DNA of 64,000 nt, taken from contig CAVTQG010000049.1 of the NCBI GenBank assembly GCA_963736785.1, positions 93,532 through 157,531 of the forward strand. Reading direction: 5' to 3'. Each line of letters opens with the position of its first letter. The stretch's first letter is position 1. The notes beneath the pieces were generated by a model that had not been told where the DNA came from, ran no database searches, and worked only from the letters and a program-made list of their open reading frames with translations. Made by a program: the position numbers and the translations under genes. Source of the stretch: an uncultured Spirochaetota bacterium (GTDB taxonomy: Bacteria > Spirochaetota > Spirochaetia > SZUA-6 > DRHE01). This document shows, in pieces, positions 1 to 64,000 of the stretch.

Positions 1-3000
1 CGAGGATCTCATTCGCCGGGTTATATGCATACTCGATGCGCCCCCAGCCGTTGGCCTTGAAAGCCCGGTTGGAACGCTCATCGTAGCCGAACTCTTCGGT
101 CCATACCCGTTGCTGCACCTCCAATCCCCGCCGGCTCTCCGAGATCAGCCCGTAGGCATCCTCCAGCTCCTGCCCTACCTCCCAGGACACCTCCAGCCTG
201 CCGGCAAACTCGGTGGCCCCCTCCCCAATCCCCACCTCCCAGCGGCCCTTCATCGCCTGGCCCGGCTTACGAGAAAAAGATAGCAACTCCTCCTGCAAGT
301 CTTCTCGAAGTCGCCCAGCTTCGCCCCCCTGCAGTGCAGGCAACGCGAAGCTAACCTCCTCTTTCTTCCCCGCTCGAAACTCCGGCCCCAGCCCCAGGGT
401 GAGCCTCTCCTGGAAATCCTCCAGCTTCTTGTCGCTTTCAAACGGATAGCGCACGGCTTTCAGCCGCCCCACCTCGTCGTAATCATAGGCGGTGATCCGG
501 CCGCGCTCATCCACCTGATAACTGCGCTGCCCGGCCGCGTTGTACAAATAGGCCAGTGAGCGCAGCTCCTCATCCCTTGCACCCCGCTCGCCGCGGTTCT
601 TCAGCACCGTCACCCGGCCGGCCGCATCGTAGCGGGTCTCCGTGCTTACTCCATTGGCAAGCCTTCGGCTCACCTCCCGACCCAGTGCGTCGTAGCCGAA
701 GCGGGTTACTCCCCCTTCCGGATCGCTCAGCTCCAGCAGCTCGTTCCGCTTGCCATAGACATAGGCGATCCTGCGCTGATCTTCCAGCCAGCTCAGCTCC
801 AGGCGGTTCCCGGCCGCGTCATAAGAGTAGCCGATCCCCTGCCCGGCGCCGGCATCCTCTGCGTGGACTAACCGGTCCAGCTCGTCGTAGCCGTACTCCA
901 GCCGCCCGCTGGCGTTCTCCGCCCCGATGAGGTTGCCAGCCGCATCGTAGGCGAAGCTCTTCTCCGTGCCCTCCGCATCGTGCACCCTCACCAGCCGGCC
1001 CATAGGATCGTACTCGTACAAGGTGGCCTGCCCGTTGAAGTCCGTCTTGCCGGACAGCTCGCCGTCGGGCTGGTAGGAATAGCTTTGCTCCGAGCCCAGG
1101 CGGTTGCGCTCCCGCACCAGGCGGTTCAGCGAATCGTATTCGTAGCCGTACAGCCCGCCGGAAGCGTCGATCTCGCCGGTCAGGTTGCCCATCGCATCAT
1201 ACAGATATCGGATCGCCTGCCCCAGCGCATTGGTTTTCTTCACCAGACGGTTCAGCGAATCGTATTCATAGGAAGTGGTGCGCTGCAGCTCATCGCGCGC
1301 CACCAGCAGGTTTCCGTTGGGGTCGTACTGAAAGCTTTTCACCTCTCCCAGCGGATCGATCTCCTGCAACAGGCGGCCCAGCTCATCGTATTCGTAGCTC
1401 CTGCGGCCTTCCAGCGCATCGATCACCCCGGCAAGCTGACCCAGGTAGGTGTAGCCGTAGCGCGTGGCGTTTCCATAAGGATCCACCCTTCTAGACAGGC
1501 GGTTCAAGGCATCGTACTCGAAGAGGGTCGTGTTGCCGTTCTCGTCGCTCCTGCCGGTGAGGTTGCCAGCGGGGTCGTAGGCGTATTGCACCACACCGCC
1601 CAAGGCGTCCACCTTTCGGACCAGCCGGCCCAAAAGATCGTACTGGTAGGTAATGCCGTGGCCGTTCTTGTCCGTCCGCCCGGTCAAGAGCCCCCGCGGA
1701 TCATAGTCGAAGCGCTCCTCGGCTCCAACGGCGTCGGTGAGGCGCATGAGCCTGCGCATGGGGTCATACGCGTAGCGGGTCACCTGGCCGTTCTTGTCGG
1801 TCAGCTCGAGCAGGCTGCCCCGGGCATCATAGTCGTATGACCGCGTGTAGCCGTAGGGATCAGTCTCGCGCAGCAGTCGGTTGAGCGCGTCATACTCGAA
1901 CTGCGCGCTCCGGCCCAGGCGGTCGGTAACCGTGATGATTCGCCCCGCGGCGTCGTAACCCCTTAGCTCCGTGTTGCCCTCCGGGTCCCGCAACCACTCC
2001 AGCAACCCCGTACCCGTGTACCCGTATTCGTTGCGGAAACCCTTGGGGTCTGTCAAAGCGACAAGCTGGCCGGCCGTATCGTATTCGTAGCGGACCACCG
2101 CTCCGGTTTCCACCTGGCTCTTGGAGAAGAGCCGACCGCGCGGATCATAGTCATAGCGCGTGCGATTAGCTCCGGCGATGATCTTTTCCACCATTTTCCC
2201 ATCGCCGCGGTACAGATACTCCACGGTTTCTCCCAGCGGGTTGGTGGCCTTGCGCAGCAGGTGGCGCTTGTCGTATTCGAACTGGGTGCGATTCCCGTTC
2301 TTGTCCACAACCATGACCAAGTCTTTGCGATTGCTGTATTGGTAGCGCTCCTCGCAGCCCAGCGCGTCGAGGACGCGCACCATCTTGTTGTCGCCGTTGT
2401 ACTCGTAGCGGATTGTCGCTCCTGCCGGATCGGTATAGGCCATCACGTTGCCAAGCGCGTCGTTCTCGAAGTGCTTTTCGGCTCCCCCGGCATCGCGCAC
2501 CAGGCTCACGTACCCATTCGCGTCGTAACCGTATTCGGTCCGGAATCCCAACGGATCGGTGAATGCCGTCACCTGTCCCCGGCTGTCGTAGGCGTAGCTG
2601 ACACGGGAATTTCCCGGATGGCGGATCTCCAACAGATTGCCCTGGCTGTCGTAAAGGTAGTCGGTGGAGTAGCCCAGCTTGTCGGTGTAGGAATCGATCT
2701 TATTGAAGGCGGTGTAGCTCCACCGCTCCACGGCGCCCTCCGCATCGATGGCCTCGATCCTGTTGCGCCGCTCGTCGTAGCTATAACGGGTGACCCGGCC
2801 CAGCGGATCAGTTTCGCGCACCAGGTTGTCCATTGCGTCGTATTGCCGGTCCACGGCGCTGCCGTCAGCGTATTCTACGCGCGTGATGCGGTAGCGCTCA
2901 TCGTAGTGATAACGCTCCAGAACCCCGGAGGCGTTGATGTACTCCGTATATCGCTGCTGGGGGTAGTAACGGAATTGCTCGATGTGGCCTTCCTCATCGC

Positions 3001-5089
3001 GGGTACGATCCACCACCATCCGGCCGTCCAGCTCGACGTAGGAATACTCCTGAAAGCTGTCGTCAGGTTTGATCACCGTTGTGAGCAGCGGACCGCTGTA
3101 GCGATAGCGTACGGTGTGTCCCTCCCCATCGGTCACCTCCGCCAGCCGGCCTGCGGCGTCATAGCCGTAGCGGAAGTTGCGCCCAAGCGGATCAATGATC
3201 CCCACGATTCTGCCGCCTTCCCGCTGCAGGCTCATGGAGCGGCCGAAGCCGTCGCTGACCCGTTCCAGATGCCCAGCATCCGAGTACGCCAGCGAAATTG
3301 TGTTCGAGTTGGTGTCCATGATCGCAGTTAGACGCCCCAGGTAGTCGTAGCGGTAGGCTGTGCCGTCCTTGCGGGTGCGCAGGAAGCCGCCCTCCTGCAG
3401 CAGCCTGAGGGTATCCTCGGTGGGCAGCGCCGGGGTCAGCGAGGAACCGGAGGGATAATAGTTGAGCGTGCCATCCGGCAGCCTCTGCCCGGACTCATAA
3501 TCCGGCTGCTCGTCCAGGAGAAACAGCAGGGCCACCCCGTTTTCGTCGATGAGGCTGAGCGCTCCGTTTCCGGTGCGCTGCAGGCTGGCGCGGTCCGTCT
3601 CGTCGACCACGTACCGGTTGAGCCCGGCATTGGCCGAAGCCAGCGCCGCCTCGCGGTCGGCTTGCTCCGCCAAAGCCCTCAATTCCAGGCCGGCAACGCG
3701 GATCCCATCGATCTGGAAACCGCTTGCCTGAAGCTGGTCCCGCGCGGCCGAAAGCGAGGCCAGCAGTGCCTGCGCCTGGGCATATGCGGCCTGCGCTCCC
3801 GCCAGCGCCGCGCTAGCCCGGTTTATCAGCGAGCTGTTGTTGACGCCCTGAGCTTTCTGCAGCGCTGTTTGTGCCGCGCCCACCGCGGCGCTCGCCGCCT
3901 GTACCGCCTCAGCCGTTTGGGGGATGGCAGTAGAAAACACCTGCATTGAGCGCAGGTACTCGGCGTGAAGTCGCTGGTAGCTTTGCTCCGCTTGGGCCGC
4001 ATCGCTCCACAGTGCCGCGGCCTGAGCCGCGGCATCGGGCTTCACCCCCCGGACGATGCGGGTGTCGTAGTTGAAGGTCCATCCCGGACCGAAGGAGCGT
4101 GCCCCTTGGCGGTTGCTCTGGTAGCTGCGCGACACCTGAATAGTCATGCGAGCGAAGCGGTAGCTAAGATCCTCGACGGCTAGGGAAGAAGCTCCCCGTA
4201 GCCAGGCGCACCGGGTCCCCTGCCGTGGGTGTGCCGTCCGCCAATGCGATATCCGCTTCGGTCCCTTGGGCCTGGGTTTGGCTTTCCGCAGCCTCTTGGG
4301 CGCGCGCCACGGCTTGATCCTGTGCTTCTTGAGCAGCTTCCAGCTCATGAGCGGCATCCGCTGCGGCCTGCTGGGCTCGTGCGATCTCCTGGCCACTCGC
4401 CCCTGTTTCCACCGCTTCCTGAAGGTCGTGCAAGGCTCATTCCAGAGCCGCCTCTGCCGCAGTGACCGCCTGCTGCGCTTGCGCTAATTGCTGCTGATCA
4501 TCGCCGTCTGGAGGCTCAGTAGGCGGGGGGCCAGGCGGAGGTGCGCCCTTGTTATGCACCAGAATGCCGTTGGCGAAGAAGTTGGAGTTGCCGCTGATGC
4601 CCGCCAGGTTGTAGGTCTGGACCCCCTGCCGCACCTCCTCGATCCCGGCAACTGCGACCGCCTGCAATCCATTGTCTGTGTGCCTGTAGACGCTATCGCC
4701 CACCTGCAGCAGGCTTACTTCCAGGCCGTAGCGCTGGCGGGTCAAGTCCGGAAGGTAGGAAGCCCAGCCCTTGCCGAGCACATAGTAGGGTTCGGTGTTG
4801 GTGTTCTGGTTCACCGTGCCGTCGCTGAACGATATCCGGATTGTGAAGTCCTCCCCGACTCCGGTGTGGTACAGGCCGATGACGCGCAGCACTTCCTGTG
4901 GTTCCAACTCCATGGTATCGAGGTTGAGGGTAAGGACGCGTTGACCTGCGACGATATCCTCGATGGGAACGGAGGTACGTGTCGGCTAAGAGGATTTGGG
5001 TGCCGGCTATGAAGCAATCGACCTACTTCAAGCTCAGCCCACACCCTGCCGGAGAGCGCACCGATAAGTAGCGCGACGGCCGCGATCAT
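1..5089 (-). CDS. RHS/YD-repeat family protein, partial (C-terminus beyond the left edge). The N-terminal region carries a signal peptide and a Hint (intein-like) domain, and is disrupted by frame changes and an in-frame TGA.
   Basis: Minus-strand frame with codon tops at n = 1 mod 3 is open from ~4198 to position 1. Translation gives the RHS-start motif (DPVRLATGSFF in the neighbouring frame, then LAVEDLSY ... RSYQSNRQGARSFGPGWTFNYD) followed by YD repeats such as YEYDSLNRLV and RYDYLGRL. The plus-strand ORFs 980..1840 and 2261..3331 are its antisense shadows (repeated QRIVF). Upstream frame (4437..4985): VPIEDIVAGQRVL ... FFANGILVHN. A signal-peptide-like ORF MMIAAVALLIGALSGRVWA begins at 5089. 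Joining these needs a frame change near 4975-4990, read-through of a TGA at 4437-4439, and a +1 shift in the run ttcttcCctagc near 4185. Confidence 0.75.
4437..4985 (-). other. Hint / bacterial intein-like (BIL) domain segment, N-terminal to the RHS repeats. Its N-terminal block is interrupted by two TAG codons (4986-4988, 5007-5009).
   Basis: Translation: ...PIEDIVAGQRVLTLNLDTMELEPQEVLRVIGLYHTGVGEDFTIRISFSDGTVNQ...VGDSVYRHTDNGLQAVAVAGIEEVRQGVQTYNLAGISGNSNFFANGILVHNKG. It ends in the canonical Hint C-terminal motif (NGILVHN). A Pro-rich linker (PPPGPPPTEPP) and an A/Q/E-rich low-complexity tract follow, and the tract continues across the TGA at 4437-4439. Confidence 0.6.
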
Positions 5090-5148
5090 CACGGCACGCG
5101 GGAGGTGTCACTCTGAAACAGGCCTGGAACCTTGGCTCTCACACGCAT
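5089..5148 (-). CDS. 19-codon leader ORF (MRVRAKVPGLFQSDTSRVP) translationally coupled to the RHS signal-peptide ORF
   Basis: ATG at 5148 is preceded by AAGGAG at -7. Its TGA stop (5089-5091) overlaps by 1 nt the ATG (5087-5089) of the downstream signal-peptide ORF (tgATG arrangement). It lies downstream of the TTGCAT-N17-TAGAAT promoter. Confidence 0.3.
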   Translation of the reverse strand: MRVRAKVPGLFQSDTSRVP

Positions 5149-5237
5149 GGTACGCTCCTTGCACATCTGCGAAGGAAGTTCTACCTCATGGTTGAGCGCT
5201 GAATTTCTGCAGGCTATCGATTCTATTCTTGGGACAT

Positions 5238-5266
5238 ATTCTATACCCGGCGAAGAAGAAATGCAA
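5238..5266 (-). promoter_or_regulatory. Sigma70-like promoter for the leader ORF and RHS gene
   Basis: On the minus strand: TTGCAT (5261-5266), 17-nt spacer, TAGAAT (5238-5243). A second TAGAAT copy lies 12 nt downstream. The region is locally AT-rich in a ~70% GC background. Confidence 0.45.
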
Positions 5267-5361
5267 ATTTTCCGCCGTTGTGGCCATCAGTGAAGGATGG
5301 GGATGGCCCGGGCCTGGAGGGCTCTGAGACCGCCGGAAGGCGCGCTGAACGCGAGGCGCGC

Positions 5362-6868
5362 CTACCGCACCACCGCCTTCTGGCTCAGGTCCTGGGCGTC
5401 CAAGGCCAGGATGTCCCGCGCGGCGGAGCTCACGTACACCCGGTCGGCGAACAGGGAAAGGCTGGAATCCCGGTCCACGGCCACGGAGCTGGAGGCGGCC
5501 AGCTTGAGGTTCTCGTCGAAGCGCCCCAGCCGGAACTCGTTGCCGCTCTTCAGCACCGCGTAGATCGCCCCGCCCTGGATCAGCACGAAGCTCTCCGCGT
5601 ACACCTCTTCGGAGCAGCGCTTCACCGGCTCCAGGGTGAGGGGATTGAGCAGCAGCAGGTGCGCCGCAGCGCCGGCCGATCCTTCCTGGGCCACCACCAG
5701 CAGGGAATCCTTGAAGAAGTGGAAGGCCCGGCCCCGCACGTAGGCCACCGGCGAGGTGAGCTTCACGCTGGGAGGGCCGGGGTCCAGGATCGACAGGGTG
5801 CCGCTGATCGAGCCGGAGGCGCTCGCGCGGGCGCACCTTCAGGAAGTAGAGCTGGTCGGCCAGGGCGAAGGCGCCCGCCGCCGCGGCGCCGGTCCCGGCC
5901 CCCGCGGTCTCCCGGGCCTTCTCATCGGCGATGATCCCGCCGCGCTCCTCGGCCACCTCCGCCTCCTTGGCGGCGACCTCGGCCTGCTTTTCGGCCACCG
6001 CCGCCTCGGCCCGCTTCACCTCCTCCTCCTGCCGGGCCACCTCCTCCTGGGCCCGGGCTTTCTCCTCCGGGGTGGTCGCCGCGGCCAGCTCCGCCTGCTT
6101 CTGCTCCAGCTCGGCCTTCTCCCCGGCCAGGTCCTTCTGTGCCTCCTGGACCTCGGCCTGCTTTTCCTCGATTTCGCGCTCTTTCAGCTCCACCATGTCC
6201 TTGCGCTCCTCCAGGCCCTGGTCCGGCTGGCGGCGCAGCTCCTCGATCACCTCCTTCTCCGTGAGCTCCGTGGTGGACAGGCTGCCCAGGCGGCCCTCGG
6301 CCGCTCCGGTGGCGAGGGGGACCAGCAGGCGGGTGGCGCCGGGCCACTCGTAATAGCGCGTGGAAATCCCCGCGTTCTGCGGGGTCAGGTGGGACATGAC
6401 CACCGCCTTGTACTTCTGCCCGAAATAGCCAAGGTTGCCGCGGTACACGGCATTGTAAACCGTGGCGAAGCGGGCCAGCAGGCGGGCATCCGAGGCGTTG
6501 TAGGCGAAGGCTCCCTCCAGGTAGCCGGCCAGGATGCGCCGCACGTTTTCGATGTGGTCGACCCGGGCCGCAGCCTCGATGGACAGGATGTCCGCGTCGA
6601 ACTTGCCCTGCTCGCGCGGATCCAGCGCGCGCAGGATCCGGTACTTGTCCAGAAACCGGCCCGCGTTCCCATCCTGCTGCAGGCTGCCGGCCAGCAGGAA
6701 GCCGATGGCCTTGATCTCCTCGGCCGTGTCCACGCGCTCGTAGGGCCCGGAGTAGTTCTCGAACTCGATCTCCTGGCCCGCACTGCGCAGCTCCTCCTCG
6801 GCCACCTGCTGGGCCCCGGCAGGCAATCCCAGCGCCAGCAGAATCCCGAACACCAGGCACGCTTTCAT
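5362..6868 (-). CDS. Secreted coiled-coil protein of unknown function (frame shift near 5830)
   Basis: N-terminus MKACLVFGILLALGLPAGAQQ (signal peptide). Central E/K/A-rich heptad-like tract (KEREIEEKQAEVQEAQKDLAGEKAELEQKQAEL...). A coherent C-terminus (…SPVAYVRGRAFHFFKDSLLVVAQEG…DAQDLSQKAVVR*) is only reached by switching to the frame of ORF 5362..5766 near 5830. ATGA overlap with the upstream gene at 6865-6868. Confidence 0.6.
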
Positions 6869-8578
6869 GGCAGCCTCCTTTGCAGCTCCTTCAAGATCAG
6901 GCGGGCCCGCTCGGCCACCCGCCGGGAACCTCTGGCGGCCAGCTCGGCCAGGGCCCGGAAATCCTCCGGCGCGGTCCGTCCGGGGCCTTCGCCCAGGATA
7001 CGGGCCAGCGCCTCCAGCCCGCCCAGCACCAGCGCCTCCTCGGCGTCCGGCCGCCGCGCCTCGCGGGACAGCAGGCGCCCCAACTCCCCGTCCGGGTCCG
7101 CGCCGATGCGGCCCAGGGCCTGGAAGGCGGCCAGCCGCGCGGATAGGTCCGTCTCGCGCTGAACGGCGTCCAGCAGGACCCGGCGGGCCCCTTCGGAGGC
7201 GAGGTCGCCCAGCAGGAGGTAAGCACGCGCACGCACCCGCGGGTAGGCGGGCAGCCGCGCGCCGGAGCTGCGGGCCAGGACGGTGACCCCCTCCGCGGTC
7301 AGGGCGCCCAGGACCCCCTCCAGCACCGCCAGGTGCACGGGCAGGAAGCGCTCGCCGGACAGGTGACGCTGCACGTCATCCAGGGCCTGCTGCTTCAGCG
7401 CCTCCTCCTCGGCGAAGGCCAGCTCCCGCAGGGCCAGGGTGGCCGGCCCTTCCAGGTCCGTCAGCCCGCCGGAGCGCCCGGTGTGCTGCACGTCGTGGTG
7501 GGCCATGGGCCAGGCGCTCGCCGCCGGGCCGGCCGCCGGGCCGGCCCCGGGGCCCGCCGCCTGTGCCCGCAGGCAGTACAGGACCCAGTCCTCGGAGCCC
7601 AGGTACAGGCTCCCGTCCGGGGCCAGCGCCGCCTGCTGCGCCTGCTCCCCGGCCTCGAAGCTGCCGGCCGGCTCCAGGCCCCCGTCGCGGACGCGCAGGA
7701 CCAGCAGGCTCCGGGCCGCAGTAGCCGCTATTACAGTATCGTCACCTGCGGCTATTGCGGCATAGCGCACCGGCGCCTCCAGGGCCAGCTCGGCCAGCCG
7801 CGCTCCCTCCGCCGACAGCAGGTACACCTTGCCGTTGGCGGCGCCGGCGAAGATCGTGCCGTCCGGCCGCAGCACGGGCTGGGCGGTCTCGGCCGGGATG
7901 GGGTAGCTCCACAGCAGGGCGCCTTGGGGCGAGAGGCGGTGAATCCCGGCCGCGCCGATCAGGATCGTGCCGTCGGCGTCCGCCGTCGGGGCGCTCACCC
8001 GCCCGGGCAGGGCCACCTCCCAGCGGCGCTCCCCCGTCGGGGCCAGGGCCAAGCAGGCGCCGGTCGGCGGTGGCCAGGTACAGGGTGCCGTCCGGGCCGA
8101 TGGCCGGCGCCGCGGCGGCCTCGGCCCTTAGCTGATAGCGCCAGCGCTCCTCGCCGCGCCAGCTCAGGGCGAACAGGGTGTCGCCGGCCGGCAGGTAGAT
8201 GGTGCCATCCTGCCCCAGGGCGGGGGTGAGCGCGGGCCGGGAAGGGGCGGTGAAGCTCCAGCGGGCCCGGCCGCCCGGACTCACCGCCCACAGGCGCCCG
8301 CTGGCGGTGCCGGCCAGCACGGTTCCGTCGTAGGCCACCACGGGGCTGGCCGAGGGCCGGGAACCCAGGGGGAATCTCCAGCGCTCGGCCCCCCCGGGGT
8401 CGACGGCGTACAGGAAGCGGTCCGCGGAGGCCAGGTACAGGGTGCCCCGGTGGTCGAGCGCCGGCCGGAAAAGCAGGGCGCCGCCGGTCACGAAGCGCCA
8501 GGACAGGCGCAGGGCCTGCCCGTCCGCCGCCCGGCCGGCCAGGGAAAACAATAGGATGCTAAGGAGCAAGGACTTCAT
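6865..8578 (-). CDS. Secreted PQQ-like beta-propeller repeat protein with a C-terminal HEAT-like repeat region (frame shift near 8050)
   Basis: Signal peptide MKSLLLSILLFSLAGRAADGQA. Repeated DGT[LI]Y[LA]…DGxLYAV motifs are typical of PQQ/BamB-like propellers in both ORF 7742..8578 and ORF 6865..8052, and the two overlap in different frames. The C-terminus carries helical repeats (LAARGSRRVAERARLILKEL). Confidence 0.6.
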
Positions 8579-8584
8579 TGCCGA

Positions 8585-10433
8585 TTGGAATCGTATATAC
8601 CCGAAAAACTAAATGCAAGGGAAAGGGAGCCGGCTACGATCTTTTCGGAAGTGATCCTGAAGGTCTTCGAGGAGTTCTCCGACGGCTTCCTCGTGCTCAA
8701 TCCCAAGGGCGAGATCATCTTCTTCAATGAAGTGCTCCTGCGGCTGACCGGCTGGAGGAGCAAGGACATCCTGAGCGAGGGCCGCTTCATCGCCCACCTG
8801 AACCTGTCCAACGCCCGCAAGGCGGAGCAGCCGATCCTCCTGCCCCGCCCCCAGGCCGAGGCGCAGCACCTGCGGGCCGTGGCCTTCGACGTGGACAGCG
8901 AGAGCGGCACCTATACCCTGGTGCGCCTGCGCAAGGACAGCGGCCTGGCGGCCGGCAACGGCGAGCGCTTCGAGCAGCTGTTCCGCCAGATCGGCGATCC
9001 CATGCTCAGCGCCAACCTGCGCGGCCGGGTCATCGCCGCCAACCCCGCCTTCTACAACCTGGTGGACCAGAGCCCGGAGGAGCCCATCGAGGACATCGCC
9101 GAGCTGTACGTGTACCGGGAGGAGCTGGAGGACAAGCTGCTGCGCCTGCTGGAAGCCGACGCGGTCTTCAACCTGGAGACCCACCTGTACGGCCGCGAGC
9201 GGGCGGTGAAGCGGGTCTTGGACTCCTCCTGGGTCATCCGCGACTCCCGCGGGGTGGTCACCGGCTACACCAGCCAGCTCAAGGACGTTTCCTACCTGCG
9301 CAACCTGGAAGCGCGGCTGATGATCTCGGAGCGCAACCACGCCCTGCTGTTCGACACCATCCTGTCCTCGATCATCATCGTGGACCCCCTGGGCCGGATC
9401 GTGAACTGGAACTACACCGCCGAGCAGCTCTACGGCTACGGCCGCGAGGAGGTCATGGGCGAGGAGTACGACTCCCTCTTCCGCTCCTCCCGGCAGCGGC
9501 CGGCCATTGCCGGCCATCTTCAAGCTGGTGGATCAGAACCAGGGCCGCCACCTGGAGGCCGAGGTGCCGCGACGGCGCAAGGACGGCTCCACGATCTACA
9601 CCTACGCCTCCTACTCCTCCATCCAGAACACCTCCGGGGAGACCATCGCCTACTCGGTGATCGAGAAGGACCTCACCGAGCGGGTCAATCTGGAAAACAA
9701 GCTCAAGGAATCCCTGGACCGGCTGCAGGAGACGCAGTCCGCGGCCATCCTGGGCTTCGCCCGCCTGACCGAGTACCGGGACAAGGACACGGGCAAGCAC
9801 CTGCGCCGCATCCGCGAGTACGTGCGGGTGCTGGCCATCAGCCTGAAGAACCGCCCGCAGTACCGCGGCTACATCAGCGACCGCTACATCGAGGACCTGT
9901 GCCTGTCCTCGGTGCTGCACGACGTGGGCAAGGTGGCCATCTCGGACACGATATTGTTGAAGCCCGGGAAACTCACCAGCGAGGAGTTCACCCGCATCAA
10001 GGACCACTCCCGCATGGGCGGGGACGCGCTGCGCGACGTGGACCACGAGCTGAAGCGCGAGAGCTTCCTCACCCTGGGCAAGGAGATCGCCTACTACCAC
10101 CACGAGCGCTGGGACGGCAAGGGCTACCCCGAAGGCCGCCGCGGCGAGCAGATCCCGCTGTCCGCCCGCATCGTGGCTCTGGCCGACGTGTACGACGCGC
10201 TCACCAGCGACCGGCCCTACAAGAAGGCCTTTGGGCATCGCGAATCGGTGGCCATCATCGCCGAAGGCCGGGGCACCCAGTTCGATCCGGAACTGGTGGA
10301 CGCCTTCCTCGCCAACGAGGAGGTGTTCGACCGCATCCGCATGTTCCAGGAATTCGAGGAACACCCCGAGAGCATCGAGCAGCTGCTGCAGGGCAGCATC
10401 CGGCCTCTGGCGGACACTGCCGAAGCCGGCTGA
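8585..10433 (+). CDS. PAS-domain sensor with an HD-GYP phosphodiesterase domain (c-di-GMP signalling); frame shift near 9500
   Basis: The N-terminal half has PAS-like segments (FLVLNPKGEIIFFNEVLLRLTGW; IIVDPLGRIVNWNYTAEQLYGYGREEV). The C-terminal ORF (9507..10433) has HD-GYP signatures (LHDVGK…; YHHERWDGKGYP). The start is a TTG at 8585 without an obvious RBS, so the start is uncertain. Confidence 0.6.
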
Positions 10434-10481
10434 GCGGCACGCCACTCACGCCCGGATAGCCGCCGGCCGGCCACCCCTCCC

Positions 10482-11393
10482 CTACGGTCCGGCCAGTCCG
10501 CTGGCCAGCAACGCGTAGGCCGCATTGATCTCCTGGCAGCGACGAAGGCCCTGCGGATTCAGGTCGGGGTGGTAGATCTTCATCAGCGATTTGTAGCACG
10601 ACTTCAGGCGGCGCAGGTCCAGGGTCCCGCCCTCCAGGCCCAGCAGGCGCCTGGCGCGCAGCGCCGGCGTGTCGGCCTGCCCTCCGGCCAGCCGCCGGCC
10701 CTCCCGCCCCTCCGGTCGCGGCGGGCGCTCCGCGTAGCCTTCCCGCACGGCCTGCTCGTGCAACTGTGCGTAGAGGAAAGCGAACAGGCTCTCGGCCTCC
10801 AGCACGTGTTTGCGGAAGAAAAACTCCAGCAGTCGCCGCACGTTGACCCGCGCCAGCTCCGGCAGGCCGAAGGAGCGGCCCGCGCAGTAGCGGCTCGCCG
10901 CCCGCTCCACCAGCTCCTCGAGCGGGAAATACTCCTCCCGGTACACCTCCCGTGCCCGCTCGTAGCGGTGAAAGACGGCGAGCATGGCCGAGAACTGCGC
11001 TTCCTCCAGGCGGTGCCGGGCCAGGGCCTCGCCGACCTCGCCGAGGAAGCAGCCCATGATCTGCACCTGCTCCGGCTGGGTGAAGAAGATTCCCGCCTGC
11101 TCCAGAGGCTGCTCCACCCCCGGCCCGCAGAACAGCTCCAGGAGGCTCACCAGCTCGCCCACGTTGTCCTGGGAGAAACTCCCCCCCACCGAGTCCAGGC
11201 CCACCAAGCGGTTGCCGGCCTGCTGGGCCGCGTACAGGCGCCGGTGAAAGTCGGCGGTGCCCAGGCCCAGCAGCCCTCGCAGCTCGGAGGCCCGCAGGCT
11301 CCAGGCCCGGCCCGCGCCCTCCAGCTCGGCGATCCGGGCGATCACGGGCTCGACGGAGCAGGCGGGCCCCGGCGGGAAACGCGGGTCGCGCAT
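10482..11393 (-). CDS. J-domain (DnaJ-like) protein with an uncharacterised N-terminal domain
   Basis: The C-terminus (LKSCYKSLMKIYHPDLNPQGLRRCQEINAAYALL) is a J-domain with the HPD motif. The ~230 aa N-terminal region has no motif I recognise. It is the last gene of the minus-strand TetR-MMPL cluster. Confidence 0.6.
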   Translation of the reverse strand: MRDPRFPPGPACSVEPVIARIAELEGAGRAWSLRASELRGLLGLGTADFHRRLYAAQQAGNRLVGLDSVGGSFSQDNVGELVSLLELFCGPGVEQPLEQAGIFFTQPEQVQIMGCFLGEVGEALARHRLEEAQFSAMLAVFHRYERAREVYREEYFPLEELVERAASRYCAGRSFGLPELARVNVRRLLEFFFRKHVLEAESLFAFLYAQLHEQAVREGYAERPPRPEGREGRRLAGGQADTPALRARRLLGLEGGTLDLRRLKSCYKSLMKIYHPDLNPQGLRRCQEINAAYALLASGLAGP

Positions 11394-11438
11394 GGCAAGC
11401 GCAAGTATAGCGGGCGGGCTACCACCTGTACACGCGCC

Positions 11439-12803
11439 TCAGAAGCTGAACGCCGCCTTCAGGTACAGCTCTGCTTCGTCCTTCTGCCCGCCGAAGGCGG
11501 TGCCTGCCGCCCCGGTGAGCCAGTGCAGGCCGACCGTGAGACGGGCGGCGTCCACCGGAGAGAAACTCAGCTCCGGATTCAAGGCCAGTCCCCAGGAGCC
11601 GGCGATGTCCGCCAGGTCGTCCACCTCCAAGGCTACGCCCAGCGGGCCTATGGTCAGGCGGTCGCGCAGCAGCTTCCATTCCAGGCCCAGCAGCAGGTAA
11701 TCGTTCAGGGCTTCCGAGCTGTTTTCATTATAGAAGCCGTGCACGTATTGCAGATTCGCGTAGGGTCCCCCGGTGAAAGTGTAGTCCAGGCCCAGGGCCC
11801 ATTTGGCGTACCCCTCGGCCCGCGTTTGCTCCAGTCCTCCGCCGACCGCCAACGTATCGGTAACCAGGACGTAGTCCGGCCAGAACAGGGCCGCCTCCCC
11901 CCAGACCCCGATGCCGAACAGCTCGCCGGCCACGTCCAGCCCGACGACGTGCTGCCGCGGATAGCCCAGCTCCACCTCCAGCGCCGGGTCCGGAAGGACG
12001 GTCACCTTCGTGGCCGCCGGCAGGCTCTGCCGCCCATACAGGTAGCTGGCCGCGAGGTCCCAGCCCCCGACCGTGGCGGCAAGACGCGCGCCCAGGGTCG
12101 TGTTCTGCCACAACCCGTCGCCGGGAGTGTCGAAGGTGAAGCTCAAGGGCGCGGCGGGCAGGCCGTCCGGCATGCTAACCGCTGAAGAGGCGTCGGCGGG
12201 CAGCAGGGCCGGCGTGAAATAGGGAACGTAGACGGCCTCCAGAGTCAACACGGAGAAGTAGGCCTTCAGCTTCACGGCGTCACTGGCCAGGCGCCGGCCG
12301 TAGTCCCAGGGGTCTTCCAGGTTCAGGGGATTCACGTTGTCGACCACGCTCACTCTCTCGGCCGTGCCCCAGACAATGCGTTGGCGGCCTAGCCGCAGAT
12401 CCAACTGGGGCAGCAGGAAGCCGTGCACGTCGGCGTAGGCCTCCACCAGCTCGAAGTCCATCGGGGCCAGGACCTCCAGGGACGCCAGGTCATCCAGTGC
12501 AGCCAGGGTGCCCGGCAGCCCCTGCGCTTTCAGCGCCGCCTCCGCGAACAGGCGCAGCCGCTCCGACGGCTGGGCCTCCAGGTGCAGGTCCAGGCGCAGC
12601 AGGCCGGAGGCGATGTCGCCTTCGGCAAAGCGGAAGTCCTCGCCCGCGGGCAGGCGCAGCTCCCCGCGCAGCTCCCCGCCCCACTCCAGGCCCTGGGCTC
12701 CGGCGGCCGGGCCCGCGGCCAGCAGGACGGCGATAAGAGCTCCCGCGGCCAGCAGCCTCGCGGCCCGCGGCCGGCAGACGACGTGCCTGTTTCGCATCGC
12801 CAC
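11439..12803 (-). CDS. Outer-membrane beta-barrel protein (uncharacterised family)
   Basis: 454 aa with an N-terminal signal-like hydrophobic segment (LLAAGALIAVLLAAGPAAGAQG) and alternating amphipathic strands. Terminal residues …LYLKAAFSF (C-terminal Phe is typical of outer-membrane beta-barrels). Confidence 0.6.
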   Translation of the reverse strand: MAMRNRHVVCRPRAARLLAAGALIAVLLAAGPAAGAQGLEWGGELRGELRLPAGEDFRFAEGDIASGLLRLDLHLEAQPSERLRLFAEAALKAQGLPGTLAALDDLASLEVLAPMDFELVEAYADVHGFLLPQLDLRLGRQRIVWGTAERVSVVDNVNPLNLEDPWDYGRRLASDAVKLKAYFSVLTLEAVYVPYFTPALLPADASSAVSMPDGLPAAPLSFTFDTPGDGLWQNTTLGARLAATVGGWDLAASYLYGRQSLPAATKVTVLPDPALEVELGYPRQHVVGLDVAGELFGIGVWGEAALFWPDYVLVTDTLAVGGGLEQTRAEGYAKWALGLDYTFTGGPYANLQYVHGFYNENSSEALNDYLLLGLEWKLLRDRLTIGPLGVALEVDDLADIAGSWGLALNPELSFSPVDAARLTVGLHWLTGAAGTAFGGQKDEAELYLKAAFSF

Positions 12804-12814
12804 CTCTCGCGCTT

Positions 12815-13554
12815 TCAGCGTTCCAGGTATCGGGTGGTGAACAGCTCCTCGGCCAGGCCGGAGTCGAAACGGAGGTTGGTGAGCACCATGCGGGTGCGGT
12901 GATCCGTGCCAGGTCGTGCATCTCCCGCTCGCGGGCCACCCAGTAGCCCTTGATCTTCTCCACCGTGCTCGAGGTCAGACGGCGGGCCAGCAGCCCCTTG
13001 CGGTCGTAGTATTCCACGGTCACGAGGACGAAGTTGTCCTTGAGGGCCCACACCCGGAGTCGGGACCAGGCCCTCTGCTGAGCGTCGCGCGGGACCAGGT
13101 CCAGCACGTAGTGCCGTTCATCGCTCGGGCCCAAGCTGGCCGTGTACTTGTCCGCGTACTTCGTGGCCTCCATGTCCTCGTAGGTGAAGTCCGTGCCGGC
13201 GAAACTGGAATTCTTGACGTGCGAGGCGATGCGCTTCACCTTCTTGTACGCCGGCAGGTACAGGTAGATGGAGCCGTCCGGCAGGGACAGCACGCTGATG
13301 CCCTTTTGGTCCGCCGGGGACAGGAAGCGGGCCATGCGCCGGTCGGCGCCCTTTTGGTAGATGCGCAGGGTCCGCTCGCTGCGGTTGCCGGCCTTGTCGA
13401 TCAGGATCAGGCTGGCCTCGAAGTCCTGGTCGCGGGGAGCGGCCGTCGCCGCGTCGATCTTTTCCAAGATCTGTTCGGCGCTCAGGGAATCCTGGGCCCA
13501 GGCACTGGCGGCCAGCAGGCAGAACGCGGCGGCCAGCAGCAAAGCTCTTTTCAT
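12815..13554 (-). CDS. LolA-like outer-membrane lipoprotein-sorting protein (MMPL-associated); frame shift near 12900
   Basis: Internal start MKRALLLAAAFCLLAASAWAQ at 13554 overlaps the MMPL stop by 4 nt. The family resemblance is to lipoprotein-sorting LolA-like proteins encoded beside HpnN-type MMPL exporters. The C-terminus …TRMVLTNLRFDSGLAEELFTTRYLER* is only reached via a frame shift. The 422-aa ORF prefix (13555..13758) is a GC-frame artefact. Confidence 0.6.
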
Positions 13555-15881
13555 TTCGTTTCCTCTTCTTTCCGGGCCCGCGCGGTTTGCAGCCTCAGAC
13601 CCCAGGCGCGCCGGCGGGCGGGCGCGCGGACTTTGATCTTCAGCTTCTCGGCGCCAAGCGCCAGGATGGCGGGCAGCAGCGACAGGGCGCCCGCCCCGGA
13701 GCTGAGCATGGTCACCACAATCAGCAGGCCGAAGTTGCGCAGCGGCAGCAGGTGGCACAGGAGCAGGGACAGGAAGCCCACCGACACGGTGAGCACGTTG
13801 ATGAGGATGGCCTTGCCGGCGGTGTTCAGGGTGCCTGTCAGGGCGCTGCGGTGGTCCAGGCCGCGATCGAGCTCGTGCCGGTAACGGCTCAGGAAGTGGA
13901 CCGTGTAGTCGATGCCCATGCCCATGGAGATGCTCCCCAACAGCACCGTGGTCACGTCCAGGGGGATGCCGGCCACTCCCATGACCCCGAACAGGAGAAA
14001 CAGGGTGAAGCTAATGGGCACCAACCCGATCAGGGCCCCGGCCACGGAACGCACCAGCAGCAGGTTGCACAGGAACATGAAGGCCACCGCTGCCGCCAGG
14101 CTCCACAGCTGACTGGAGGCGATGGCCGAGTCCAGCCGGGAGTAGATCACCGCCGTCCCGCTCAGCCGGAAGGTTCCGGAGCCCTGCCCCAGGGAAGCGA
14201 GGTAGGCCTTGGTGTCTTTAAGCAGGGAGTTGAGCTGGCGGTAGTTCGGGTTGGCCAGCGTGCCCTGGATCAGGGCTTCCTGCCGGTCCGGCCGCACCAA
14301 CTGTTCCAGAATCGGCTCCCCCTCCAGCAGGAAGAACAGGCTGGCGGCCTGCTCCCGCGTGGCCGGCAGCTCTCGCCGGTCCACCAGGGCGAAGCTCATC
14401 TCCTCCAGCAGCTCCACCGCCGAGTGCACGTTGGCCAGCTGCGGGCGGGTTTTGAGGAAACTCTCCACGCCCTTCATTCTCGCCAGCACCCGCGGGTCCT
14501 GCACATCGCCGGTGACCAGCACCTGCAGGGTGGTGGAACCGCCGAAGTTCTCCTTCATCATGCGCTCGGCCTGGCGGATTTCCGTGCGGCGGCTGAAGTA
14601 CGACAGGATGTCCACCTCCCTGCGCACCAGGGGCACGGCCGCGATGCTGGCCGCGGCCAGGACGGCGCCGACAGCGAGAATGAGCCGGGCGCGCCGCAAC
14701 ACAAAACCGCCGAAGCGCTGGAAAATCCCCGGTCCGGCGCGCCGCGCGGGCCGCTGCCCGCCATCTTGCTGCCCGGCTGCCGTCTGCCTCTCCGCAGCCG
14801 GCGGCGAAAGGTAGGACAGCACCGCGGGCACGAAGGTCAGCGACACCACCAAGGCCAGCAGGACCCCCAGGCTGGAGAAGATCCCGAACTCGCGGATCAT
14901 GGTCAGGTAGGAGCCGAAAACGAAGGAGAGGAAACCGGCCATGGTCGTGAGCCCGGCCAGGAGTACGGGGCCCGTAACCAGGGAGAGGGATCGGGCCGCC
15001 CGCTCCTTGCGGTTCTCCCCCGGCGGCGGGGTTTCGCCGAAGGCGCTGACCACGTGGATCCCGTAGGCGCTGCCGGTGGCCAGCAGGACCACCGGGATGA
15101 TGTTGGTGATGATCGAAAAGGGAATGTGGAGCAGGTTCATGATGCCGATGGTCCAGACGGTGCTGATCAGCACGGAGGCCAGCGGCAGCAGCACGCCGCG
15201 CAGAGTCCGGAAGCTCAAGGCCAGGGCCAGCAGGATCAGGGCGACGGCGATCGGCACAAGCACCAGGAATTCGCGCGAAACCAGGCGGATGATCTCCGCC
15301 ACCTGGAAAGGCAGGCCCGCGAAGTAGAGCCTCTCCTTGATCCCCAGCCCCTCCACGGCCTGGCGCATCCGCCGGGCCGTGCTCGCCGCGTCCGCCTCCT
15401 CCCGGATCCGACAGGCCAGGATGGTCACCCGGCCGTCCGCGGAGACCAGGCGCCCGCGGTACATGGGCTTGGCCAGGGTGTAGCCCCGCAGGCCCTCCTC
15501 TCCCGCCTCCAGGAGTGGTGCGATGTGTAGGTCATCTTCCACCTTGCGGATGTCCAGGACATTGGCCAGGCTGGTGACCCACTCCACGCCGTCCACTTCT
15601 TCTAATGCCGCAGTGAGCTTGCGCACCGAGGCCAGGGTGGCTGGGGCGAACACGTCCTCGGCCTCCAGCCCCACCACGGCGAGCTGGGTCCCGCCGTACT
15701 GCTGGCCGATGTAGCGGTTCAGCTGCACGGCCGGGTCTCCGGCCGGCAGGTAGCTGAAGATGTCGGCGTTGATGCGCATGTCCTTCAGGAGGTAGCCCAG
15801 CACGGCCGTGATCAGGGCCGTAGCGACCAGGATCGGCAGGCGCAGGCGCACCACGCCCCGGGCGAAACCGTTCGACTTCAT
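13551..15881 (-). CDS. MMPL-family RND-superfamily exporter (HpnN-like)
   Basis: 776 aa with two blocks of ~6 TM helices separated by large periplasmic loops. MMPL-like segments such as LPFQVAEIIRLVSREFLVLVPIAVALILL and GMGIDYTVHFLSRYRHEL. Overlaps TetR (4 nt) and the LolA-like gene (4 nt). Confidence 0.8.
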   Translation of the reverse strand: MKSNGFARGVVRLRLPILVATALITAVLGYLLKDMRINADIFSYLPAGDPAVQLNRYIGQQYGGTQLAVVGLEAEDVFAPATLASVRKLTAALEEVDGVEWVTSLANVLDIRKVEDDLHIAPLLEAGEEGLRGYTLAKPMYRGRLVSADGRVTILACRIREEADAASTARRMRQAVEGLGIKERLYFAGLPFQVAEIIRLVSREFLVLVPIAVALILLALALSFRTLRGVLLPLASVLISTVWTIGIMNLLHIPFSIITNIIPVVLLATGSAYGIHVVSAFGETPPPGENRKERAARSLSLVTGPVLLAGLTTMAGFLSFVFGSYLTMIREFGIFSSLGVLLALVVSLTFVPAVLSYLSPPAAERQTAAGQQDGGQRPARRAGPGIFQRFGGFVLRRARLILAVGAVLAAASIAAVPLVRREVDILSYFSRRTEIRQAERMMKENFGGSTTLQVLVTGDVQDPRVLARMKGVESFLKTRPQLANVHSAVELLEEMSFALVDRRELPATREQAASLFFLLEGEPILEQLVRPDRQEALIQGTLANPNYRQLNSLLKDTKAYLASLGQGSGTFRLSGTAVIYSRLDSAIASSQLWSLAAAVAFMFLCNLLLVRSVAGALIGLVPISFTLFLLFGVMGVAGIPLDVTTVLLGSISMGMGIDYTVHFLSRYRHELDRGLDHRSALTGTLNTAGKAILINVLTVSVGFLSLLLCHLLPLRNFGLLIVVTMLSSGAGALSLLPAILALGAEKLKIKVRAPARRRAWGLRLQTARARKEEETK

Positions 15882-16477
15882 GGCTGCACCCCCAGGGACA
15901 CCCCCAGGGAACCGCGGGTCATGAAGTCCACGAAGCCGATGATGTCCTCGGTGCGGATGCCCAGGGAGCTGTGGCGGGTGATTCTCACCGCGTTGAGCAC
16001 GCCCAGGAAGATCACGATCAGGCCGGTGCGCAGCATCTGCCGCGGGACCCCCGGCCAGCCCGATGCTTCCGGCCGGTCGGCTTTCAGCAGCGAGGACACC
16101 AGGTCGGTGAGCTTCTCCACCTTCTCCTCCAGGCGCGTGTAGTCGATAGCCTCGGACAGCAGGATGTTGATCAGGGGCAGGTCCTGCAGGAGCTCCGGGA
16201 GGAATATGTCGACGAGCAGCTTCAGCCCGGCCTGGGTATCTTCCACCCCGGCCATGGCCGTCTCAATGCGGGAGTACAGGCTGCTCCAGCCTTCCTCCAC
16301 GATGGCCCGCACGATCTCGTCCTTGCTCTTGAAGTAGGTGTAGATGGTGCCGACCGACATCCCGGTCTCCCGTACGATGTCGGCGATCGAAGTGTTCACA
16401 AACCCCTTGCTGGAGAACAGCAGCTTGGAGGACTGCAGCACCGCGACCCGTTTGTTTTCGTCCTTTTCCCTGGCCAT
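15878..16477 (-). CDS. TetR/AcrR-family transcriptional regulator
   Basis: 199 aa. N-terminal HTH SIADIVRETGMSVGTIYTYFKSKDEI is the TetR signature. RBS AAGGAGA lies upstream of the ATG at 16477. Confidence 0.85.
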   Translation of the reverse strand: MAREKDENKRVAVLQSSKLLFSSKGFVNTSIADIVRETGMSVGTIYTYFKSKDEIVRAIVEEGWSSLYSRIETAMAGVEDTQAGLKLLVDIFLPELLQDLPLINILLSEAIDYTRLEEKVEKLTDLVSSLLKADRPEASGWPGVPRQMLRTGLIVIFLGVLNAVRITRHSSLGIRTEDIIGFVDFMTRGSLGVSLGVQP

Positions 16478-16622
16478 TCCTTCTCCTTAAAAAATGAGCG
16501 CTCGTTCTTTTATAGGACCTAAAAAGAGGCGCCCGGTTGCGCCTGCCTAATAATAAAACGAGCATTCATTCTTTTATTGGAATATATACTCACCCGACCT
16601 GTTTTTCAAGGCCTCTGGGCAG
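16478..16622 (-). promoter_or_regulatory. AT-rich regulatory region upstream of the TetR-MMPL operon. It holds a sigma70-like promoter, two ~30-bp direct repeats with an imperfect palindrome (candidate TetR operators) and a hairpin plus T-run.
   Basis: In minus orientation: TTGAAA (16604-16609), 17-nt spacer, TATATT (16581-16586). Direct repeats tccaataaaagaatgaatgctcgttttatt and tcctataaaagaacgagcgctcatttttta. The second contains the palindrome AAAAGAACGAGCGCTCATTTTTT centred on GAGCGCTC. Hairpin aggcgc-aaccgg-gcgcct (16536-16553) is followed by ctttttta. Confidence 0.5.
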
Positions 16623-19460
16623 CTAGACCGCGACGGCCCTCCGCCGGTCCCGGGCGCGCAGCACCGCTTTCACCGCTTCGGCGCCGATGGAGGCCGGCAG
16701 CGCCAGGGGGATGATCAGGGCCCAGTGCTTCCAGCCCAGGAAGGTGGTGTGGAAAATCGGGTCCAGGAAGGGCACGTAGATGATGGCCAGCATCACGCCG
16801 AAGGAGCTGAGGAACGCCCAGATCATGTTGCGGTTGCTGCCCAGCCCCAGACGCCAGATGGGCACCCTTTCGGAGCGGCAGGTGAAGGCCCGGAACAGCT
16901 CGGAGAGCACCAGGGTGGTGAAGGCCAGGGTCTGGGCCGCGGTGATCTTGTGCGCGTCCACCGCCCCGGGGAACACGTACAGGGCGATGACGAAGGCAGC
17001 CAGCGTGGACACCATGTCCAAAATGCTCTGCACCCCGATGCCCCACCACATGCCGCCGGTGACGATCGGCTCCTTGGGGTGCCGCGGGGGCCGGTCCATG
17101 ACCCCCGGCTCCGGGGGCTCCATGCCCAGCGCCAGCGCCGGCAGGCCGTCGGTCACCAGGTTGAGCATCAACAGGTGGATCGGCAGGAACGGCAGGGCCG
17201 GCAGGCCGAGCATGGTGGCCAGGAAAACGATGAGGATCTCCCCGACGTTGCAGGACAGCAGGTAGTAGACGAACTTGCGGATGTTGGCGAAGATGACCCG
17301 TCCCTCCTCGATGGCCGAGACGATGGAGGCGTAGTTGTCGTCGGTCAGCACCATGTCCGCGGCCTCCTTGGCCACGTCCGTGCCGGTGATGCCCATGGCC
17401 ACGCCGATGTCGGCGCGCTTGACCGCCGGGGCGTCGTTCACCCCGTCGCCGGTCATGGCCACGATCTGGCCCTGGGCCTTCAGGGTGTCCACGATCTTCA
17501 CCTTGTGCTGCGGGGAGACCCGGGAGTACACGTCCAGCACCGGGGCCAGCTTGCCGAACTCCGCGTCGCTTAGCTTGTCCATCTCCTCGCCGGTCAGCCC
17601 GTCGGGGCCGGGCGTGAACATGCCCAGCTCCCCGGCGATGGCGTGGGCGGTGCGCTTGTGGTCGCCGGTGATCATGACGGTCTTGATTCCGGCCTTGCGA
17701 GCCGTCTCCACGGCCGCCTTGACCTCGGGACGGGGCGGGTCGATCATGCCCTCCAAGCCCAGCAGGGTGAGGTCGGTTTCCAGCTCCTCGGCCTCCAGGC
17801 GGCGGGCGGCCACCGCCAGCGGCCGGCAGGCCACGGCCAGGACGCGCAGCGCCTGGTCGGCCATGGCGTCGTTGGCCGCCATCACCGCCTTGCGGTCCGC
17901 GGCGGTCAGGGGCTTCGGGGAGCCATCCTCCAGTATGTGCGAGCACTTCTGCAGGACCAGGTCGGTGGCGCCCTTGGTGAAGGCCATGTAGGGCGAAGTG
18001 AGCGCGAAGGGGCGGTGGCCGCCCTTGCCTTCGGACCAGGCATGCACGGTGGTCATGCGCTTGCGCACCGAGTCGAAGGGCACCTCCCCGACGCGCGGCA
18101 GGACCTTCTCCTGCTCCGGGCGCCACAGTCCGACCTTGGCCGCCGCGACCACCATGGCGCCTTCCGTGGGGTCGCCCACCATGCGGAAGCGCTCTGCTTC
18201 CGTCTTTTCCAGGCGCGCGTCGTTGCACAGGGTCCCGCCCAGCAGCGTGCCCGTCAGGGCGTGCAGACCCTCCAGTTTCACCGGCTGGCCGTCGACCTCC
18301 AGCCGCCCCACGGGCTGATAGCCGCGGCCCTCCAAGATGTAGCTCACGCCCCCGGCCCACACCCGCACCACGGTCATCTCGTTCTGCGTCAGGGTGCCGG
18401 TCTTGTCCGAGCAGATGACGGTGGCAGCGCCCAGGGTCTCCACGGCCGGCAGGTTGCGGATCAGGGCGTGGCGGTGCAGCATCCGCTGGGTGCCCAGCGC
18501 CAGGCACACGGTCACCACGGCAGGCAGGCCCTCGGGCACGGCCGCGATGGCCAGGCTCACCGCCGTGAGGAACATTTCCAGGATGTGCTGGCCGCGCAGC
18601 AGGCCCAGGCCGAACACCACGGCGCAGATGGCCAGGGAACCGTAGCCCAGCCACTTGCCCAGCTGGTTCAGCTTGAGCTGCAGGGGCGTCTCCTCGGTCT
18701 CCACCGTGCGCAGCATTTCCGCGATCAGCCCCAGCTGGGTCTTCACGCCCGTGGCCGTGACCACGCCCGTGCCGCGCCCGTAGGAAATCACCGTGCCCAT
18801 GAAGGCGCTGTTGATGCGGTCGCCGATCGGCACCTCCCCGGACAGGACCTTCTCCGCCTCCTTCTCCACCGGCACCGACTCCCCGGTGAGCGCGGCCTCC
18901 TCGATGCGCAGGTTGGCGCTCTCGGTCAGCCGCAGGTCCGCCGGCACGTAGTTTCCGGACTCCAGCAGCACCATGTCGCCGGGCACCAGCTCGCGGGCCG
19001 GGATGTCCGTGAGGTGGCCGTCGCGCAGCACCCGGGCGCTGGGCGCGGCGATCTTGCGCAGGGCCCGCAGGGCGTTTTCGGCCTTGCTCTCCTGGATCAC
19101 GCCCAGGATGGCGTTGATCAGCACGATGCCCAGGATCGCCGCCGCGTCGATGTATTCCTCCCCGCCCCCCTCGGGCCGCAGGATGGCGATGGACACGGAG
19201 ATGGCCGCGGCGATCAGCAGGATGATCACCAGGAAATCCTTGAACTGCTCCAGAAAGCGCTTCCAGAAGGGCGTTGGCGCCTCCTCGGGCAGCTCATTAG
19301 GCCCGACCTGCTCTAGCAGCGCCCGGGCCTGCTCGGAGGAAAGACCTTTTTCGGGGTCCGTGTTCAATTTCCGGACGACTTCCGCAGCCGGAAGGTTGAA
19401 AGCCTGGGCTCCTGAGTTGGGCCATGGTGAGAGTGGATTATATTCGCGGAGTCCGACCAT
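16623..19460 (-). CDS. P-type cation-transporting ATPase (P2-type, Ca2+/cation ATPase-like)
   Basis: 945 aa with the diagnostic motifs [12 protein letters not shown] (phosphorylation site), [35 protein letters not shown] and ~10 TM segments. The start ATG at 19460 has no clear RBS, so the start is moderately uncertain. Confidence 0.85.
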
Positions 19461-19497
19461 GTAAAGATTTGATGAAACGGGGGCTTGCGCGGTGCTG

Positions 19498-20480
19498 CTA
19501 TTCCGGCTCCGGTGTGCGGTTCGCGGTGAGCAAGAGGGTGACCGTGGTCCAGACGACTTCCTTGCCGGACAGCTGGGCTGCGGCCAGCGCGCGCAGGCGC
19601 TCCAGCTCGCTCGGCGGGCAGGCCCAGGCGGCTGCCGTAGTTGCCCCGCTCCGCGCGGCCGGACGGCTCTCCCAGCCAGCGTTCCAGGTCCTCGGCGCGG
19701 ATCCAGCGCGGGCCGGCGTGGGACTCCGGCACCGCACCCGCCGCCTGCAGCCCGGCCTCCCCGGCGGCGCGAGTGTAGTCCTCGACGTCCCAGGCGGTCA
19801 GCGGGTCCTCCGGGTCCCGATAGACCCTCTCCTCGGCTTCCCGCAGCCGCTCCACGAACTCCGGCGGCTCACCGCTAAGGTCCAGCAGAGCCGCAAGGTG
19901 CGTGCCCCGGGCGGGCAGCAATTCGGCCAGCGAAAGCCGCCCGCCGGGGGCCAAGAGGTCGGCCAGCAGGCGCAAGGTGCCCGGCTTGTCCGGCTCCCGA
20001 GCCAGGGCGCCGCGCCCGACGATGGCATCGAAGCGCACCGCCGCCGCATCGCCCTGGGCAAGGAGGCGGGGCAGCTCGCCGAGGGCGCCGGCCAGCACGC
20101 GCGGCCTCTCCAGCTCCGACAGGGCCTGGGCGCGGGCATCCAGCAGCTGCGCCTCTGCTTCGTCGCGGGCTAGGGCCCACACTCCGCCCTCCGGCACCCG
20201 CCGCAGCGCCTCCCAGGCCAAGAGGCCGTCGCCGGCGTTGAGGACCAGCACGCGCTGGTGGCGCTGGAGGTCCAGTGCGGAGAACAGGCGCTCCCGCTCG
20301 GCCGAAAGCCTCTCCCCGGCGTTGCTCACCGCCCGCTCCAGCCACAGGTCGCGGCTCTTGCGGCCCGCGCTGAAGGTCAGCACCTCCCGGGGACGGCTCT
20401 CCGCCTCCAGCATGGCGGCCAGCTGCGCCTCCCGCCGCCGCTCCACCTCGGCCCGGACGCGCGCCTCCGCGCCCTCCGCC
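19498..20480 (-). CDS. Class I SAM-dependent methyltransferase-like domain, possibly fused in frame to the C-terminus of RarA (frame shift near 19640)
   Basis: Motif I-like HQRVLVLNAGDGLLAWEAL, then DAIV and LLAPGGRL (Rossmann MTase fold). No stop separates it from the corrected RarA C-terminus. The true C-terminus …LERLRALAAAQLSGKEVVWTTVTLLLTANRTPEPE* (ORF 19498..19737) is reached after a frame shift. Confidence 0.45.
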
Positions 20481-21761
20481 GGAAGGCTGGTAGAACACGC
20501 GGCCCTGCAGCCGGTCCGGCAGGTACTGCTGGGCCACCCAGTGTTCGCGGTAGGAGTGCGGGTACAGGTAGCCCTCACCGTGCCCGAAGCCCTCCGCGTC
20601 ACGGCTGGGGTCCCGCAGGTGGCTGGGCACCTCCCCGGCCTGCTCCTTCTCCACCACGGCCAGGGCGTCGAAGAAGGCCAGCGAGCTGTTGGACTTGGGC
20701 GCCGTGGCCAGGTACAGCGCGGCCTGGGCCAGGTGGAAGCGCCCTTCGGGCAGGCCCACCCGGTCGAAGGCCGCGGCGGCCGCCTCGGCCACGGCCAGGG
20801 CCTGCGGGTCGGCCAGGCCCACGTCCTCGCAGGCGAAGATCAGCATGCGGCGGAACAGGAAGCGCGGGTCCTCCCCGGCGTAGACCATGCGCGCCAGCCA
20901 GTACAGCGCGGCGTCGGGGTCCGAGCCGCGCAGGCTCTTGATGAAGGCGCTGATGGTGTCGAAGTGGTAGTCGCCTTCCTTGTCGTAGAGCACCACGCGG
21001 CGCTGGATGCTCTCCTCGGCGATGGACAGGCTGATGCGGATCGGCTCTCCGGGAGAAGGGGGAAAGCGCTCCGGGGTGGTCTCCACGGCCAGCTCCAGCG
21101 CGTTGAGCAGGGTGCGGGCGTCCCCGCCGGACACGTCCACCAGGTGCTCCAGGGCCTCCGGCTCGATGCTCACCTGGTAGGCCCCGTAGCCCCGCTCCTG
21201 GTCTTTGAGCGTCCGCTCCGCGATGGTCCGCAAGTCGTCGGAGCTCAGGGGCTTGAGCTGGAAGATGCGGGAGCGGCTGACCAGGGCCGGGTTCACCTCG
21301 AAGAAGGGGTTCTCGGTGGTGGCCCCGATCAGGACCACGGTGCCGTTCTCCACCCAGGGCAGCAGGGCGTCCTGCTGGGCTTTGTTCCAGCGATGCACCT
21401 CGTCCACGAACAGGGTCGTGCGCCGCCCGTGGTGCTTGCGGCGGCTGTCGGCCTCGGCGGTGGCTTCGCGGATCTCCTTGACCCCCGCCAGCACGGCGTT
21501 GATGCTCACGAAGTGGCTGCGCGTCGTGTTGGCGATGACCCGGGCCAGGGTCGTCTTGCCGGTGCCCGGCGGGCCGTAGAAGATCAGCGAGGCCAGCTGG
21601 TCGGCCTGGATGGCGCGGCGCAGCAGGCGCCCGGGCCCCAGGATGTGCTCCTGCCCGACGAACTCCTCGACGGTGCGGGGCCGCATGCGCGAGGCCAGGG
21701 GCTCACCGTGCTGGCCGGCCGCGTCGAACAGGTCCTTGTCCATAGGCGCCCGCCCCAGCAT
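20478..21761 (-). CDS. rarA: Replication-associated recombination protein A (RarA/MgsA, AAA+ ATPase); frame shift at ~20470
   Basis: Walker A FYGPPGTGKTTLARVIAN; LFVDEVHRWNKAQQDALLPWVENG; LYWLARMVYAGEDP; C-terminal YLPDRLQGRVFYQPS. After a 1-nt shift the reading continues GAEARVRAEVERRREAQLAAML, which parallels the E. coli RarA tail (RGYEKQIAEKLAWL). Confidence 0.8.
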
Positions 21762-21796
21762 AGCCGATCCGCCCCCGCCGTGCTATCCTCACTGTC

Positions 21797-22809
21797 CATG
21801 GAACCGCGAATTGCCCGCCTTAGCCTGCTGCTGGCGCTGCTGCTGCTGCGCGGCCTCCGGCGCCTGGGCCCAGGAGGCAGTCCCCCCGGAGGACTCCCAG
21901 CCCGCCTTCCGCGCGGGCGAAGCCGCGGATGCTGGGCGAGCCGCGGATGGCGGTCTGTCCGGGGCGACTCTCGCCGGCGCCTCCGCCCTGAGCGCCGGCA
22001 AGGCCCTGCTGCTGGGGGCCGTGGAAGGGGTCACCGAGTATCTTCCCGTCAGCTCCACCGGGCACCTGCTGGTGGTCGGCCGCCTGCTGGGCCTCTGGCG
22101 GAACGCGGAAGCGAAAGCCGCCGCGGACGCCTACGCCGTCTGCATCCAGCTGGGCGCCATCCTGGCCGTGTTCGTGATCTCTTTCCCGTGGATCCGGCGG
22201 ATGGCGCGCGGGCTATTCGGGCGGGACGCTGGCGGCCTGCGGCTGCTGGGCTGCCTGGTGCTGGCCTTCCTGCCGGCCGCCCTCCTCGGCTTGGCCTTCG
22301 AGGGTCGGCTCAAGCAGTACCTGTTCAACGTCCCGGCGGTGGCCTCCGCCTGGGTGGCTGGAGGCCTGTTCATCCTGCTGGCCCTGCGCAAGCCGGGCTC
22401 CGCGGGGGGCCGCACGCTGGAGGATCTGCGCTGGGATACGGCCCTGTGGATCGGGCTGGCCCAGGTCCTGGCCCTGTGGCCGGGGGTGAGCCGCAGCCTG
22501 GCCACCATGGCCGCGGGCATCCTGCTGGGGTTGAGCGTGCCGGCCGCGGTGGAGTTCAGCTTCCTGCTGGGCCTGGTTACCCTGGGCGCGGCCACGGTTT
22601 ACGAAGCGCTCACCAAGGGCCGCGAAATCGTAGCCCTGTTCGGCTGGGTCAATCCCGCCCTCGGCCTGGCCGCGGCCGCGGTCACGGCCTTTCTATCGGT
22701 GCGCTGGATGGTTTCCTACTTGAACAGGAAGAGCCCCGTGGTGTTCGGCTGGTACCGCATCGGGGCCGGAGCCGCGGCGGCCATCCTGCTGGCTTCTGGA
22801 ATGCTGTAG
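21797..22809 (+). CDS. uppP: Undecaprenyl-diphosphatase (UppP/BacA) with an unusual signal-peptide-like N-terminal extension (frame shift near 21840)
   Basis: Signature VEGVTEYLPVSSTGHLLV plus 7-8 TM segments to the stop at 22809. The ATG at 21797 encodes MEPRIARLSLLLALLLLRG in the neighbouring frame, which joins the UppP frame (…AWAQEAVPPED…) with a single shift. The start is therefore uncertain. Confidence 0.65.
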
Positions 22810-22820
22810 GCGCTCCGGCG

Positions 22821-23740
22821 ATGGCCGCCGCACGCTCCCTGGTGCAGATCATCCGCGACCGCCGCTCCGTGCGGGCCTTTTCGGGTGAGGCCATTCCTGC
22901 CGCGGCCTTCACCGAGCTGGTGGCCGCCTGCGGCTCCCTGACCCGCGGGCCCCTGGGCACGGACGTGCCGCATCCGCCTCGTGGAGGACGTCTGGTCGGT
23001 CTGGGGCACCCGCCTGTTCCTGGCGGGGGCGGCCCGCGGAGGGCCGCACGCGCTGGCGGACCTGGGCCGGCTGCTGCAGGAGCTGGTGCTGCGGGCCTGC
23101 GGCCTGTCCCTGGGCACCTGCTGGATCGGCCTGGGCTTTCCCCAAAAGGCGTTCGCCGAAGCCCTGGCCCTGGCCCCCGAGGAGGTCCTGCCGGCGGTGG
23201 TCGCCGTCGGGCTGCCTTCCGGCCGGAAAACCGCGTACGGGCTGGCGGCCCGACTGGCCACGCGGCGCCTCCCGGCGCAAGCCCTGGGGCGAGCTATTCT
23301 TCGATGGCGACTTCCGCACTCCCCTCCCCGAACCGCCCGCCGAGGCCGCTGGCCCCTACGCGCTGGCCCTGGAAATGGTGCGACTGGCCCCCTCGGCCCG
23401 CAACCGCCAGCCCTGGCGCATCGTGCGCGACGGCGCCGGCGGCGAAACCCGCTGGCGGCGCAGCCCCGGTTCCACTTCTTCCGGCAGCAGCCGGCCGGGC
23501 TCCTGTCCTCCCGCCCCGACTGGCTGCGCCTGGACATCGGCATCGCCATGGCCCACTTCGAGCTCACCCTGGCCGAGGCGGGGGTGCGCGGGCGGTGGTC
23601 GGCGGCCGGCCTGGCCAGCGGTGGCAACCCCGAAGGGCCCATCCGCCTGCCGGCCGCAAGCGGGCGCTCGCTACGCGCCTTCGGGGCTACCGCCCCGCAC
23701 CGAGTACGTGGCCACCTGGCTGCCGGAGGATCGCCCGTGA
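22821..23740 (+). CDS. Nitroreductase-family protein (two nitroreductase-like halves); frame shifts near 22960 and 23330
   Basis: N-terminus MAAARSLVQIIRDRRSVRAFSGEAIPAAAF (classic nitroreductase start); second half LAPSARNRQPWRIV; C-terminal TEYVATWLPEDRP*. The pieces lie in three frames. The stop overlaps the alaX GTG (GTGA). Confidence 0.55.
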
Positions 23741-24969
23741 CCCGTCGGCTGTACTACGAGGACCCGGAGCTGACCCGCTTCTCATCGCGCCTGTTGGGCC
23801 AGGAGCCGCTGGAGGGGGCGGGACCGCCGCGCTGGGCTGCGATCCTGGAAGCCACCGCCTTCTACCCCGAGGGCGGTGGCCAGCCCGCCGACCGCGGCAC
23901 CCTGGAGGGGGTGCCGGTAACGGACGTGCAGGACCGCGAGGGGGAGGTGCTGCATATCCTTGCCGCGCAGCTGGACGCGGCGCCGGGGACCTCGGTGTCC
24001 TGCGAGGTGGACGCTGAGCGCAGGGCGGATTTCCGGCGGCAGCACACGGGCCAGCACATCCTGTCCGCCGCCCTACAGGCTGCAGCCCGGGCCCGCACCG
24101 TGTCCGCCAACCTGGGCGAGGAGCTCACCTCGGTGGAGGTTGACCTCCCGACCCTGAGCGCGGAGGATCTGGGCGCCGCGGAAGAAGAGGCCAACCGCCT
24201 GGTATGCCGAAACCTCCCGGTGCTCACCCACTGGGTGAGTCCCGAAGAGGCGGCCCGCTTTCCGCTGCGCAAGCCTCCCCCGGCGGGCCTGCAGCGACTG
24301 CGGATCGTGGAGATCCCCGGCGTGGACGCCAGCGCCTGCGGCGGGCTGCACGTGTCCTCCACGGGCGAGGTAGGGCTGATCCGCTACGCCGGACAGCAGA
24401 AGATCCGCGGGCGGGTGCGTCTGCAATGGAGGATCGGCAGCCGCGCCTGGCGTGAGCTGCGTGCCCGGGAAGGCGTGCTGGCCGAGTTGGCGCGCGAGCT
24501 CACCTGCGGCGTGGAGGAGCTGCCGGCCTCCGTGCGCACCCTAAGGGCCCGGCTTAAGTCCCAGGAGCTGGCAGTGGCGGGCGCGGAGGAAAGGCTGGCG
24601 GGGCTGCTGGCCGAGCGCCTGCGGGGCGAGGCAGAAGAAGTCGCGCCCGGGGGGCCCAGGCTGGTCTGCCGCCTTCTGGAAGCGGAAGGCCCGGCCCTGC
24701 TCCCGGCGCTGTTCCAGGAGCTGGCCTCCTCGCCCCGCACGGTGGTCTGCCTGGCAACCGCCTCCGGGGAAGGCGTCCTGTCATGGCTGCTGGGCTGCAG
24801 CGAGGACCTGAGCTTAGAGCTGGGCGCCCGGCTCCCGGCGCTGCTGGCGCCGATCGAGGGCAAGGGTGGCGGGCGGGGGCGCCGCTGGCAGGGCACGGGC
24901 CGCCGCCCGCAGGGCTGGCCCGCGCTGTGCGCCGAATTGGGTCGCCTGCTGCGCGAACCGCCGGCCTGA
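23737..24969 (+). CDS. alaX: Alanyl-tRNA editing protein AlaX-like (Ser-tRNA(Ala) deacylase, tRNA_SAD domain)
   Basis: GTG start. Motifs RRQHTGQHILSAAL (HxxxH) and ACGGLHVSSTGEVG (CxxxH) of the AlaRS editing domain. ~410 aa. Confidence 0.7.
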   Translation: MTRRLYYEDPELTRFSSRLLGQEPLEGAGPPRWAAILEATAFYPEGGGQPADRGTLEGVPVTDVQDREGEVLHILAAQLDAAPGTSVSCEVDAERRADFRRQHTGQHILSAALQAAARARTVSANLGEELTSVEVDLPTLSAEDLGAAEEEANRLVCRNLPVLTHWVSPEEAARFPLRKPPPAGLQRLRIVEIPGVDASACGGLHVSSTGEVGLIRYAGQQKIRGRVRLQWRIGSRAWRELRAREGVLAELARELTCGVEELPASVRTLRARLKSQELAVAGAEERLAGLLAERLRGEAEEVAPGGPRLVCRLLEAEGPALLPALFQELASSPRTVVCLATASGEGVLSWLLGCSEDLSLELGARLPALLAPIEGKGGGRGRRWQGTGRRPQGWPALCAELGRLLREPPA

Positions 24970-24978
24970 GGCCCTCCC

Positions 24979-25797
24979 TCAGGGACCCTTCCCGAGAGCG
25001 TACAGCAGGATCGCCGCGGCCACCGACACGTTCAGGGAGTCCACCCCTGCGCGCATGGGTATTCGCAACAGCAAGTCGCAGCCCCCTGCCCACGGCTCGG
25101 GCAGTCCCTCCGCCTCCTCGCCGAGCACCAGGGCCACCGGCCCATCACGGCGCCACGAGTCCAGCGGCAGAGCCTCCGGTGCGGGGGAGGCGCCGGCGAG
25201 GCGGTAGCCCGCCGCGCGCAGTCGCTCGAGCTCGGCGGCCTCCTCCTGCAGAGCGAGCAGGGGCAGGCGGAAAGCGGCGCCCATGGAGACCTTCAGGGCG
25301 CGGCGGGACAGCGGGTCGCAGCAGCTCGGGCCCACGGCCAGGGCGTCGGCCCCCAGCGCGGCGGCCGAGCGCACGATGGAGCCCAGGTTGTACTCCCCGG
25401 TGAGCCGGGGGCAGAGCACCAGGGTGCCGCCAGACGGCGCGCCTGCGGGCCGGGCCGGGAGCCGCTCGCCCAACAGCCAGGCGGCCAGGGAGGGGAACCC
25501 CGGCCGGCGAGCCGCGGCCAGCACGCCCCGGTGGAAGGGAAAGCCGGCCAGCCGGGCCAACTGCTCCTCGTCGGCCGTCAGCACCGGGCAACGGCCCGCG
25601 GCCAGCTCGCGGAAGTGCCCGGCGAAGCGGGGAGCGCACAGCACGGAGAGCACCTCCCAGCCGCTGGCCAGCAGGCGCTCCACCAGCCACCTCCCCTCGG
25701 CGACGAGCAGCCCCTCCCGCCGCAGGTCCCTGTCGCGCAGATCGCGATACAGCTCCAGTTCCATGCCCGCTCCCCGCAGCCGATTGTAGCAGAGCAC
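24979..25797 (-). CDS. TrmH/SpoU-family RNA 2'-O-methyltransferase
   Basis: C-terminal SPOUT motif GVDSLNVSVAAAILLYAL and a conserved LVLGEEAEGL block. The start may be at 25767 (MELELY) rather than 25797. Confidence 0.7.
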   Translation of the reverse strand: MLCYNRLRGAGMELELYRDLRDRDLRREGLLVAEGRWLVERLLASGWEVLSVLCAPRFAGHFRELAAGRCPVLTADEEQLARLAGFPFHRGVLAAARRPGFPSLAAWLLGERLPARPAGAPSGGTLVLCPRLTGEYNLGSIVRSAAALGADALAVGPSCCDPLSRRALKVSMGAAFRLPLLALQEEAAELERLRAAGYRLAGASPAPEALPLDSWRRDGPVALVLGEEAEGLPEPWAGGCDLLLRIPMRAGVDSLNVSVAAAILLYALGKGP

Positions 25798-25832
25798 TCC
25801 AACCTTGACACGCCGGCGGAGACGGGCCTATC

Positions 25833-27440
25833 GTGCAGGCAGTGGCGCCCCTGGAGCGTTCCTGCGGGATCCTCCTGCATCCCACCTCCCTCCCCGGAGC
25901 ATTCGGAATCGGCGGCCTGGGCGCGGAGGCCCGGGCTTTCGTGGAGTTTCTGGCCGCCGGCCGGCAGTCGCTCTGGCAGGTGCTGCCGCTGGGCCCCACC
26001 GGTTACGGCGATTCCCCGTACCAGAGCTTCTCCGCCTTCGCCGGCAACCCACTGCTCATCGACCCGCCAACTCTGGCCGAGGAAGGCCTGCTGGCCGCCG
26101 CCGACCTCGCCGACCCGCCTGCATTTCCCGAGGAGCGGGTGGACTACGGCACGGTCATCCCCTACCGGACGGCTCTCCTGTCCTCCGCCTGGCGGCGCTG
26201 GAACGCCGGCACGCGGGACCGCGGAGGCCTGGAAGCCTTCCGCCAGGCCTCCGCCTCCTGGCTTCCGGACTACGCCCTGTTCATGGCGCTGAAACGCCAC
26301 TTCGCCCAGCGCGGGCTCCATGTGTGGAACCGCTGGCCCGCGGAGCTGGCCCGGCGCGAGGCGGACGCGCTCCGGCAGGCGCGTCTCGAGCTGGCGGAGG
26401 CGATCGGATTCGAGGAGTTCCAGCAATACCAGTTCTTCCGCCAGTGGGGCGCGCTCAAGCGCCTGGCCGCGGAAAAAGGACTCCGCCTGATCGGGGACAT
26501 CCCCATCTTCGTGGCTTTCGACAGCGCGGACGTATGGGCCCACCAGGAACTGTTCCGCCTGACCGCCTCGAGGGAGCCGGAGGTGGTGGCCGGCGTGCCG
26601 CCGGATTACTTCAGCCCCACCGGGCAGCTCTGGGGCAATCCCCTCTACGACTGGAAGCGCCTGGCCGCCGACGGGCTACCGCTGGTGGTTGGAGCGGGTC
26701 CGCTCGGCCCTGGCCTTGGTGGACCTGGTTCGCCTGGACCACTTCCGCGGCTTCCAGGCCTGCTGGGAGGTGCGGGCCGGCAGGCCCACCGCCGAGCGCG
26801 GGCGCTGGGTCAAGGGGCCCGGGGCCGACCTGCTCGCCGCGCTGGCCGGCGCGCTGGGCGGGCTGCCTCTCATCGCCGAGGACCTGGGCGTGATCACCCC
26901 CGCGGTGGAAAGACTGCGGGACCGCTTCGGGCTCCCGGGGATGAAGGTGCTGCAGTTCGCCTTCGACGGGGACGCCTCCAATTCCTTCCTGCCCCACAAC
27001 TACGGCGCGCAACTGCGTGGTGTACACCGGCACGCACGACAACGACACGACCCTGGGCTGGTACCGCGCGGAAAGCTGAGAAGACGCGCGACCAGGTGCG
27101 CCGCTACCTGGCCCGCGACGGGCACGACGTGGCCTGGGACCTGGTGCGCCTGGCCTACGCCTCCGTGGCTTCCATGGCCGTGGTGCCCCTGCAGGACCTG
27201 ATGAAACTGGGAACCGAAGCGCGCATGAACTACCCCAGCCGGGCGCAAGGCAACTGGCAGTGGCGCTTCACTCCAGCCATGCTGAGCGGGGAGATCAGCG
27301 GCCGGCTGCGGGAGCTGGCCCTGCTGTACGGGCGCTGCCCGCCGGAGCCCGAGGAGCCTGAGAAGCCCGCAAGAGCGGGGTCGGCAACAGCCTCCCCGGC
27401 GGCCGCCGGCAGCCCCGCCGCGGAGCCGGCGCCGCGATAG
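25833..27440 (+). CDS. malQ: 4-alpha-glucanotransferase (amylomaltase MalQ, GH77); at least three frame shifts between 26680 and 27060
   Basis: N-terminus ERSCGILLHPTSLPGAFGIGGLG and PLGPTGYGDSPYQSFSAFAGNPLLID are GH77 signatures. The central block is only coherent in ORF 26689..27201 (DLVRLDHFRGFQACWEV…PGMKVLQFAFDG). The C-terminus is VPLQDLMKLGTEARMNYPSRAQGNWQWRF. Confidence 0.75.
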   Translation: MQAVAPLERSCGILLHPTSLPGAFGIGGLGAEARAFVEFLAAGRQSLWQVLPLGPTGYGDSPYQSFSAFAGNPLLIDPPTLAEEGLLAAADLADPPAFPEERVDYGTVIPYRTALLSSAWRRWNAGTRDRGGLEAFRQASASWLPDYALFMALKRHFAQRGLHVWNRWPAELARREADALRQARLELAEAIGFEEFQQYQFFRQWGALKRLAAEKGLRLIGDIPIFVAFDSADVWAHQELFRLTASREPEVVAGVPPDYFSPTGQLWGNPLYDWKRLAADGLPLVVGAGPLGPGLGGPGSPGPLPRLPGLLGGAGRQAHRRARALGQGARGRPARRAGRRAGRAASHRRGPGRDHPRGGKTAGPLRAPGDEGAAVRLRRGRLQFLPAPQLRRATAWCTPARTTTTRPWAGTARKAEKTRDQVRRYLARDGHDVAWDLVRLAYASVASMAVVPLQDLMKLGTEARMNYPSRAQGNWQWRFTPAMLSGEISGRLRELALLYGRCPPEPEEPEKPARAGSATASPAAAGSPAAEPAPR

Positions 27441-27504
27441 CTTGCCCACTTGCATCGCGAGCCGAAATCCGCCATGATGGGAACGTAGCCAGCGGAGGTG
27501 GACA

Positions 27505-27738
27505 GTGCGCGAAAAGGTCGAGGAAGCCCTCAAATCCATCCGCCCGGGCCTGCAGGCCGACGGCGGGGACGTGGAGCTCGTGGAAGTGACGGAAGAAGGT
27601 GTGGTCAAGGTGCGCCTGAAAGGCGCCTGCGGCGGCTGCCCCATGTCGCAGCTCACCCTCAAGCAGGGCATCGAGCGCCGGCTGAAGGCCTCCATCCCGG
27701 AAGTCAAGAGCGTGGAGTCGGTTCCCCTGCAGCGCTGA
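27505..27738 (+). CDS. NifU-like Fe-S cluster assembly domain protein (Nfu-type)
   Basis: 77 aa; IRPGLQADGGDVELVEV…RLKGACGGCPMS (CxxC of the Nfu/NifU C-terminal domain). GTG start with GGAGGTG RBS at -6. Confidence 0.75.
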   Translation: MREKVEEALKSIRPGLQADGGDVELVEVTEEGVVKVRLKGACGGCPMSQLTLKQGIERRLKASIPEVKSVESVPLQR

Positions 27739-27812
27739 GCCCGCCTGCCCGGTTCGCCCGGAATTTCCCCGCTCCCGCAGTCCAGCGACCCGCGCCATCA
27801 GGGCGCCGGCCC

Positions 27813-28865
27813 TCATCCCTGTCCCGGTACCACCGCGATGCGCTCCTGGTGGCCGGCGCGCAGCAGCCGCACCTCCACGGCCGTGCCCGCCGGCCATTTG
27901 GTGAGCAGGCGGTGCAGGTCGTCCACGGTCGCCACCAGGGCGTCCCCCAGCGCATAGATCAGGTCCCCGCGCTGCAGGCCGGCGCCGGCCGCCGGGCCTC
28001 CCGACTCCACGGCCGCCACCTCCACCACTGAAGGCGTGCGCAGGCCGAGGCGGTGCTGCAGGCGCCGGTTCACCGGCCGGGACTGGGCGCCGATGCCCAG
28101 GTAGGCCCTGCGCACCTTGCCGTGCATGACCAGCTCGCTCACCACCCAACGCACCGTGTTGATGGGCACGGCGAAGCTGATGCCCTGGGCCATGTAGATC
28201 ATGGCCGTGTTGATGCCGATCACCCGGCCCCGGCTGTCCACCAGGGGCCCCCCGGAGTTGCCGGGATTCAAAGCTACGTCCGTCTGGATGACGTTGTCGA
28301 TCAGACGCCCGGACTGGCTGCGCAGGGATCGGCCCAGCGCGGAGATCACCCCGGCGGACACCGTGCTCTGGAAGCCCAGGGGGTTGCCGATGGCGATCAC
28401 CAGCTGGCCCACGCGCAGGACTTCGGAGTCGCCCAACTCGGCGGTTGGCAGACTCCCGTCGGAGATGCGGATCACCGCCAGGTCCGTGGCCGGGTCCGTG
28501 CCGATGGTCTGGGCCGCGAAGGTCCTCCCGTCGGTCATCACGACCTCCAGCTCCGCGCCTCCCTCCACCACGTGGTTGTTGGTCAGCACGAAGCCGTCCG
28601 GGGTCAGGATGACCCCCGAGCCGGAACCTTCGCCAGCGTTGCGGCCGGCCGGTTTGTGCACCCCGATGGCCACCACCGCGGGGCCCACCTTCTCGGCCAC
28701 GCCCATCACCGCCCGGGAGTAGGCATCCAGGATTTCGGTGTCCGCGGCCGTGGGTCCCCCGGCCTCCCGTCCGGAACCCTTGGCTGGCCCGGGGCTCTCA
28801 TGGTTATCAGAGGGGTGCAGGAGAAACCGCAGGCTTTCGCTTCCGCCGTGATGATCTTTCGCCAC
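27813..28865 (-). CDS. HtrA/DegP-family trypsin-like serine protease with one PDZ domain
   Basis: Catalytic blocks TNNHVV (His), DLAVIRI (Asp), GNSGGPLV (Ser) and a C-terminal PDZ-like region (GLQRGDLIYALGDALVATVDDL). No signal peptide is evident. Confidence 0.8.
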   Translation of the reverse strand: MAKDHHGGSESLRFLLHPSDNHESPGPAKGSGREAGGPTAADTEILDAYSRAVMGVAEKVGPAVVAIGVHKPAGRNAGEGSGSGVILTPDGFVLTNNHVVEGGAELEVVMTDGRTFAAQTIGTDPATDLAVIRISDGSLPTAELGDSEVLRVGQLVIAIGNPLGFQSTVSAGVISALGRSLRSQSGRLIDNVIQTDVALNPGNSGGPLVDSRGRVIGINTAMIYMAQGISFAVPINTVRWVVSELVMHGKVRRAYLGIGAQSRPVNRRLQHRLGLRTPSVVEVAAVESGGPAAGAGLQRGDLIYALGDALVATVDDLHRLLTKWPAGTAVEVRLLRAGHQERIAVVPGQG

Positions 28866-28923
28866 GAGCTATAAAGTACTGACGCGCCGCCGCCGCGTCC
28901 AAGCCCCCTGCCGCTCGAACGCC

Positions 28924-29742
28924 TTGCGCCGGCGCGCGCTCGCGGGTACAGTGGTCGGCATGGAAGTGCTCAGGAAGTGCCTGGAGGCCCTGGAGACCGG
29001 TCACGACGTGGTCCTGGTCACGGTGCTGGCAGCCGGCGCCGGCACGCCGGGCAAGGAAGGCTTCAAGCTGCTGTTGTCCGACGACGGCTCCACCCACGGC
29101 ACCGTGGGCGGCGGCGCGCTGGAGCATCGCGCGCTGGCCGACGCCCGCCAGGCCCTGGACGCCCGCCGGAATGCTCTCACCACCTATGAGCTCGCCTCCC
29201 TGGGCATGGTCTGCGGGGGGCAGGTCACCCTGGCCTTCGAGTTCCTGGCGGGGACCCGCTCCTTCCTGCTGTTCGGAGGCGGTCACGTGGGCCGCGCCCT
29301 GGCTCCCATCCTGAAGTCCCTGGGCTTCCGGGTCACGATCTACGACTCGCGCCCCGATTTGCAGCCGGTATTGGCGGCGGTCCCCGGGCTCCGCGTGGTG
29401 ATCGGCGAGTACGCGGATATCGCTCCGCTTCACGAGGAGCTGGAGCGCGCGGAGTTCTGCTTCATCGCCACCCACGGGCACCTGCACGACTACCAGGTGC
29501 TGGCCCAGGTGCTGGCCGGGAGCGGCAGGCGCCGCTACATCGGGCTGATCGGCTCCCGCTCCAAGGTGCGCGCCACCCGTGAGCGGCTGGCCCGCGACGG
29601 CATTTCCGCGCCGGACTGCCTGTACGCCCCGGTGGGCCTGGCCCTCGGGGCCCAGAGCCCGGCGGAGATCGCCGTAGCCGTGGCCGCCGAGGTCGTGGCG
29701 CTGCTGCGCGGCGCATCCGTCCCCAGCCTGCGCGACCGGTGA
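28924..29742 (+). CDS. XdhC/CoxI-family molybdenum-cofactor insertion accessory protein
   Basis: LLFGGGHVGRALAPILKSLGFRVTIYDSRPD (Rossmann-like XdhC core) and an N-terminal XdhC domain (VVLVTVLAAGAGTPGKEG). Alternative start at 28960. Confidence 0.65.
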   Translation: MRRRALAGTVVGMEVLRKCLEALETGHDVVLVTVLAAGAGTPGKEGFKLLLSDDGSTHGTVGGGALEHRALADARQALDARRNALTTYELASLGMVCGGQVTLAFEFLAGTRSFLLFGGGHVGRALAPILKSLGFRVTIYDSRPDLQPVLAAVPGLRVVIGEYADIAPLHEELERAEFCFIATHGHLHDYQVLAQVLAGSGRRRYIGLIGSRSKVRATRERLARDGISAPDCLYAPVGLALGAQSPAEIAVAVAAEVVALLRGASVPSLRDR

Positions 29743-30984
29743 CCCTGTTCGAGCCGCCCGTGGCGGGCGCCCGTCTCCAGATGGCGGCGCTCACCACCTT
29801 CGGGCTGGAGGCCCTGGCCGCCGAGGAGCTGCGGCGCCTGGCCTTCCCCGATCCGGTGGTGGAAAACGGCCGCGTGCGCTTCGTCGGCGGACCCCCCGAG
29901 CTGGCCCGGGCCTGCCTCTGGCTGCGCACGGCCGATCGGGTCGTGCTGCGCCTGGCTGAGTTTCCCGCGCCGGACTTCGACGCGCTGTACCAGGGGGTTC
30001 AGGCGGTGCGCTGGGAGGAGTTCCTGCCGGAGGACGCCCGCCTGGAGGTGTCCGCGCGCAGCCACCGCTCAGGCCTCACGGCGCTGCCCTCCTGCCAGGC
30101 CACGGTGAAGAAAGGCATCATCCAGGCCTTGCGCCGGCGCCATCCCCGGGAACGTTTCCCGGAGTCCGGTCCGCGGTACGCGGTGGACCTGGCCCTGGAC
30201 CGCGATCAGGCCGTGCTCAGCCTGGACGCCACCGGCGAAGGCCTGCACCGCCGCGGCTACCGCCGCCGTGCCGGCCAGGCCCCCCTGCGGGAAACCCTGG
30301 CGGCAGCGCTGGTGCTGCTCTCGCGCTGGGAGCCCTCGCGCCCGCTGGCCGATCCGCTGTGCGGCTCGGGAACCATCGCCATCGAGGCCGCCCTTCTCGG
30401 GTTGGGCCTGGCGCCTGGGCGCCTGCGGGGCTTCACCGCGGAGAGCCTGGCCGCATCTGCCGGAGAGCGTCTGGCGTGAGGCCCGCGCCCAGGCCCGCGC
30501 GCGGGAACAAAGCTCCGGGACCGCGGCCCTGAGCCTGCAGGCGTCGGACCGCGACGAGGGCATCGTGCGGGTGGCGCGCGAGAACGCCCTCGCCGCCGGG
30601 GTGCAGCAGGCCGTGCGCTTCCGCGTGCAGCCGGCCGAGGAGTTCCGCTCCGCCGAACGCTATGGCTGCCTGATCTGCAACCCGCCATACGGGGAGCGCT
30701 CCGGGGAGGCCGGCGAGGTGGAGGAGCTGTACCGCCGCCTGGGCCGGGCCTTCTCCCGGCTTCCGGACTGGTCGGTCTTCGTGCTCACCGGCCACCCCGG
30801 CTTCGAGCGGTTCTACGGGCGAAGGGCGGACCGCAACCGCAAGCTGTACAACGGGAACCTGAAGACCTACCTGTACCAGTACTTCGGGTCCCTGCCGCCC
30901 GGAGGTGCTCCCCCGGAGACGGAGGCTCCGGGCGCGCGAGCGGCCGGCGCGGAACTGCCCCCGGCCGGGGAGCGCCAGGCATGA
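29739..30984 (+). CDS. THUMP-domain class I SAM-dependent RNA methyltransferase (RlmL/UPF0020-like); frame shift near 30450
   Basis: DPLCGSGTIAIEAAL (motif I) and LICNPPYGERSG (NPPY motif IV) lie in two overlapping ORFs (29739..30479 and 30268..30984). Confidence 0.7.
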
Positions 30985-31045
30985 GCCGGGCGCTTTGCGC
31001 TTTCCTTCCCGCCGTGTACCTCGCTACATTTGGAACAGAACGCGG

Positions 31046-32290
31046 ATGAACGACGTAGGAGGGTTTCAGCGCCGTCTTTCCCAACGCCTGGCCGTATGGT
31101 CGGCCGGCAGCGTGGCGGGGGGTTCGGCCTTGATCCTGTGGGGCGGGACGCTGGCCCGGGGGGCGGGAATCCAGGCCGCCGCCTGGGGCGCGGCGGAGGC
31201 GGGCTTGGCGCTGGCCGGGCTGATGGGGGCCAGTCGCGCACTCTCCTCCGATGAACGGCGCCTGCGACTGGCGCTTTGGATCCACACGGCCCTGGACCTG
31301 GCCTGCCTGGCCGCGGCCTTAGTCCTGATCCTCCTGCCGGGGGGCGACGGCGCAGCCTGGCGGGGCCACGGCTGGGGCTTGCTCCTGCAGGGGGGCTTCC
31401 TGTTCTTCTTCCACCTGATCCACGCCCAGAGCGTGCCGACGCCGATCCCTGCCGTGCAGGCGCACTCTTTCGCCGGGGACGAGCACCGTTCCTTCCTGCT
31501 GGCCGGCGGCCGGCCCGCGGCGCTGCTGGTGCACGACCTGCCCGGCACGCCGGCGCAGATGCTGCCCCTGGGACTGTCCCTGCAGAAGGCCGGCTGGACT
31601 GCTCAGGGGATATCGCTGCCGGGCTTCGGCACCGACCTGGCCTCCCTCAGCCGCAGGGGAGCCCAGGACTGGTTGCGGTGCGTCGACTCCTCCCTGAGCG
31701 AGCTGCGCCGCCGGCACTCCCCGCTGGTGCTGATCGGCTTCGCGCTGGGCGGGGCGCTGGCCGTCGTGGCGGCTTCCGGCGCCGCGCTGGACGGCCTGGT
31801 GCTCCTGGCCCCCATATGGCGCATGGTCTCGGGGCCGACGCGCACAGTCGGCGCCCTGCTGCGCCCGTTCCTGCCCCGCTATTTCTACCCATTGCGCCGG
31901 GCCGACTTCCAGGACCCGGGCACCCGGGAGTTCCTGCGCGCCCTGGCCCCCGGGCTGGACCCCGAGGACCCGGCGATCGCCGCCGAGCTGCGGGGCCTGG
32001 GGGTGCCGGTGCGGCTGCTCGCGGAGGCCTTTGCCAGCGGCAACCGTTCCTACCGCTCGGCGGGGCGCGTGCGCTGCCCCACCCTGATCCTGCAGGGCAG
32101 CCACGACCTGCTGGCGCGGCCGGACTTCACGCGCCGCCTGTCCTGCCGTTTCAGCGAGCCGGCCCGCTACCTGGAGCTGCCGGCCGGCCACCGCCTGCTG
32201 GCCGAACGCGGGCCCTGCTGGGCGGAGGTGGAGAGGGCGGTGTTGGAGTTCGCCGGCGCGCTGTGCAACGCGGGTCTGCAGGCCACATGA
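31046..32290 (+). CDS. Membrane-anchored alpha/beta-hydrolase fold protein (nucleophile position is Ala)
   Basis: N-terminal ~150 aa has 4-5 TM helices. Hydrolase core HDLPGTP…LVLIGFALGGALAVV…LILQGSHDLL. The nucleophile elbow reads G-F-A-L-G (GCG, Ala) instead of G-x-S-x-G. Confidence 0.6.
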   Translation: MNDVGGFQRRLSQRLAVWSAGSVAGGSALILWGGTLARGAGIQAAAWGAAEAGLALAGLMGASRALSSDERRLRLALWIHTALDLACLAAALVLILLPGGDGAAWRGHGWGLLLQGGFLFFFHLIHAQSVPTPIPAVQAHSFAGDEHRSFLLAGGRPAALLVHDLPGTPAQMLPLGLSLQKAGWTAQGISLPGFGTDLASLSRRGAQDWLRCVDSSLSELRRRHSPLVLIGFALGGALAVVAASGAALDGLVLLAPIWRMVSGPTRTVGALLRPFLPRYFYPLRRADFQDPGTREFLRALAPGLDPEDPAIAAELRGLGVPVRLLAEAFASGNRSYRSAGRVRCPTLILQGSHDLLARPDFTRRLSCRFSEPARYLELPAGHRLLAERGPCWAEVERAVLEFAGALCNAGLQAT

Positions 32291-33180
32291 GCGCGCGCGC
32301 CGACTTTGTGCCGGGCATCCTGGCCCCCGCGCCGGCGCCGCCGGATTCCCTGTGCTTCGCCTTCCGGGGCAGCCGTCTGCTGGTGCGGCGCGCCGCGGCT
32401 CCGGCCGCCGTGAGCTCTGCCAGCGTTGCGCTCGTGCCGCGCCTGGCCGAGCTGCTGGGACTGGGCCTGACGCCCGCGCGCCGGCAGTTCCTGGGACTGG
32501 CCGGCGGGCTGCCCTGCTTCGCCTGGGAGTTGGACCCCGGCTCACCGGAGCCGGCGGGCCTGGAGTTCGCGGAGCTGCGGGGATTGTGGGGGGCGCTCGC
32601 CGAGCGGGAGTTCTGGCTCGCCGGCAGGGCCTTCCAGATCATGGATTGGGACCGCACCCACCAGTACTGCGGCCGCTGCGGCGCGCCCATGCAGTCCAAG
32701 GACCACGAACGGGCCAAACTGTGCCCCGCCTGCGGCCTGTTGAGTTATCCGCGGGTGTCGCCGGCAATCATCGTGGCCGTGGTGCGCGGAGATACCCTCC
32801 TGCTGGCCCGGGCGAGCCGTTTTGCCACGGACATGTACAGCGTGATCGCCGGCTTCGTGGAAGCCGGCGAGTCCCTGGAGGAGTGCATCCATCGGGAGGT
32901 GCGCGAGGAGGTCGGCCTGGCCGTGCGCGACCTGGCCTATTTCTCGAGCCAGCCCTGGCCCTTTCCCCACTCCCTCATGCTGGCCTTCACCGCCCGGCAC
33001 GCGGGCGGGGAGATCAGGATCGACGGACAGGAGATCGTGGACGCCGGCTGGTACCGGGCCGGGAGCATGCCCCGCATCCCGGAGCCTATCAGCGTGGCCC
33101 GCCGCCTGATCGACTGGTTCGTGGCGCGGATTCTCAATAATCGGAAGCGCCCGCCCGCCCGGGCGACCCATCCGCCTTGA
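32287..33180 (+). CDS. nudC: NAD+ diphosphatase (NudC, Nudix hydrolase with zinc ribbon)
   Basis: CGRCGAPMQSKDHERAKLCPACG zinc ribbon; Nudix box GFVEAGESLEECIHREVREEVGL; ATGA overlap with the upstream gene. Confidence 0.8.
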   Translation: MSARADFVPGILAPAPAPPDSLCFAFRGSRLLVRRAAAPAAVSSASVALVPRLAELLGLGLTPARRQFLGLAGGLPCFAWELDPGSPEPAGLEFAELRGLWGALAEREFWLAGRAFQIMDWDRTHQYCGRCGAPMQSKDHERAKLCPACGLLSYPRVSPAIIVAVVRGDTLLLARASRFATDMYSVIAGFVEAGESLEECIHREVREEVGLAVRDLAYFSSQPWPFPHSLMLAFTARHAGGEIRIDGQEIVDAGWYRAGSMPRIPEPISVARRLIDWFVARILNNRKRPPARATHPP

Positions 33181-33184
33181 AATC

Positions 33185-33214
33185 GCTGCCCCAAGTGTCG
33201 TACCGTGGGGCAGC
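33185..33214 (+). terminator. GC-rich hairpin downstream of nudC (terminator-like, no U-tract)
   Basis: gctgcccca (33185-33193), 12-nt loop, tggggcagc (33206-33214): a 9-bp perfect stem. Confidence 0.3.
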
Positions 33215-33249
33215 CGAAAGCGCCAGATGATTCAGCAACGGAGCATTTA

Positions 33250-34203
33250 ATGGAAAACAACCTGCTCGTAATCGCTCTGGGGGGCAACGCCATCAAACAG
33301 GCGGAAGAGAAGGGCACCACGGAGGAGCAGTTCCGCAACGTGGACCTCACCGCCAGGCAGATCGCCAAGATCGCCCGCGAGGGCTACCGCCTGGTGGTCA
33401 CCCACGGCAACGGGCCCCAGGCTGGCGCCCTGCTCATCCAGCAGGAGGAAGGCGAGCCGGACATCCCCGCCCAGAGCCTGGCCGCCTGCGGTGCCATGAC
33501 CCAGGGGCAGATCGGCTGGATGATCCAAAACCGCCTGGCCTTTTGGCTGCGCCGGGAAGGGATCCACACCCCGGTGTGCACGGTGGTAACCCAGGTGGTG
33601 GTGAGCGAGCAGGACCCCGACTTCCAGGACCCCAGCAAGCCCGTGGGCCCTTTCTACACCCGCGAGGAGGCCTGCCGGCTGCAAACCGAGAAGCAATACG
33701 TGGTCAAGGAAGTCAAACCCACGTCGGCCAAGGGGTGGCGGCGCGTGGTGCCCTCCCCCGAGCCGCAGGACATCGTGGAGAAGGATGCGATCAACGCGCT
33801 GCTGGCCGGCGGCGCCATCGTGATCGCTTCCGGCGGCGGGGGCATTCCCGTGCGGCGCAACGGGGACGGCAGCTACAGCGGCGTGGAGGCGGTCATCGAC
33901 AAGGACCGGGCTGGCTTCGTGCTGGCCCAGGCGGTGAGCGCCCAGGCCTTCCTGATCCTGACGGACGTGGAGAAGGTCTACCTGCGCTACGGCAAGCCGG
34001 ACGCGTCGTCCCTGGACCGGCTCACCGTGGCCCAGGCCCAGGGCTATCTGGCCGAGGGCCACTTCCTGGCGGGTTCCATGGGCCCGAAAATCGAGGCGGC
34101 CCTGCGCTTCGCCCGCTGGAGCCGGGGCGAGGCGATCATCACCTCTTTGAACAAGGCTTTGGAAGCCATGCTCGGGAGGACGGGGACCCGCATCTGCCCG
34201 TAG
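33250..34203 (+). CDS. arcC: Carbamate kinase
   Basis: N-terminus MENNLLVIALGGNAI; VTHGNGPQ; C-terminus GSMGPKIEAALRFA. GGAG RBS 9 nt upstream of the ATG at 33250. Confidence 0.8.
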   Translation: MENNLLVIALGGNAIKQAEEKGTTEEQFRNVDLTARQIAKIAREGYRLVVTHGNGPQAGALLIQQEEGEPDIPAQSLAACGAMTQGQIGWMIQNRLAFWLRREGIHTPVCTVVTQVVVSEQDPDFQDPSKPVGPFYTREEACRLQTEKQYVVKEVKPTSAKGWRRVVPSPEPQDIVEKDAINALLAGGAIVIASGGGGIPVRRNGDGSYSGVEAVIDKDRAGFVLAQAVSAQAFLILTDVEKVYLRYGKPDASSLDRLTVAQAQGYLAEGHFLAGSMGPKIEAALRFARWSRGEAIITSLNKALEAMLGRTGTRICP

Positions 34204-34211
34204 ATCGCCCC

Positions 34212-34700
34212 ATGCCGTACAACTTCTCCTGGGTCATTCCCGGCCGGTTGGCCGGGCTGTCGCAGCCGGGGCGGGGCGAAGCCCGCGATTTGCGGCGCGG
34301 CGGCCTGGCCGCGGAGCTGGCGGAGCTGCGGGCCCTGGGCCTGCACTGCCTGGTTTCGCTCACGGAGTCGGCCGCCGACTTCGGTCCCGCCTGCGCCGCC
34401 GCGGGCCTGGCCTGGGAGTACTTCCCCATCCCGGAGTTCGACGTCCCCGAGGACGCGCAAGCTTTCCATCGCCTGGTGGAGAGGCTATCGGCGCGCCTGG
34501 CCAGGGGGCAGGCGGTGGCCGCCCACTGCTACGCCGGCGTGGGGCGCACCGGACTGCTGCTGGCCTGCCTCTTGGGCCGCCTGGAGCACCTGCCCGGGGA
34601 GGAGGCGATCCGCCGCCTGCGGCTGCTGCGCCCGGCCCTCGAGACCCCGGAGCAGGAGCAGTTCGTACGGCGCTATCTGCGGCGCGAGCCTGCCGGCTAG
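34212..34700 (+). CDS. Dual-specificity / tyrosine protein phosphatase (CX5R)
   Basis: Active-site signature HCYAGVGRTG (HCxAGxGRT). Confidence 0.7.
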   Translation: MPYNFSWVIPGRLAGLSQPGRGEARDLRRGGLAAELAELRALGLHCLVSLTESAADFGPACAAAGLAWEYFPIPEFDVPEDAQAFHRLVERLSARLARGQAVAAHCYAGVGRTGLLLACLLGRLEHLPGEEAIRRLRLLRPALETPEQEQFVRRYLRREPAG

Positions 34701-35761
34701 CGGCGCTTCAGCCTGGCAGCCCCGTCCCCAGCTCCCGCTAGAAGGAACTCACGGATCCTGATCCGCTTCAGTTCCCTCCCGGCCTCCAGCCCATAAAAGC
34801 AGATGTTCACGTCCCTGTAGCCGGCTTCGACCGGGTAATCCAGGTAGACCAGGATCGAACCGTGGACGCCCAGCACGTGGGCCACGGGGCCCTGCAGCGT
34901 CCGCACTTGTGGAACCTCGCGCAGCATCGGGTCCAGCAGGAGCAGCTCGGTATTGCCTTCGTCGTTGCCGCAGAACAGCAGCACCTGCCCACCGGCCGCG
35001 TACAATCCGCGCAGCGGACCGGGGGCCTTTTCCCAGCCGCCGAGCAACTCCGTCGTGCGCGCGTCCCGGATCTCGACCCGACCGAGGCGGGGATCGTCCT
35101 TGGTGGGCAGGTAGCCGAGGTACAGCAATCCCCCGTCGGTGGCCAGCTTCCAGAAATAGCCCGCATCGGCCAAGCGGAGCACCTCGCGGACCCGGTTGGC
35201 CGTCCCGTCGATCTGGTAGAGATAGGAGTTCTGGTAGTCTTCCTTGCGCACCCCCTCCGCCGCCAGGTACACGAATCCCGCCGCCTGGGCCAGGTCGGTT
35301 TGCAGCCCCGCGATGCCCGTGAGCTCCCGCAGCAGCGCCTTGCCCCGCGTGTCGACCACGGACAGCGTGAAGCCTGCCTTCGTCCGCGAGCTGTGGGTCA
35401 CGTACGCCCTGCCGTCGGGGGCGATGAGAAGGCTGTGGGGTTTGTGCGGCAGCGCCACCCGGGCGACCATCTCCCCGCTGGCCGCGTCCAGCGCGGCCAG
35501 GTGGCGCGGTTCCAGCCTGCCCCAGATCCAGCCCTGCGGGTCCGCGGCGACCGCGGGAGCCGCGGGGGAGAGCGTGCCTACCAGGCGCAGCCCCAGGCTC
35601 GAGGTGTCGGCCAGCAGGACCTTGCCGAAATAGATGAATGGGAATGCCGCCGGCGCGGATTCCCCGGAGCAAAGGGCGGCGCGGCACAGCAGCAGCAGAA
35701 CGGGAACCAGACTTCTCACTCGGCAAGCATAGGGCAAGCCCCGGCCCGGCCGCAAGACCAA
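34697..35761 (-). CDS. Secreted beta-propeller-like protein of unknown function
   Basis: Signal-like segment RSLVPVLLLLCRAALCSG, then repeated …DGRAYVTHS / …GGLLYLGY blocks. Possible alternative GTG start near 35719. Confidence 0.5.
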   Translation of the reverse strand: MVLRPGRGLPYACRVRSLVPVLLLLCRAALCSGESAPAAFPFIYFGKVLLADTSSLGLRLVGTLSPAAPAVAADPQGWIWGRLEPRHLAALDAASGEMVARVALPHKPHSLLIAPDGRAYVTHSSRTKAGFTLSVVDTRGKALLRELTGIAGLQTDLAQAAGFVYLAAEGVRKEDYQNSYLYQIDGTANRVREVLRLADAGYFWKLATDGGLLYLGYLPTKDDPRLGRVEIRDARTTELLGGWEKAPGPLRGLYAAGGQVLLFCGNDEGNTELLLLDPMLREVPQVRTLQGPVAHVLGVHGSILVYLDYPVEAGYRDVNICFYGLEAGRELKRIRIREFLLAGAGDGAARLKRR

Positions 35762-35803
35762 TGCCGGGCCAGGCCAAAGCCGGAAGCACCGCCTTCTGCC
35801 ACC

Positions 35804-35832
35804 TTGACAGCCTATGTACCTTGTGTAACTAT
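35804..35832 (+). promoter_or_regulatory. Sigma70-like promoter in an AT-rich island upstream of the small outer-membrane protein gene
   Basis: TTGACA (35804-35809), 16-17 nt spacer, TAACTAT (35826-35832). Strong RBS AGGAGG (35856-35861) lies 8 nt before the ATG at 35870. Confidence 0.5.
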
Positions 35833-35869
35833 GCTTTTATCAACCCAACGCTCGCAGGAGGTAGGAAAG

Positions 35870-36609
35870 ATGAGAAGGACAAAGCTTCTGCTTTCGCTCG
35901 TGATTGTGATGCTCCTGGGCGCGGCCTACGGCCTCACCGCCCTGGGCCTGGACGTCGAGCTTAAAGGCGGAGGGGGCCTGGCCATGGGCGCCACCGACGA
36001 CTCGAACAAGTCCGGCGAGGTGCGCTATGCGCTGGATGCCGGCCTTGAGCCTGGATCTCTATTCGTCCTGAACTGGGTCCGCATGTGCCTTGGGCCTCTC
36101 CGGCGGCGCCGGGTACGCCAACCTGCACTACCATGGCGTCGGGAGAGCTTCCCGACCCCTCCGCCGCTGCCAGCTATTCAGCCACCCAGACCTCCGATTC
36201 TGCGTATAACTACCTGTCTGTTCCCGTGTCGCGCTGGTCGGCGAAGCTTCGATATGGCGAGCGCACGCTCTCTCACCCTGCGCGGCGGAGGCTTCGCCGG
36301 ATACTTCCTTTCCGGCACGACCGGACCTGACCTATACAACCGAAGCTGCCGCTCGTATGGGTGAGCGACGAGTACGCCGCTGGATGACTACCAACACGGA
36401 GCTGTGGATGTACGGGCTGTCCTTCTACGCGGGGCTGGACCTGTCCAGTCAAGGGCAGGCTGAGCATCGTTCCCTCCCTCGAGTTCAACCTCGGCCTCAC
36501 CGACACCACGGTCGATCAGGAGATCGCCTTCGTGCACCCTCCGGCTTCCAAGGACACCTTCTGGGCGCTGACGGCGAACGTGGGCATCCGCTACAGCCTG
36601 CTGCAGTAA
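35870..36609 (+). CDS. Small outer-membrane beta-barrel protein (~245 aa); at least two frame shifts
   Basis: Signal peptide MRRTKLLLSLVIVMLLGAAYG. C-terminal beta-strand region …LEFNLGLTDTTVDQEIAFVHPPASKDTFWALTANVGIRYSLLQ* sits in a different frame from the N-terminus. Followed by a hairpin terminator. Confidence 0.5.
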
Positions 36610-36627
36610 GCGCTCGCCTGCAAATCA

Positions 36628-36656
36628 AGCGGCCCGGCCCTGCCGGGCCGCTTTCC
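36628..36656 (+). terminator. Rho-independent terminator-like hairpin
   Basis: agcggcccgg (36628-36637), loop ccctg, ccgggccgct (36643-36652), then TTT: a 10-bp GC stem with a short U-tract. Confidence 0.45.
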
Positions 36657-36739
36657 CGAGACCTGCACACCGGTCCCGCGCAATAGCCGCCACCTTCCCC
36701 GCCGTTGGCGTGGAACGGCACAGCAGCTACATTGTGCTC

Positions 36740-37552
36740 ATGACCGTCGGAATCGACGTCGGGATCAGCACGACGAAAATCGCTGCTCTGGACGGCGGGG
36801 TCCCGCGAGGTTTCTGCACCGTGCCGGTCGTTCCTGAGGACCCGGTGGCCTCGGCCTCCGGCGCGCTGGGCAGCCTGCTGCGCGACCAGGGCCGGCCGCT
36901 CTCCTCTATCCGGAGGCTGGCCGTCACCGGAGTCGGGTCCGCCCCCATCGGCGAGGAGCTATTCGGCCTGGCCTGCACGCGGGTCAGCGAGTTTCAGGCC
37001 ACGGGGCGTGGCGGGCTGTTCCTGTCGGGGCTGGAGCGGGCGGTCGTGGTCAGCATGGGCACGGGCACTTCCATTGTCCGCGCCGGGGGCGACGGAATCC
37101 GGCACCTGGGCGGCTCCGGCGTGGGCGGCGGCACGCTGCTGGGGTTGTCCAGGGCCATCCTGCACACCACCGACGTGCCCGCCATTCTCGAGGCCGCCGC
37201 CGCCGGAAACCTGGCCAACGTGGACTTGCGGATTGTGGACCTCCTGCCGGACAACCTCGAGAACCTGCCCGGATTCGCCACCGCCTCCAACTTCGGGCGC
37301 CTCGGCGGCCGGGCCGGGCCCGCGGACTACGCACTGGGCATCCTCAACCTGATCTTCCAGACCATCGGCCTGCTGGCGGCGTTCGCCGCCCGCCAGGAAG
37401 GCCTGGCCGATATCGTGCTTGCCGGCCGGCTGGCCACGATTCCCCAGGCCCGGGAGATCTTCGCCGGCATCGCCGCGTTGCACCCGGTGCGCTTTCATTT
37501 CCCGGAGAACCCGGAGTACGCCACCGCCCTGGGTGCGGCCCTGTCCCTTTAA
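36740..37552 (+). CDS. ASKHA-superfamily kinase (Fumble/type II pantothenate kinase-like or BadF/BadG-like)
   Basis: MTVGIDVGISTTKIAAL (phosphate-1), VVSMGTGTSIV, HLGGSGVGGGTLLGL (adenosine/phosphate-2 motifs). Confidence 0.55.
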   Translation: MTVGIDVGISTTKIAALDGGVPRGFCTVPVVPEDPVASASGALGSLLRDQGRPLSSIRRLAVTGVGSAPIGEELFGLACTRVSEFQATGRGGLFLSGLERAVVVSMGTGTSIVRAGGDGIRHLGGSGVGGGTLLGLSRAILHTTDVPAILEAAAAGNLANVDLRIVDLLPDNLENLPGFATASNFGRLGGRAGPADYALGILNLIFQTIGLLAAFAARQEGLADIVLAGRLATIPQAREIFAGIAALHPVRFHFPENPEYATALGAALSL

Positions 37553-37611
37553 ATTGACTCTTCTGCCCGGGTTTCAGTATCGTTGAGACAGGCAGTTTGA
37601 GACCCGCGACA

Positions 37612-38644
37612 ATGGCCAAGCTCCTGCATGAAATCGAGTGGTCGGAGCCATTGCTCACGCCCCGGCCAGACACCAGCCCCGAGGCGGACCTCCAGGGGCG
37701 GTTGAGCCCCTGGCTGCGGAAGGCGGTGAGCACCCTGTCCGATCCGGACCGGGTCAGCCACGCCCCGCTTCACCTGATGGGCGTGTCCTACTTCGTCGCC
37801 TCCCAGGAGAACGCCTGCCGCTACTGCTACGGCATGGCCCGGGCCATCATGAAGATCGTGGGCTTCAAGGAGAAACAGATCCAGGACCTGGAGCACGAGG
37901 CCAGCCTGGCCGACGGGCTGACCCGGCTGGTGGTGGAGTTCGCCCGCAAGCTGGCCCGCTCCAATCCCTCGCCGGCCCGTAAGGACCAGGAAGCCCTGGT
38001 GGCCGCCGGGCTGAGCGAGGAGGCGGCCTGCGAGATCGCCGCCAACGTGGTGAAGGCCTGCTTCGCCAACCGGGTCAGCACCTTCCTGGCCCTGCCGCCC
38101 AACGAGGCCGTGGAGAGACTGCCGGACGGCCTGTTCGGCAGGGTCCGGGGCTTGTTCCTCGGCCGAAAATTCGGGGGCCGGCGAGTGCCGCCGCCGGCGC
38201 AGTTCCGCAACGAAGGCCCCTGCGCCCGGATCATCGAGGCGGCGGGCAACAATCCCATCGCGGCCTGGCTGCGCGAGCTCACCGACGGCTGGCTGGCCTC
38301 GCGAACTGCTGCCCAGGCGCAGCAAACTGCTGATCCTGGCCGTCATCGCCCGGCAGCTGGGCTCCCAGCTTTGCGAGGAGGAGGCCACCGACGGCCTGGC
38401 CCGGGAGGGCTTCGGCGCGCAGGAGACGCAGAGCCTCCTGGCCACGCTGAGCGCGGCCTCCATGACCGACCTGGAGGCCACGCTGCTGCGCTGGACCCGG
38501 GAAACGGTCTGGTACGAGCCGCGCACCATCCAGAACAGCACCCGCCGGCTGCTGGCCGAGGTGGGCGAGCAGCGCGCGCTGGAAGCCCTGGGCAGCGCGG
38601 CGGTCTGCAACACCCTGGCCCGGCTGGCGCTGGTGCGGCAGTGA
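37612..38644 (+). CDS. Tandem AhpD-like / carboxymuconolactone-decarboxylase-family domain protein; frame shift near 38305
   Basis: First domain …SQENACRYCYGMARA (CxxC-type AhpD-like core). Second domain (ORF 38462..38644 and the upstream frame) …TRETVWYEPRTIQNSTRRLLAEVGEQRALEALGSAAVCNTLARL. Confidence 0.55.
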
Positions 38645-39469
38645 GCCTGTACCCGACCCTCCTGGTCCTGCTGGCCGCCGCTCTGCTGGCCTGCGGCGCG
38701 CTGGGCGCGGCGGTGGCCCGGCTGCAGAGCCAGCGACGCCTCCTGGGACAGGCGGCTGGAGCAGAGCGCCCGGGAGCTGGACCGCCTGCAGCGCTCCTTC
38801 GCCCGTTTCGCCCCCGCCGAGCTGGTGGAGCGCATCGCCACCGAGGGTCAGCTGGCCGGCGGGGAGCGGCGGGAGGTCACCGTGCTGTTCGCGGACCTGC
38901 GCGATTTCACGCAGCTGAGCGAGCGCCTGGACGCGGCGGTGGTGCTGGGCCTGCTCAACGGCTACTTCCAGGCCATGAGCGCCGCCATCCAGTCCCACCA
39001 CGGACACGTCACCCGCCTGATGGGCGACGGCATCATGAGCGTGTTCGGGGCGCTGGAGCGCAACCCCTGGCACGTGCAGGACGCGGTGGAGGCGGCCCTG
39101 GACATGCGCCAGTCCCTGGCCCGCTACAACGAGAGCCTCGCTCAGCGCGGGCTGCCGGCCCTGGCCTTCGGGGTGGGCATCCACTGCGGCGCGGTGATCG
39201 CCGGCCTGGTGGGCAGCGATAGGATGCAGGAGTTCACGGTCCTGGGCGACGTGGTCAACGTGGCCTCGCGCGTGGAGGCGTTGACCCGCCGGCTGGGAGG
39301 CGACATCCTGGTGACCGAGGATGTCCGCTCCGTTCTGGGGGACCGTTTCCTGATGGCAGCGATGCCCCCCGCGGACATCAAGGGCAAGAGCCGGCCCATC
39401 CTCACCTGGGCGGTGCAGTCCCTCGCGCTTCCAGCGATGGCCGCGGAGCGCGAAGTCTCAGTACATTGA
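38641..39469 (+). CDS. Membrane-anchored class III adenylate/guanylate cyclase; frame shift near 38740
   Basis: GTG start overlapping the upstream stop (GTGA). N-terminal TM segment LYPTLLVLLAAALLACGALGAAV. Cyclase domain VTVLFADLRDFTQLSE…TRLMGDGIMSVFG…GVGIHCGAVIAGLVGS. Confidence 0.7.
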
Positions 39470-39473
39470 GAAC

Positions 39474-40001
39474 ATGAACTCTCGCCTTATTGCGGCCGGG
39501 CTGGGCGCGCTGATCCTGACCGCCGCCCTGGCTTCGGCCCAGACTCTGTCCCTCACCGGCTCGGCCCCCACGCTCGACGGGGTCGTGGCCGCGAACGAAT
39601 ATTCTCTATCGTTGCCCGTGGGCAAGATCACCCTTTCGGCCTCCCGCACCGCTGACACGGTGTACCTGGCGGTGAGCGCGCCGACCACCGGCTGGGTTTC
39701 GGTGGGCTTCGGCTCGGAGCTCATGGACGGGGCGGATCTTTTCCTAGGCTGCGTGACGGGCGGGAAGCCCAGCTTCACCCAGCAGCTGGGGTCGGAGCAC
39801 ACCCACAGCCGGCTTCCCTCGCCGCTGGCGGTGCGCGACGCGCTGCGCGAGGCCGGCGGCGTCACCACCTTGGAGACCGCGTTCAAGTCCGGGGACGTGA
39901 TCGGCGGGAAGAAGGAGCTCTGGGTGCTGGTGGCTTACGGCGCCGACGATTCCTTCTCCAGCTACCACCTGGCCCGGGGCAGCATCAAGCTCAAGCTCTG
40001 A
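39474..40001 (+). CDS. Secreted protein of unknown function (possibly DOMON-like)
   Basis: Signal peptide MNSRLIAAGLGALILTAALASAQ; ~150 aa mature beta-rich domain. Starts 4 nt after the cyclase stop. Confidence 0.5.
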   Translation: MNSRLIAAGLGALILTAALASAQTLSLTGSAPTLDGVVAANEYSLSLPVGKITLSASRTADTVYLAVSAPTTGWVSVGFGSELMDGADLFLGCVTGGKPSFTQQLGSEHTHSRLPSPLAVRDALREAGGVTTLETAFKSGDVIGGKKELWVLVAYGADDSFSSYHLARGSIKLKL

Positions 40002-40023
40002 ACCCGGCCGGCATCCTGGCCGC

Positions 40024-40593
40024 TCAGCCCAGGATGGCCTCGTTGGTCCAGGTGTAGTCCGAGCCCCACAGCAGGCGCAGCAGGCCGATCTGGCCGGAGT
40101 GATAGGCCCAGTGCCACTGGAGCTGGGTGACCACCCCGCGCACGTTCACCGTCCGGCCGCCGGCCTGCAGCGGGGCGCCGATGTCCGCCACCCGGCTCAG
40201 GGTCGGGCCCGTGTAGCTCTCCTGCACCCGGCGGCAGAAGGCAATCAGCTCCGCCGCCGCGCCGGCCGGCACGGGGGGCTGGTCGAACGCGGTGAGCGCT
40301 CCGATGTCCAGGCTGCCCTGCAAATCCCCCGGAATCGGCTCCCGGGTGAGCCGGGAGACCCAGGTGGCCTCCGCCCAGGCCAGGTGCGCCGTCAGGCGGC
40401 CGATGGAAAGCTTCGTTTCCGGCGGAGAGAAGTCCAGCGCTTCCTGGGGCAGGTCGACGATCTGGTCGTATACCCGCTCGGCCAGCTCGCGCAGCCAGGC
40501 CGCCATGGCGCCCAGCTCCGGGTTCAAATACCCTGGCAGAGAGGGAAGGCCGTAGCGGCGCGGCCGCCCGGTCTTGGTGGGAATCTTTTCCAT
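40024..40593 (-). CDS. DinB/YfiT-like superfamily protein
   Basis: Internal start MEKIPTK at 40593. …HLAWAEATWVSRL…QLQWHWAYHSGQIGLLRLL (four-helix metal-binding DinB-like pattern). The N-terminal 143 codons of ORF 40024..41022 are GC-frame artefact. Confidence 0.55.
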   Translation of the reverse strand: MEKIPTKTGRPRRYGLPSLPGYLNPELGAMAAWLRELAERVYDQIVDLPQEALDFSPPETKLSIGRLTAHLAWAEATWVSRLTREPIPGDLQGSLDIGALTAFDQPPVPAGAAAELIAFCRRVQESYTGPTLSRVADIGAPLQAGGRTVNVRGVVTQLQWHWAYHSGQIGLLRLLWGSDYTWTNEAILG

Positions 40594-40646
40594 ATCCGAT
40601 TGAAGCCAGGATTCGCCGGCCTTGTCAAACCCGCCGGGCGCCGCGC

Positions 40647-42617
40647 TCAGGGCTCGGCCAGCAGGGCCAGCATGGCCTGCGCGTCGCCGGTGGGCAGGCG
40701 GCAGCTGTAGTTTCGGCACACGAAGGCCTGGGCACGGCCATCGGCTGCAGCCCCGTAAGCCCGGGTGAACGGCGCCAGGCGCAGGATCGCGGGCTCGGCC
40801 TGCTCGGTAGGACGCAGGATGAATACGGCGCGAGGCAGGAAGCCCCGATGCAGCGCGCGGGCCAGCGCGGCGGTGTCCTCCCCAGCGGTCCGCCCGGCCA
40901 GCACCACCTCGGAGGAAGGCCCCAGGTAGAAGTCCAGCCCGGCCAGCAGGAAGGTGAAGCCCTGGGGGTGCCGGCCCACCATGGCGGAATGGCGGCGCAG
41001 GAGAGCTTCCGCCGCCTTCCAATACTTCGGCCGGTCGCCGATCCGGGAGAGCCGGAGCAGCACCCGCAGGGCCACCGAGTTGGCCGAGGGCAGCGCCCCG
41101 TCGCCGCTGGGCTGCAGGCGGATGCCGTCCGGCGCTTCGCCTTCCGCGCTCTGGAAAAACCCTCCCCGCGGGTCCGCGTGGCGGGCGAGGAGACGGTCGG
41201 TAAGCTCGAAAGCCGCCTCCAGCGTCCAGGGCTCGAAGCCGGCCTGGTACAGCTCCAGCAGGCCCCAGGCGAGGTACGCGTAATCTTCTGCGAAGGCGGG
41301 GATTGCGGCCTGCCCGTCGCGCCAGCGGTGCAGCAGCCCGCCCTGCGGGTCGCGCAGGGTGCCCAGCGCAAAACGCGCCGCGCGCGCGGCGGCCAGCAGG
41401 TAGTCCGGGCGGTCGAAGGCCCCCGCGGCCCGGGCCAGGGCCGCGATCATCAGCCCGTTCCAGCCGGCCAGGACCTTGTCGTCCCTGCCGGGGCGCGCGC
41501 GCGCGGCGCGCCGCTCGAACAGGCGCGTCCGGGAGGCCTCGCTCAGGGGCCGCTCGGGGTCCAGCAGGTACAGGGTCCCCTCTTCCAGCCCCAGCAGGGT
41601 CAGCTCCCCGGGTTCGAGCAGAGAGGAAAGCTCCTCGCGGGTCCAGCGGTAGAACCTGCCTTCCTCGCCCTCGCTGTCCGCGTCCTCGGCGCAGTAGAAG
41701 GCGCCCTCCGGCGAGGTCAGGTCGCGCAGCACGTAAGTGAAGATCTCTTCGGCGGTGCGGCGGTACAGCGGCTTGCCGGTGAGCTGCCAGGCCTCGGTGT
41801 AGGCCAGGGCCAGCAGCGCCTGGTCGTAGAGCATCTTCTCGTAGTGCGGCACGCGCCAGCCCTCGTCGGTGGCGTAGCGGTGGAAGCCCAGCCCGACCTG
41901 GTCGAAAATTCCTCCGCCGCGCATGGCCTGCAGGCTCCGCTCCGCCATCTCCAGGGCCTCGGGCTCGCGCCGGGTGAGCAGGAACGAGAGAACGTGCGCG
42001 CTGGGGAACTTGGGCGCCGCGCCGAAGCCGCCGTGGCGGCGGTCGAACCGCCCGGCCAACTCCTGGTAGGCCTGCTCGAGCACGGCCGGCCCGGGCGCCT
42101 CACCGGCCTCCCCGGGCTCGGCGGCCTGCCGCAGCGCCGCCAGGATCTGCTCGGCCGAGCCGTCGATCCGGGCGCGCTGCGTGCGCCACAGCTCCCGCAC
42201 GCGGGGAACCAGCTCCAGCAGGCCGGTCATTCCGTTGCGCCCTTCCTTCGGGATGTAGGTGGCCGCGAAGAAGGGCTTGCGCTCCGGGGTGAGGAACACC
42301 GTCAGCGGCCAGCCGCCCTGCCCGGTGAGCAGCTGGCAGGCGGTCATGTACAGCTCGTCCACGTCCGGGCGCTCCTCCCGGTCCACCTTGACGGGCACGA
42401 ACGCTTCGTTCAGGAGCGCGGCCACCTCCGGGTCCTCGAAGGACTCGTGCTCCATCACGTGGCACCAGTGGCAGGTGGAGTAGCCGATGGACAGGAAGAC
42501 GGGCTTGTCCTCCCGCCGGGCCGCGGCGAAGGCCTCCTCGCCCCAGGGGTACCAGTCCACCGGGTTGTCGGCGTGCTGGAGCAGGTAAGGGCTCTTTTCG
42601 TACTGCAGGCGGTTCAC
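40647..42617 (-). CDS. Thioredoxin-domain protein YyaL (DUF255; thioredoxin-like plus six-hairpin glycosidase-like domain)
   Basis: From the GTG at 42617: [60 protein letters not shown] (DUF255 signature with CxxC). GTGA overlap with the upstream YciI-like gene. Confidence 0.75.
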
Positions 42618-42964
42618 GGCAGGCCGGAAATCTCCAGCACCGGCCGGATTTCGATCGTGCCCATCCTGGCCACGGGGATGCGGGAGGCGATGCCGATGGC
42701 CGCATCCAGGTCCCCCGCTTCGACCAGGTAGTAGCCTCCGAGCTGCTCGCGCGTCTCCGCGAACGGGCCGTCGGTAACCAGCCGCTTCCCGTCGCGCAGG
42801 CGGACGCTGGTGGCCAACGGGGTGGGTTCCAGCGGCGAGGCATCCAGGTAGTGCCCGCTGGAATGAAGCTCGCGGGCCAGCTGCGCCGAGTCCCGGTAGC
42901 ATTCCTCCCGCTCCGACGGGCTCAATGCGTTTTCGTCAAGGTATACCAGCAGCATGTATTTCAT
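42614..42964 (-). CDS. YciI-like (YCII-related / DGPF) domain protein, copy 1
   Basis: [12 protein letters not shown]…[21 protein letters not shown]. Confidence 0.7.
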
Positions 42965-43521
42965 TACGGCTCATACCTGAGCATGACCATTCCGGTGCCA
43001 AAGCTTTTCACCTCGACTAGCCGCAAGGGGATTCGCTGTTCCAGCCCGCGGAACATCGGCAACCCGGCGCCCAGCACGACCGGCGCCACGAAAATCCGGT
43101 AGTCATCGATCAGGCCCCGCCGCGACAGCGCTGAGACCAAACCGCCGCTGCCGTAGATCACCAGGTGCTTCCCGGGCTGTTCCTTGAGCTTCGCCACCTC
43201 CTCGGCCGCATCGCCTTTCACCAGCCTGGAGTTCTTCCATTCCACCTTCGCCAGCGTCCTGGAAAAGACGACTTTGGGCAGGTTGTTCATCGCCTCGATG
43301 ATTCTCGGGTCGTCCTCCGTCGAGGAGGCGGTCGGCCAGTAGCCGGCCATCAGCTGGTAGGTGACCCGGCCGAACAGGATCGTGTCGACCGACCCGATCA
43401 ACTGGATGCCGTATTCTTCGAATTCCTGGTCGGCGAGGCCGGTGAACCAATCGATCTCGCCCTGGGGCCCCGCCATGAAGCCATCCAACGAGACCAGGTT
43501 GGAGACGATGAGCTTTCTCAT
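42964..43521 (-). CDS. Dihydrofolate reductase-like (RibD C-terminal domain) family protein
   Basis: [26 protein letters not shown]…HLVIYGSGGLVSAL, typical of the DHFR-like YwjB/RibD_C family. Confidence 0.65.
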   Translation of the reverse strand: MRKLIVSNLVSLDGFMAGPQGEIDWFTGLADQEFEEYGIQLIGSVDTILFGRVTYQLMAGYWPTASSTEDDPRIIEAMNNLPKVVFSRTLAKVEWKNSRLVKGDAAEEVAKLKEQPGKHLVIYGSGGLVSALSRRGLIDDYRIFVAPVVLGAGLPMFRGLEQRIPLRLVEVKSFGTGMVMLRYEP

Positions 43522-44405
43522 TTGGAACCTACTGCTGCCGGCAGCGGTGCGTCGAGGAACTGCAGCGCGGTGGAGGCCAGCTCGGGCCGGCTGAAGATGT
43601 CGTAGTGGGTCGCGCCGGGCAGGATGGCCAGCTGCGCCCTCGAGCGCCCGCTGCCGTCCCAGCCCGCATCCCGCTGCCCGCCGCCCAGCAGCCCGAAAAA
43701 CTCCACCAGGTGCGCGGTGCGCACGGCGTCCGCATCGCCGGCCACGATCAGCACCGGCATCTGCAGGGCCGCCACTTCCCTGGACCAGTCATAGTCCTGC
43801 ATCAGAGCTTCGCCGATTTTGGCCAGCAGCACCGGCCAGTCCTGCGGCCGGGGGGCGATGGCCGCGTACAGCTGGTACATCGGCGTCTGCTTCATGGGCT
43901 CGGCGGCCTCCGCGCCCATCTGTGCCATGCCGGCGAGGATTTCCGGGTACCAGCCGTCCCGCCGGAACGGGGTCGAAACGACCACCAGCTTGCGCACCGC
44001 TTGCGGGTGGCGGATGGCGGTCTGCAATGCCACGGCGCCGCCCAGGGAGTAACCCAGGACGTCAGCCCTGGCCAGCCCGAGGTGCCGGATCAGGGCAGCC
44101 ACGTCGTCCGCCATCAGCTCCACGCGCAGCGGCCGGTCGATATCGGCGGTGCGCCCGTGCGCCTGCAGATCCACGGCGATGACCCGATGGCTCGCGGAGA
44201 GCGCCGGCAGGATCGGGGCAAACATCTCGATGGCCCCTACTCCGCCGTGCAGCAGGACCAGGGGTTGGCCGCTGCCGCGGATCTCGTAGTACATCCTCAG
44301 GCCGTTCACCGGGGCATATCCGCTTTCCGGCGCGCTCTGGGCGAATGCCGCTGCCGCGGACAGCCCGACCGCCGCTACGACCGCTGCTGCCGTTTTCCTA
44401 AACAT
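43518..44405 (-). CDS. Secreted alpha/beta hydrolase
   Basis: Signal peptide [23 protein letters not shown]; LVLLHGGVG…[12 protein letters not shown] (GxSxG)…[10 protein letters not shown]. Confidence 0.7.
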
Positions 44406-44784
44406 TGTCTTCTCCTTTGTAAAGCGCGTTGATCCTCTCGTCGGCCGGCCGTATCTCCCACACCCCGCCGCCCAGGCGGATGGACGGGTGCTTCGACATC
44501 AGGCGGATCGCCTGGTTCAGGTCCCTGGCCTCCAGCACCAGGATCCCCCCCAGCTGCTCCTTGGTTTCGGCAAACGGCCCATCGGTTACGGACAGCTTCC
44601 CGTTGCCAGGCCGCAGGGTGGTCGCGGTTCGAGCGCTTTGCAGGGCCTCTCCGCCCACGAAGTGGCCCTGGGTGCGCAGCTCGCCGTCGTAGGCCAGGCA
44701 TTCCTCGACGAAGCTCTTCTGCTCGCCGCCGGACATCGAGTCCCACACCGTTTCATCCAGGTAACCGAGACAGATGTATTTCAC
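44398..44784 (-). CDS. YciI-like (YCII-related / DGPF) domain protein, copy 2
   Basis: [11 protein letters not shown]…[21 protein letters not shown]. Confidence 0.7.
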
Positions 44785-44871
44785 CTCAGCCGCTCCTCCG
44801 CGGGCGGTAGGTGGCGATGAGCACGCCGGTAGCGGTCGCCTGGAATCGACCAGCTCCTGCCACCAGTTCCC

Positions 44872-45321
44872 TCATGCCGGCTGCCCTCTCCTGACCTTCT
44901 CCACCTGCGCCCGCACGACGGGACTCTCCGCCGCCTTCCGGACCTCCGGGGGGAATTCCTCGTTTTCGAAGACCTGGCGGACCTCGATCACGTCCCCGTC
45001 CTGCGCGGGCACCCGCCTGGCCCAGCCGATGGCCTCCTCCCGGGACTTCGCCCGGATCATCCAGTAGCCGCCCAGAACCTCCCTGGCTTCGGTGAAAGGC
45101 CCGTCGTGTACAGCCGGCTTCCCCCCGGAGAAGCTGACGCGGGCCGCCGTGGCAGGCGAATGCAGCCCGTCCAGGGCGAGGAGCACCCCGGCCTTGGCCA
45201 GCTCTTCGTTGTATTTCATCATCTCCTCCACCGCTTCCGCGTTCGGGGTGAAGTCCGCCCCGGCTTGCTTCCCGTTCGAGCCCTGGTAAACGCCGGGGAT
45301 CATCAGCATCATGAATCGCAT
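44872..45321 (-). CDS. YciI-like (YCII-related / DGPF) domain protein, copy 3
   Basis: [14 protein letters not shown]…[30 protein letters not shown] before the ATG at 45321. The upstream part of ORF 44872..46158 is artefact. Confidence 0.65.
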
Positions 45322-45340
45322 CGTCTTGCCTCCTGGTTCG

Positions 45341-46652
45341 CTAGTTAGTCGATTGGGGAAGCCGGAATTCGACAGGGGCCGGGATCTTTTCCTCCAGGCC
45401 CTGCAGCCGGCCCTCCAGAAACCGCCGCTCCGGCTCCAGCCGCGTGAGAGCGAGCGCCCGCTGGAAGGAGGCCCGCGCCTGCGCCGTCTTCCCCAGGCGG
45501 CGGCACAGCTCCGCGCGCGCCGAGTGGGCCAGGTGGTAGTCGGCCAGCTCGCCGCGGGCCAGGATGCGCGTCGATCAACGGCAGCCCGGCCTGCGGGCCC
45601 GTCGCGCATGGCCACCGCCACGGCGCGGTTCAGCTCGACCACCGGCGACGGCTCGCACCTGCAGCAGCAGGTCGTACAGCCCCACGATCCGCGCCCAGTC
45701 GGTGGCCGCGGCGGCAGGCGCCTCGGCGTGCACCGCGGCGATGGCCGCCTGAAGCGTGTATGGGCCCAAGCGGCGCGAGGACAGCGCCCGCTCGACCAGC
45801 GCCGATGCCCTCCGCGATCTGCTCCCGGTTCCAGAGCGAGCGGTCCTGGTCTTCCAGCAGGATCAGCTCGCCCGCCGGGGAGGTGCGCGCGGCGCGGCGC
45901 GATTCCTGCAGCAGCATCAGCGCCAGCAGCCCCATCACCTCCGGCTCCGGCAGCAGTCTCGACCAGCAGCCGCCCCAGCCGGATCGCCTCGCCCGAGAGC
46001 TCGGCCCGCGTCAGCGAGTCGCCGGAGGACGCCGAGTAGCCCTCGTTGAACACCAGGTAGATCACCTGCAGCACGGCGTCCAGCCGCTCCGGCAGGTCGG
46101 CCTGCGACGGCACCTGGTAGGGAATGCGCGCGTCGCGGATCTTCGCCTTGGCGCGCACGATGCGCTGGGCCAGCGTGGGGGGCGTGGTGAGGAAGGCGCG
46201 CGCGATCTCCTCGGTGGTCAGGCCGCAGACCTCCCGCAGCGTCAGCGCGACGCGGGCGTCCGGCGGCCAGCGCGGGATGGCAGCAGGTGAAGATCAGCCG
46301 CAGCCGGTCGTCCTCGACTTCCTCGTCCATCCGGGCGTCGGCGTCAGGTCCGCCGCCGGCGGCCTCGAGCTGCTCGGCCAGCTCGGACCAGCGAGGCATC
46401 GAAGCGCGCGCGCCGGCGCAGGCCGTCGATGGCCTTGAAGCGGCCGGCCGAAACCAGCCAGGCCCGCGGGTTGGCGGGCACGCCCTCCCGCGGCCATTGC
46501 TCCACCGCGGCCGCGAAGGCGTCGTGCAGCGCGTCCTCGGCCAGGTCGAAGTCGCCGAGCAGGCGGATCAGCGTGGCCAGGATCCGGCGCGACTCGGAGC
46601 GGTAGATCTTATTCAGGGTTTCGCGAATGTTTCCATTGGAGTTTTCCGCCAT
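45341..46652 (-). CDS. ECF-type RNA polymerase sigma factor with a long C-terminal (TPR-like) extension. The YciI/DGPF-associated neighbourhood resembles the ECF42 group. Several frame shifts.
   Basis: Region 2: [56 protein letters not shown]. Then [15 protein letters not shown]. Region 4: [19 protein letters not shown]. Extension: [16 protein letters not shown]…[16 protein letters not shown]…[16 protein letters not shown]…, ending …RLPQSTN* at 45341. The pieces are distributed over ORFs 46344..46694, 45935..46399, 45630..45938, 45575..45769 and the 5' end of 44872..46158. Confidence 0.6.
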
Positions 46653-46804
46653 GCGTTGTATCCACCGGGCAGGACAGTGCCCGAAACCGGACAATGCGGG
46701 CCCGGTATCTTAAAAGCTAATTTAATATGAGCGAAACAGTCAACATAAACCGAACAGCTCGGCCCGGCGTTGGCGTGGTCCGGCCGCTCGTGCGCCCGGC
46801 CAGC

Positions 46805-47929
46805 TCAGGCCGGCAGGACCGGCAGCTCGCCCAGCACCGCCGGCAGCTCCCGGAAAAGACTCACGTTTTCGTGGTGCCGGCCGACCGTAATGCGCACGAA
46901 GGTCGGCAGCCCGTACTGCCCGGCCGGCCGCACGATCAGCCCCCGGGCCATCAAGCGCTGGAACACCTCCTGGCAGTCGCGCCGGGTATCCACGAGAACG
47001 AAATTGGTGTGGGATGGCACATAGTCCAGTCCCAGGCGGCCCAGCTCCGCCGCAAAGTAGCGCTTCTCGCGCGCGCAGTCTTCGAGCGTTCTCCAGGCGA
47101 ACTCCGTGTCATCCAGCGCGGCCAAGGCCAGCCGCTCGGCGATCGCGGACACGCCGAAGGGCGGCTTGATGCGCTGGATGAGCTCGATCACCTGCGGGTC
47201 GCCCACCCCGAACCCGACCCTCAAGCCCGCCAGGCCGTACAGCTTGGAGAAGGTGCGCAGGACAAACAGGTTCTTCATCCCGCGTTTGACCAGAGCCACC
47301 GCTCCCGGCCGGAACTCCGGGTCGGCGAAGTCGACATAGGCCTCGTCCAGCACGGCCAGCACCGTCGGGGGCAGGCTGCTCAGGAACTCCAGCAGCTGGG
47401 CGCGCGGCAAGGCGTCGCCGGTGGGGTTGTTGGGGTTGCACAGGAAGATCGCCTTGGTCCGGGGCGTGACGCGGCGGGCCAGGTCCTCCAGGTCGATGCG
47501 CAGTCCCTTCATGGCGGTGGGAGTGACGGTCGCGCGCATGACCCGGATGATGCTCTCGTAGATCGGGTAGCTGATGCGGGGGATGAGCGTTTCGTCTCCC
47601 TGGTCCAGCACGGCCATGCCCAGGTTGTAGATCACCCCGTCCGCGCCGTTTCCGATGGTGAGCATTTCCCTGGGCACGTCCAGCTTCTCGGACAGGCGCC
47701 CCCGCAGGGCTTCGTTCGTGGCGTCGGGGTAGACATGCAGCTCGTCGACCAGCTCTGCCAGGCAGGCCCGGGCCTTGGGGGAGGAGCCGAAGGGATTCTC
47801 GTTGGAGGCCATCTTGATGACCTCCTTCAGTCCCAGCTCGCTCATCGCTTGCCTGACGGATTTTCCGGGGACGTATTTGCGGGCGCCGAGGGCGCCGGGG
47901 TTGGCGAAGCGCGGGGCTGGGGTATCCAT
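46805..47929 (-). CDS. hisC: Histidinol-phosphate aminotransferase
   Basis: …IKMASNENPFG…LIPRISYPIYE…LCNPNNPTG…VLRTFSKLYGLAGLRVGFGVG (class II aminotransferase/PLP lysine block). Internal start MDTPAPRF at 47929. Confidence 0.8.
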   Translation of the reverse strand: MDTPAPRFANPGALGARKYVPGKSVRQAMSELGLKEVIKMASNENPFGSSPKARACLAELVDELHVYPDATNEALRGRLSEKLDVPREMLTIGNGADGVIYNLGMAVLDQGDETLIPRISYPIYESIIRVMRATVTPTAMKGLRIDLEDLARRVTPRTKAIFLCNPNNPTGDALPRAQLLEFLSSLPPTVLAVLDEAYVDFADPEFRPGAVALVKRGMKNLFVLRTFSKLYGLAGLRVGFGVGDPQVIELIQRIKPPFGVSAIAERLALAALDDTEFAWRTLEDCAREKRYFAAELGRLGLDYVPSHTNFVLVDTRRDCQEVFQRLMARGLIVRPAGQYGLPTFVRITVGRHHENVSLFRELPAVLGELPVLPA

Positions 47930-47979
47930 GGGCGCATCATAGAGGAAAAACCCGCGCCGGGTCAAAGAGCGCCGGGTCC

Positions 47980-48009
47980 TTGCCCCGCGCGCAACCGGCG
48001 GTCTATACT
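47980..48009 (+). promoter_or_regulatory. Sigma70-like promoter carrying the 16-mer CGGCGGTCTATACTCC, which is repeated at 60464-60479
   Basis: TTGCCC (47980-47985), 18-nt spacer, TATACT (48004-48009). The identical 16-mer precedes the MttB-like gene at 60523. Confidence 0.45.
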
Positions 48010-48016
48010 CCACCCG

Positions 48017-48442
48017 ATGAACCGGCCCTTGAGCGAGCTGGTGGAGAGCGGCTACGGCGAGGAGCACGACCTGAACTGCGCCGAGACCATCCTGTGGGGA
48101 GCCAACGCGGTATACGATCTGGGGCTGGACCGCAACGCCCTGCGCCTGGCCGCCGGCTTCGGCGGGGGCATGGGGATAGAAGCCACCTGCGGAGCCCTGA
48201 CCGGCGCGATCCTGGTGATCGGGCGGATGTTCACCCGCGACCGCGGCCACGAGAGCCCGCGGGTCAAGGAGCTGTGCGTCCGGTTCCTGGAAGCCTACAA
48301 GGCCCGGATGGGAAGCATCGACTGCGCCCCCCTGAAGGCCCGGTACCGCAGCGAGGAGCTCAAGTGCCGGACGGTGGTGTTGCAGGCGGCCCGCATCCTG
48401 GAAGAGCTGATCGGCGAGCTGCAGGGTACAGTGGAGCGGTGA
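48017..48442 (+). CDS. C_GCAxxG_C_C-family putative redox-active protein
   Basis: 141 aa; …HDLNCAETILWGANAVYDL…GGMGIEATCGALTGAILVIG…SIDCAPLKARY…ELKCRTVV: four conserved Cys in the family arrangement. Confidence 0.6.
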   Translation: MNRPLSELVESGYGEEHDLNCAETILWGANAVYDLGLDRNALRLAAGFGGGMGIEATCGALTGAILVIGRMFTRDRGHESPRVKELCVRFLEAYKARMGSIDCAPLKARYRSEELKCRTVVLQAARILEELIGELQGTVER

Positions 48443-48502
48443 GCGCCGGCGCTCAAACCCCGTCCTTGACCGCCGCGCAGACAGGAAGTATCATCGGCAG
48501 CC

Positions 48503-49912
48503 ATGCGCATTTCGCCCCGCTCTTCTTTCCTGGAAAGCCCCCAGTGCGAACAGATCCACCAGGCGGCGCTGGAGATCCTTCGCCGCACCGGAGTGCGCGT
48601 CTTCCATGATGAAGCCCTGCGCCTGCTGGGCGAAGCCGGCTGCCTGATTCAAGAGGAAAACCTGGTGCGGATACCCGCCGCGCTGGTGGAGTGGGCCCTG
48701 CGGCAGCCCCCCTCCCGCATCGCCCTCTGCCGGCGCGGCGGCGGTGAAACGGCCGTGCCCCTGCACGAGCGCAACGTGAGCTTCGGCCCCGGATCGGATT
48801 GCCCGAACTACCTGGACCCGCTTTCAGGCCAGCGCCGCCCCTTCCGCCTTGCGGACCTGGAAGCCCTGCTGCGCCTGGTGGATGGCCTGCCCGAGCTGTC
48901 CTTTCTCATGTCCGCGGGAATTCCGTCGGATTTCCAGGGCAACGCCTATCGCAAGCAGTTCGCGCTGATGCTCCAAAGCAGCGTGAAGCCGATCGTCTTC
49001 GTCTGCAACGACGCAGAGGACTGCCGGCGGATCGTGGCCGCGGCCGCGGCCGTTGCCGGCGGCCCCGAAGCGCTGCGCCTGAATCCGACCCTGCTGTTGT
49101 ACTCCGAACCCACCACCCCGTTGCAGCACAGCCGGACGGCGCTGGAAAAGCTCCTGCTCATGGCCGAAGCCGGGCTGCCCGTGCTGCACTCCCCGGCGCC
49201 GATGATGGGCGGCACCGCCCCGGTGACGCTGGCCGGCGGCCTGGCCCTGGGCACGGCCGAGGCCTTGAGCGGCCTCCTCATCCAGCAGCTCAAGCGCCGG
49301 GGCGCCCCCTTCGTGTTCGGCAGCGGGCTGCACCACCTGGACATGAAGACCTCGATCAGCGTGTACGGGGCCCCGGAGTTCCAGCTGGCCCGGCTGGCGG
49401 TCGCCGATCTGGGCCGCTTCTACGGACTGCCGACCTGGGGATACGCGGGGCACTCGGACAGCTGCCTGTTCGACGAGCAGGCGGCGGCGGACGCCGTCTT
49501 TTCGACCCAGGTGGCCCTCCAGAGCGGCACGAACCTCATCCACGACGTGGGCTACGTGGAAGCAGGCCTTACCGATTCGCCGGAGATGATGGTTTTCACC
49601 TGCGAGATCATCCGCATGCTGCGGCGCTTCGAGCAGGGCATCCAGCTGGACGCCGCCTCCCTGGCCCTGGAGGTCATCCAGGCCGTCGGCCCGGGCGGCA
49701 ACTACCTGGCCGCGGACCACACCCTCGAGCACTTCCGGGAGTACTGGCAGCCCGAGCTGTTCAGCCGCCAGCGCCTGGCCGCCTGGCAGGAGGAGGGCGC
49801 CAAACCCTTGGGCCGGCGAGTGCGGGAGAAAACCATCGAGCTCATGCGGCAAGCCGAGGGCTCGCCGCTGCCGGACTCCCAGGCTAAGGAAGTGGAGTAT
49901 ATTCTGGCATGA
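48503..49912 (+). CDS. MttB-superfamily (trimethylamine methyltransferase-like, non-pyrrolysine) methyltransferase, paralog 1
   Basis: 469 aa, intact. N-terminus …QCEQIHQAALEILRRTGVRV…; …LHSPAPMMGGTAPVTLAGGLALGTAEALSGL…AVGPGGNYLAADHTLEHFRE. No in-frame TAG/Pyl codon. Confidence 0.75.
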   Translation: MRISPRSSFLESPQCEQIHQAALEILRRTGVRVFHDEALRLLGEAGCLIQEENLVRIPAALVEWALRQPPSRIALCRRGGGETAVPLHERNVSFGPGSDCPNYLDPLSGQRRPFRLADLEALLRLVDGLPELSFLMSAGIPSDFQGNAYRKQFALMLQSSVKPIVFVCNDAEDCRRIVAAAAAVAGGPEALRLNPTLLLYSEPTTPLQHSRTALEKLLLMAEAGLPVLHSPAPMMGGTAPVTLAGGLALGTAEALSGLLIQQLKRRGAPFVFGSGLHHLDMKTSISVYGAPEFQLARLAVADLGRFYGLPTWGYAGHSDSCLFDEQAAADAVFSTQVALQSGTNLIHDVGYVEAGLTDSPEMMVFTCEIIRMLRRFEQGIQLDAASLALEVIQAVGPGGNYLAADHTLEHFREYWQPELFSRQRLAAWQEEGAKPLGRRVREKTIELMRQAEGSPLPDSQAKEVEYILA

Positions 49913-51283
49913 GCTTCGACGGGCCCCTGGCCGCGGGGCGGGAAACGCAGCTCCCCCTGTCGGCGCAGGGGCTTTCCCGGATTCACCAGGCGAGCCTGGC
50001 CGTGCTGGAAGCTACGGGGGTCCGCTTCGCATCGGAACAGGCCCTGACCCTGTTCCGCAAGCGGGGTTTCCGGGTCGAGGGGCAGCGGGTCTTTTCCACC
50101 GAAAAGGACATTCTGCGCGCCCTGGAATCCGTGTCCGGCGAGTTTCACCATCCTGGCCCGCAATCCCAGGCACAACCTGCGCCTGGAACCCGGGGTGGCG
50201 AGCTTCGGCCTGGGCAGGGGGGCGCTGTTCTGGGTCGAACCGGACGGCTCGCATCGTCGGGGCAGGAAGGAGGACCTGCTCGCGGTCACCCGGCTCTGCC
50301 AGTGTCTGGACGTGCTCGAACACTGGGGACCCCTCATCCACCCGGGGGACCTCGATCCGCTGGAAGCGGGCGCCTGGTCCTGCCGGACCATGATCGAATA
50401 CACGGACAAGCCGTACTTGTACAACGGCCGCGAGGACATCGACCTGGTCGCCCTGTCCCTCGGCACCAGCCGGGAGCAGATGGCCGGACGTTCGGATTTC
50501 ACCCGCTCCTACGGGCAAGCCACCGGCATCGTCACCTCGCCCTTGAGCCTGGCCGCCGAGGATTGCGAGACCCTGATGGAGTACGCCCGCTGCGGAATCG
50601 CCTTCCACGTCGCCTCCATGCCTTTGGCTGGAACCAGCGGACCCTGCACCCTGGCCGGGCTGGTGATGCAGCAGAACTGCGAGAACCTGGCGGCGATCGT
50701 GCTTTCCCAGCTGGTGCGCCCGGGCTGCCCGGTGTTCTACGGGGCCATCGGGGGCTGCGCCGACATGCGCTCCCTGAGGCCCCTGTTCGGCACCCCGGAA
50801 GCCCGGCTGATCGAGCGCGCCGGCGCGCAGCTGGCCCGCTCCTACGGGCTGCTGTGCCGGGGCAACGCCGGCCTCACCGATGCGCCGGCCTGCGACTTCC
50901 AGGCCGGAGCCGAAGCCATGCTGCACACCCTGCAGGTCATCCGGGGCGGACCCGAGTTCCTGCCCGGCTGCGGCCTGCTGGGCAGCTACCTGGGGGCTTC
51001 CCTGGCCAAGATCGTGCTGGACGCGGAGCTGATCGCCGTGGCCCGGCGCCTGCTGGTCCCCATCCGCCTGGACGAGCAGTCCCTCGGCGTCGAAGCCCTC
51101 GCCGAGGTCGGGCCGGGCGGCTGCTTCCTCGACCACGCCCACACCTTGGAGCACTTCCGCCGCCGGCAGGCGCCCGACGGCGTGTTTCAGTCCACGGATT
51201 ATGACCGCTGGGCCGAACAGGGCAGGAAGGAAGCGGTCCACCTGGCCCAGGAAAAGGCGCTGCAGCTCATCGCCTGCCTATGA
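49909..51283 (+). CDS. MttB-superfamily methyltransferase, paralog 2 (frame shift near 50150)
   Basis: ATGA overlap with paralog 1. …LSRIHQASLAVLEATGVRF…, then ORF 50195..51283 …HVASMPLAGTSGPCTLAGLVMQQNCENLAAIVL…EVGPGGCFLDHAHTLEHFRR. Confidence 0.7.
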
Positions 51284-51346
51284 ACAGCCGCCGCTGGATG
51301 CAGGACTGAAGGCCGAGATCGACCGCTACGTGGAGACTCTCCGGCG

Positions 51347-53524
51347 ATGAACGAGGCCGACTCTCAGGTCGACGGCCATTGCGGCATCTGCGGCGCCGCC
51401 TGCGCCGTTCGCGTCCATCTGGAAGGCGGCCGTATCCGCCGCCTCAGCCCGCGGCCGGGTCACCCGCGCGGCATCACCTGCCGCCGCATCACGCGAGTCG
51501 AGGACATCGTCTATGCCCCCCAGAGGCTGCTGTATCCCCAGCGCGGCACGGGCCCGCGCGGCAGCAGGAGCCTCCAGCGCATCGGCTGGGAGGACGGCCC
51601 TGGACGAGGTCGCCGAGGCGCTGCGGCGGGTCGCCCGCCGCCACGGGCCGGAGGCGGTCTGCCTTTACACGGGCCGGGGCACCTTCGAGCAGTCGCTCTG
51701 GGAGATGCTCTCCCCCGCCGGGGTGCGGGAAACCTCGGCCTGGAGCCTTCTATTCCCCTTCGGCTCCCCGAATACCACCGGCGCCGGCGCCAACTGCTAC
51801 GCCGCCCAGGGGGTCATCGCCCCGGTCCTGACCAGCGGGGTGTGGAAGCTGGACACCCATGCCGACCTGGAGCGGGCTGAGCTGGTAGTGGTCTGGGGCA
51901 CCAACCCGGCCAACGCCTCCCCGCCGCTGGCCATGGCCGGCATCCGCCGGGCCCGGGCCCGGGGCGCCCGGGTGCTGGTGGTGGACCACCGCCGCACCGA
52001 AACCGTCAGGGCCGCCGACGCCCGCTGGCTGCCCATCCGGCCGGGCACCGACGGCGCCCTCGCGCTGGCCATGATCCACGTGCTCATCGAGGAGCAGCTG
52101 TACGACCGGCGGTTCGTGGAAGACTGGACCGTCGGCTTCGAGGAGCTGGCGGCCTACGTGCGGGACTTCAGCCCCGAACAGGCGGAAGCCCTCACCTGCG
52201 TGCCCGCGGCGGAAATCCGTGAGGCGGCCCGCCAGATCGGGCGCGCCCGGGGCGCCTGCCTGCTCCACGACACCGGGCTGGAGTACACCAACAGCGCCGT
52301 GCAGAACGTCCGGGCCGTGCTGATCCTGTTCGCCCTGGCCGGCCACTTCGACGTGCCCGGGGGCAACCTCATCACCATTGCCCCCTGGAGCTTCCAGGTC
52401 AACCGCAGCCGGCGGGTCTCGGCGCCGGCGGGCAGGCCACCGATCGGGGCCGAACGCTACCCGCTTTACACGAAGTTCCGCCACGAGGCCCAGGCCATGG
52501 AGCTTCCGCGGGCGATCCTGGAAGGGAAACCCTATCCGATCCGGGCCCTCCTGGTGTTCGGCGCCTCGATCCTTACCGCCTACCCGGACCCGGGGCTCTG
52601 GCGGCGCGCCTTCGCCGCCCTGGACTTCCTGCTGGTCGTGGACCGCCTGCCCACCGAAGAAACCCTGTTTGCCGACATCGTGCTGCCGGCCTCCACCGCC
52701 TTCGAGCACGGGGGCTACATCGTCCAGGGGCGGCGGGTGGCCGTGCGCCGGCCGATCATCGAGCCTTTAGGGGAGGCCCGCAGCGACTGGGACATCGCCA
52801 TCGCCCTGGCCCAGCGGCTGGGCTACGGCCAGCGCTACCCCCGCAGCATCGAGCAGATGCTGGAATGGGCCTTCGAGGGCACGGGCGTCGACCTGGAAGG
52901 CTGAAGCGTCATCCGGAGGGCATCCAGGTGCCGGCCCCGCCGATGCGCTACCGCAAGTGGGAGCTCGGCCTGCTGCGCCCGGACGGCCAGCCCGGCTTCG
53001 ACACCCCCAGCGGAAAGTTCGAGATCGCCTCCGGCATCCTGCAGGAGCACGGGTATGACCCGCTGCCCGTGTTCCAGCCGCCGGCAGAGGGTCCGCTATC
53101 CACCCCGGAGCTCGCCCGCGAGTACCCCCTGGTGTTCAACTCCGGCTCCCGCAACAAGGAGTTCTTCAATTCCCAGCACCACCACCTGGCCTCCCTGCTC
53201 GAGCGCTACCCGCGGCCCCTGGTCTGGATCCACCCCCAGGACGCGCAGCCGCGGGGCATCGCCGACGGGGACCGGGTGGCGGTCCGCACCCCCCGGGGCC
53301 GGGTGGCCTACACCGCCCGCGTGACCGAGGACATCCTGCCCGGCGTGGTGGAGGCGGACGCCCACGGCGGCGGGTTGACCGCCGCGCCGGCCTGGCGGGA
53401 GTGCAACGCCAACGAGCTCACCGACTTCGAAAACCGGGACCCCATCTCCGGGTTTCCCGTGTACAAAGCCCTGCTCTGTCAGGTCAGCAGGGAGGAGAGC
53501 TCAGCAAATCGATCAGCTGACTGA
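51347..53524 (+). CDS. Cytoplasmic molybdopterin (bis-MGD) oxidoreductase of the DMSO-reductase family with an N-terminal [4Fe-4S] motif; two frame shifts
   Basis: HCGICGAACAVRVHLEGGRIRRLSPRPGHPRGITCRR (CxxCxxC…C). Molybdopterin domain VVVWGTNPANASPPLAMAGIRRARARGARVLVVDHRRTE. C-terminal MGD-binding domain LVWIHPQDAQPRGIADGDRVAVRTPRGRVAYTARVTEDILPGVV. No twin-arginine signal. Confidence 0.7.
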
Positions 53525-54863
53525 CGCTGCTCAGGGTCTCGAACCCCCGGACCAGGTTCACCAGCCGGCCGGCGCGCTCGCGGCCCAGTACCGGGTCCAC
53601 CAGCCAGTGGAACTTTTCCTCCATGACCTTCTCGTCCCACCCGGGCTGCGGGAAACTCAAGGCCCCGTCGACTCTTCCGGAGCGCAAGGTCCCGCCGTCC
53701 TCCAGGTGGAGGGTCACCTCGCTGGCGAAGCGGCCGCGCGGGTCGCCCTGCTGGAACAACCGGCATAGCTCGTCCAGCTCCTCCGAGACCCGCACCTCGA
53801 TCTTCGCCGCCAGCTCCCGGATGCCCCGGTCGCCCAGGCGATGTTCGAGGGTCTGCTCCGGCCCGACCTCGCCGTCCGCCAACATGGCCGCCACCGGCCA
53901 GGCCAGATTGAACTGCGCCTCCTCGGTGGTTTCCGGCAAGCGGGTGCCCAGCGCCGCGGCCTCTCGGAAAGTCTCGATCTGGATCCTGCGGATCCGACGC
54001 GGGTCCAGGCGGTGCCCTTCCACGAGCTTCCGGGCTCCTTCCACGGCGGCGTGGGCCCAGCCGCAGCAGGCGTAGCCCTTGGCCTTCCAGGCCACGCCCT
54101 CCACCAGCAGGTAGTTGTCCCCGATATCGCCGACCCAGGGGGCGTATTTCTCGTGAGCGAGCAGACTCGGGATGCCTGTGAAGCCGCAGGAGGCCAGCTG
54201 CGCCGCGCAGATGCCCGTCAGGGCGCCCCAGCCGATGCCGTGCTTGACCATGGCCGGATGGGCCACGTCGCGCATCATGGGAAGATTGGGGGCGTGGTAG
54301 TCGGCGATTCCCAGCGCCTGGCAGGCCTGGTCGGCAGGCAGGTCCAGGAGATGGGCGGCGACCGCCGCGCAGGCCACCGCGCCCCAGGAGCCGCAGGCCT
54401 GATACACGGCGTGGTCGTCGTGCCAGCAGCGCCCGATGCGGTGGGCCACTTCGTAGCCCACCACCATTCCCGTCAGGAGGCGCGCTCCGCTCAGGCCCCG
54501 CGCTTCGGCCAGGGCCAGCGCCGTGGGAAAAAGCTGCGCCCCCGCGTGCCCGTAGGCGTACCGGGCGCTGTCGTCGGAGTCCAGGCCATTGGCCGCGCAC
54601 CCATTGGCGAAGGCCGCTCCCGCGGCGTTGGCCCTCTTTCCCTGCAGCAGGATGGAGGCCTCGCCCCCCGGCAGGAACCTGGCGGCGAACTCCGCCGCGA
54701 TCCGGCTCACCCGGGCGCGGCTGCCGCTGATCGCGGCCGACAGGTTGTCCAGCAGGCACAGGCGGGCCTTGCGCTGCACCGCGGCGGGCAGCTCCCGCCA
54801 GTGGATGCCGGACACGAAGCGGCCCACCCGCCGCTCCGCGTCCATGCCTCCCGCCTCAGCCAT
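53484..54863 (-). CDS. MmgE/PrpD-family protein (2-methylcitrate dehydratase-like)
   Basis: 459 aa; FVSGIHWRELPAAVQRKARLCLLDNL… and the family-length two-domain layout. Confidence 0.65.
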   Translation of the reverse strand: MAEAGGMDAERRVGRFVSGIHWRELPAAVQRKARLCLLDNLSAAISGSRARVSRIAAEFAARFLPGGEASILLQGKRANAAGAAFANGCAANGLDSDDSARYAYGHAGAQLFPTALALAEARGLSGARLLTGMVVGYEVAHRIGRCWHDDHAVYQACGSWGAVACAAVAAHLLDLPADQACQALGIADYHAPNLPMMRDVAHPAMVKHGIGWGALTGICAAQLASCGFTGIPSLLAHEKYAPWVGDIGDNYLLVEGVAWKAKGYACCGWAHAAVEGARKLVEGHRLDPRRIRRIQIETFREAAALGTRLPETTEEAQFNLAWPVAAMLADGEVGPEQTLEHRLGDRGIRELAAKIEVRVSEELDELCRLFQQGDPRGRFASEVTLHLEDGGTLRSGRVDGALSFPQPGWDEKVMEEKFHWLVDPVLGRERAGRLVNLVRGFETLSSVSQLIDLLSSPPC

Positions 54864-55800
54864 AGCGGATCCGCGGGTTGAGCACCGCGTACAGGATGTC
54901 CGCGACCAGGTTGGAGAGGCTGTACACCGCGACCACGACCATGCTGCAGGCCTGGACCAGGACCACGTCGCGGCGCTGGATCGCGTAGACCAGCAGGCGA
55001 CCCAACCCCGGGTAGCCGTACACCTGCTCGGTCACGATCAGGCCGCCGATGAGGTAGCCTATCCCCATGGCCACCACGGTGATCGTCGGCAGGAGCGCGT
55101 TGCGCAGGACGTGCCGCCGGAGCACCTGACCGCGCGGCAGGCCCTTCAGGTCCGCCGCCCGGACGTAATCGGTCTTCAGCACGTCGATGGTGGCGGCGCG
55201 GGTCATCCGCGCGACGTAGCCCAGGCTGGTCAGGCTGACGGTGATCGCCGGCAGCACGAGGAAGCGGAAGGCCGCGGGAAAGCCCGAGTTCGGCGCGATC
55301 GAGGAATTGGCCGGAAGGATACTCAACGCGATGGCGAAGGCGCTGATCAGGAGCAGCCCGCTCACGAACTCGGGCAGCCCGACGAAGGCCATGGAAAGAC
55401 CCGAGATCGCCTGGTCGATGGGCTTCTCCCGGTTGAGCGCTGCGATGATCCCCAGCAGGATGCCGACCGGCACGTAGAACAGCAGCGCGAGTGAGGCCAG
55501 CATGGCCGAGTTGCGCATCCGGCCCAGGACCAGCGGAAGCACGGGCTGGCGGCTGGTCAGCGAATCGCCCCAGTCCCCCGACACGAAGCGGCCGAGCCAG
55601 CCGAAGTACTGGACGTACGCCGGACGGTCCAGGCCCAGCTCGGCGCGCAGGTTGGCCAAGGCCGTGGGGGTGGCGAACTGTCCCAGCAGCACCTGGGCCA
55701 CATCCCCCGGCAAGAGCTGGGTGGCGGCGAAGATCACGATCGAGGCCAGCAGCAGGGTCAGGAGGATGAAGGCGAGGCGGCGCAGCAGGTAGACGGCCAA
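54856..55800 (-). CDS. ABC transporter permease (DppB/OppB-like)
   Basis: MAVYLLRRLAFILLTLLLASIVIFAATQLLPGDVAQVLLG (DppB-type N-terminus); 6 TM segments. Confidence 0.75.
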   Translation of the reverse strand: MAVYLLRRLAFILLTLLLASIVIFAATQLLPGDVAQVLLGQFATPTALANLRAELGLDRPAYVQYFGWLGRFVSGDWGDSLTSRQPVLPLVLGRMRNSAMLASLALLFYVPVGILLGIIAALNREKPIDQAISGLSMAFVGLPEFVSGLLLISAFAIALSILPANSSIAPNSGFPAAFRFLVLPAITVSLTSLGYVARMTRAATIDVLKTDYVRAADLKGLPRGQVLRRHVLRNALLPTITVVAMGIGYLIGGLIVTEQVYGYPGLGRLLVYAIQRRDVVLVQACSMVVVAVYSLSNLVADILYAVLNPRIRYG

Positions 55801-55803
55801 AGC

Positions 55804-57874
55804 TCAGGACCCTTCCTTCTTCTGGATCCGCAACAGCTCTTCGGCCGGAATGTGGCACTGGATCCGGTGCCAGCGGCCGTGCTCCTGCCAGGGCGGCTCC
55901 TGGGTCTCGCAGATCCTCCCGATCTTGCGGGGGCAGCGCGTGTGGAAACGGCAGCCGGAGGGGACGTTGACGGCGCTAGGCACGCCGCCGCGCAGGCGGA
56001 TGCCCTGCTGTGCGGCGTCGGGGTCGGGCACGGGCAATGCCGACAGCAGCGCCTCGGTGTAGGGATGGTGCGGGGGGGAGAACACGTCCGCCGCCGAGCC
56101 GATCTCCCAGAGGCGCCCCAGGTAGATCACGGCGATCCAGTCCGACAGGTGGCGCACGGCGGCCAGGTCGTGCGAGATGAACAGGTAGGAGGTGCCCTGG
56201 GTCTCCTGGAGGTCGGCCAGCAGGTTCATCAGCGACGCCTGCACCGACACATCCAGGGAGGAAATGGGCTCGTCGCAGATCATCAGGGCCGGATCGGTGG
56301 CGAAGGCCCGGGCAATGGCCACCCGCTGTTTCTCCCCGCCGCTCAGCTCGTGGGGCAGGCGGGGGATGTATTCCAGCGGAAGATTGACCGCCTGGAACAG
56401 CTCCCGCACCCGCTGCCTGAGCCGAGCCCGGGGCAGGCCCCCCAGCAGCGCGAGGGGGCGCTCCACGCTCGCCCCCACGGAAAACTGGGGGTTGAGGGAG
56501 GCGTCGGGATTCTGAAAAACCATCTGGATCTTCTTCAGCTGCGCGGTCGAGCGCCGGGCGAGGGTCCGGGGCAGCTTCTCGCCTTCCAGCGCGAGGTCCC
56601 CCGCGGTGGCCTCCTCCAGCCCGGCGATGCAGCGGGCCAGGGTGGTCTTGCCGCAGCCGCTCTCCCCGACGATCCCCATGGTGAAGCGCCGGCGGACCCG
56701 CACCGAGATGTCGTCCACGGCGCGCACCATCGGCCGGCCGTGCCGCAGCAGCTCCAGCAGTCCCACCCGCCCGGCGGGGAAGTACTTGCGGATATGGGAG
56801 GCCTCCAGCACGACAGGGGTCTGGACCCCGGCAGCCTCCTGGTCGTAGGCGCGTTTCTTCTGCGGCGCGGTGAAGGATTGCGGGGACCGGCGCAGCTCCT
56901 GCCAGCGCCGGCAGGCGGTGGCATGCCCCGGCTCGGCGCTCTGGAGCGGCGGCCGCGCGGCCCGGCAGGCCTCCTCGGCTCCGGGGCAGCGCGGGGCGAA
57001 GATGCACCCCGGCGGAAGCCTGTTGGAGCGGGGGATAAGCCCCGGAATCGTGTTGAGCACGATGTCGCGTTTGTCCAGATCGATGCGCGGCACGCGAGCC
57101 CAACAATCCCAGGGTGTAGGGGTGCAGCGTCCGCTTGAACACGTCGCGCACCGCACCCTCTTCCAGCAGCTCCCCCGCGTACATCACGCCCACGCGGTGG
57201 CCCAGGCGGGCCACCACCCCGAGATTGTGCGTGATGTAGAGGACCGCGGTCCGGTATTCCGCGAGCAGGTCCCGGACCAGGTCCAAAATCACCGCCTCGG
57301 TGGTCACGTCCAGCGCGGTGGTCGGCTCGTCCAGGATGAGCAGGCGCGGGCTGGTGGACAGGGCGATGGCGATCAGCACCCGCTGCAGCTGGCCGCCGCT
57401 CAACTGATGGGCGTAGCGCCGGGCAACAACCGCGGGATCAGACATGCGCACCTTGGCCAGCATCTCCAACGCCAGGGCGGCGGCCCGCCCGCGGGACAGA
57501 CCCAGATGCACGCGGGCCATTTCGGCGATCTGCTCGCCGATCATGATCGAGGGGTTGAGCGCGGTGTTGGGATCCTGGTGCACCATGGTGATCCGGGCGC
57601 CCCAGGTGCGCCGCATCCGGGCGCTGGACAGCTCCAGCAGGTTGGTCCCGTCCAAGTGAACGCTGCCCGCGATGATGCGCCCGTTGGCGGGGAGGTAGCG
57701 CACGATGGCCCGGGCCAGGGTCGTCTTTCCCGAACCGGATTCGCCCACCAGGCCGAAGATCTCCCCCGGGGCAATGGCCAGGGACACGCCGCGGACCGTC
57801 TCCAGCGGGCCCTCATCAGTATCGTAGGCGACGGAGAGGTTGCGCACCTCCAGCGCCGCGGCGGCAGTGTTCAC
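55804..57874 (-). CDS. ABC transporter ATP-binding protein with two fused nucleotide-binding domains (GsiA/DppDF-like); frame shift near 57110
   Basis: NBD1: GLVGESGSGKTT…LSGGQLQRVLIAIAL…LILDEPTTALD; peptide-ABC C-terminal motif HPYT…GC.F..RCP. It continues without a stop into NBD2: GIVGESGCGKTT…LSGGEKQRVAIARAF…MICDEPISSLD…HPYTEALL. Confidence 0.65.
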
Positions 57875-58728
57875 TCGCCCGCCCCGCCCGGCAGGAGCAG
57901 GCGCCGCAGGCCGTCGCTCAGGAAGCCGACCCCCACGACCAGCAAGGCGATGGCGCCGGCGGGGGCCAGCAATGGCCACTGGGCCTGGGTGAAGTAGTTG
58001 CGGGCCTCCCCCACCATCAGTCCCCAGTCCGGCGAGGGCGGCTGCACGCCCAGGCCCAGAAATCCCAGCGAAGCCACCAGGAAGATGGCGTAGGAGAAAC
58101 GCATGGAGGCTTCGACGGCCAGCGGCGGCAGCACGTTGGGGAGGATCTCGCGGAACATGATGTAGAGGCTGCTTTCCCCCCGCAGCCTGGCGGCCTCGAC
58201 GAACTGCCGGGTTTTCAGGTCCAGCACCACGCTGCGGACCACCCGCGATACCATGGGAACGTACAGGAAACCGACGATCAGGACCACGTTCAGCCGGGAG
58301 GGCCCCAGGGAAAAAAGGATGAGCATGGCCAACAGCAGCGGCGGCATGGCCAGCAGGACATCCACCAGGCGCATGAGGATCTCGTCCACCACCCGCCCGA
58401 AATAGCCGGAGACCAGTCCCAGGGTCGAGCCGATGAGGATCGCCAACAGCGCGCCGGACCCGGCCACGAGGTACACGTCCCGGCTGCCGACGATGACCCG
58501 GCTGAAGACGTCGCGCCCGAACTGGTCGGTGCCCAGCAGATGCCGTGGCGAAGGGGGGAGCAGGCGCTCCGCGAGGGACTGATCGGAGTACTTGTAGGGA
58601 GCCACCAGGGGGCCGATCAGCGCCAGCAGCAGAAAAAAACCCACGATCGCCAGGCCGGCCAGCGTCGTCGGGTACCGACGCAGGCGCCGCCAGCCGATCG
58701 CGACCCTGCCCCTCTGTTTTTTATCCAT
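57871..58728 (-). CDS. ABC transporter permease (DppC/OppC-like)
   Basis: Internal start MDKKQRGRVAIGWRRL at 58728; …YFGRVVDEILMRLVDVLLAMPPLLLAMLI… (DppC-type). The upstream part of ORF 57871..60087 is the antisense/alternate frame of the SBP gene. Confidence 0.7.
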   Translation of the reverse strand: MDKKQRGRVAIGWRRLRRYPTTLAGLAIVGFFLLLALIGPLVAPYKYSDQSLAERLLPPSPRHLLGTDQFGRDVFSRVIVGSRDVYLVAGSGALLAILIGSTLGLVSGYFGRVVDEILMRLVDVLLAMPPLLLAMLILFSLGPSRLNVVLIVGFLYVPMVSRVVRSVVLDLKTRQFVEAARLRGESSLYIMFREILPNVLPPLAVEASMRFSYAIFLVASLGFLGLGVQPPSPDWGLMVGEARNYFTQAQWPLLAPAGAIALLVVGVGFLSDGLRRLLLPGGAGE

Positions 58729-58796
58729 GACGTCGAAAACACCCTCCCCCCGCGAACCCGGGGGGAGGACACGCAGCACGCCCGGAACCCGCCGCG

Positions 58797-60365
58797 TTAT
58801 TTCTCGAAATACACCTGCGCCAGATCCACCGCCGTTCCCAGGTAGCCGGTCGGCACGATGCCCTTGAGTTTCTTGCTGGCGCCCCACAGGCTGTTGCTGA
58901 AGAACGGCACGAGGATCGGGCCGCGCTCGATGAAGATCCTCTGGATCTGCTTGTAAATCCCGGCCCGCTTGGCCCGGTCCGACTCGCCGGCGGCCTTCTT
59001 GGCCAGGGCGTCGACCTCCGGGTCCGCCCAGTGGCTCTCGTTCCACTGGGCCCCGCTGGTATACGCCAGGTTCAGGTAGGGCTGCGGGGTGGCCCGCGCG
59101 CCCCAGTCGGTGATGGCGAAGTCGGCCTCCAGCCACAGGTTGTCGGCCCCGTAGTAGACGTCGGGAGGCACGAGCTGGATTTCCACGTCCACCCCTGCGT
59201 CGGCCAGCTGCTCCTTCAGGATCGTGGCCATGGCGGGCACGGGAGAGGCCTGCTGGGCGGTCAGGGTGACTTTCAGCCCGGAACCGTAGCCCGCTTCGGC
59301 CAGCAGCTTTTTCGCCTTGGCCAGGTCCCGCGGCAGCTCCGGCACGTCCAGATAATAGTCGGCGTACGCCGGCCCGAACGGGGTGTCGCGGCCGGTCACC
59401 CCCAGGCCCTGGAAGGCACCGTCCAGGATCGCCTGGCGGTCGATCGCCGCCCGGAAGGCCTGGCGCACCCGCGCGTCGCCGAACGGCTTGCGGTCGCTGC
59501 GCATATGGACCACGTAGTGGGTGTTGGACGGCTTCTGGTAGACCACCAGATTCGGGTCCGCCGCGACGGTCTTCACGTACTCCGAGGGCAGGTACAGCAG
59601 GTAGTCCACCTGCCCGCCCCGCAGCGCTTCGACCTGGGCCGAGGCCTCCGCCAGGAAGATGTACTGGATCCCGTCCAGGTACGGCAGTTGATTGCCCTTG
59701 GCGTCCTTGCGCCAGTAGCTCGGGTTGCGTTTCAGGGTCATGCGATCCTCGGGCAGGTAGCTGTCGATGATGAAGGCTCCCGAGCCGATGTGCTGGGTGG
59801 CGAAGTCCGTGGTGCCGCTCCAGACGATGATCGTGTGGTAGTCGCCCAGGTTGGTGACCAGGTCGGGGTCGGGTTGCTTCAGCTTGAAGACCACCGTGTA
59901 GGCATCCGGGGTGGAAATATCCACGACGCCGGCGTACATGGCCACGGTGGCCGCCCCCACCTTGGGGTCGCGCAGCCGGTCGAAGGTGAACTTCACGTCC
60001 TTGGAGGTAAGCTCCTGGCCGTTGTGGAACTTCACGCCTTTCCGCAAGGTGAAGGTCCAGGTCAGGCCGTCGGCGCTGACCGACCACTTCTCCGCCAGGC
60101 TGCGACCTGGATCCGGCCGCAGGTTTTCGTCGACATACACCAGAAAGTCGCCCCAGAACCGCCCGATCTCGTCATCGGTAATAGAGCTCAGGAAGGCCGG
60201 GTCCAGGTTGGTCGGCGCGAAGAAAGCCTTCTTGAGAACTCCTCCGTACATCCCCCCGCCTGCGGCACCGGCCGCCGGCTTGGCCTCCTGACCGCCGCCG
60301 GCCCACAGCAGGCCAACGGACAACAGCAAAGCAGCGGATAAGACGGCCGCGAAAGATTTTTTCAT
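58797..60365 (-). CDS. ABC transporter periplasmic substrate-binding protein, family 5 (peptide/opine/nickel type)
   Basis: Signal peptide MKKSFAAVLSAALLLSVGLLWAGG; ~500 aa mature SBP5-like. Strong RBS GAAGGAGGA before the ATG at 60365. Confidence 0.75.
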   Translation of the reverse strand: MKKSFAAVLSAALLLSVGLLWAGGGQEAKPAAGAAGGGMYGGVLKKAFFAPTNLDPAFLSSITDDEIGRFWGDFLVYVDENLRPDPGRSLAEKWSVSADGLTWTFTLRKGVKFHNGQELTSKDVKFTFDRLRDPKVGAATVAMYAGVVDISTPDAYTVVFKLKQPDPDLVTNLGDYHTIIVWSGTTDFATQHIGSGAFIIDSYLPEDRMTLKRNPSYWRKDAKGNQLPYLDGIQYIFLAEASAQVEALRGGQVDYLLYLPSEYVKTVAADPNLVVYQKPSNTHYVVHMRSDRKPFGDARVRQAFRAAIDRQAILDGAFQGLGVTGRDTPFGPAYADYYLDVPELPRDLAKAKKLLAEAGYGSGLKVTLTAQQASPVPAMATILKEQLADAGVDVEIQLVPPDVYYGADNLWLEADFAITDWGARATPQPYLNLAYTSGAQWNESHWADPEVDALAKKAAGESDRAKRAGIYKQIQRIFIERGPILVPFFSNSLWGASKKLKGIVPTGYLGTAVDLAQVYFEK

Positions 60366-60448
60366 CGGAAATCCTCCTTCTGTATAAACAATATAGGGTC
60401 CGGGTGCCGCACCTGTCAAAGGAAACACCGCAGGTTAGGAGCCCTTAC

Positions 60449-60477
60449 TTGCCACCGGTTCCGCGGCGGTCTATACT
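60449..60477 (+). promoter_or_regulatory. Sigma70-like promoter carrying the shared CGGCGGTCTATACTCC motif, upstream of MttB paralog 3
   Basis: TTGCCA (60449-60454), 17-nt spacer, TATACT (60472-60477). GGAGG RBS 7 nt before the GTG at 60523. Confidence 0.5.
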
Positions 60478-60522
60478 CCGGCCGCGGACGCTCACAATGG
60501 ATACCCACGTCAGGAGGCGAAG

Positions 60523-61968
60523 GTGCAAGCGAACTGTGTGTATCAGCAGACAGCCAGCCTGCAGTTCTTGAGCCCGGACCAGTGCGAGGAGATCTTCCTC
60601 GCCGCCCTGGACATCCTGGATCGGATCGGGGTGCGGGTGCACGAGCCGCGGGGGCTGGACTTGCTGCGAAAGGCCGGAGCCCGGCTGGAGGCGGACCGCG
60701 CCTTCCTTCCCGCCTGGCTGGTGCGCCAGGCCCTGGCCACGGCGCCCTGCCGGGTCCCGGTCGCCCGCCGCGATGGCCGCCCGGCCCTGCGGTTGGAGAA
60801 GGGCCGCTCCTACTTCGGCACCGGCTCCGACACCCAGTTCACCTATGACTTAGCGGACGGAAAGCGGCGCCTCTCCACCAAGCAGGACGTGGCCAACGCG
60901 GCGCGCATCGCCGACGGCCTGCCCCACATCGACTTCGTGATGTCCCTGGGCCTGGCCTCCGACGTGCCCACCTCCTCCTGCTACGTGCACCAGTTCGAGG
61001 CCATGGCGCTGAACACGGTCAAGCCGATCCTGTACACCGCAGCGGACCGGCGGGACGCGGAGGACATCCTGTCGATCGCCGAGGCCATCGCTGGGGGGCG
61101 CGAAGCCCTGGCCGCCCGCCCCTTCCTGGTCCTTTACGCCGAGCCCACCTCGCCGCTGCAGCACAGCCGGGAGGCGGTGGACAAGCTCCTACTGTGCGCC
61201 GAGCGGCGCCTACCGGTCATGTACATCCCCGCGGTGATGCTGGGGGCCACCGCGCCCGTGACGATCGCCGGCGCCCTGGCCCAGATCAACGCGGAGTGCC
61301 TGTCCGGCCTGGTCATGCACCAGCTGGCCGGTCCCGGCTCTCCATTCATCTACGGCGGGGCCGCACCGGTCATGGACATGCGCACCTCCCTGTGCTCCTA
61401 CGGCTCGCCGGAGCTGGCCCTGTCCTGCGCCGGCATGATCAGCATGGCCCGCTGGCTGAACCTGCCCGTGTTCTGCACGGCGGGCTGTTCCGACGCCCAC
61501 ACCTTCGACCCGCAGGCAGGCCTCGAGGCCGGCTACAGCGTCCTGACCATGGCCCTGGCCGGCGGCAACCTGATCCACGACCTGGGCTATTTGAGCGCGG
61601 GCATGAGCTCCTCGATGGAGATGCTGGCCTTGTGCGACGAGGCGGCGGGCCTCGCCCGCTACCTGCTGGCCGGCATCGAGGTTTCCCCCCGCACCCTGGC
61701 CCTGCAGACCATCGAGCAGGTGGGCCCGGGCGGCAACTACATGGCCGAGAGCCACACCGTGGAGAACTTCAAGAGCTCCCTGCACTTCACCTCGATCATG
61801 AACCGGCTGGAGTACACCCGCTGGCAGGAAGCTGGCTGCACGACCCTTCAGGAGCGGGCCAACCGCCGGGTCCGCGCCATCCTGGCCTCGCACAAACCGC
61901 CGGAGCTGCCGGCCGAAGTCGTGAGGACCGTCCGGGCCGTCGCCTCCGGACGGGACCGCGGCGGATGA
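60523..61968 (+). CDS. MttB-superfamily methyltransferase, paralog 3
   Basis: 481 aa, intact; …DQCEEIFLAALDILDRIGVRV…MYIPAVMLGATAPVTIAGALAQ…QVGPGGNYMAESHTVENFKS. Confidence 0.75.
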   Translation: MQANCVYQQTASLQFLSPDQCEEIFLAALDILDRIGVRVHEPRGLDLLRKAGARLEADRAFLPAWLVRQALATAPCRVPVARRDGRPALRLEKGRSYFGTGSDTQFTYDLADGKRRLSTKQDVANAARIADGLPHIDFVMSLGLASDVPTSSCYVHQFEAMALNTVKPILYTAADRRDAEDILSIAEAIAGGREALAARPFLVLYAEPTSPLQHSREAVDKLLLCAERRLPVMYIPAVMLGATAPVTIAGALAQINAECLSGLVMHQLAGPGSPFIYGGAAPVMDMRTSLCSYGSPELALSCAGMISMARWLNLPVFCTAGCSDAHTFDPQAGLEAGYSVLTMALAGGNLIHDLGYLSAGMSSSMEMLALCDEAAGLARYLLAGIEVSPRTLALQTIEQVGPGGNYMAESHTVENFKSSLHFTSIMNRLEYTRWQEAGCTTLQERANRRVRAILASHKPPELPAEVVRTVRAVASGRDRGG

Positions 61969-63330
61969 CCGGCGGCTCGCGCTCCGCGGCCCGCTTGCGC
62001 CTGCTCACCGGCGAGGACTGCGCCCGGGTCCGCGCAGCCGCCTTCCGCCTCCTGGCCGAAGTCGGAGTTCAGGTGGATGACGCGCAGGCTTCGGCGACGT
62101 CTGGTGCGGGCCGGTGCCCGCCAGGATGAGACCGGGAGGCTGCGCCTGGCCGAGGAGGTGGTGCTCCGGGCCCTGGAAAGAGTGCCTCGCCGCCTGGTTC
62201 TCTTCGATCAGGCCGGCCGGCCGGCCGTGGACACGGCGGACCCGATCCCCCGCTTCGGCCTGGGCATCAACTGCCTGCGCACGCTGGACTGGCGCACCGG
62301 CCAGCTGCGCTCCTGCAGTCTGGCGGACATCCGCGAGACCGCGCGACTGTGCGAGCAGCTGCCCAACGTGGACCTGGCCGCCAGTCTGGGCAACCCCAAT
62401 GAGCTGCCCGCCACCGAGCAGGCGCTGGCCGCGGTGCGGGCCCTGGCCGAAGGCACGCGCAAACCCCTGGCCTACGCCGCCCACGACGAAGTGGAGGATC
62501 GGGTGATCTGGGGCTGGCTGGCCGAGCGGGCCGGAGGCTGGCAGGCGCTGTCCGACCGTCCCTTCGCCCTGGACCTGACCGGCCCGCGCTCCCCCCTGGT
62601 GCTGGGGTCGGAAGCCTGCCGGCGCCTGGCCTTCGCCGCCCGCCGGCGGCTGCCCGTGGTGTGCTACCCGGCGCTGCTGCCCGGCAGCAACGGACCGGTG
62701 ACCCTGGAGGGGGCCCTGGCCCAGTCCACCGCGGAAATCCTGGCCGGTCTGGCGGTGCATCAGCTCGCGGGTCCGGGCTCTCCCGTGGTGACCGGCTCCG
62801 CCATCCTGCCCATGGACCTGCGTTCGGGAGCCATCGCCTACGGCTCCCCGGATTACGTGCTGGCCGGTCTGGCCGCCGTGGACCTTTTCGGCGAGCTGGG
62901 CATTCCCACCTGGATCGGGGCAGGCTGCTCGGACGCCCACACGGTGGACGCCCAGGCCGCCGCGGAGGCGGGCATGAACCTGCACCTGGCCGCCCTGTCC
63001 GGCACCTCCTTCATCCACAACCTGGGGTACCTGTCCGGCGGCAAGACCGGCTCCCTGGAAATGCTGGTGTTGTGCGACGAGCTGGCCGGCTCGGCGCGCC
63101 GCCTGGCCGCCGGGCTGACCGTGAGCGACGGAGCGCCTGGCCGTGCAGGTGAGCGCGCGCGCGGCGCGGGAGAACGCCTTCCTGACCGACGAGCACACCC
63201 TCGCCCACATGCGTTCCGCCCTTTGGGTCTCCGGGCCTCCTGCAGCGCGCCGGCCTTGAGGACTGGCAGGCCCGGGGCTCGCCGAGCCTGCAGCGCCGCC
63301 TGCGCGAGCGCGTGGGCGAGCTGCTGGGCT
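61965..63330 (+). CDS. MttB-superfamily methyltransferase, paralog 4 (several frame shifts)
   Basis: ATGA overlap with paralog 3. …CARVRAAAFRLLAEVGVQV…, then ORF 62077..63675 …CYPALLPGSNGPVTLEGALAQSTAEILAGL…; C-terminus …FLTDEHTLAHMRSALW…RLRERVGELLG*. Confidence 0.6.
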
Positions 63331-63340
63331 GAGAGGCGCT

Positions 63341-64000
63341 ATGGCCCCGCCGTCCGGCCCCGAACTGCTGGCCGAAGCCCAAAGGCTTCTTCCCGCGCTG
63401 TCGGCCCTGCGCCGCGACCTGCACCGCCACCCGGAACTCGGGGGACAGGAACGGCGTACCGCCGCGCGCATCGCCGCGGCGCTGCAGCGCCTCGGGCTGG
63501 AGGTGCGCACGGGCGTGGCCGGCAACGGGGTGGTGGGCCTGCTGCGCGCCCGTGCGGGCGCCGTATCCCCGGCGGTCGCCCTGCGGGCCGACATCGACGC
63601 CCTGCCGGTGCAGGAGGACAGCGACCTCCCCTACCGCTCCCTCGTGCCCGGGGTGTCCCACGCCTGCGGGCATGACGGGCACACGGCGATCCTGCTGGGC
63701 GCCGCGGAGCTGCTCCGCCGCCATGCGGCGGACTTGCCCGGCGACGTGTTGTTTGTTTTCCAGCCCAGCGAGGACACCCTGCCCGGGCGGGGCCCGGGCC
63801 ATGGTCCGCGAAGGCGCCCTGGGTCGCGCACGCGGGGTGCTCTCCCTGCACCTGAACCCGCTTTTTTCTGCGGGGACCGTGGCTTTAAGGGAGGGTTGGG
63901 CGACCTGCTCCTCGGTCAGCTTCCGCCTGCGCCTCCAGGGGCGGGGCGGGCATGTGGCCGATCCCGGGCACGCGCTCAACCCGCTGCTCCCCGCCGCGGC
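63341..64000 (+). CDS. M20-family amidohydrolase (aminoacylase/hippurate hydrolase-like), partial; frame shift near 63800
   Basis: …LHRHPELGGQERRTAARIAAAL…RADIDALPVQEDSDLPYRS…HACGHDGH (M20D metal-binding block). Continues beyond the window. Confidence 0.6.
   Translation, partial: MAPPSGPELLAEAQRLLPALSALRRDLHRHPELGGQERRTAARIAAALQRLGLEVRTGVAGNGVVGLLRARAGAVSPAVALRADIDALPVQEDSDLPYRSLVPGVSHACGHDGHTAILLGAAELLRRHAADLPGDVLFVFQPSEDTLPGRGPGHGPRRRPGSRTRGALPAPEPAFFCGDRGFKGGLGDLLLGQLPPAPPGAGRACGRSRARAQPAAPRRG

Follow-up and report, generated by a model that had tools for sequence, protein, structure and literature searches.

A Hint domain directly behind the export signal of a secreted RHS polymorphic toxin gene from an uncultured Spirochaetota bacterium

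Results and Discussion

Positions 5148 to 2 on the minus strand of the window, as we call the whole stretch of 64,000 nucleotides analysed here, hold one RHS-type gene that is cut by the left window edge. We read this stretch as the 5' part, about 88%, of a gene for a Sec-exported RHS/YD-repeat polymorphic toxin, whose product consists of a signal peptide, a spacer of 4-6 residues, a Hint domain of the bacterial intein-like (BIL) kind, a Pro-rich disordered linker, a helix of about 90 aa, DUF6531, a helical insertion of about 150 aa and the RHS shell (Table 1). The Hint domain of this secreted RHS toxin gene directly follows the export signal and does not lie just before the toxin. In the RHS toxins surveyed by Zhang et al. 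(2012; Biol Direct 7:18, PMC3482391), the only place described for Hint is immediately ahead of the toxin domain, and ZU5 or PrsW are found at the N-terminus; an earlier note on this DNA called an N-terminal Hint unusual, in agreement with that survey, and the gene represents a positional variant relative to published ones. For the reading as a whole, including the mechanism proposed below and the attribution of the frame breaks to assembly errors, we estimate a probability of about 0.65.

Table 1. Features of the RHS gene and its upstream region in the window.
Feature	Position	Strand	Evidence
Promoter-like site, TTTGCA-18-TAGAAT	5238..5267	minus	Consensus match only; 1 site against 0.1 expected in shuffles
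Shine-Dalgarno AAGGAG (5160-5155), 6-nt spacer, ATG start (5148-5146)	5146..5160	minus	Sequence reading and start of P0166
Sec-type signal peptide, repaired MRVRAKVPGLFRVT.PGAVMIAAVALLIGALSGRVWA	5036..5148	minus	P0166 alignment, hydropathy, predicted helix
Spacer from predicted signal-peptidase site to Cys1	5017..5035	minus	Comparison of window and L005
Hint domain, BIL / Pfam AXH type, CFIAGT…NFFANGILVHN/K	4551..5016	minus	Profiles; structure match of a relative's model
+1 Lys (4550-4548) and Pro-rich linker KGAPPPGPPPTEPPDGDD (4547-4497)	4497..4550	minus	Sequence reading; disordered in models
A/Q/E-rich helical segment, about 90 aa	4221..4496	minus	Sequence; helices of P0166 model
DUF6531, GDPVRLATGSFF-LAVEDLSYRF…GPGWTFNYD	4049..4220	minus	Pfam PF20148; P0167 alignment
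A/Q-rich helical insertion, about 150 aa, from DUF6531 to first RHS strands	3583..4042	minus	Sequence; P0166 model
RHS/YD-repeat shell, uninterrupted, running off the left edge	2..3582	minus	RHS_repeat, TIGR01643

Architecture of the gene

All the elements named in the earlier note were found on the minus strand, at essentially the positions it gave. The decisive comparison is with an ortholog on contig L005, which shares 96.5% nucleotide identity with the window over 6.5 kb and encodes P0166, a protein of 699 aa that includes the signal peptide, Hint, linker, helix, DUF6531 and the first RHS repeats and is 96% identical to the repaired window reading. Because P0166 carries the whole N-terminal part in a single ORF, the architecture of the window gene is confirmed, and with it the proposal of one RHS gene with signal peptide, N-terminal Hint, linker and RHS. 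The window ATG coincides with the start of this intact ORF (MRVRAKVPGLF…), and what had been taken for a separate leader ORF is the n-region of the signal peptide and the true N-terminus of the toxin gene. The proposed promoter is no more than a candidate, a consensus match of the form TTTGCA-18-TAGAAT. The source is a high-GC bacterium, and the gene adjoining the RHS gene, a Borrelia_P83 homolog, points to a spirochete as the probable host.

The succession of signal peptide, short spacer, Cys and Hint is common to the independent relatives P0002, P0174 and P0003/L001; P0002 additionally has HNKGG, a poly-Pro stretch and the helix, and P0003/L001 the linker, the helix and a DUF6531 fragment. 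Scans of genomes and JGI metagenomes gave no full-length protein with signal peptide, Hint and RHS outside this lineage, and none of the best N-terminal-Hint proteins checked had RHS repeats.

The signal peptide suspected near 5089 was borne out. The hydrophobic stretch MMIAAVALLIGALSGRVWA lies at 5092-5036, the uninterrupted P0166 ORF includes the signal peptide, four K/R residues are followed by 12 aa with a mean Kyte-Doolittle hydropathy of 2.8 and by a VWA motif, and the P0166 structure model has a helix at residues 16-31. In relatives the spacer that follows is 4-5 residues long and ends in D or E (TEVD, VEIE, VLVE, YPVDD).

Beyond the Hint, the Pro-rich linker and the A/Q/E-rich tract leading to the RHS start motif were found as described, with DUF6531 next. 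The linker is disordered in both structure models (P0002 and P0166), and P0002 has the same Pro-rich feature, HNKGGDPPPPPPPP. The A/Q/E-rich segment corresponds to helices 213-244 and 249-299 of the P0166 model (pLDDT about 90). It is interrupted in the window by the TGA at 4437-4439, where L005 has GGA (Gly), and this stop might be taken to separate a small secreted Hint protein from an RHS gene downstream, since a 158-aa ORF (P0001) in the unrepaired window stops there and short proteins are numerous in the Hint family. The single continuous ORF of L005 already contradicts such a division; moreover, the helix is unbroken across the TGA, DUF6531 has no preceding start codon or ribosome-binding site, and P0002 also passes from Hint into linker and helix, which makes two genes very improbable.

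DUF6531 (PF20148) is a conserved N-terminal element of RHS proteins. It scored 51 bits once the shift at 4184 was repaired and 29.7 bits unrepaired, and it aligns to the same element of the PAAR-Rhs protein P0167. The A/Q-rich insertion behind it, modelled in P0166 as helices 368-432, 435-471 and 479-506, is missing from P0167. The RHS/YD-repeat ORF, for which more than 4 kb had been claimed, has no stop between 4483 and 2, a span of 1494 codons of which about 1394 are real coding; Pfam RHS_repeat matched with 494.6 bits in 21 stretches, with at least 21 repeats in the window, and NCBIfam YD_repeat_2x (TIGR01643) with 412 bits. In L005 the gene extends about 250 aa beyond the part present in the window, as far as an Rhs_assc_core (76.5 bits) that ends in …VDPLGL, and a short C-terminal region comes after it. 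Neither an immunity gene nor secretion-system genes were identified near the RHS gene.

The Hint domain and its possible activity

The domain extends from Cys1 (TGC, 5016-5014) to a terminal His-Asn (CAT AAC, 4556-4551), as expected of a Hint ending in FFANGILVHN. Pfam AXH matched the region with 45.3 bits (cut-off 33), while Hint_2, Intein_splicing and PT-HINT remained under their own cut-offs (18.9 against 27.7 for PT-HINT). Compared with solved structures, the family profile matched BIL, intein and AXH domains, with E values of about 1e-7 to 2e-8 for BIL and AXH (6tmm and 6y75, 2e-8; Ataxin-1 AXH, 8e-8; 2lwy, 1e-7). The closest of these is BIL2 of Tetrahymena thermophila BUBL1 (6y75, 6tmm), and the structure model of P0002 fitted 6y75 with a TM of 0.87 and an rmsd of 2.0; the BIL domain 2lwy was also matched, and AXH structures were not among the best 50 fold matches of this model. 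BUBL1 BIL2 differs from the window domain in being eukaryotic, about 26% identical, placed beside a ubiquitin-like domain and not associated with a toxin. The AXH domain of Ataxin-1 and HBP1 (PF08517), which had the top Pfam score and whose structures were matched at about 1e-7 along the first two thirds of the Hint, differs as a non-catalytic eukaryotic nuclear module without Cys1 and His-Asn. Judged by these comparisons, the fold of the window domain is bacterial intein-like. With A-type BIL and PT-HINT domains it shares the Hint fold, Cys1, the C-terminal His-Asn, a non-nucleophilic +1 residue and the presence in secreted hypervariable proteins; unlike them, it lies at the extreme N-terminus of the mature protein and has a conserved +1 Lys and a Glu in block B.

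Of the two activities that the earlier note had envisaged, autoproteolytic release is plausible, given Cys1 and the C-terminal His-Asn; with Lys at +1 and an N-extein of only 4-6 residues, splicing would not be expected. In this lineage the N-terminal junction is probably cleaved only weakly, since Glu stands where block B usually has His in the window (T-N-T-E), P0166 and P0003; this replacement could mean that the catalysis of the domain is altered or that its role is purely structural. A-type BIL domains need no +1 nucleophile to cleave at their C-terminal Asn (PMC7765530). In the same manner, after Sec export, the Hint would cut its own C-terminal junction through Asn cyclisation in the conserved VHN/K, and the cut would free the linker, helix and RHS cocoon from the end close to the signal peptide. 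This role would match that proposed for the N-terminal ZU5 of other RHS toxins, surface release of the toxin (PMC3482391). The RHS shell would later deliver the C-terminal toxin after the usual aspartyl-protease cut at DPLGL. We give even odds to this sequence of events from export onwards, taken jointly.

The gene might also be intact and its Hint no protease at all, serving instead as a non-catalytic binding or structural module like eukaryotic AXH, for example in adhesion or in docking to an export partner. The best Pfam match to a non-catalytic family and the Glu in block B fit this view, as does the short N-extein, from which N-terminal cleavage would free nothing useful. However, none of the close relatives departs from Cys1 and the C-terminal His-Asn-Lys, catalytic BIL domains and mini-inteins come nearest among solved structures, and the disordered linker right after the Asn is what would be expected of an exposed scissile junction. 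We regard a non-catalytic role as a tentative alternative, on balance rather unlikely.

Frame breaks in the window

The window differs from L005 in five single-base excesses (5118, 5099, the 5035 region, 4980 and 4184) and one TGA. Three lesions had been recognised in the earlier note, the change near 4980, the TGA and the shift in ttcttCCCtagc, and all are real; the list was incomplete, as there are five shifts, the additional ones at 5118, 5099 and 5035-5029. The first two break the signal peptide frame (TTTC for TTC in L005 at 5118, GCGT for GGT at 5099). The spacer is 7 nt longer than in L005 (5035-5029), 6 in frame plus one that causes the third shift, the Hint frame is broken by an extra base at 4980-4978 (ACGT for ACT), and one extra C in the CCC run at 4185-4183 shifts DUF6531.

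These lesions are quite probably consensus errors of the assembly in a gene that is intact in the organism, as had been suspected. This explanation is favoured because dN/dS is low, the same type of excess occurs in neighbouring housekeeping-type genes, and independent assemblies carry complementary lesions. Between window and L005, in the repaired frame, dN/dS was 0.26 for signal peptide and Hint, 0.13 for linker and helix, 0.19 for the DUF6531 region and 0.17-0.27 for RHS. Extra single bases also switch the coding frame at 5819 (P83), 23435, 23265, 22962, 20478 and 19609, and L005 or L007 keep an open frame at these sites; genes of the contig broken in this way include P83 and MgsA, and an MttB-family gene is likewise split. 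L005 and L007 have different lesions of their own, about 11 of them in the RHS body of L005 where the window ORF is open.

A genuine pseudogene, in which all five insertions and the nonsense codon are true mutations, the toxin is no longer made and the long RHS ORF persists by chance or after recent inactivation, would account for some features of the locus. The six lesions all fall in the first 970 nt of the gene and none in the next 4180 nt, a clustering that is not expected from uniform random error. The clustered lesions lie where the gene has diverged most (dS of 0.12-0.23, compared with 0.034 for the 3' RHS body). Being a substitution, the TGA departs from the insertions typical of the contig. 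RHS loci decay and rearrange, and the related L001/L002 are frameshifted and truncated; the L001 frameshifts are identical in two assemblies, and members of the gene family therefore do decay in some genomes. Inactivation in the window is nevertheless unlikely: type and overall rate of the lesions resemble those in P83, MgsA and others, dN/dS lies at 0.13-0.26 once the frame is repaired, every family-invariant Hint residue is kept, the 4.2-kb RHS ORF is free of lesions, and L005 reads through at precisely the sites broken in the window and has its own breaks where the window is open.

The common direction of all five shifts, with one extra base each, could also suggest expression controlled by programmed +1 frameshifting, stop-codon read-through or phase variation. 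This is hardly credible, as no slippery motif or tract of repeats is common to the five sites, the 96.5%-identical ortholog has none of the shifts, the same lesion types occur in genes of the contig unrelated to this one, and TGA is a normal stop in the window, where it ends 14 of the 20 genes checked.

Comparison with known systems

The gene resembles the Sec/T2SS-class RHS polymorphic toxins (Zhang et al., 2012) in its signal peptide, central RHS repeats, core ending in DPxGL and variable C-terminal region, and differs from them in that Hint directly follows the signal peptide and a pre-toxin Hint was not seen. T6SS Rhs effectors such as P. protegens RhsA and A. dhakensis TseI also combine an RHS cocoon with an N-terminal conserved element, DUF6531 being shared with the PAAR-Rhs protein P0167. 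Their N-terminal region is removed by self-cleavage, which in the window gene is a proposal; their cut is made within the cocoon, through what has been described as a still unknown mechanism, and they have PAAR/prePAAR at the N-terminus, whereas the window gene has a signal peptide and a dedicated Hint, with T6SS genes absent nearby. With the N-terminal ZU5 and PrsW autopeptidases, for which surface release of filament or cocoon has been proposed, the gene has in common a large RHS protein with an autoprocessing-type domain at its N-terminus. Neither fold nor chemistry is related, ZU5 being a CxH thiol autopeptidase and Hint acting through Asn cyclisation or a thioester, and the window gene, unlike the ZU5 systems, stands outside an SpvB or beta-propeller (TcdB/TcaC) context.

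A single RHS gene recovered by comparison with an orthologous locus

Three-frame translation of window positions 1-5300 revealed, on the minus strand, an open frame of 1494 codons that extends leftward from 4483 as far as the window edge, with RHS/YD repeats recognised in 21 stretches by Pfam RHS_repeat (494.6 bits) and in 12 stretches by NCBIfam YD_repeat_2x TIGR01643 (412 bits), in agreement with the RHS ORF of more than 4 kb described in the earlier note. The elements placed upstream of it were also reproduced, in frames other than that of the RHS repeats for the first two: a hydrophobic N-terminus (MMIAAVALLIGALSGRVWA, 5092-5036) with Sec-type features, the start of a Hint domain (VDCFIAGTQILLAD, Cys codon at 5016-5014) and its C-terminal end …NFFANGILVHN (His-Asn encoded by CAT AAC, 4556-4551). 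After the Lys that follows the Hint there is a Pro-rich linker and then an A/Q/E-rich tract broken by a TGA; from this tract GDPVRLATGSFF is entered, and the RHS frame then reads LAVEDLSYRF…GPGWTFNYD.

When the repaired stretch from linker to RHS was used as a query, a protein of 699 amino acids was identified (P0166; ENA assembly ERZ25039502, contig_50505), which is annotated with AXH, DUF6531 and RHS_repeat and shares 96% identity with the window sequence after repair. It consists of a single unbroken ORF, MRVRAKVPGLFRVTSPGAVMLAAVALLLGALSGRVWA-TEVD-CFIAGTQ…NFFANGILVHNKSAPPPGPPPTEPPDGG…ALEGALHD…DPVRLATGNFFLAVEDLSYRF…, followed by RHS repeats, so that signal peptide, N-terminal Hint, linker and RHS do belong to one gene, as had been proposed. 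Its locus, here called L005, could be aligned to window 6533-1 with 96.5% nucleotide identity, and the codon-level comparison of both sequences revealed five net single-base excesses within the initial 970 nt of the window gene, along with one substitution that creates the stop (see table). The frame change near 4980, the TGA and the shift at 4184 that had been pointed out earlier are therefore real, although the full count is five shifts and one stop. The true start codon, which is that of P0166, is the ATG at 5148-5146, with AAGGAG upstream at 5160-5155, and the supposed separate leader ORF turned out to be the n-region of the signal peptide. The promoter reported in the same region corresponds to TTTGCA-18-TAGAAT at 5267-5238, which exists but is a consensus match only.

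Programmed frameshifting and a two-gene arrangement (a Hint gene and a separate RHS gene) were both rejected by the comparison with L005. Recoding is no option either, because TGA is an ordinary stop here, ending 14 of the 20 genes checked, and the five shift sites have no motif in common.

Features located in the window, with the differences between the RHS gene and its ortholog L005
Feature	Window position	Strand	Observation
Excess 1	5118	-	window TTTC, L005 TTC
Excess 2	5099	-	window GCGT, L005 GGT
Excess 3	5035-5029	-	7-nt difference, six bases in frame
Excess 4	4980	-	window ACGT, L005 ACT
Excess 5	4184	-	window CCT-AGCC, L005 CTT-GCT
Stop substitution	4439-4437	-	window TGA, L005 GGA
Hint domain	4551-5016	-	
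A/Q-rich insertion	3583-4042	-	~150 aa
Borrelia_P83 homolog	5362-6868	-	268 bits
PQQ-like beta-propeller matches	6865-8578	-	two overlapping ORFs; frame switch ~8040
MgsA/RarA-type AAA+ gene	19364-21761	-	frame change at 20478, extra C in window
YCII and truncated DUF6596	44400-46700	-	four or five successive frame switches
MTTB (trimethylamine-methyltransferase) gene	49909-51283	+	two frames, break ~50140; Pfam profile 33-96 in one, 116-472 in the other
tRNA-Arg(CCT) call (ARAGORN)	56865-56959	+	95 nt, probable false positive

Origin of the frame lesions

Several lines of comparison suggest that the frame-breaking lesions of the RHS gene are assembly errors, with a probability of roughly 0.75-0.8. 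Once the frame is repaired, dN/dS between the window and L005 (Nei-Gojobori) is 0.26 across the signal peptide and Hint, 0.13 across the linker and helix, 0.19 in the DUF6531 region and 0.17-0.27 in the RHS body. These low values indicate that purifying selection acted on the repaired frame through most of the divergence between both sequences. All the family-invariant residues of the Hint are kept in the window, and the lesions are complementary, L005 having around 11 indels in its RHS body, precisely in the part in which the ORF of the window stays open.

Similar defects are present in other genes. Frame switches on the same strand were located, by combining a frame tracker with Pfam, in the P83 homolog, the MttB-family gene, the MgsA gene and the sigma-factor/DUF6596 region; tracing by codon usage worked for this purpose, while with GC3 frame plots and ORF lists the high GC content of this DNA left too much noise. 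The Borrelia_P83/100 homolog is split in both assemblies, by an extra C at 5819 in the window and by an extra A at 5779 in L005, and combining both versions gives an intact gene. A sequence from a third assembly (L007; ERZ25039554 contig_93912), 98.2% identical to window 26452-13718, reads through 23435, 23265, 22962, 20478 and 19609, sites at which an extra base in the window coincides with a switch of coding frame, and carries lesions of its own at points where the window is continuous. Frame-breaking excesses outside the RHS gene amount to about one per 2-2.5 kb, and the five found in the 5.15-kb RHS segment are not far from that rate.

The alternative, that the lesions are real and the RHS gene is a true pseudogene, is improbable given the dN/dS values of 0.13-0.27, the complementary lesions in L005 and the occurrence of the same type of lesion elsewhere in the contig, even if three observations are in its favour: the concentration of the lesions in the 5' 970 nt, the origin of the TGA by substitution rather than by insertion, and the fact that the related locus L001 is frameshifted, truncated and identical in two assemblies. 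With regard to the first of these, the gene is at its most divergent in the same lesion-rich 5' part (dS 0.12-0.23, versus 0.034 in the 3' RHS body), where mixed-strain consensus errors would be expected to accumulate. Assembly error, which the earlier note already considered likelier than a pseudogene, is thus the favored explanation. The practical lesson is that a second, independently erroneous assembly served to recover a gene with several frameshifts in a metagenomic contig of long-read style.

The drop in dS, which is around five-fold from the signal peptide, Hint and linker to the 3' RHS body, suggests that the RHS locus may have a mosaic or recombinant history.

The N-terminal Hint domain

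The predicted Sec-like signal peptide, which provides the N-terminal trafficking element of RHS toxins, has four K/R residues, a 12-aa stretch with a mean Kyte-Doolittle hydropathy of 2.7-2.8 and a VWA motif, and forms a helix at residues 16-31 in the model of P0166. It is followed, after 4-6 residues, by Cys1 of the Hint in five N-termini from four lineages. The Hint occupies residues ~44-198 of a protein of ~1950 amino acids, that is, the end opposite the toxin. The repaired Hint piece matched Pfam AXH with 45.3 bits (cut-off 33), and fell under the cut-off for Hint_2, Intein_splicing and PT-HINT (for the latter, PF07591, 18.9 versus 27.7 bits), so it does not belong with the pretoxin Hints.

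A profile of the closest relatives, compared with PDB, matched the BIL2 domain of Tetrahymena BUBL1 (6tmm, 6y75) over the full length with an E-value of 2e-8, the bacterial intein-like (BIL) domain 2lwy of Clostridium thermocellum (1e-7), the AXH domains of Ataxin-1 and HBP1 (about 1e-7 to 2e-5) and PI-SceI. The AlphaFold model of P0002, an intact relative with 61% identity (mean pLDDT 85, and 94-98 within the domain), superposes best on BIL2 6y75 (TM 0.87, rmsd 2.0), then on 2lwy, mini-inteins and hedgehog 1at0. In the model of P0166 the Hint corresponds to residues 42-196 (pLDDT mostly 72-93) and the linker, 199-211, is disordered. The bacterial Hint subfamily as such (proteins P0002-P0176) scores above the Pfam gathering threshold for AXH, the Ataxin-1/HBP1 module, and its profile gives about equal E-values with solved AXH structures and with solved BIL domains; a full-text search found, among the papers covered, none that pairs AXH with an intein or Hint.

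Both ends of the domain are conserved, the N-terminal nucleophile (Cys1 of CFIAGTQ) and the C-terminal His-Asn being invariant among relatives. The His of block B (TxxH) is replaced by Glu in the window and in the L001 protein P0003 (T-N-T-E) and in P0166 (T-N-S-E), and is kept in the relatives P0002 and P0174 (T-N-T-H). The residue directly after the last Asn (+1) is Lys in every close relative. The domain is not a regular intein: there is no Cys, Ser or Thr at +1, the N-extein would consist of the signal peptide and 4-6 residues only, and there is no homing endonuclease.

Relatives and spread of the arrangement

The Hint subfamily is a large one: a search of 1.84 billion representatives gave 7411 hits at E <= 1e-3, located at every position within host proteins. 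None of the best ten proteins with an N-terminal Hint has RHS; they carry PKD, Laminin_G or more Hint domains instead, and the C-terminal-Hint proteins gave only one weak RHS signal. When the repaired Hint was compared with genome contigs, only two relatives were obtained, both archaeal (40-46% identity), and the subfamily alignment had no match in JGI metagenomes. Outside the lineage of the window and L005, the same beginning was observed only in the fragments P0002, P0174 and L001. The order of modules (signal peptide, 4-5 residues, Cys-Hint, HNK, linker) is shared by at least four lineages.

L001 (174-1700, equal to L002) comes from MAG GCA_964490725.1 and is 100% identical in the Logan assembly of SRR14802574. 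In this degenerate relative a signal peptide and a frameshifted Hint are followed by a poly-Gly linker, a helix and a fragment of DUF6531, which leads into a region called Peptidase_M23 in L002, with no RHS repeats seen after it.

The RHS shell and the C-terminal end

Repair of the shift at 4184 raised the DUF6531 score from 29.7 to 51 bits. In the model of P0166 the DUF6531 strands (residues 314-357) are preceded by helices 213-244 and 249-299 (pLDDT ~90) and followed by long helices 368-432, 435-471 and 479-506 before the RHS strands. An A/Q-rich insertion, with three long helices predicted, separates DUF6531 from the first RHS strands; the PAAR-Rhs protein P0167 shares DUF6531 but is devoid of this insertion. 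No second copy of Hint or RHS and no Rfam family was found in the window, and positions 1-5400 contain just one trivial tandem repeat of 1.9 copies. T6SS or Tc genes were absent from the vicinity of the RHS gene.

Beyond the left edge, where the toxin had been suggested to lie, L005 extends the gene by ~250 aa up to a full-profile Rhs_assc_core (TIGR03696, 76.5 bits) ending in …NNNPVNCVDPLGL (VDPLGL, a DPxGL autocleavage motif). The ~500 nt 3' of DPLGL in L005 are garbled by frameshifts, and a toxin-family search of this stretch gave no Pfam match. The product of the gene after the RHS toxin (L005 7776-8733, itself frameshifted) has an FGE-sulfatase domain (140 bits) and an N-terminus resembling that of lipoproteins (…LIISSAC), and may be a candidate immunity protein.

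Proposed role of the N-terminal Hint

Neither RHS toxins nor Hint/BIL autoprocessing domains are new as such, and the variant described here is the N-terminal placement of the Hint. According to Zhang et al. (2012; PMC3482391), Hint autopeptidases stand near the C-terminal toxin, which they release, and ZU5 (and PrsW) are found at the N-terminus of RHS toxins, whose release at the cell surface they probably bring about. Compared with those toxins the present gene is mostly ordinary, but its Hint occupies the usual place of ZU5, which agrees with the earlier view of this location as unusual. Being right after the signal peptide and ahead of the N-terminal element of the cocoon, it would act on the opposite end of the protein.

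The RHS toxin would be exported via Sec, and the Hint would then cut its own C-terminal junction, VHN|K, through Asn cyclisation, which would free the linker, helix and cocoon from the signal-proximal end. A-type BIL domains cleave in this manner without a +1 nucleophile (review PMC7765530). From the autoproteolysis or splicing considered in the earlier note, cleavage would thus be expected, whereas splicing is not, because of the +1 Lys and the near absence of an N-extein; the change of the block-B His to Glu makes N-terminal cleavage doubtful. The leading functional alternative, in which the domain would serve for binding without catalysis, as AXH does, is regarded as rather unlikely. The reading of the N-terminal BIL-type Hint as a so far undescribed processing and trafficking module of Sec-exported RHS toxins, which would detach the cocoon after export by Asn cyclisation alone, is put forward only tentatively. 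If correct, the module would do by means of a Hint what ZU5 does in its release step, and would give the N-terminal processing of an RHS toxin a defined mechanism, with the replacement of the block-B His by Glu marking a version specialised for C-terminal cleavage only. N-terminal autocleavage matters in T6SS Rhs effectors, although its mechanism is said to be unknown so far (PMC8765631), and an RHS toxin with a recognisable self-cleaving N-terminal domain would be a simple system to test the role of N-terminal release for an RHS cocoon.

Other features of the window

The gene upstream of the RHS gene, the Borrelia_P83 homolog, suggests a spirochete source for the contig. Upstream of it, the two ORFs with PQQ-like beta-propeller matches, the downstream one with a weak HEAT-repeat match, are probably one gene split by a lesion. 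The MTTB split looks like another single-base lesion. In L007, which has its own deletion at 21054, the ORF of the MgsA_C part extends unbroken over another ~300 aa at the C-terminus, where a weak methyltransferase-like match was obtained. DUF6596, the C-terminal domain of ECF-type sigma factors, is truncated (profile 1-45 of 102), and the lesions around it form a cluster that resembles the one in the 5' end of the RHS gene. The tRNA-Arg(CCT) call is inside a protein-coding region and had no Rfam tRNA match at gathering score.

Contig_93912 (L006/L007), reached via a TetR gene, was discarded as a source of the RHS locus, being collinear only with window 26452-13718. Its synteny with the window stops at ~13718, just past an MMPL gene, and L007 12761-17953 is unrelated sequence; the region of the RHS gene therefore differs between strains or assemblies.

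Follow-up and report, generated by a model that had tools for sequence, protein, structure and literature searches.

A typical ECF42-type sigma factor/YCII module with a probable lineage-specific tail of accessory genes

The locus described here reads as an ordinary ECF42-type sigma factor/YCII module followed by a lineage-specific tail of accessory genes. We give this reading, in which the sigma gene has its own promoter, transcription reads through into the tail and the frameshifts in the sigma gene are artefacts, a probability of about 0.8. The ECF42-type switch class is already known and very widespread among bacteria, and the locus is a typical member of it.

The cluster lies in a 64-kb stretch of DNA (the window, meaning the whole stretch analysed) and comprises eight minus-strand genes from 46652 to 40024, with gaps of 19, 87, -8, -4, -1, -4 and 53 nt. 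Start codons, stop codons and distances were recomputed, and the layout given in the initial annotation was reproduced. Pfam assigned the genes after the sigma gene to YCII (three genes), Abhydrolase_1, RibD_C, Thioredox_DsbH/YyaL and MST/DinB_2. The features of the locus are as follows.

46749..46768, minus strand: terminator-like hairpin with T-rich tail, GCCGGGCCGAGCTGTTCGGT + TTATGTTGAC, after an aminotransferase gene (47929-46805)
46714..46743, minus strand: candidate sigma-70-like promoter, TTGACT-N18-TAGCTT
45341..46652, minus strand: ECF42-type sigma factor gene, 434 aa once 7 single-base insertions are taken out
45348..45374, minus strand: predicted ECF42-type promoter TGTCGAATTCCGGCTTCCCCAATCGAC, with -35 TGTCGA, 17-nt spacer and -10 CGAC
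44872..45321, minus strand: YCII-1, 149 aa, DGPF motif, strong AGGAGG ribosome-binding site; Pfam YCII, E = 8e-19
44785..44871, minus strand: 87-nt spacer with a long imperfect hairpin, lacking both a U-tract and an ECF42 motif
44398..44784, minus strand: YCII-2, 128 aa, GTG start, DGPF motif; Pfam YCII, E = 3.6e-18
43518..44405, minus strand: alpha/beta-fold hydrolase, 295 aa, overlapping YCII-2 by 8 nt; Pfam Abhydrolase_1, E = 4e-21
42964..43521, minus strand: RibD_C/dihydrofolate-reductase-like protein, 185 aa, 4-nt ATGA overlap with the hydrolase gene; Pfam RibD_C, E = 4.6e-27
42614..42964, minus strand: YCII-3, 116 aa, DGPF motif, 1-nt overlap with RibD_C; Pfam YCII, E = 2.7e-22
40647..42617, minus strand: YyaL-like protein, 656 aa, GTG start, 4-nt overlap with the YCII-3 stop; Pfam Thioredox_DsbH, E = 2.9e-79
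40024..40593, minus strand: DinB-fold/mycothiol-S-transferase-like protein, 189 aa, 53 nt after YyaL; Pfam MST and DinB_2

All three YCII genes, each with its DGPF motif, are located in the 2.7 kb that follow the sigma gene; their Pfam scores are 68.4, 66.3 and 79.5 bits (cut-off 24). YCII-1 is 97% identical to its orthologue in the related locus L002; YCII-3 and the YyaL-like protein are 90% and 87% identical to their counterparts in L003, a syntenic locus (ENA ERZ25039461 contig_91314). In the YyaL-like protein, a thioredoxin-like DUF255 domain bearing CHWC precedes a large C-terminal domain; the protein covers positions 2-162 of 163 of the PF03190 profile, carries the CxxC motif and, at 656 aa, falls within the family's range of about 650-700 aa. 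The DinB-fold protein scores 40.9 bits for MST (cut-off 27) and 33.6 bits for DinB_2 (cut-off 24.8). The N-terminus of the hydrolase resembles a signal peptide (MFRK...AAAFA/Q), and the protein reached the equivalog cut-off of no NCBIfam model.

Promoters and the predicted transcription unit

Is the sigma gene the head of the operon, co-transcribed with its targets, as had been proposed? The sole exact match in the 64-kb window to an ECF42-type promoter, TGTCGAATT-N14-AATCGAC at 45374-45348, lies within the final codons of the sigma gene, its end 27 nt ahead of the YCII-1 start codon. Scored with a position weight matrix (PWM) trained on 71 sites from other phyla, it reaches 45.5 (training median, 38.6); the runner-up in the 64 kb, at 8.9, is this same promoter read as its reverse complement, and allowing 16-18-nt spacers left the outcome unchanged. 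The promoter is identical in L001 and L002, the same motif stands ahead of YCII genes across phyla, and it matches 66 sites adjoining YCII/RibD_C genes in other loci. It also agrees with the RpoE10-dependent promoters of Sinorhizobium meliloti, TGTCGG-N17-CGTC (PMC6180224). One observation counts against our preferred explanation: the -10 element in L003 is CGGC, not CGAC. A search for the motif both upstream of 46652 and within the operon had been suggested; the PWM scan of the window found none upstream of the sigma gene, and the site at 45374-45348 is the one within. Because this promoter is located in the 3' end of the sigma gene, the sigma-dependent unit would begin after that gene, and YCII-1 is the first gene of the predicted unit.

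The sigma gene has a separate candidate promoter of the sigma-70 type, TTGACT-N18-TAGCTT, with no other match in the window (0.01 expected by chance). Both hexamers are kept in L001, L002 and L003, though the surrounding L003 sequence has diverged. We infer that the sigma gene is transcribed from this housekeeping-type promoter at 46743-46714, and the hairpin at 46749..46768 probably insulates it from the upstream aminotransferase gene. The proposal that the sigma gene heads a shared transcript is thus contradicted by the position of the sole ECF42-type promoter, between the sigma gene and YCII-1, and by this separate, conserved promoter.

The sigma factor would then be expressed from TTGACT-N18-TAGCTT, and in its active form, bound to RNA polymerase, would recognise the single ECF42-type promoter and start transcription of YCII-1; here the motif is observed and its function predicted. 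From YCII-1, transcription would probably read through into YCII-2, the hydrolase gene, RibD_C, YCII-3, YyaL and DinB, since neither a terminator nor a second promoter was detected and start and stop codons overlap in five of the genes that follow. Co-transcription is supported by the overlaps of -8, -4, -1 and -4 nt and by the shared order of genes in L003. A terminator scan combined with folding found no terminator-like site in the gaps of the cluster, and a scan for sigma-70-like promoters inside it was without a match. The hairpin of the 87-nt spacer folds at -47.2 kcal/mol with a z of -1.6, which is not significant, and both the terminator scan and the promoter scan of this spacer were negative. 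The 87-nt and 53-nt gaps could accommodate promoters of kinds outside the scan.

Extent of the regulon in related loci

We surveyed 83 related loci for genes near the sigma gene. A YCII gene adjoins the sigma gene in 73 of them. RibD_C genes occur in 12/83, and make up 11/284 ORFs behind predicted ECF42 promoters. The hydrolase gene occurs in two loci (L003 and L035 only), YyaL in three and DinB in one (L003), and in none of 80 other YyaL loci does YyaL have a sigma, YCII or DinB neighbour. We conclude that, judged by gene neighbourhoods, YyaL, DinB and the hydrolase are lineage-specific and not conserved ECF42 partners. The initial annotation had counted them as added members of the regulon, a claim that frequencies of 3, 2 and 1 in 83 loci for YyaL, the hydrolase and DinB, and of 0/80 for linkage at YyaL loci, do not bear out. 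Tight spacing, together with synteny in the single close relative L003, is all that places them in the predicted regulon.

The L003 locus shares the order aminotransferase, sigma, YCII-1, hydrolase, RibD_C, YCII-3, YyaL, DinB and convergent cyclase, with proteins 75-90% identical to those of the window. It lacks YCII-2 and the 87-nt spacer, where the alignment has gaps of 431 and 43 nt, and it lacks a 600-nt insert of the window that carries a DOMON-like gene.

Perhaps, then, the regulon is YCII-1 alone, or at most the YCII, hydrolase and RibD_C genes, while YyaL and DinB, and possibly everything past the 87-nt gap, form an independent unit that lies there by chance? We regard this as unlikely, though it is the alternative that survives best. 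The rarity of YyaL and DinB near sigma genes and the unlinked YyaL loci speak for it, and neither family ranks among the top ones downstream of 88 predicted ECF42 promoters. The YCII-3/YyaL junction differs in L003, where the gap is 57 nt and there are 123 additional nt, and L164 and L165, the loci of the closest sigma homologues, have wholly different downstream genes. However, YCII-3 and YyaL share a 4-nt GTGA overlap in the window, the gaps are free of terminator-like sites and the interior of sigma-70-like promoter matches, gene order is shared with L003, and in the Gemmatales locus L039 the gene immediately upstream of sigma is a YyaL gene.

The module with its tail is not unusually large, because long gene chains are common behind such promoters: tight same-strand chains of at least six ORFs follow 24 of the 88 predicted ECF42 promoters in related loci, and chains of at least eight follow 12 of the 88. 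The description of the regulon as unusually large accordingly falls. A thiol/redox or detoxification programme had also been read from the gene content. Detoxification fits the families in our census of ECF42 neighbourhoods (glyoxalase/VOC, SnoaL, SRPBCC, RibD_C and DoxX), but the evidence does not establish a specifically thiol/redox programme. A further reading goes beyond read-through and is, taken as a whole, distinctly improbable: the single sigma-ECF42-dependent transcript from YCII-1 to DinB would in this lineage physically couple the enigmatic YCII/DGPF proteins to YyaL, with its thioredoxin-like domain, and to a DinB protein that resembles thiol-S-transferases. Given other ECF42 neighbourhoods rich in glyoxalase/VOC, GFA, SnoaL, SRPBCC and RibD_C, the long-sought ECF42 signal would then be reactive electrophiles or small toxic molecules, and the YCII proteins would be sensors of that signal or partners of the TPR tail.

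Frame changes in the sigma gene

As sequenced, the sigma gene is not an intact ORF: it contains seven frame changes, every one +1. Compared with the homologous L001, L002 and L003 genes, these are single extra bases at about 46384, 46264, 45958, 45803, 45654, 45597 and 45565, and without them the reading frame is stop-free over 434 aa. The "several indels" noted earlier are thus seven +1 insertions, whose in-silico removal restores the frame. Both extension peptides quoted in the initial annotation were found, but in different reading frames.

With seven events in 1.3 kb, the frameshift density is about 25 times that of the neighbouring 22 kb, which has about 4-6 events (Poisson P < 1e-7), and the clustering therefore calls for special explanation. 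Could the sigma gene be a true pseudogene, inactivated by seven real insertions, so that the downstream cluster is orphaned and either silent or dependent on other promoters? The number of frame changes and their excess over the rest of the syntenic 22 kb speak for this, and all seven genes downstream are intact. However, all seven events are insertions, with zero deletions and zero stop codons in the corrected frame. Lineage-specific substitutions in the window gene number 25 synonymous to 21 non-synonymous, a ratio like that of its intact relatives (66:62 for L003, 27:11 for L001), whereas neutral decay would give about 1:3. For six of the seven insertions the affected codon is one that varies within the family, and deleting either of two adjacent bases yields two different common alleles, such as QVEPS/QVQPS and DAILA/DALLA, which resembles two alleles merged in one consensus. 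Finally, unrelated window genes are broken by the same type of single-base insertion (38305, 38750, 50140, malQ and alaS). We consider real inactivation very unlikely. Errors in the consensus of an error-prone metagenomic assembly, probably built from long reads, are the most likely source of the frameshifts, and we infer a mixed-population consensus as the reason for their clustering. The situation is reversed in L003, where the hydrolase gene is frameshifted and the sigma gene intact.

Class of the sigma factor and comparison with known systems

The corrected protein is 91% identical to an intact metagenome homologue, P0001, which in turn shares 63-75% amino acid identity with homologues in many phyla, including Pseudomonas. 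Pfam places the ECF core at residues 16-83 (Sigma70_r2) and 120-171 (Sigma70_r4_2), and the NCBIfam sigma70-ECF model TIGR02937 scores 48.2 bits (cut-off 42.9). A C-terminal extension of about 258 aa (residues 176-434) carries DUF6596 at 189-288 (E = 5e-38, profile positions 1-101 of 102) and weak matches to TPR_2, TPR_1 and TPR_12 at 372-402, below the Pfam cut-offs. In an AF2 model of P0001 (pLDDT 80.7), residues 186-419 are wholly helical; the best Foldseek matches in the PDB are TPR superhelices, and the core resembles Mycobacterium tuberculosis SigE, SigL and SigH. Among the Pfam-assigned ORFs from 47929 to 40024 there is no anti-sigma gene.

Known ECF42 sigma factors (Wu et al. 2019, among others; reviewed in PMC8999054) share an ECF core, a C-terminal extension that contains TPRs and is 200 aa or longer, the lack of an anti-sigma gene, one or more adjacent YCII-related/DGPF genes and promoters of the TGTCG(A/G)-N17-CG(A/T)C type. 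These published hallmarks (PMC8999054, PMC6180224) agree with those found here: a sigma2 plus sigma4 core, a DUF6596 and TPR-like extension, YCII neighbours, no adjacent anti-sigma gene and the group promoter. The ECF42-like label given at the outset stands. By its predicted features the sigma factor is of the ECF42 type, an assignment made by architecture, context and promoter and not by a formal ECF-group HMM classifier; NCBIfam has no ECF42-specific model. The extension is reported to be needed for transcriptional activity in Streptomyces venezuelae members (PMC8999054), and from the literature it would likewise stand in here for an anti-sigma factor and be needed for activity.

Membership in another extension-bearing group (ECF41, ECF56 or SigJ-like) is suggested by weak NCBIfam matches to the SigJ, SigI and TIGR02957 models over the core but is extremely improbable, as these reach 34-37 bits against cut-offs of 271-323 and span only residues 14-184, the extension has DUF6596 and TPR-like helices instead of a SnoaL-like fold, and neighbours and promoter are those described for ECF42. 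ECF41 (SigJ-type) factors do resemble the window sigma factor in that a C-terminally fused regulatory domain replaces an anti-sigma factor. The ECF41 extension, however, is SnoaL-like and inhibitory, whereas that of ECF42 is DUF6596/TPR and required, and neighbours and promoter differ as well (PMC7826278, PMC8999054).

The locus also differs from known ECF42 systems. Its order is sigma gene, promoter, YCII, whereas the YCII gene comes before the sigma gene in S. meliloti and Pseudomonas; from the window order it follows that the sigma gene is predicted to lie outside its own regulon. One promoter would serve three YCII paralogues, the sigma gene is frameshifted in the assembly, and the cluster additionally carries YyaL, DinB/MST and a hydrolase of the secreted type.

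The sigma factor gene and its frameshifts

Eight minus-strand genes had been placed at 46652-40024, with spacings of 19, 87, -8, -4, -1, -4 and 53 nt, and working out the start codons, stop codons and gaps afresh confirmed this layout. In transcription order, with Pfam assignments for the seven downstream genes, they are as follows.

46652-45341, minus strand: ECF sigma factor gene
45321-44872, minus strand: YCII-1, YCII protein with DGPF motif
44784-44398, minus strand: YCII-2, YCII protein with DGPF motif
44405-43518, minus strand: alpha/beta hydrolase with signal-peptide-like N-terminus
43521-42964, minus strand: RibD_C/DHFR-like protein
42964-42614, minus strand: YCII-3, YCII protein with DGPF motif
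42617-40647, minus strand: YyaL-type DUF255 thioredoxin-domain protein, CHWC
40593-40024, minus strand: DinB_2/MST-fold protein

An NCBIfam search returned no equivalog for YCII, DinB or YyaL and no ECF42-specific model; only the generic ECF superfamily model scored above its own cut-off.

The sigma gene is broken as sequenced: in three-frame translation, the frame runs 0, 1, 2, 0, 1, 2, 0, 1. We aligned its DNA with two related loci on short-read JGI contigs (L001 and L002) and with L003, a 93-kb ENA contig syntenic with the window. The window gene carries seven single extra bases, at about 46384, 46264, 45958, 45803, 45654, 45597 and 45565, and lacks none. The initial annotation had advised polishing; dropping the seven bases gave a 434-aa protein with zero stop codons, 91% identical to P0001, an intact 430-aa metagenome homologue.

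Could the seven insertions be real, and the gene a genuine pseudogene? Frameshifts are about 25 times denser here than in the adjacent 22 kb (Poisson P < 1e-7), an excess that speaks for decay. However, the window lineage has accumulated 25 synonymous and 21 non-synonymous substitutions, resembling its intact relatives (66:62 for L003 and 27:11 for L001 in a three-lineage count), whereas a ratio near 1:3 is expected under neutral decay. Every one of the seven events is a +1 insertion, although decay of bacterial genes is usually deletion-biased, and single-base insertions of like kind occur in unrelated window genes. Allele-blend analysis also placed six of the seven insertions at codons that are variable within the family. 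At such sites, removing either of two adjacent bases yields two common alleles (QVEPS/QVQPS, GIALV/GIGLV, DAILA/DALLA), a pattern that would be expected from a consensus of two similar sequences. We consider a pseudogene very improbable and conclude that the frameshifts are most likely a consensus artefact. Their clustering may reflect polishing confounded by the extreme cross-taxon conservation of the gene; the best 120 metagenome matches in the database are at least 78% identical to the window protein. Programmed frameshifting or phase variation was dismissed, the seven sites being different, mostly non-homopolymeric and without a common motif. When frameshifts cluster in an ultra-conserved metagenome gene, a consensus artefact should be considered before a pseudogene is called.

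Other genes in the window are broken as well. Compared with L003, there are extra bases at 38305 (CMD-like gene), 38750 (cyclase), 50140 (MttB-family gene) and 51595 and a missing base at 52899, and indels also break the molybdopterin oxidoreductase gene. malQ (25833-27440) and alaS (21610-24969) are split, with Pfam Glyco_hydro_77 and tRNA-synt_2c matched in pieces. The window assembly is error-prone throughout, and its errors are clumped. For L003 and for the loci of the closest sigma homologues, L164 and L165, the "contig_N" names and broken genes suggest long-read assemblies.

Class of the sigma factor and its promoters

With over 10,000 members, ECF42 is among the largest ECF groups; to our knowledge, neither the signal that activates it nor what its YCII partners do is known so far. 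The group's defining traits are an extension of about 200 aa that contains TPRs and is essential for activity, the lack of an anti-sigma factor and a conserved YCII neighbour (PMC8999054; PMC7826278). In the corrected protein, Pfam identified Sigma70_r2 (residues 16-83), Sigma70_r4_2 (120-171) and a full-length DUF6596 (189-288, E 5e-38), with sub-threshold TPR matches at 372-402. An AlphaFold2 model of P0001 (mean pLDDT 80.7, pTM 0.66) is all helical over residues 186-419. The best PDB matches to its tail were the TPR superhelices of IFIT1, Tom70 and PEX5, and those to its core were Mycobacterium tuberculosis ECF sigma factors; a PDB sequence search found generic ECF cores only and no solved structure spanning the ECF42 extension. 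The ECF42 assignment proposed at the outset is supported on every computable feature: architecture, neighbours and promoter. A SigJ-type sigma factor was rejected, its weak NCBIfam matches being confined to the core and far below cut-offs.

P0001 shares 63-75% amino-acid identity with homologues in Acidobacteriota, Planctomycetota, Nitrospirota, Gemmatimonadota, Chloroflexota, Cyanobacteria, Bacteroidota, Verrucomicrobiota and Pseudomonas. ECF sigma factors are not usually conserved to the degree seen in this subfamily, which points to strong constraint, horizontal spread or both.

In the 64-kb window, the ECF42 motif TGTCGA-N15-19-CGWC has a single match, on the minus strand at 45374-45348. 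The site falls within the last sigma codons (…[11 protein letters not shown]-stop), and its end is 27 nt upstream of the YCII-1 start codon. RpoE10-dependent promoters of Sinorhizobium meliloti read TGTCGG-N17-CGTC (PMC6180224). Across 83 homologous loci from many phyla, an extended motif precedes YCII and RibD_C genes, giving a cross-phylum promoter consensus, TGTCGAWTT...CNWWCGAC; 66 of its 171 matches lie no more than 200 nt from such a gene. A weight matrix trained on 71 such sites scored the window promoter at 45.5 (training median, 38.6), and the next-best window score, 8.9, came from that site read on the opposite strand. With a two-block matrix allowing 16- to 18-nt spacers, the promoter scored 35.7 and the best other site in the cluster 1.4. 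At matrix scores of at most 1.4, a second ECF42-type promoter picked out by eye in the 87-nt gap (GGTCGA-N17-CGGC) was rejected, and none was found in the 53-nt gap.

Upstream of the sigma gene itself, the promoter search found no ECF42-type motif. Instead, TTGACT-N18-TAGCTT, unique in the window, lies at 46743-46714, behind a terminator-like hairpin that follows an aminotransferase gene, and L001, L002 and L003 all retain its two hexamers, although L003 has otherwise diverged. Given this conserved element and the missing ECF42 motif, the sigma gene is probably expressed from a candidate housekeeping-type promoter and not autoregulated. Its 5' leader of about 60-70 nt (46655-46712, minus strand) folds into a hairpin rich in GC (z -2.0 for 46650-46790). 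This leader is kept in L001 and L002 and deleted in L003; with the -10 element there only some 10 nt away from the ATG, the arrangement is leaderless-like.

Extent and cargo of the transcription unit

The cluster had been described as headed by, and co-transcribed with, the sigma gene. The ECF42-type promoter at the sigma 3' end and the separate candidate promoter of the sigma gene weaken that description: the sigma-dependent unit, as read from these elements, probably starts at YCII-1. Read-through from YCII-1 to DinB is plausible, since neither a terminator-like site nor another promoter was found in 45321-40024 and the genes overlap (five overlapping junctions by count; listed spacings -8, -4, -1 and -4 nt). 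A hairpin in the 87-nt spacer was rejected as a terminator (no U-tract, z -1.6), and Rfam (E <= 1) found no riboswitch or leader RNA in the gaps of 39000-48500. The locus reveals no new principle; it is a clean example of the layout in which the sigma gene carries, inside its 3' end, the promoter of a following YCII gene.

The window and L003 share their gene order, but L003 lacks YCII-2 and the 87-nt spacer and differs at the YCII-3/YyaL junction. With the DNA otherwise collinear, the missing segment (about 474 nt, 44430-44902) means that one YCII paralogue was recently gained or lost. L164 and L165, with the next-closest sigma homologues (83-85% identity), have YCII followed by GFA, SRPBCC or BNR genes.

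Genes near the sigma gene in 83 related loci
YCII: 73/83
RibD_C: 12/83
YyaL: 3/83
Hydrolase: 2/83
DinB: 1/83

A conserved YyaL-ECF42 linkage was rejected: among 80 metagenome YyaL loci (41-60% identity), none had a sigma factor, YCII, RibD_C, hydrolase or DinB gene.

Pfam families among 284 ORFs in chains that follow 88 predicted ECF42 promoters (crude census)
YCII: 90
Sigma factor itself (YCII-then-sigma layout): 17
Glyoxalase: 15
3-dmu-9_3-mt (VOC fold): 13
SnoaL_2: 12
RibD_C: 11
AHSA1/SRPBCC: 8
DoxX_2: 5

Chains of at least six tightly spaced genes follow 24 of the 88 promoters, and chains of at least eight follow 12. The seven-gene unit is therefore not the unusually large regulon that it had been taken for. 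The suggested thiol/redox or detoxification programme is weakened in its thiol/redox part. RibD_C and the hydrolase match a wider pattern in which the cargo varies but handles small molecules. YyaL and DinB are additions specific to the lineage that the sigma factor may control. A link, through this cluster, between YCII proteins and detoxification that depends on thiols, which would be a hint to the ECF42 signal, seems unlikely. Variable small-molecule-binding or detoxification-type cargo behind ECF42 promoters is a usable, if modest, lead to candidate inducers.

Other features of the window

A block of about 600 nt (39424-40023) is absent from L003. Its plus-strand gene (39474-40001), convergent with DinB, encodes 175 aa with a signal peptide and a sub-threshold DOMON match (27.1 bits; cut-off 32.7). 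Four MttB-family (trimethylamine methyltransferase-like, PF06253) paralogues, at 48503-49906, 49909-51274, 60559-61941 and 62110-63135, adjoin a C_GCAxxG_C_C protein gene (48017-48424) and ABC/oligopeptide-type transport genes; this neighbourhood may serve the use of quaternary amines or methylamines. Strong GC3 periodicity marks the window except for roughly its first 5 kb (240-5340). A 560-aa ORF (5186-6868) strongly matches Borrelia_P83 (E 1e-79), probably owing to low-complexity, charged repeats.

What the first reader, a model, noticed from the sequence alone, without database searches (positions are those of the whole stretch)
48017..64000. Non-pyrrolysine MttB-superfamily island: four paralogs in two coupled pairs, a cytoplasmic Mo-oxidoreductase, a Dpp-like importer, PrpD and M20 hydrolase, with no corrinoid protein
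MttB-family methyltransferases are known from anaerobic methylotrophy. There they pass methyl groups from TMA, glycine betaine, proline betaine, carnitine or gamma-butyrobetaine to a cognate corrinoid protein, and a corrinoid:THF or CoM methyltransferase is encoded nearby. This window holds four divergent paralogs (ATGA-coupled pairs 48503/49909 and 60523/61965) with no TAG codon. It has no cobalamin-binding protein gene and no MtgA/MtbA-like gene. A C_GCAxxG_C_C redox protein heads the first pair. A [4Fe-4S] bis-MGD oxidoreductase without a Tat signal follows. An SBP5-type ABC importer, a PrpD/MmgE protein and an M20 amidohydrolase lie between the pairs. One reading is a quaternary-amine or N-methylated compound uptake and demethylation pathway. 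Either it uses a corrinoid partner encoded elsewhere, or it has an alternative methyl acceptor. The Mo-enzyme could reduce an N-oxide precursor, or oxidise a product.
Basis: partly seen in the sequence, partly recalled or inferred. Interest (0 to 1): 0.65.

Follow-up and report, generated by a model that had tools for sequence, protein, structure and literature searches.

The report
MttB methyltransferase island with molybdoenzyme
This is a conserved gene island of a Spirochaetota-like bacterium that most likely imports an unidentified betaine-like methylated compound and removes its methyl groups with four MttB-family enzymes. These enzymes are consistently linked to a cytoplasmic molybdenum enzyme, the missing vitamin-B12 carrier protein is probably encoded elsewhere (a known arrangement), and the apparent gene breaks are assembly errors.

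Summary
There are four non-pyrrolysine MttB paralogs in two ATGA-coupled pairs, plus a C_GCAxxG_C_C protein, a Tat-less [4Fe-4S] bis-MGD enzyme, a PrpD-family protein, an SBP5 ABC importer and an M20 amidohydrolase. No corrinoid, pterin-binding, URO-D or RamA gene occurs anywhere in the 64 kb.

Two corrections apply. M20 follows the second pair rather than lying between the pairs. At least nine single-base frameshifts break paralogs 2 and 4, the Mo enzyme, the ATPase and M20. A 99%-identical independent contig lacks exactly the three extra bases it covers, and housekeeping genes elsewhere are also broken, so these are assembly errors, not decay.

Lack of an adjacent corrinoid gene is a documented arrangement (E. 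limosum MtqC; R. pomeroyi MtgC). One orthologous pair (77%/65% identity) sits directly beside a corrinoid protein and an MtmB-family gene.

The new point is that the paralog-1 orthologue lies within 10 kb of this Mo enzyme in 16 of 19 informative loci from several phyla, usually with the SBP5 importer. The substrate is unknown. None of the paralogs resembles MtgB or MttB closely (26-31% identity). I judge it a new variant of a known kind, of moderate interest.

The parts
46805..47929 (-). HisC-type class I/II aminotransferase, divergent from the first MttB operon
   Evidence: PF00155 at 5.6e-57. TIGR01141 hisC scores 301.9 bits against a cut-off of 276.55. It occupies the same position in L005, L006, L007 and L023.
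47975..48011 (+). Sigma70-like promoter (TTGCCC-N18-TATACT) containing the 15-mer GGCGGTCTATACTCC. The ATG at 48017 follows 8 nt after the -10 element.
   Evidence: An exact second copy of the 15-mer heads the other MttB operon. The element is conserved in L005 and L006.
48017..48442 (+). C_GCAxxG_C_C putative redox protein (141 aa)
   Evidence: PF09719 at 84.9 bits and TIGR01909 at 85.5 bits. Present in L005, L006 and L023; replaced by EamA in L007.
48503..49912 (+). MttB paralog 1 (469 aa, intact): the core, most conserved member
   Evidence: PF06253 at 293.7 bits. It has 2,973 relatives, many at 65-99% identity. It is 99.3% nt identical to L005 with no gaps.
49909..51350 (+). MttB paralog 2 (479 aa after removing single extra bases at 50139 and 51275). 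ATGA-coupled to paralog 1 and to the Mo gene.
   Evidence: An intact 99%-identical protein, P0121, exists on L035.
51347..53524 (+). Cytoplasmic [4Fe-4S] bis-MGD (DMSO-reductase superfamily) enzyme, about 725 aa after correction (extra base at 51594, missing base at 52900). PsrA/acetylene-hydratase-like, with a probable Cys ligand.
   Evidence: Pfam. Frame mapping against the intact 718-aa L007 protein. PDB matches: 2vpw at 9e-77 and 2e7z at 4e-73. All NCBIfam equivalogs score below their cut-offs.
53484..54863 (-). MmgE/PrpD-family protein (459 aa)
   Evidence: PF03972 and PF19305. It scores only 36 bits against the 950-bit cut-off of the PrpD equivalog. Orthologues occur in L014, L028 and L031; AcnX or Amidohydro_2 sit in its place in L007/L029 and L033.
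54856..55800 (-). DppB-like ABC permease
   Evidence: PF00528 and PF19300. It is 90% identical to the L007 permease.
55804..57930 (-). Fused double ABC ATPase (2x ABC_tran + oligo_HPY), split in the window by a frameshift near 57094. The start coordinate is approximate.
   Evidence: Pfam. The single 706-aa L031 protein maps to frames -1 and -2.
57871..58746 (-). OppC-like ABC permease (start approximate)
   Evidence: PF12911 and PF00528. It is 82% identical to L031 OppC.
58797..60365 (-). SBP_bac_5 (Dpp/Opp/Nik-type) substrate-binding protein with an N-terminal signal-like segment
   Evidence: PF00496 at 311 bits. It falls below every NCBIfam equivalog cut-off. The N-terminus reads MKKSFAAVLSAALLLSVGLLWAGGG.
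60443..60479 (+). Second sigma70-like promoter (TTGCCA-N17-TATACT) with the same 15-mer
60523..61968 (+). MttB paralog 3 (481 aa, intact)
   Evidence: PF06253 at 318.2 bits. Its best PDB match is MtgB 2qne at 2.7e-65, at only 30% identity. No orthologue at 55% identity or more occurs in any fetched locus.
61965..63332 (+). MttB paralog 4 (454 aa after removing extra bases near 62083, 63129 and 63227). ATGA-coupled to paralog 3.
   Evidence: It is 63-66% identical to the intact 447-aa orthologue that precedes M20 in L030 and L031.
63341..64000 (+). M20D amidohydrolase, N-terminal about 220 aa. It has a frameshift near 63788 and runs off the window.
   Evidence: The L030 orthologue scores 312.7 bits on TIGR01891 against a cut-off of 153.75.

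Best explanation
This is a catabolic island for one or a few related onium (quaternary-ammonium, betaine-like) compounds, in a Spirochaetota-like anaerobe or facultative bacterium.

Shown:
- Two promoter-headed operons, plus a divergent importer operon, encode an SBP5/Opp-like ABC importer and four deeply divergent non-Pyl MttB-family TIM-barrel methyltransferases.
- They also encode a cytoplasmic Cys-type [4Fe-4S] bis-MGD enzyme that is translationally coupled to the first MttB pair, and four accessory enzymes (C_GCAxxG_C_C, PrpD-family, M20D amidohydrolase, HisC-type aminotransferase).
- The genes are intact in the natural population. The breaks in the window are assembly indels.

Inferred:
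- The importer brings in the compound or compounds.
- Each MttB paralog transfers an N-methyl group to the Co(I) form of a shared corrinoid protein encoded elsewhere in the genome.
- An MtgA/MtqA-type enzyme then passes the methyl group to tetrahydrofolate.
- The demethylated skeletons are processed by the PrpD-family (de)hydratase/isomerase, the amidohydrolase and the aminotransferase.
- The Mo enzyme works in the same pathway on the MttB1 substrate or product. The most plausible role is as a reductase that turns an N-/S-oxide or hydroxylated precursor into the MttB substrate, possibly drawing electrons from the C_GCAxxG_C_C thiol protein. Its reaction is not identified.
For: - Domain content.
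- Operon structure and shared promoter.
- Intactness: the 99.0%-identical L035 differs from window 49528-52148 by indels only at 50139, 51275 and 51594, the frameshift sites. An intact P0121 exists. dN/dS of the corrected genes is 0.30-0.34. malQ, rlmL, sigma70 and a PAS/HD gene are broken too. 8 of the 9 mapped indels are +1 insertions.
- Corrinoid dependence: the orthologous pair in L004 is followed by a B12-binding_2/B12-binding protein with the DxHxxG motif and an MtmB-family gene. In L025 a corrinoid protein sits next to a 43% relative of paralog 3.
- Precedent for a shared, distantly encoded corrinoid subunit: PMC12155760 and PMC12478193.
- Opp-like betaine importer precedent.
- Mo linkage: the Mo enzyme is within 10 kb of the MttB1 orthologue in 16 of 19 informative non-redundant loci. 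These come from Spirochaetota, Anaerolineae/Chloroflexi and Solibacteraceae MAGs and from unnamed metagenome contigs, and the linkage holds down to about 58-62% Mo identity. It is often ATGA-coupled.
- Nine contig lengths are shared between the top-120 hit lists of MttB1 and the Mo enzyme.
Against: - No corrinoid, pterin-binding, URO-D or RamA gene occurs in the 64-kb window or within 10 kb in L030-L034 and L037. Only 1 of 19 MttB1 loci has a corrinoid gene nearby.
- No complete genome could be scanned, so 'partner elsewhere' is untested for this lineage.
- The MtgB glycine-betaine-binding residues are not conserved, and no substrate can be named.
- No characterised MttB system includes a Mo enzyme. 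Literature searches for the combination found nothing relevant.
Confidence: 0.6

Rival explanations
1. The system is corrinoid-independent. The MttB1 (with or without MttB2) protein and the Mo enzyme form a functional unit in which the Mo enzyme, rather than a corrinoid protein, receives or oxidises the methyl group, or otherwise converts the bound onium compound.
For: Mo and MttB1 are adjacent in 16 of 19 loci, against 1 of 19 for a corrinoid gene. The genes are ATGA-coupled. No B12-related gene or riboswitch occurs in any island. Paralog 1 has His at the pyrrolysine column and lacks the MtgB substrate-binding residues.
Against: Every characterised MttB-family enzyme methylates a corrinoid (PMC12155760 and PMC13080624). 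Orthologues of the pair sit next to a corrinoid protein in L004, which shows no Mo gene on the 2.7 kb of contig that remains downstream. No chemistry is known by which a PsrA/acetylene-hydratase-type enzyme accepts a methyl group. No gene fusions were seen.
Confidence: 0.08
2. The island is decaying. The frameshifts are real, and paralogs 2 and 4, the Mo enzyme, the ATPase and M20 are pseudogenes in this strain.
For: At least nine frame breaks occur in 16 kb. The indels are not in long homopolymers. One lineage (L029, L010, L011) carries internally deleted copies of MttB1, MttB2 and the Mo gene.
Against: A 99%-identical independent contig has intact genes and differs by indels only at the break sites. 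Unrelated housekeeping genes across the window are also broken. 8 of 9 indels are +1 insertions, with no nonsense codons or deletions. dN/dS is about 0.3. Sibling long-read ('MFD') MAG loci show the same kind of breaks.
Confidence: 0.07
3. The neighbours are unrelated in function. The SBP5 importer, M20, PrpD and aminotransferase form a peptide, opine or amino-acid-derivative catabolic unit. The MttB genes and the Mo enzyme serve other, separate functions and are merely co-located.
For: SBP5, M20 and aminotransferases are typical of peptide or amino-acid use. The accessory genes vary between lineages: PrpD, AcnX or Amidohydro_2, and C_GCAxxG or EamA.
Against: The trio of MttB1, Mo enzyme and SBP5 ABC importer with a fused ATPase recurs across phyla in different gene orders and orientations. 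MttB4 followed by M20 recurs in L030 and L031. The two operons share a promoter element.
Confidence: 0.12

Closest known systems
MtgB/MtgC/MtgA glycine betaine:THF methyltransferase system of Desulfitobacterium hafniense
   Same: It uses a non-Pyl PF06253 TIM-barrel methyltransferase. All four paralogs align end to end with MtgB (2qne/9yce) at E 1e-50 to 1e-65.
   Different: Identity is only 26-31%. The glycine-betaine-binding residues Y97, R312, H348 and F356 are not jointly conserved in any paralog. No mtgC or mtgA lies next to the genes. A Mo enzyme is present.
Eubacterium limosum MtpB/MtcB/MtyB with shared MtqC/MtqA, and Ruegeria pomeroyi dispersed MtgB/C/D/E
   Same: Several MttB paralogs in one genome work through a single corrinoid subunit (PMC12155760). 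In R. pomeroyi that subunit is encoded at another locus (PMC12478193). This is the arrangement proposed here.
   Different: The partner genes were not seen for this lineage. Sequence relatedness to MtpB, MtcB, MtyB and MthB was not tested. Those systems have no associated bis-MGD enzyme or SBP5 importer.
Polysulfide/thiosulfate reductase PsrA (2vpw) and acetylene hydratase (2e7z), DMSO-reductase superfamily
   Same: It has the same three-domain architecture with an N-terminal CX2CX3C...C cluster and a probable Cys metal ligand. These are the best PDB matches (9e-77 and 4e-73). Like acetylene hydratase, it is cytoplasmic and stands alone.
   Different: It has no Tat signal and no PsrB/PsrC partners. 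It scores far below every NCBIfam equivalog cut-off. It has Gly where acetylene hydratase has the catalytic Asp after the second Cys (sequence; the position of the acetylene hydratase residue is from my own knowledge).
Prb, the Opp-like proline betaine ABC importer of Sinorhizobium meliloti
   Same: It is an SBP5/Opp-family importer that carries a quaternary amine (reference confirmed).
   Different: No sequence comparison was made. Here the two ATPases are fused into one protein of about 706 aa.

Membership tests
MttB superfamily (PF06253) | A full-length match to the MTTB profile above the gathering score | tested here: met
   Paralogs 1 and 3 score 293.7 and 318.2 bits. Paralogs 2 and 4 score 232.6 and 162.7 bits on their largest frame pieces (cut-off 25). 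The corrected sequences align over profile positions 2-466 of TIGR02369.
Pyrrolysine-type trimethylamine methyltransferase MttB (TIGR02369 equivalog) | An in-frame TAG (pyrrolysine) at the active-site position, and a score above the equivalog cut-off | tested here: not met
   No internal stop codon occurs in any paralog. The Pyl column holds H, L, C and C in paralogs 1-4. Scores of 257-391 bits fall below the 525-bit cut-off.
Glycine betaine methyltransferase MtgB | The glycine-betaine-binding residues Y97, R312, H348 and F356 (PMC13080624) | tested here: not met
   Paralog 1 has S/W/H/G, paralog 2 has R/R/P/Y, paralog 3 has S/F/H/G and paralog 4 has I/W/H/G. Identity to MtgB is 26-31%.
MtpB / MtcB / MtyB / MthB (E. 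limosum enzymes of known substrate) | Close sequence relatedness to the characterised enzyme | not tested
   Their sequences were not obtainable with the tools. NCBIfam gave no specific family hit for any paralog.
Three-component corrinoid-dependent methyltransferase system (MT1 + corrinoid protein + MT2, with RamA) | A cognate B12-binding corrinoid protein gene | tested here: not met
   None occurs in the window or within 10 kb in L030-L034 and L037. One is present next to the orthologous pair in L004. The rest of the genome cannot be tested.
Three-component corrinoid-dependent methyltransferase system | A methylcorrinoid:THF (pterin-binding) or :CoM (URO-D) methyltransferase, and a RamA-type activase | tested here: not met
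   No PF00809, PF01208 or RACo hit occurs in the window at E<=1e-4.
Three-component corrinoid-dependent methyltransferase system | Methylation of Co(I)-corrinoid by the MttB-family protein | not testable with these tools
   This needs a biochemical assay.
DMSO-reductase (bis-MGD) superfamily | Molybdop_Fe4S4 + Molybdopterin + Molydop_binding domains | tested here: met
   PF04879, PF00384 and PF01568 are found on the three frame pieces. The intact 718-723-aa orthologues carry all three.
Named bis-MGD enzymes (FdhA, PhsA, DmsA/YnfE, BisC, TorA, NasC, ArrA ...) | A score above the NCBIfam equivalog or subfamily cut-off | tested here: not met
   The best is Fdh-alpha at 273 bits against a cut-off of 666, then PhsA at 228 against 694. 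All others are lower. The residue after the candidate Cys is Tyr, not the His that I recall formate dehydrogenases having at this position (sequence; the formate dehydrogenase motif is from my own knowledge).
Tat-exported periplasmic molybdoenzymes | An N-terminal twin-arginine signal peptide | tested here: not met
   The N-terminus reads MNEADSQVDGHCGICG. The cluster motif starts at residue 12, and the relatives are the same.
Dpp/Opp-type ABC importer | SBP_bac_5, two BPD_transp_1 permeases (OppC_N and BPD_transp_1_N), and ABC ATPases with oligo_HPY | tested here: met
   The ATPases are fused in relatives.
2-methylcitrate dehydratase PrpD | The NCBIfam equivalog score | tested here: not met
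   The two MmgE_PrpD Pfam domains are present, but the score is 36 bits against a cut-off of 950. It is a family member of unknown reaction.

The most novel reading that the evidence does not exclude
MttB1 and the PsrA/acetylene-hydratase-like Mo enzyme constitute a previously undescribed two-enzyme system that handles an onium compound without any corrinoid protein. The Mo enzyme would act as the direct acceptor, oxidant or converter of the group that MttB binds. That would be the first corrinoid-independent function in the MttB superfamily.
Probability: 0.07. Interest if true: 0.85.

Novelty: new variant of a known kind. Interest (0 to 1): 0.42.

Why it matters
Most of the very large non-pyrrolysine MttB superfamily has no known substrate; six members are assigned (PMC12155760). 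This island defines four uncharacterised subfamilies. One of them (paralog 1) is inherited together with a dedicated cytoplasmic molybdoenzyme and an Opp-like importer in Spirochaetota, Chloroflexi/Anaerolineae and Acidobacteriota from soils and sediments.

That linkage is a concrete, testable lead to a new methylated substrate class, and to a pathway step (Mo-dependent reduction or conversion) not seen in any described quaternary-amine demethylation system. It also serves as a caution: 'no corrinoid gene nearby' is normal for this family, and frame breaks in long-read MAGs should not be read as biology.

Tried and rejected
- The metagenome scan with corrected paralog 2 returned only relatives at 64-66% identity, so it did not help with the frameshift question. 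The answer came from the protein search plus contig look-up.
- The genome-contig scan did not recover the window's own genome; the best hit was 88% identical. The rest of the genome therefore could not be searched for a corrinoid protein.
- Rfam gathering search of the window and four related loci found no riboswitch, only a group II intron fragment in L031.
- Literature searches for MttB combined with molybdopterin, molybdopterin oxidoreductase or corrinoid-independent found nothing relevant. The C_GCAxxG_C_C literature gave no function. The mercury-methylation paper was not relevant.
- NCBIfam gave no specific name for PrpD, SBP5 or M20 beyond the family level.
- Formate dehydrogenase was considered and set aside: the score is far below the cut-off and there is no Cys/Sec-His motif.
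- Specific substrates were considered and left open for lack of discriminating evidence. These were hercynine or ergothioneine, hydroxyproline betaine (suggested by AcnX in L007), trigonelline or other N-heterocycle betaines (suggested by XDH genes in L004 and Amidohydro_2 in L033), DMSP/DMSOP, and TMAO.
- The shared 15-mer was first considered a possible operator. Alignment shows it is the -10 region of a standard promoter, so co-regulation is only suggested.

Full report
**Gene map**

The window is about 70% G+C, so long spurious ORFs are common. I therefore used third-position GC together with Pfam to fix the real frames. The region holds the following genes.

| Coordinates | Strand | Gene |
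|---|---|---|
| 46805-47929 | - | HisC-type aminotransferase |
| 48017-48442 | + | C_GCAxxG_C_C protein |
| 48503-49912 | + | MttB paralog 1 |
| 49909-51350 | + | MttB paralog 2 |
| 51347-53524 | + | [4Fe-4S] bis-MGD enzyme |
| 53484-54863 | - | PrpD-family protein |
| 54856-55800 | - | DppB-like permease |
| 55804-~57930 | - | Double ABC ATPase with oligo_HPY domains |
| 57871-~58746 | - | OppC-like permease |
| 58797-60365 | - | SBP_bac_5 binding protein |
| 60523-61968 | + | MttB paralog 3 |
| 61965-63332 | + | MttB paralog 4 |
| 63341 onward | + | M20 amidohydrolase (runs off the window) |

- The ATGA overlaps claimed at 49909 and 61965 are present. A third couples paralog 2 to the Mo gene at 51347.
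- None of the MttB genes has an internal stop or TAG codon.
- The Mo enzyme has no room for a Tat signal.
It follows paralog 4.

**Frameshifts**

| Gene | Break position(s) |
|---|---|
| Paralog 2 | 50139, 51275 (three frames) |
| Mo enzyme | 51594 (extra base), 52900 (missing base) |
| Fused ATPase (706 aa in relatives) | about 57094 |
| Paralog 4 | about 62083, 63129, about 63227 |
| M20 | about 63788 |

Removing or adding these single bases restores proteins of 479, 725, 454 and at least 220 aa. They align end to end with intact relatives.

Four lines of evidence indicate that these are assembly errors and not decay.

1. L035 is an independent JGI contig, 99.0% identical over 2,618 nt. It differs from the window by indels only at 50139, 51275 and 51594, and it encodes the intact 479-aa P0121.
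2. Unrelated genes across the window are broken in the same way: malQ, rlmL, a PAS/HD-GYP gene and the sigma-70 gene.
3. Eight of the nine indels are +1 insertions, with no nonsense codons or larger deletions.
4. dN/dS of the corrected genes against relatives is 0.30-0.34, against 0.19-0.22 for the intact paralog 1. This indicates purifying selection.

Sibling long-read ('MFD') MAG loci show the same artefact.

**No corrinoid gene in the window**

I Pfam-scanned every GC3-supported ORF piece of 1-47000. The genes found include:
- an RHS-repeat protein and a Borrelia_P83/100 homologue;
- MMPL/LolA-like, TetR, a P-type ATPase, MgsA and BacA;
- malQ, NifU, HtrA, XdhC, RlmL and NudC;
- carbamate kinase, a type II pantothenate kinase (Pfam Fumble) homologue and an adenylate cyclase;
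- a thioredoxin-domain protein.

There was no B12-binding, pterin-binding, URO-D or RamA-type domain. A tblastn and a small HMM built from two corrinoid proteins also found nothing in the window. There is no cobalamin riboswitch.

**The island is conserved**

Paralog 1 has thousands of relatives, many at 65-99% identity. Contexts from metagenomes and species-representative genomes show the same set of genes.

- L007: sigma70, aminotransferase, EamA, MttB1, MttB2, Mo enzyme (718 aa; the last three ATGA-coupled), AcnX, permease.
- L006: aminotransferase, C_GCAxxG, MttB1, MttB2, Mo enzyme.
- L030 (the complete Spirochaetaceae chromosome CP070696.1) and L031: MTTB, EamA, an SBP3-type ABC system, M20, the MttB4 orthologue and an aminotransferase. 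On the other strand lie MttB1, MttB2 (in L030 only), the Mo enzyme, PrpD and the Dpp-like ABC system with SBP5.
- L033 and L037 carry the same trio in other orders and orientations.

Of 19 informative non-redundant loci with an MttB1 orthologue at 60% identity or more, 16 have the Mo-enzyme orthologue within 10 kb, and 1 has a corrinoid protein. Nine contig lengths are shared between the two top-120 hit lists. The nearest named relatives are Spirochaetota MAGs. Others are Anaerolineae/Chloroflexi and Solibacteraceae.

**How the paralogs compare with characterised enzymes**

The four paralogs form four separate orthologous groups. They are 27-40% identical to one another and 26-31% identical to D. 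hafniense MtgB and M. barkeri MttB. All fall below the TIGR02369 cut-off.

The table compares the MtgB glycine-betaine-binding residues defined in PMC13080624 with each paralog.

| MtgB position | Paralog 1 | Paralog 2 | Paralog 3 | Paralog 4 |
|---|---|---|---|---|
| Y97 | S | R | S | I |
| R312 | W | R | F | W |
| H348 | H | P | H | H |
| F356 | G | Y | G | G |
| Pyl column of MttB | H | L | C | C |

None is therefore an MtgB or a TMA-type MttB. Relatedness to MtpB, MtcB, MtyB and MthB could not be tested.

**The Mo enzyme**

- Its best solved relatives are polysulfide/thiosulfate reductase PsrA (2vpw, 9e-77) and acetylene hydratase (2e7z, 4e-73).
- It has a Cys one position from the PsrA Mo ligand Cys173.
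- It is far below every NCBIfam cut-off, including formate dehydrogenase.
- It is cytoplasmic and has no PsrB/PsrC-type partner genes.
- Its family is large, with at least 120 clusters at 58% identity or more.

**Interpretation**

All characterised MttB-family enzymes methylate a corrinoid protein (PMC12155760). A missing adjacent corrinoid gene is a documented arrangement.
- In E. limosum, MtpB, MtcB and MtyB all use MtqC and MtqA.
- In R. pomeroyi, mtgB, mtgC, mtgD and mtgE are dispersed, and up to seven PF06253 genes appear to work through one MtgC (PMC12478193).

The orthologues of paralogs 1 and 2 in L004 (77% and 65% identity) are followed directly by a B12-binding_2/B12-binding protein with the DxHxxG motif and by an MtmB-family gene. 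An Opp-like importer for proline betaine is known.

The most likely mechanism is import of a betaine-like onium compound, corrinoid-dependent demethylation with a partner encoded elsewhere, and further conversion by PrpD, M20 and the aminotransferase (confidence about 0.6). The Mo enzyme almost certainly belongs to the same pathway, given its conserved adjacency and translational coupling. Its reaction is unknown. Reduction of an N-/S-oxide or hydroxylated precursor, perhaps with the C_GCAxxG_C_C protein as electron donor, is inference only.

Both + strand operons start with the same promoter element, GGCGGTCTATACTCC within TTGCC-N17/18-TATACT. This is compatible with co-expression.

**Rivals**

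| Reading | Confidence |
|---|---|
| Corrinoid-independent MttB-Mo system | about 0.08 |
| Real pseudogenisation | about 0.07 |
| Functionally unrelated neighbours | about 0.12 |

**Verdict**

The 'missing corrinoid' is ordinary. The conserved MttB-molybdoenzyme-Opp-like importer module is, as far as the searched literature shows, undescribed. It is a worthwhile lead to a new substrate class. I rate it a new variant of a known kind, with interest 0.42.

Noticed in passing
window 8555-10430, 25809-27437, 29631-30981, 45344-46709: Genes outside the island are split across reading frames: a PAS/HD-GYP gene, malQ (GH77, three frames), rlmL, and the sigma70/DUF6596 gene (at least four pieces). This points to an assembly-wide indel error rate of roughly one per 2-4 kb.
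   Followed up: partly
window 47997-48011 and 60465-60479: An identical 15-mer, GGCGGTCTATACTCC, lies inside TTGCC-N17/18-TATACT promoters heading the two MttB operons. The C_GCAxxG_C_C start codon is 8 nt after the -10 element, so its mRNA may be leaderless.
   Followed up: partly
L004 1-14135 (Spirochaetaceae MAG CAYMGP010000058.1): Orthologues of paralogs 1 and 2 sit in a classical methylotrophy context, followed by a corrinoid protein and a non-Pyl MtmB-family gene. Two xanthine-dehydrogenase-type Mo-hydroxylase gene sets lie upstream.
   Followed up: partly
L029 10001-13079; L010; L011: The three loci share the same internally deleted MttB1, MttB2 and Mo-enzyme genes. This is possibly a genuinely degraded copy of the island in one lineage. 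The assemblies may not be independent.
   Followed up: no
L016, L020, L027 (MFD long-read MAGs): In these MAGs the Mo-enzyme orthologue (and MttB1 in L020) is also broken into several frames. This is consistent with long-read indel artefacts of the same kind as in the window.
   Followed up: no
window 2-4483 (-) and ~5687-6958 (-): A very large RHS/YD-repeat protein (15 RHS repeats) runs off the window start. A Borrelia_P83/100-family protein (302 bits) lies nearby, which supports a spirochaete origin.
   Followed up: no
L031 5657-5792 (-): A group II intron D1-D4 RNA match (RF02003, 78 bits) lies between the SBP3-type ABC permease and the M20 gene of the related island.
   Followed up: no
window 60523-61968: Paralog 3 has no orthologue at 55% identity or more in any of the 37 fetched loci. 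Its nearest relative (43%) lies next to a corrinoid protein in the Anaerolineae locus L025.
   Followed up: partly
window 22942-24966 (+): One open frame carries a nitroreductase-like N-terminal part and AlaX-like tRNA_SAD / tRNA-synt_2c parts. This may be two genes joined by another frame error.
   Followed up: no
window 28855-29739 (+): An XdhC/CoxI-family gene lies about 19 kb upstream of the island. From my own knowledge, this family is an accessory or maturation factor for xanthine-dehydrogenase-type molybdoenzymes. No link to the bis-MGD enzyme was tested.
   Followed up: no
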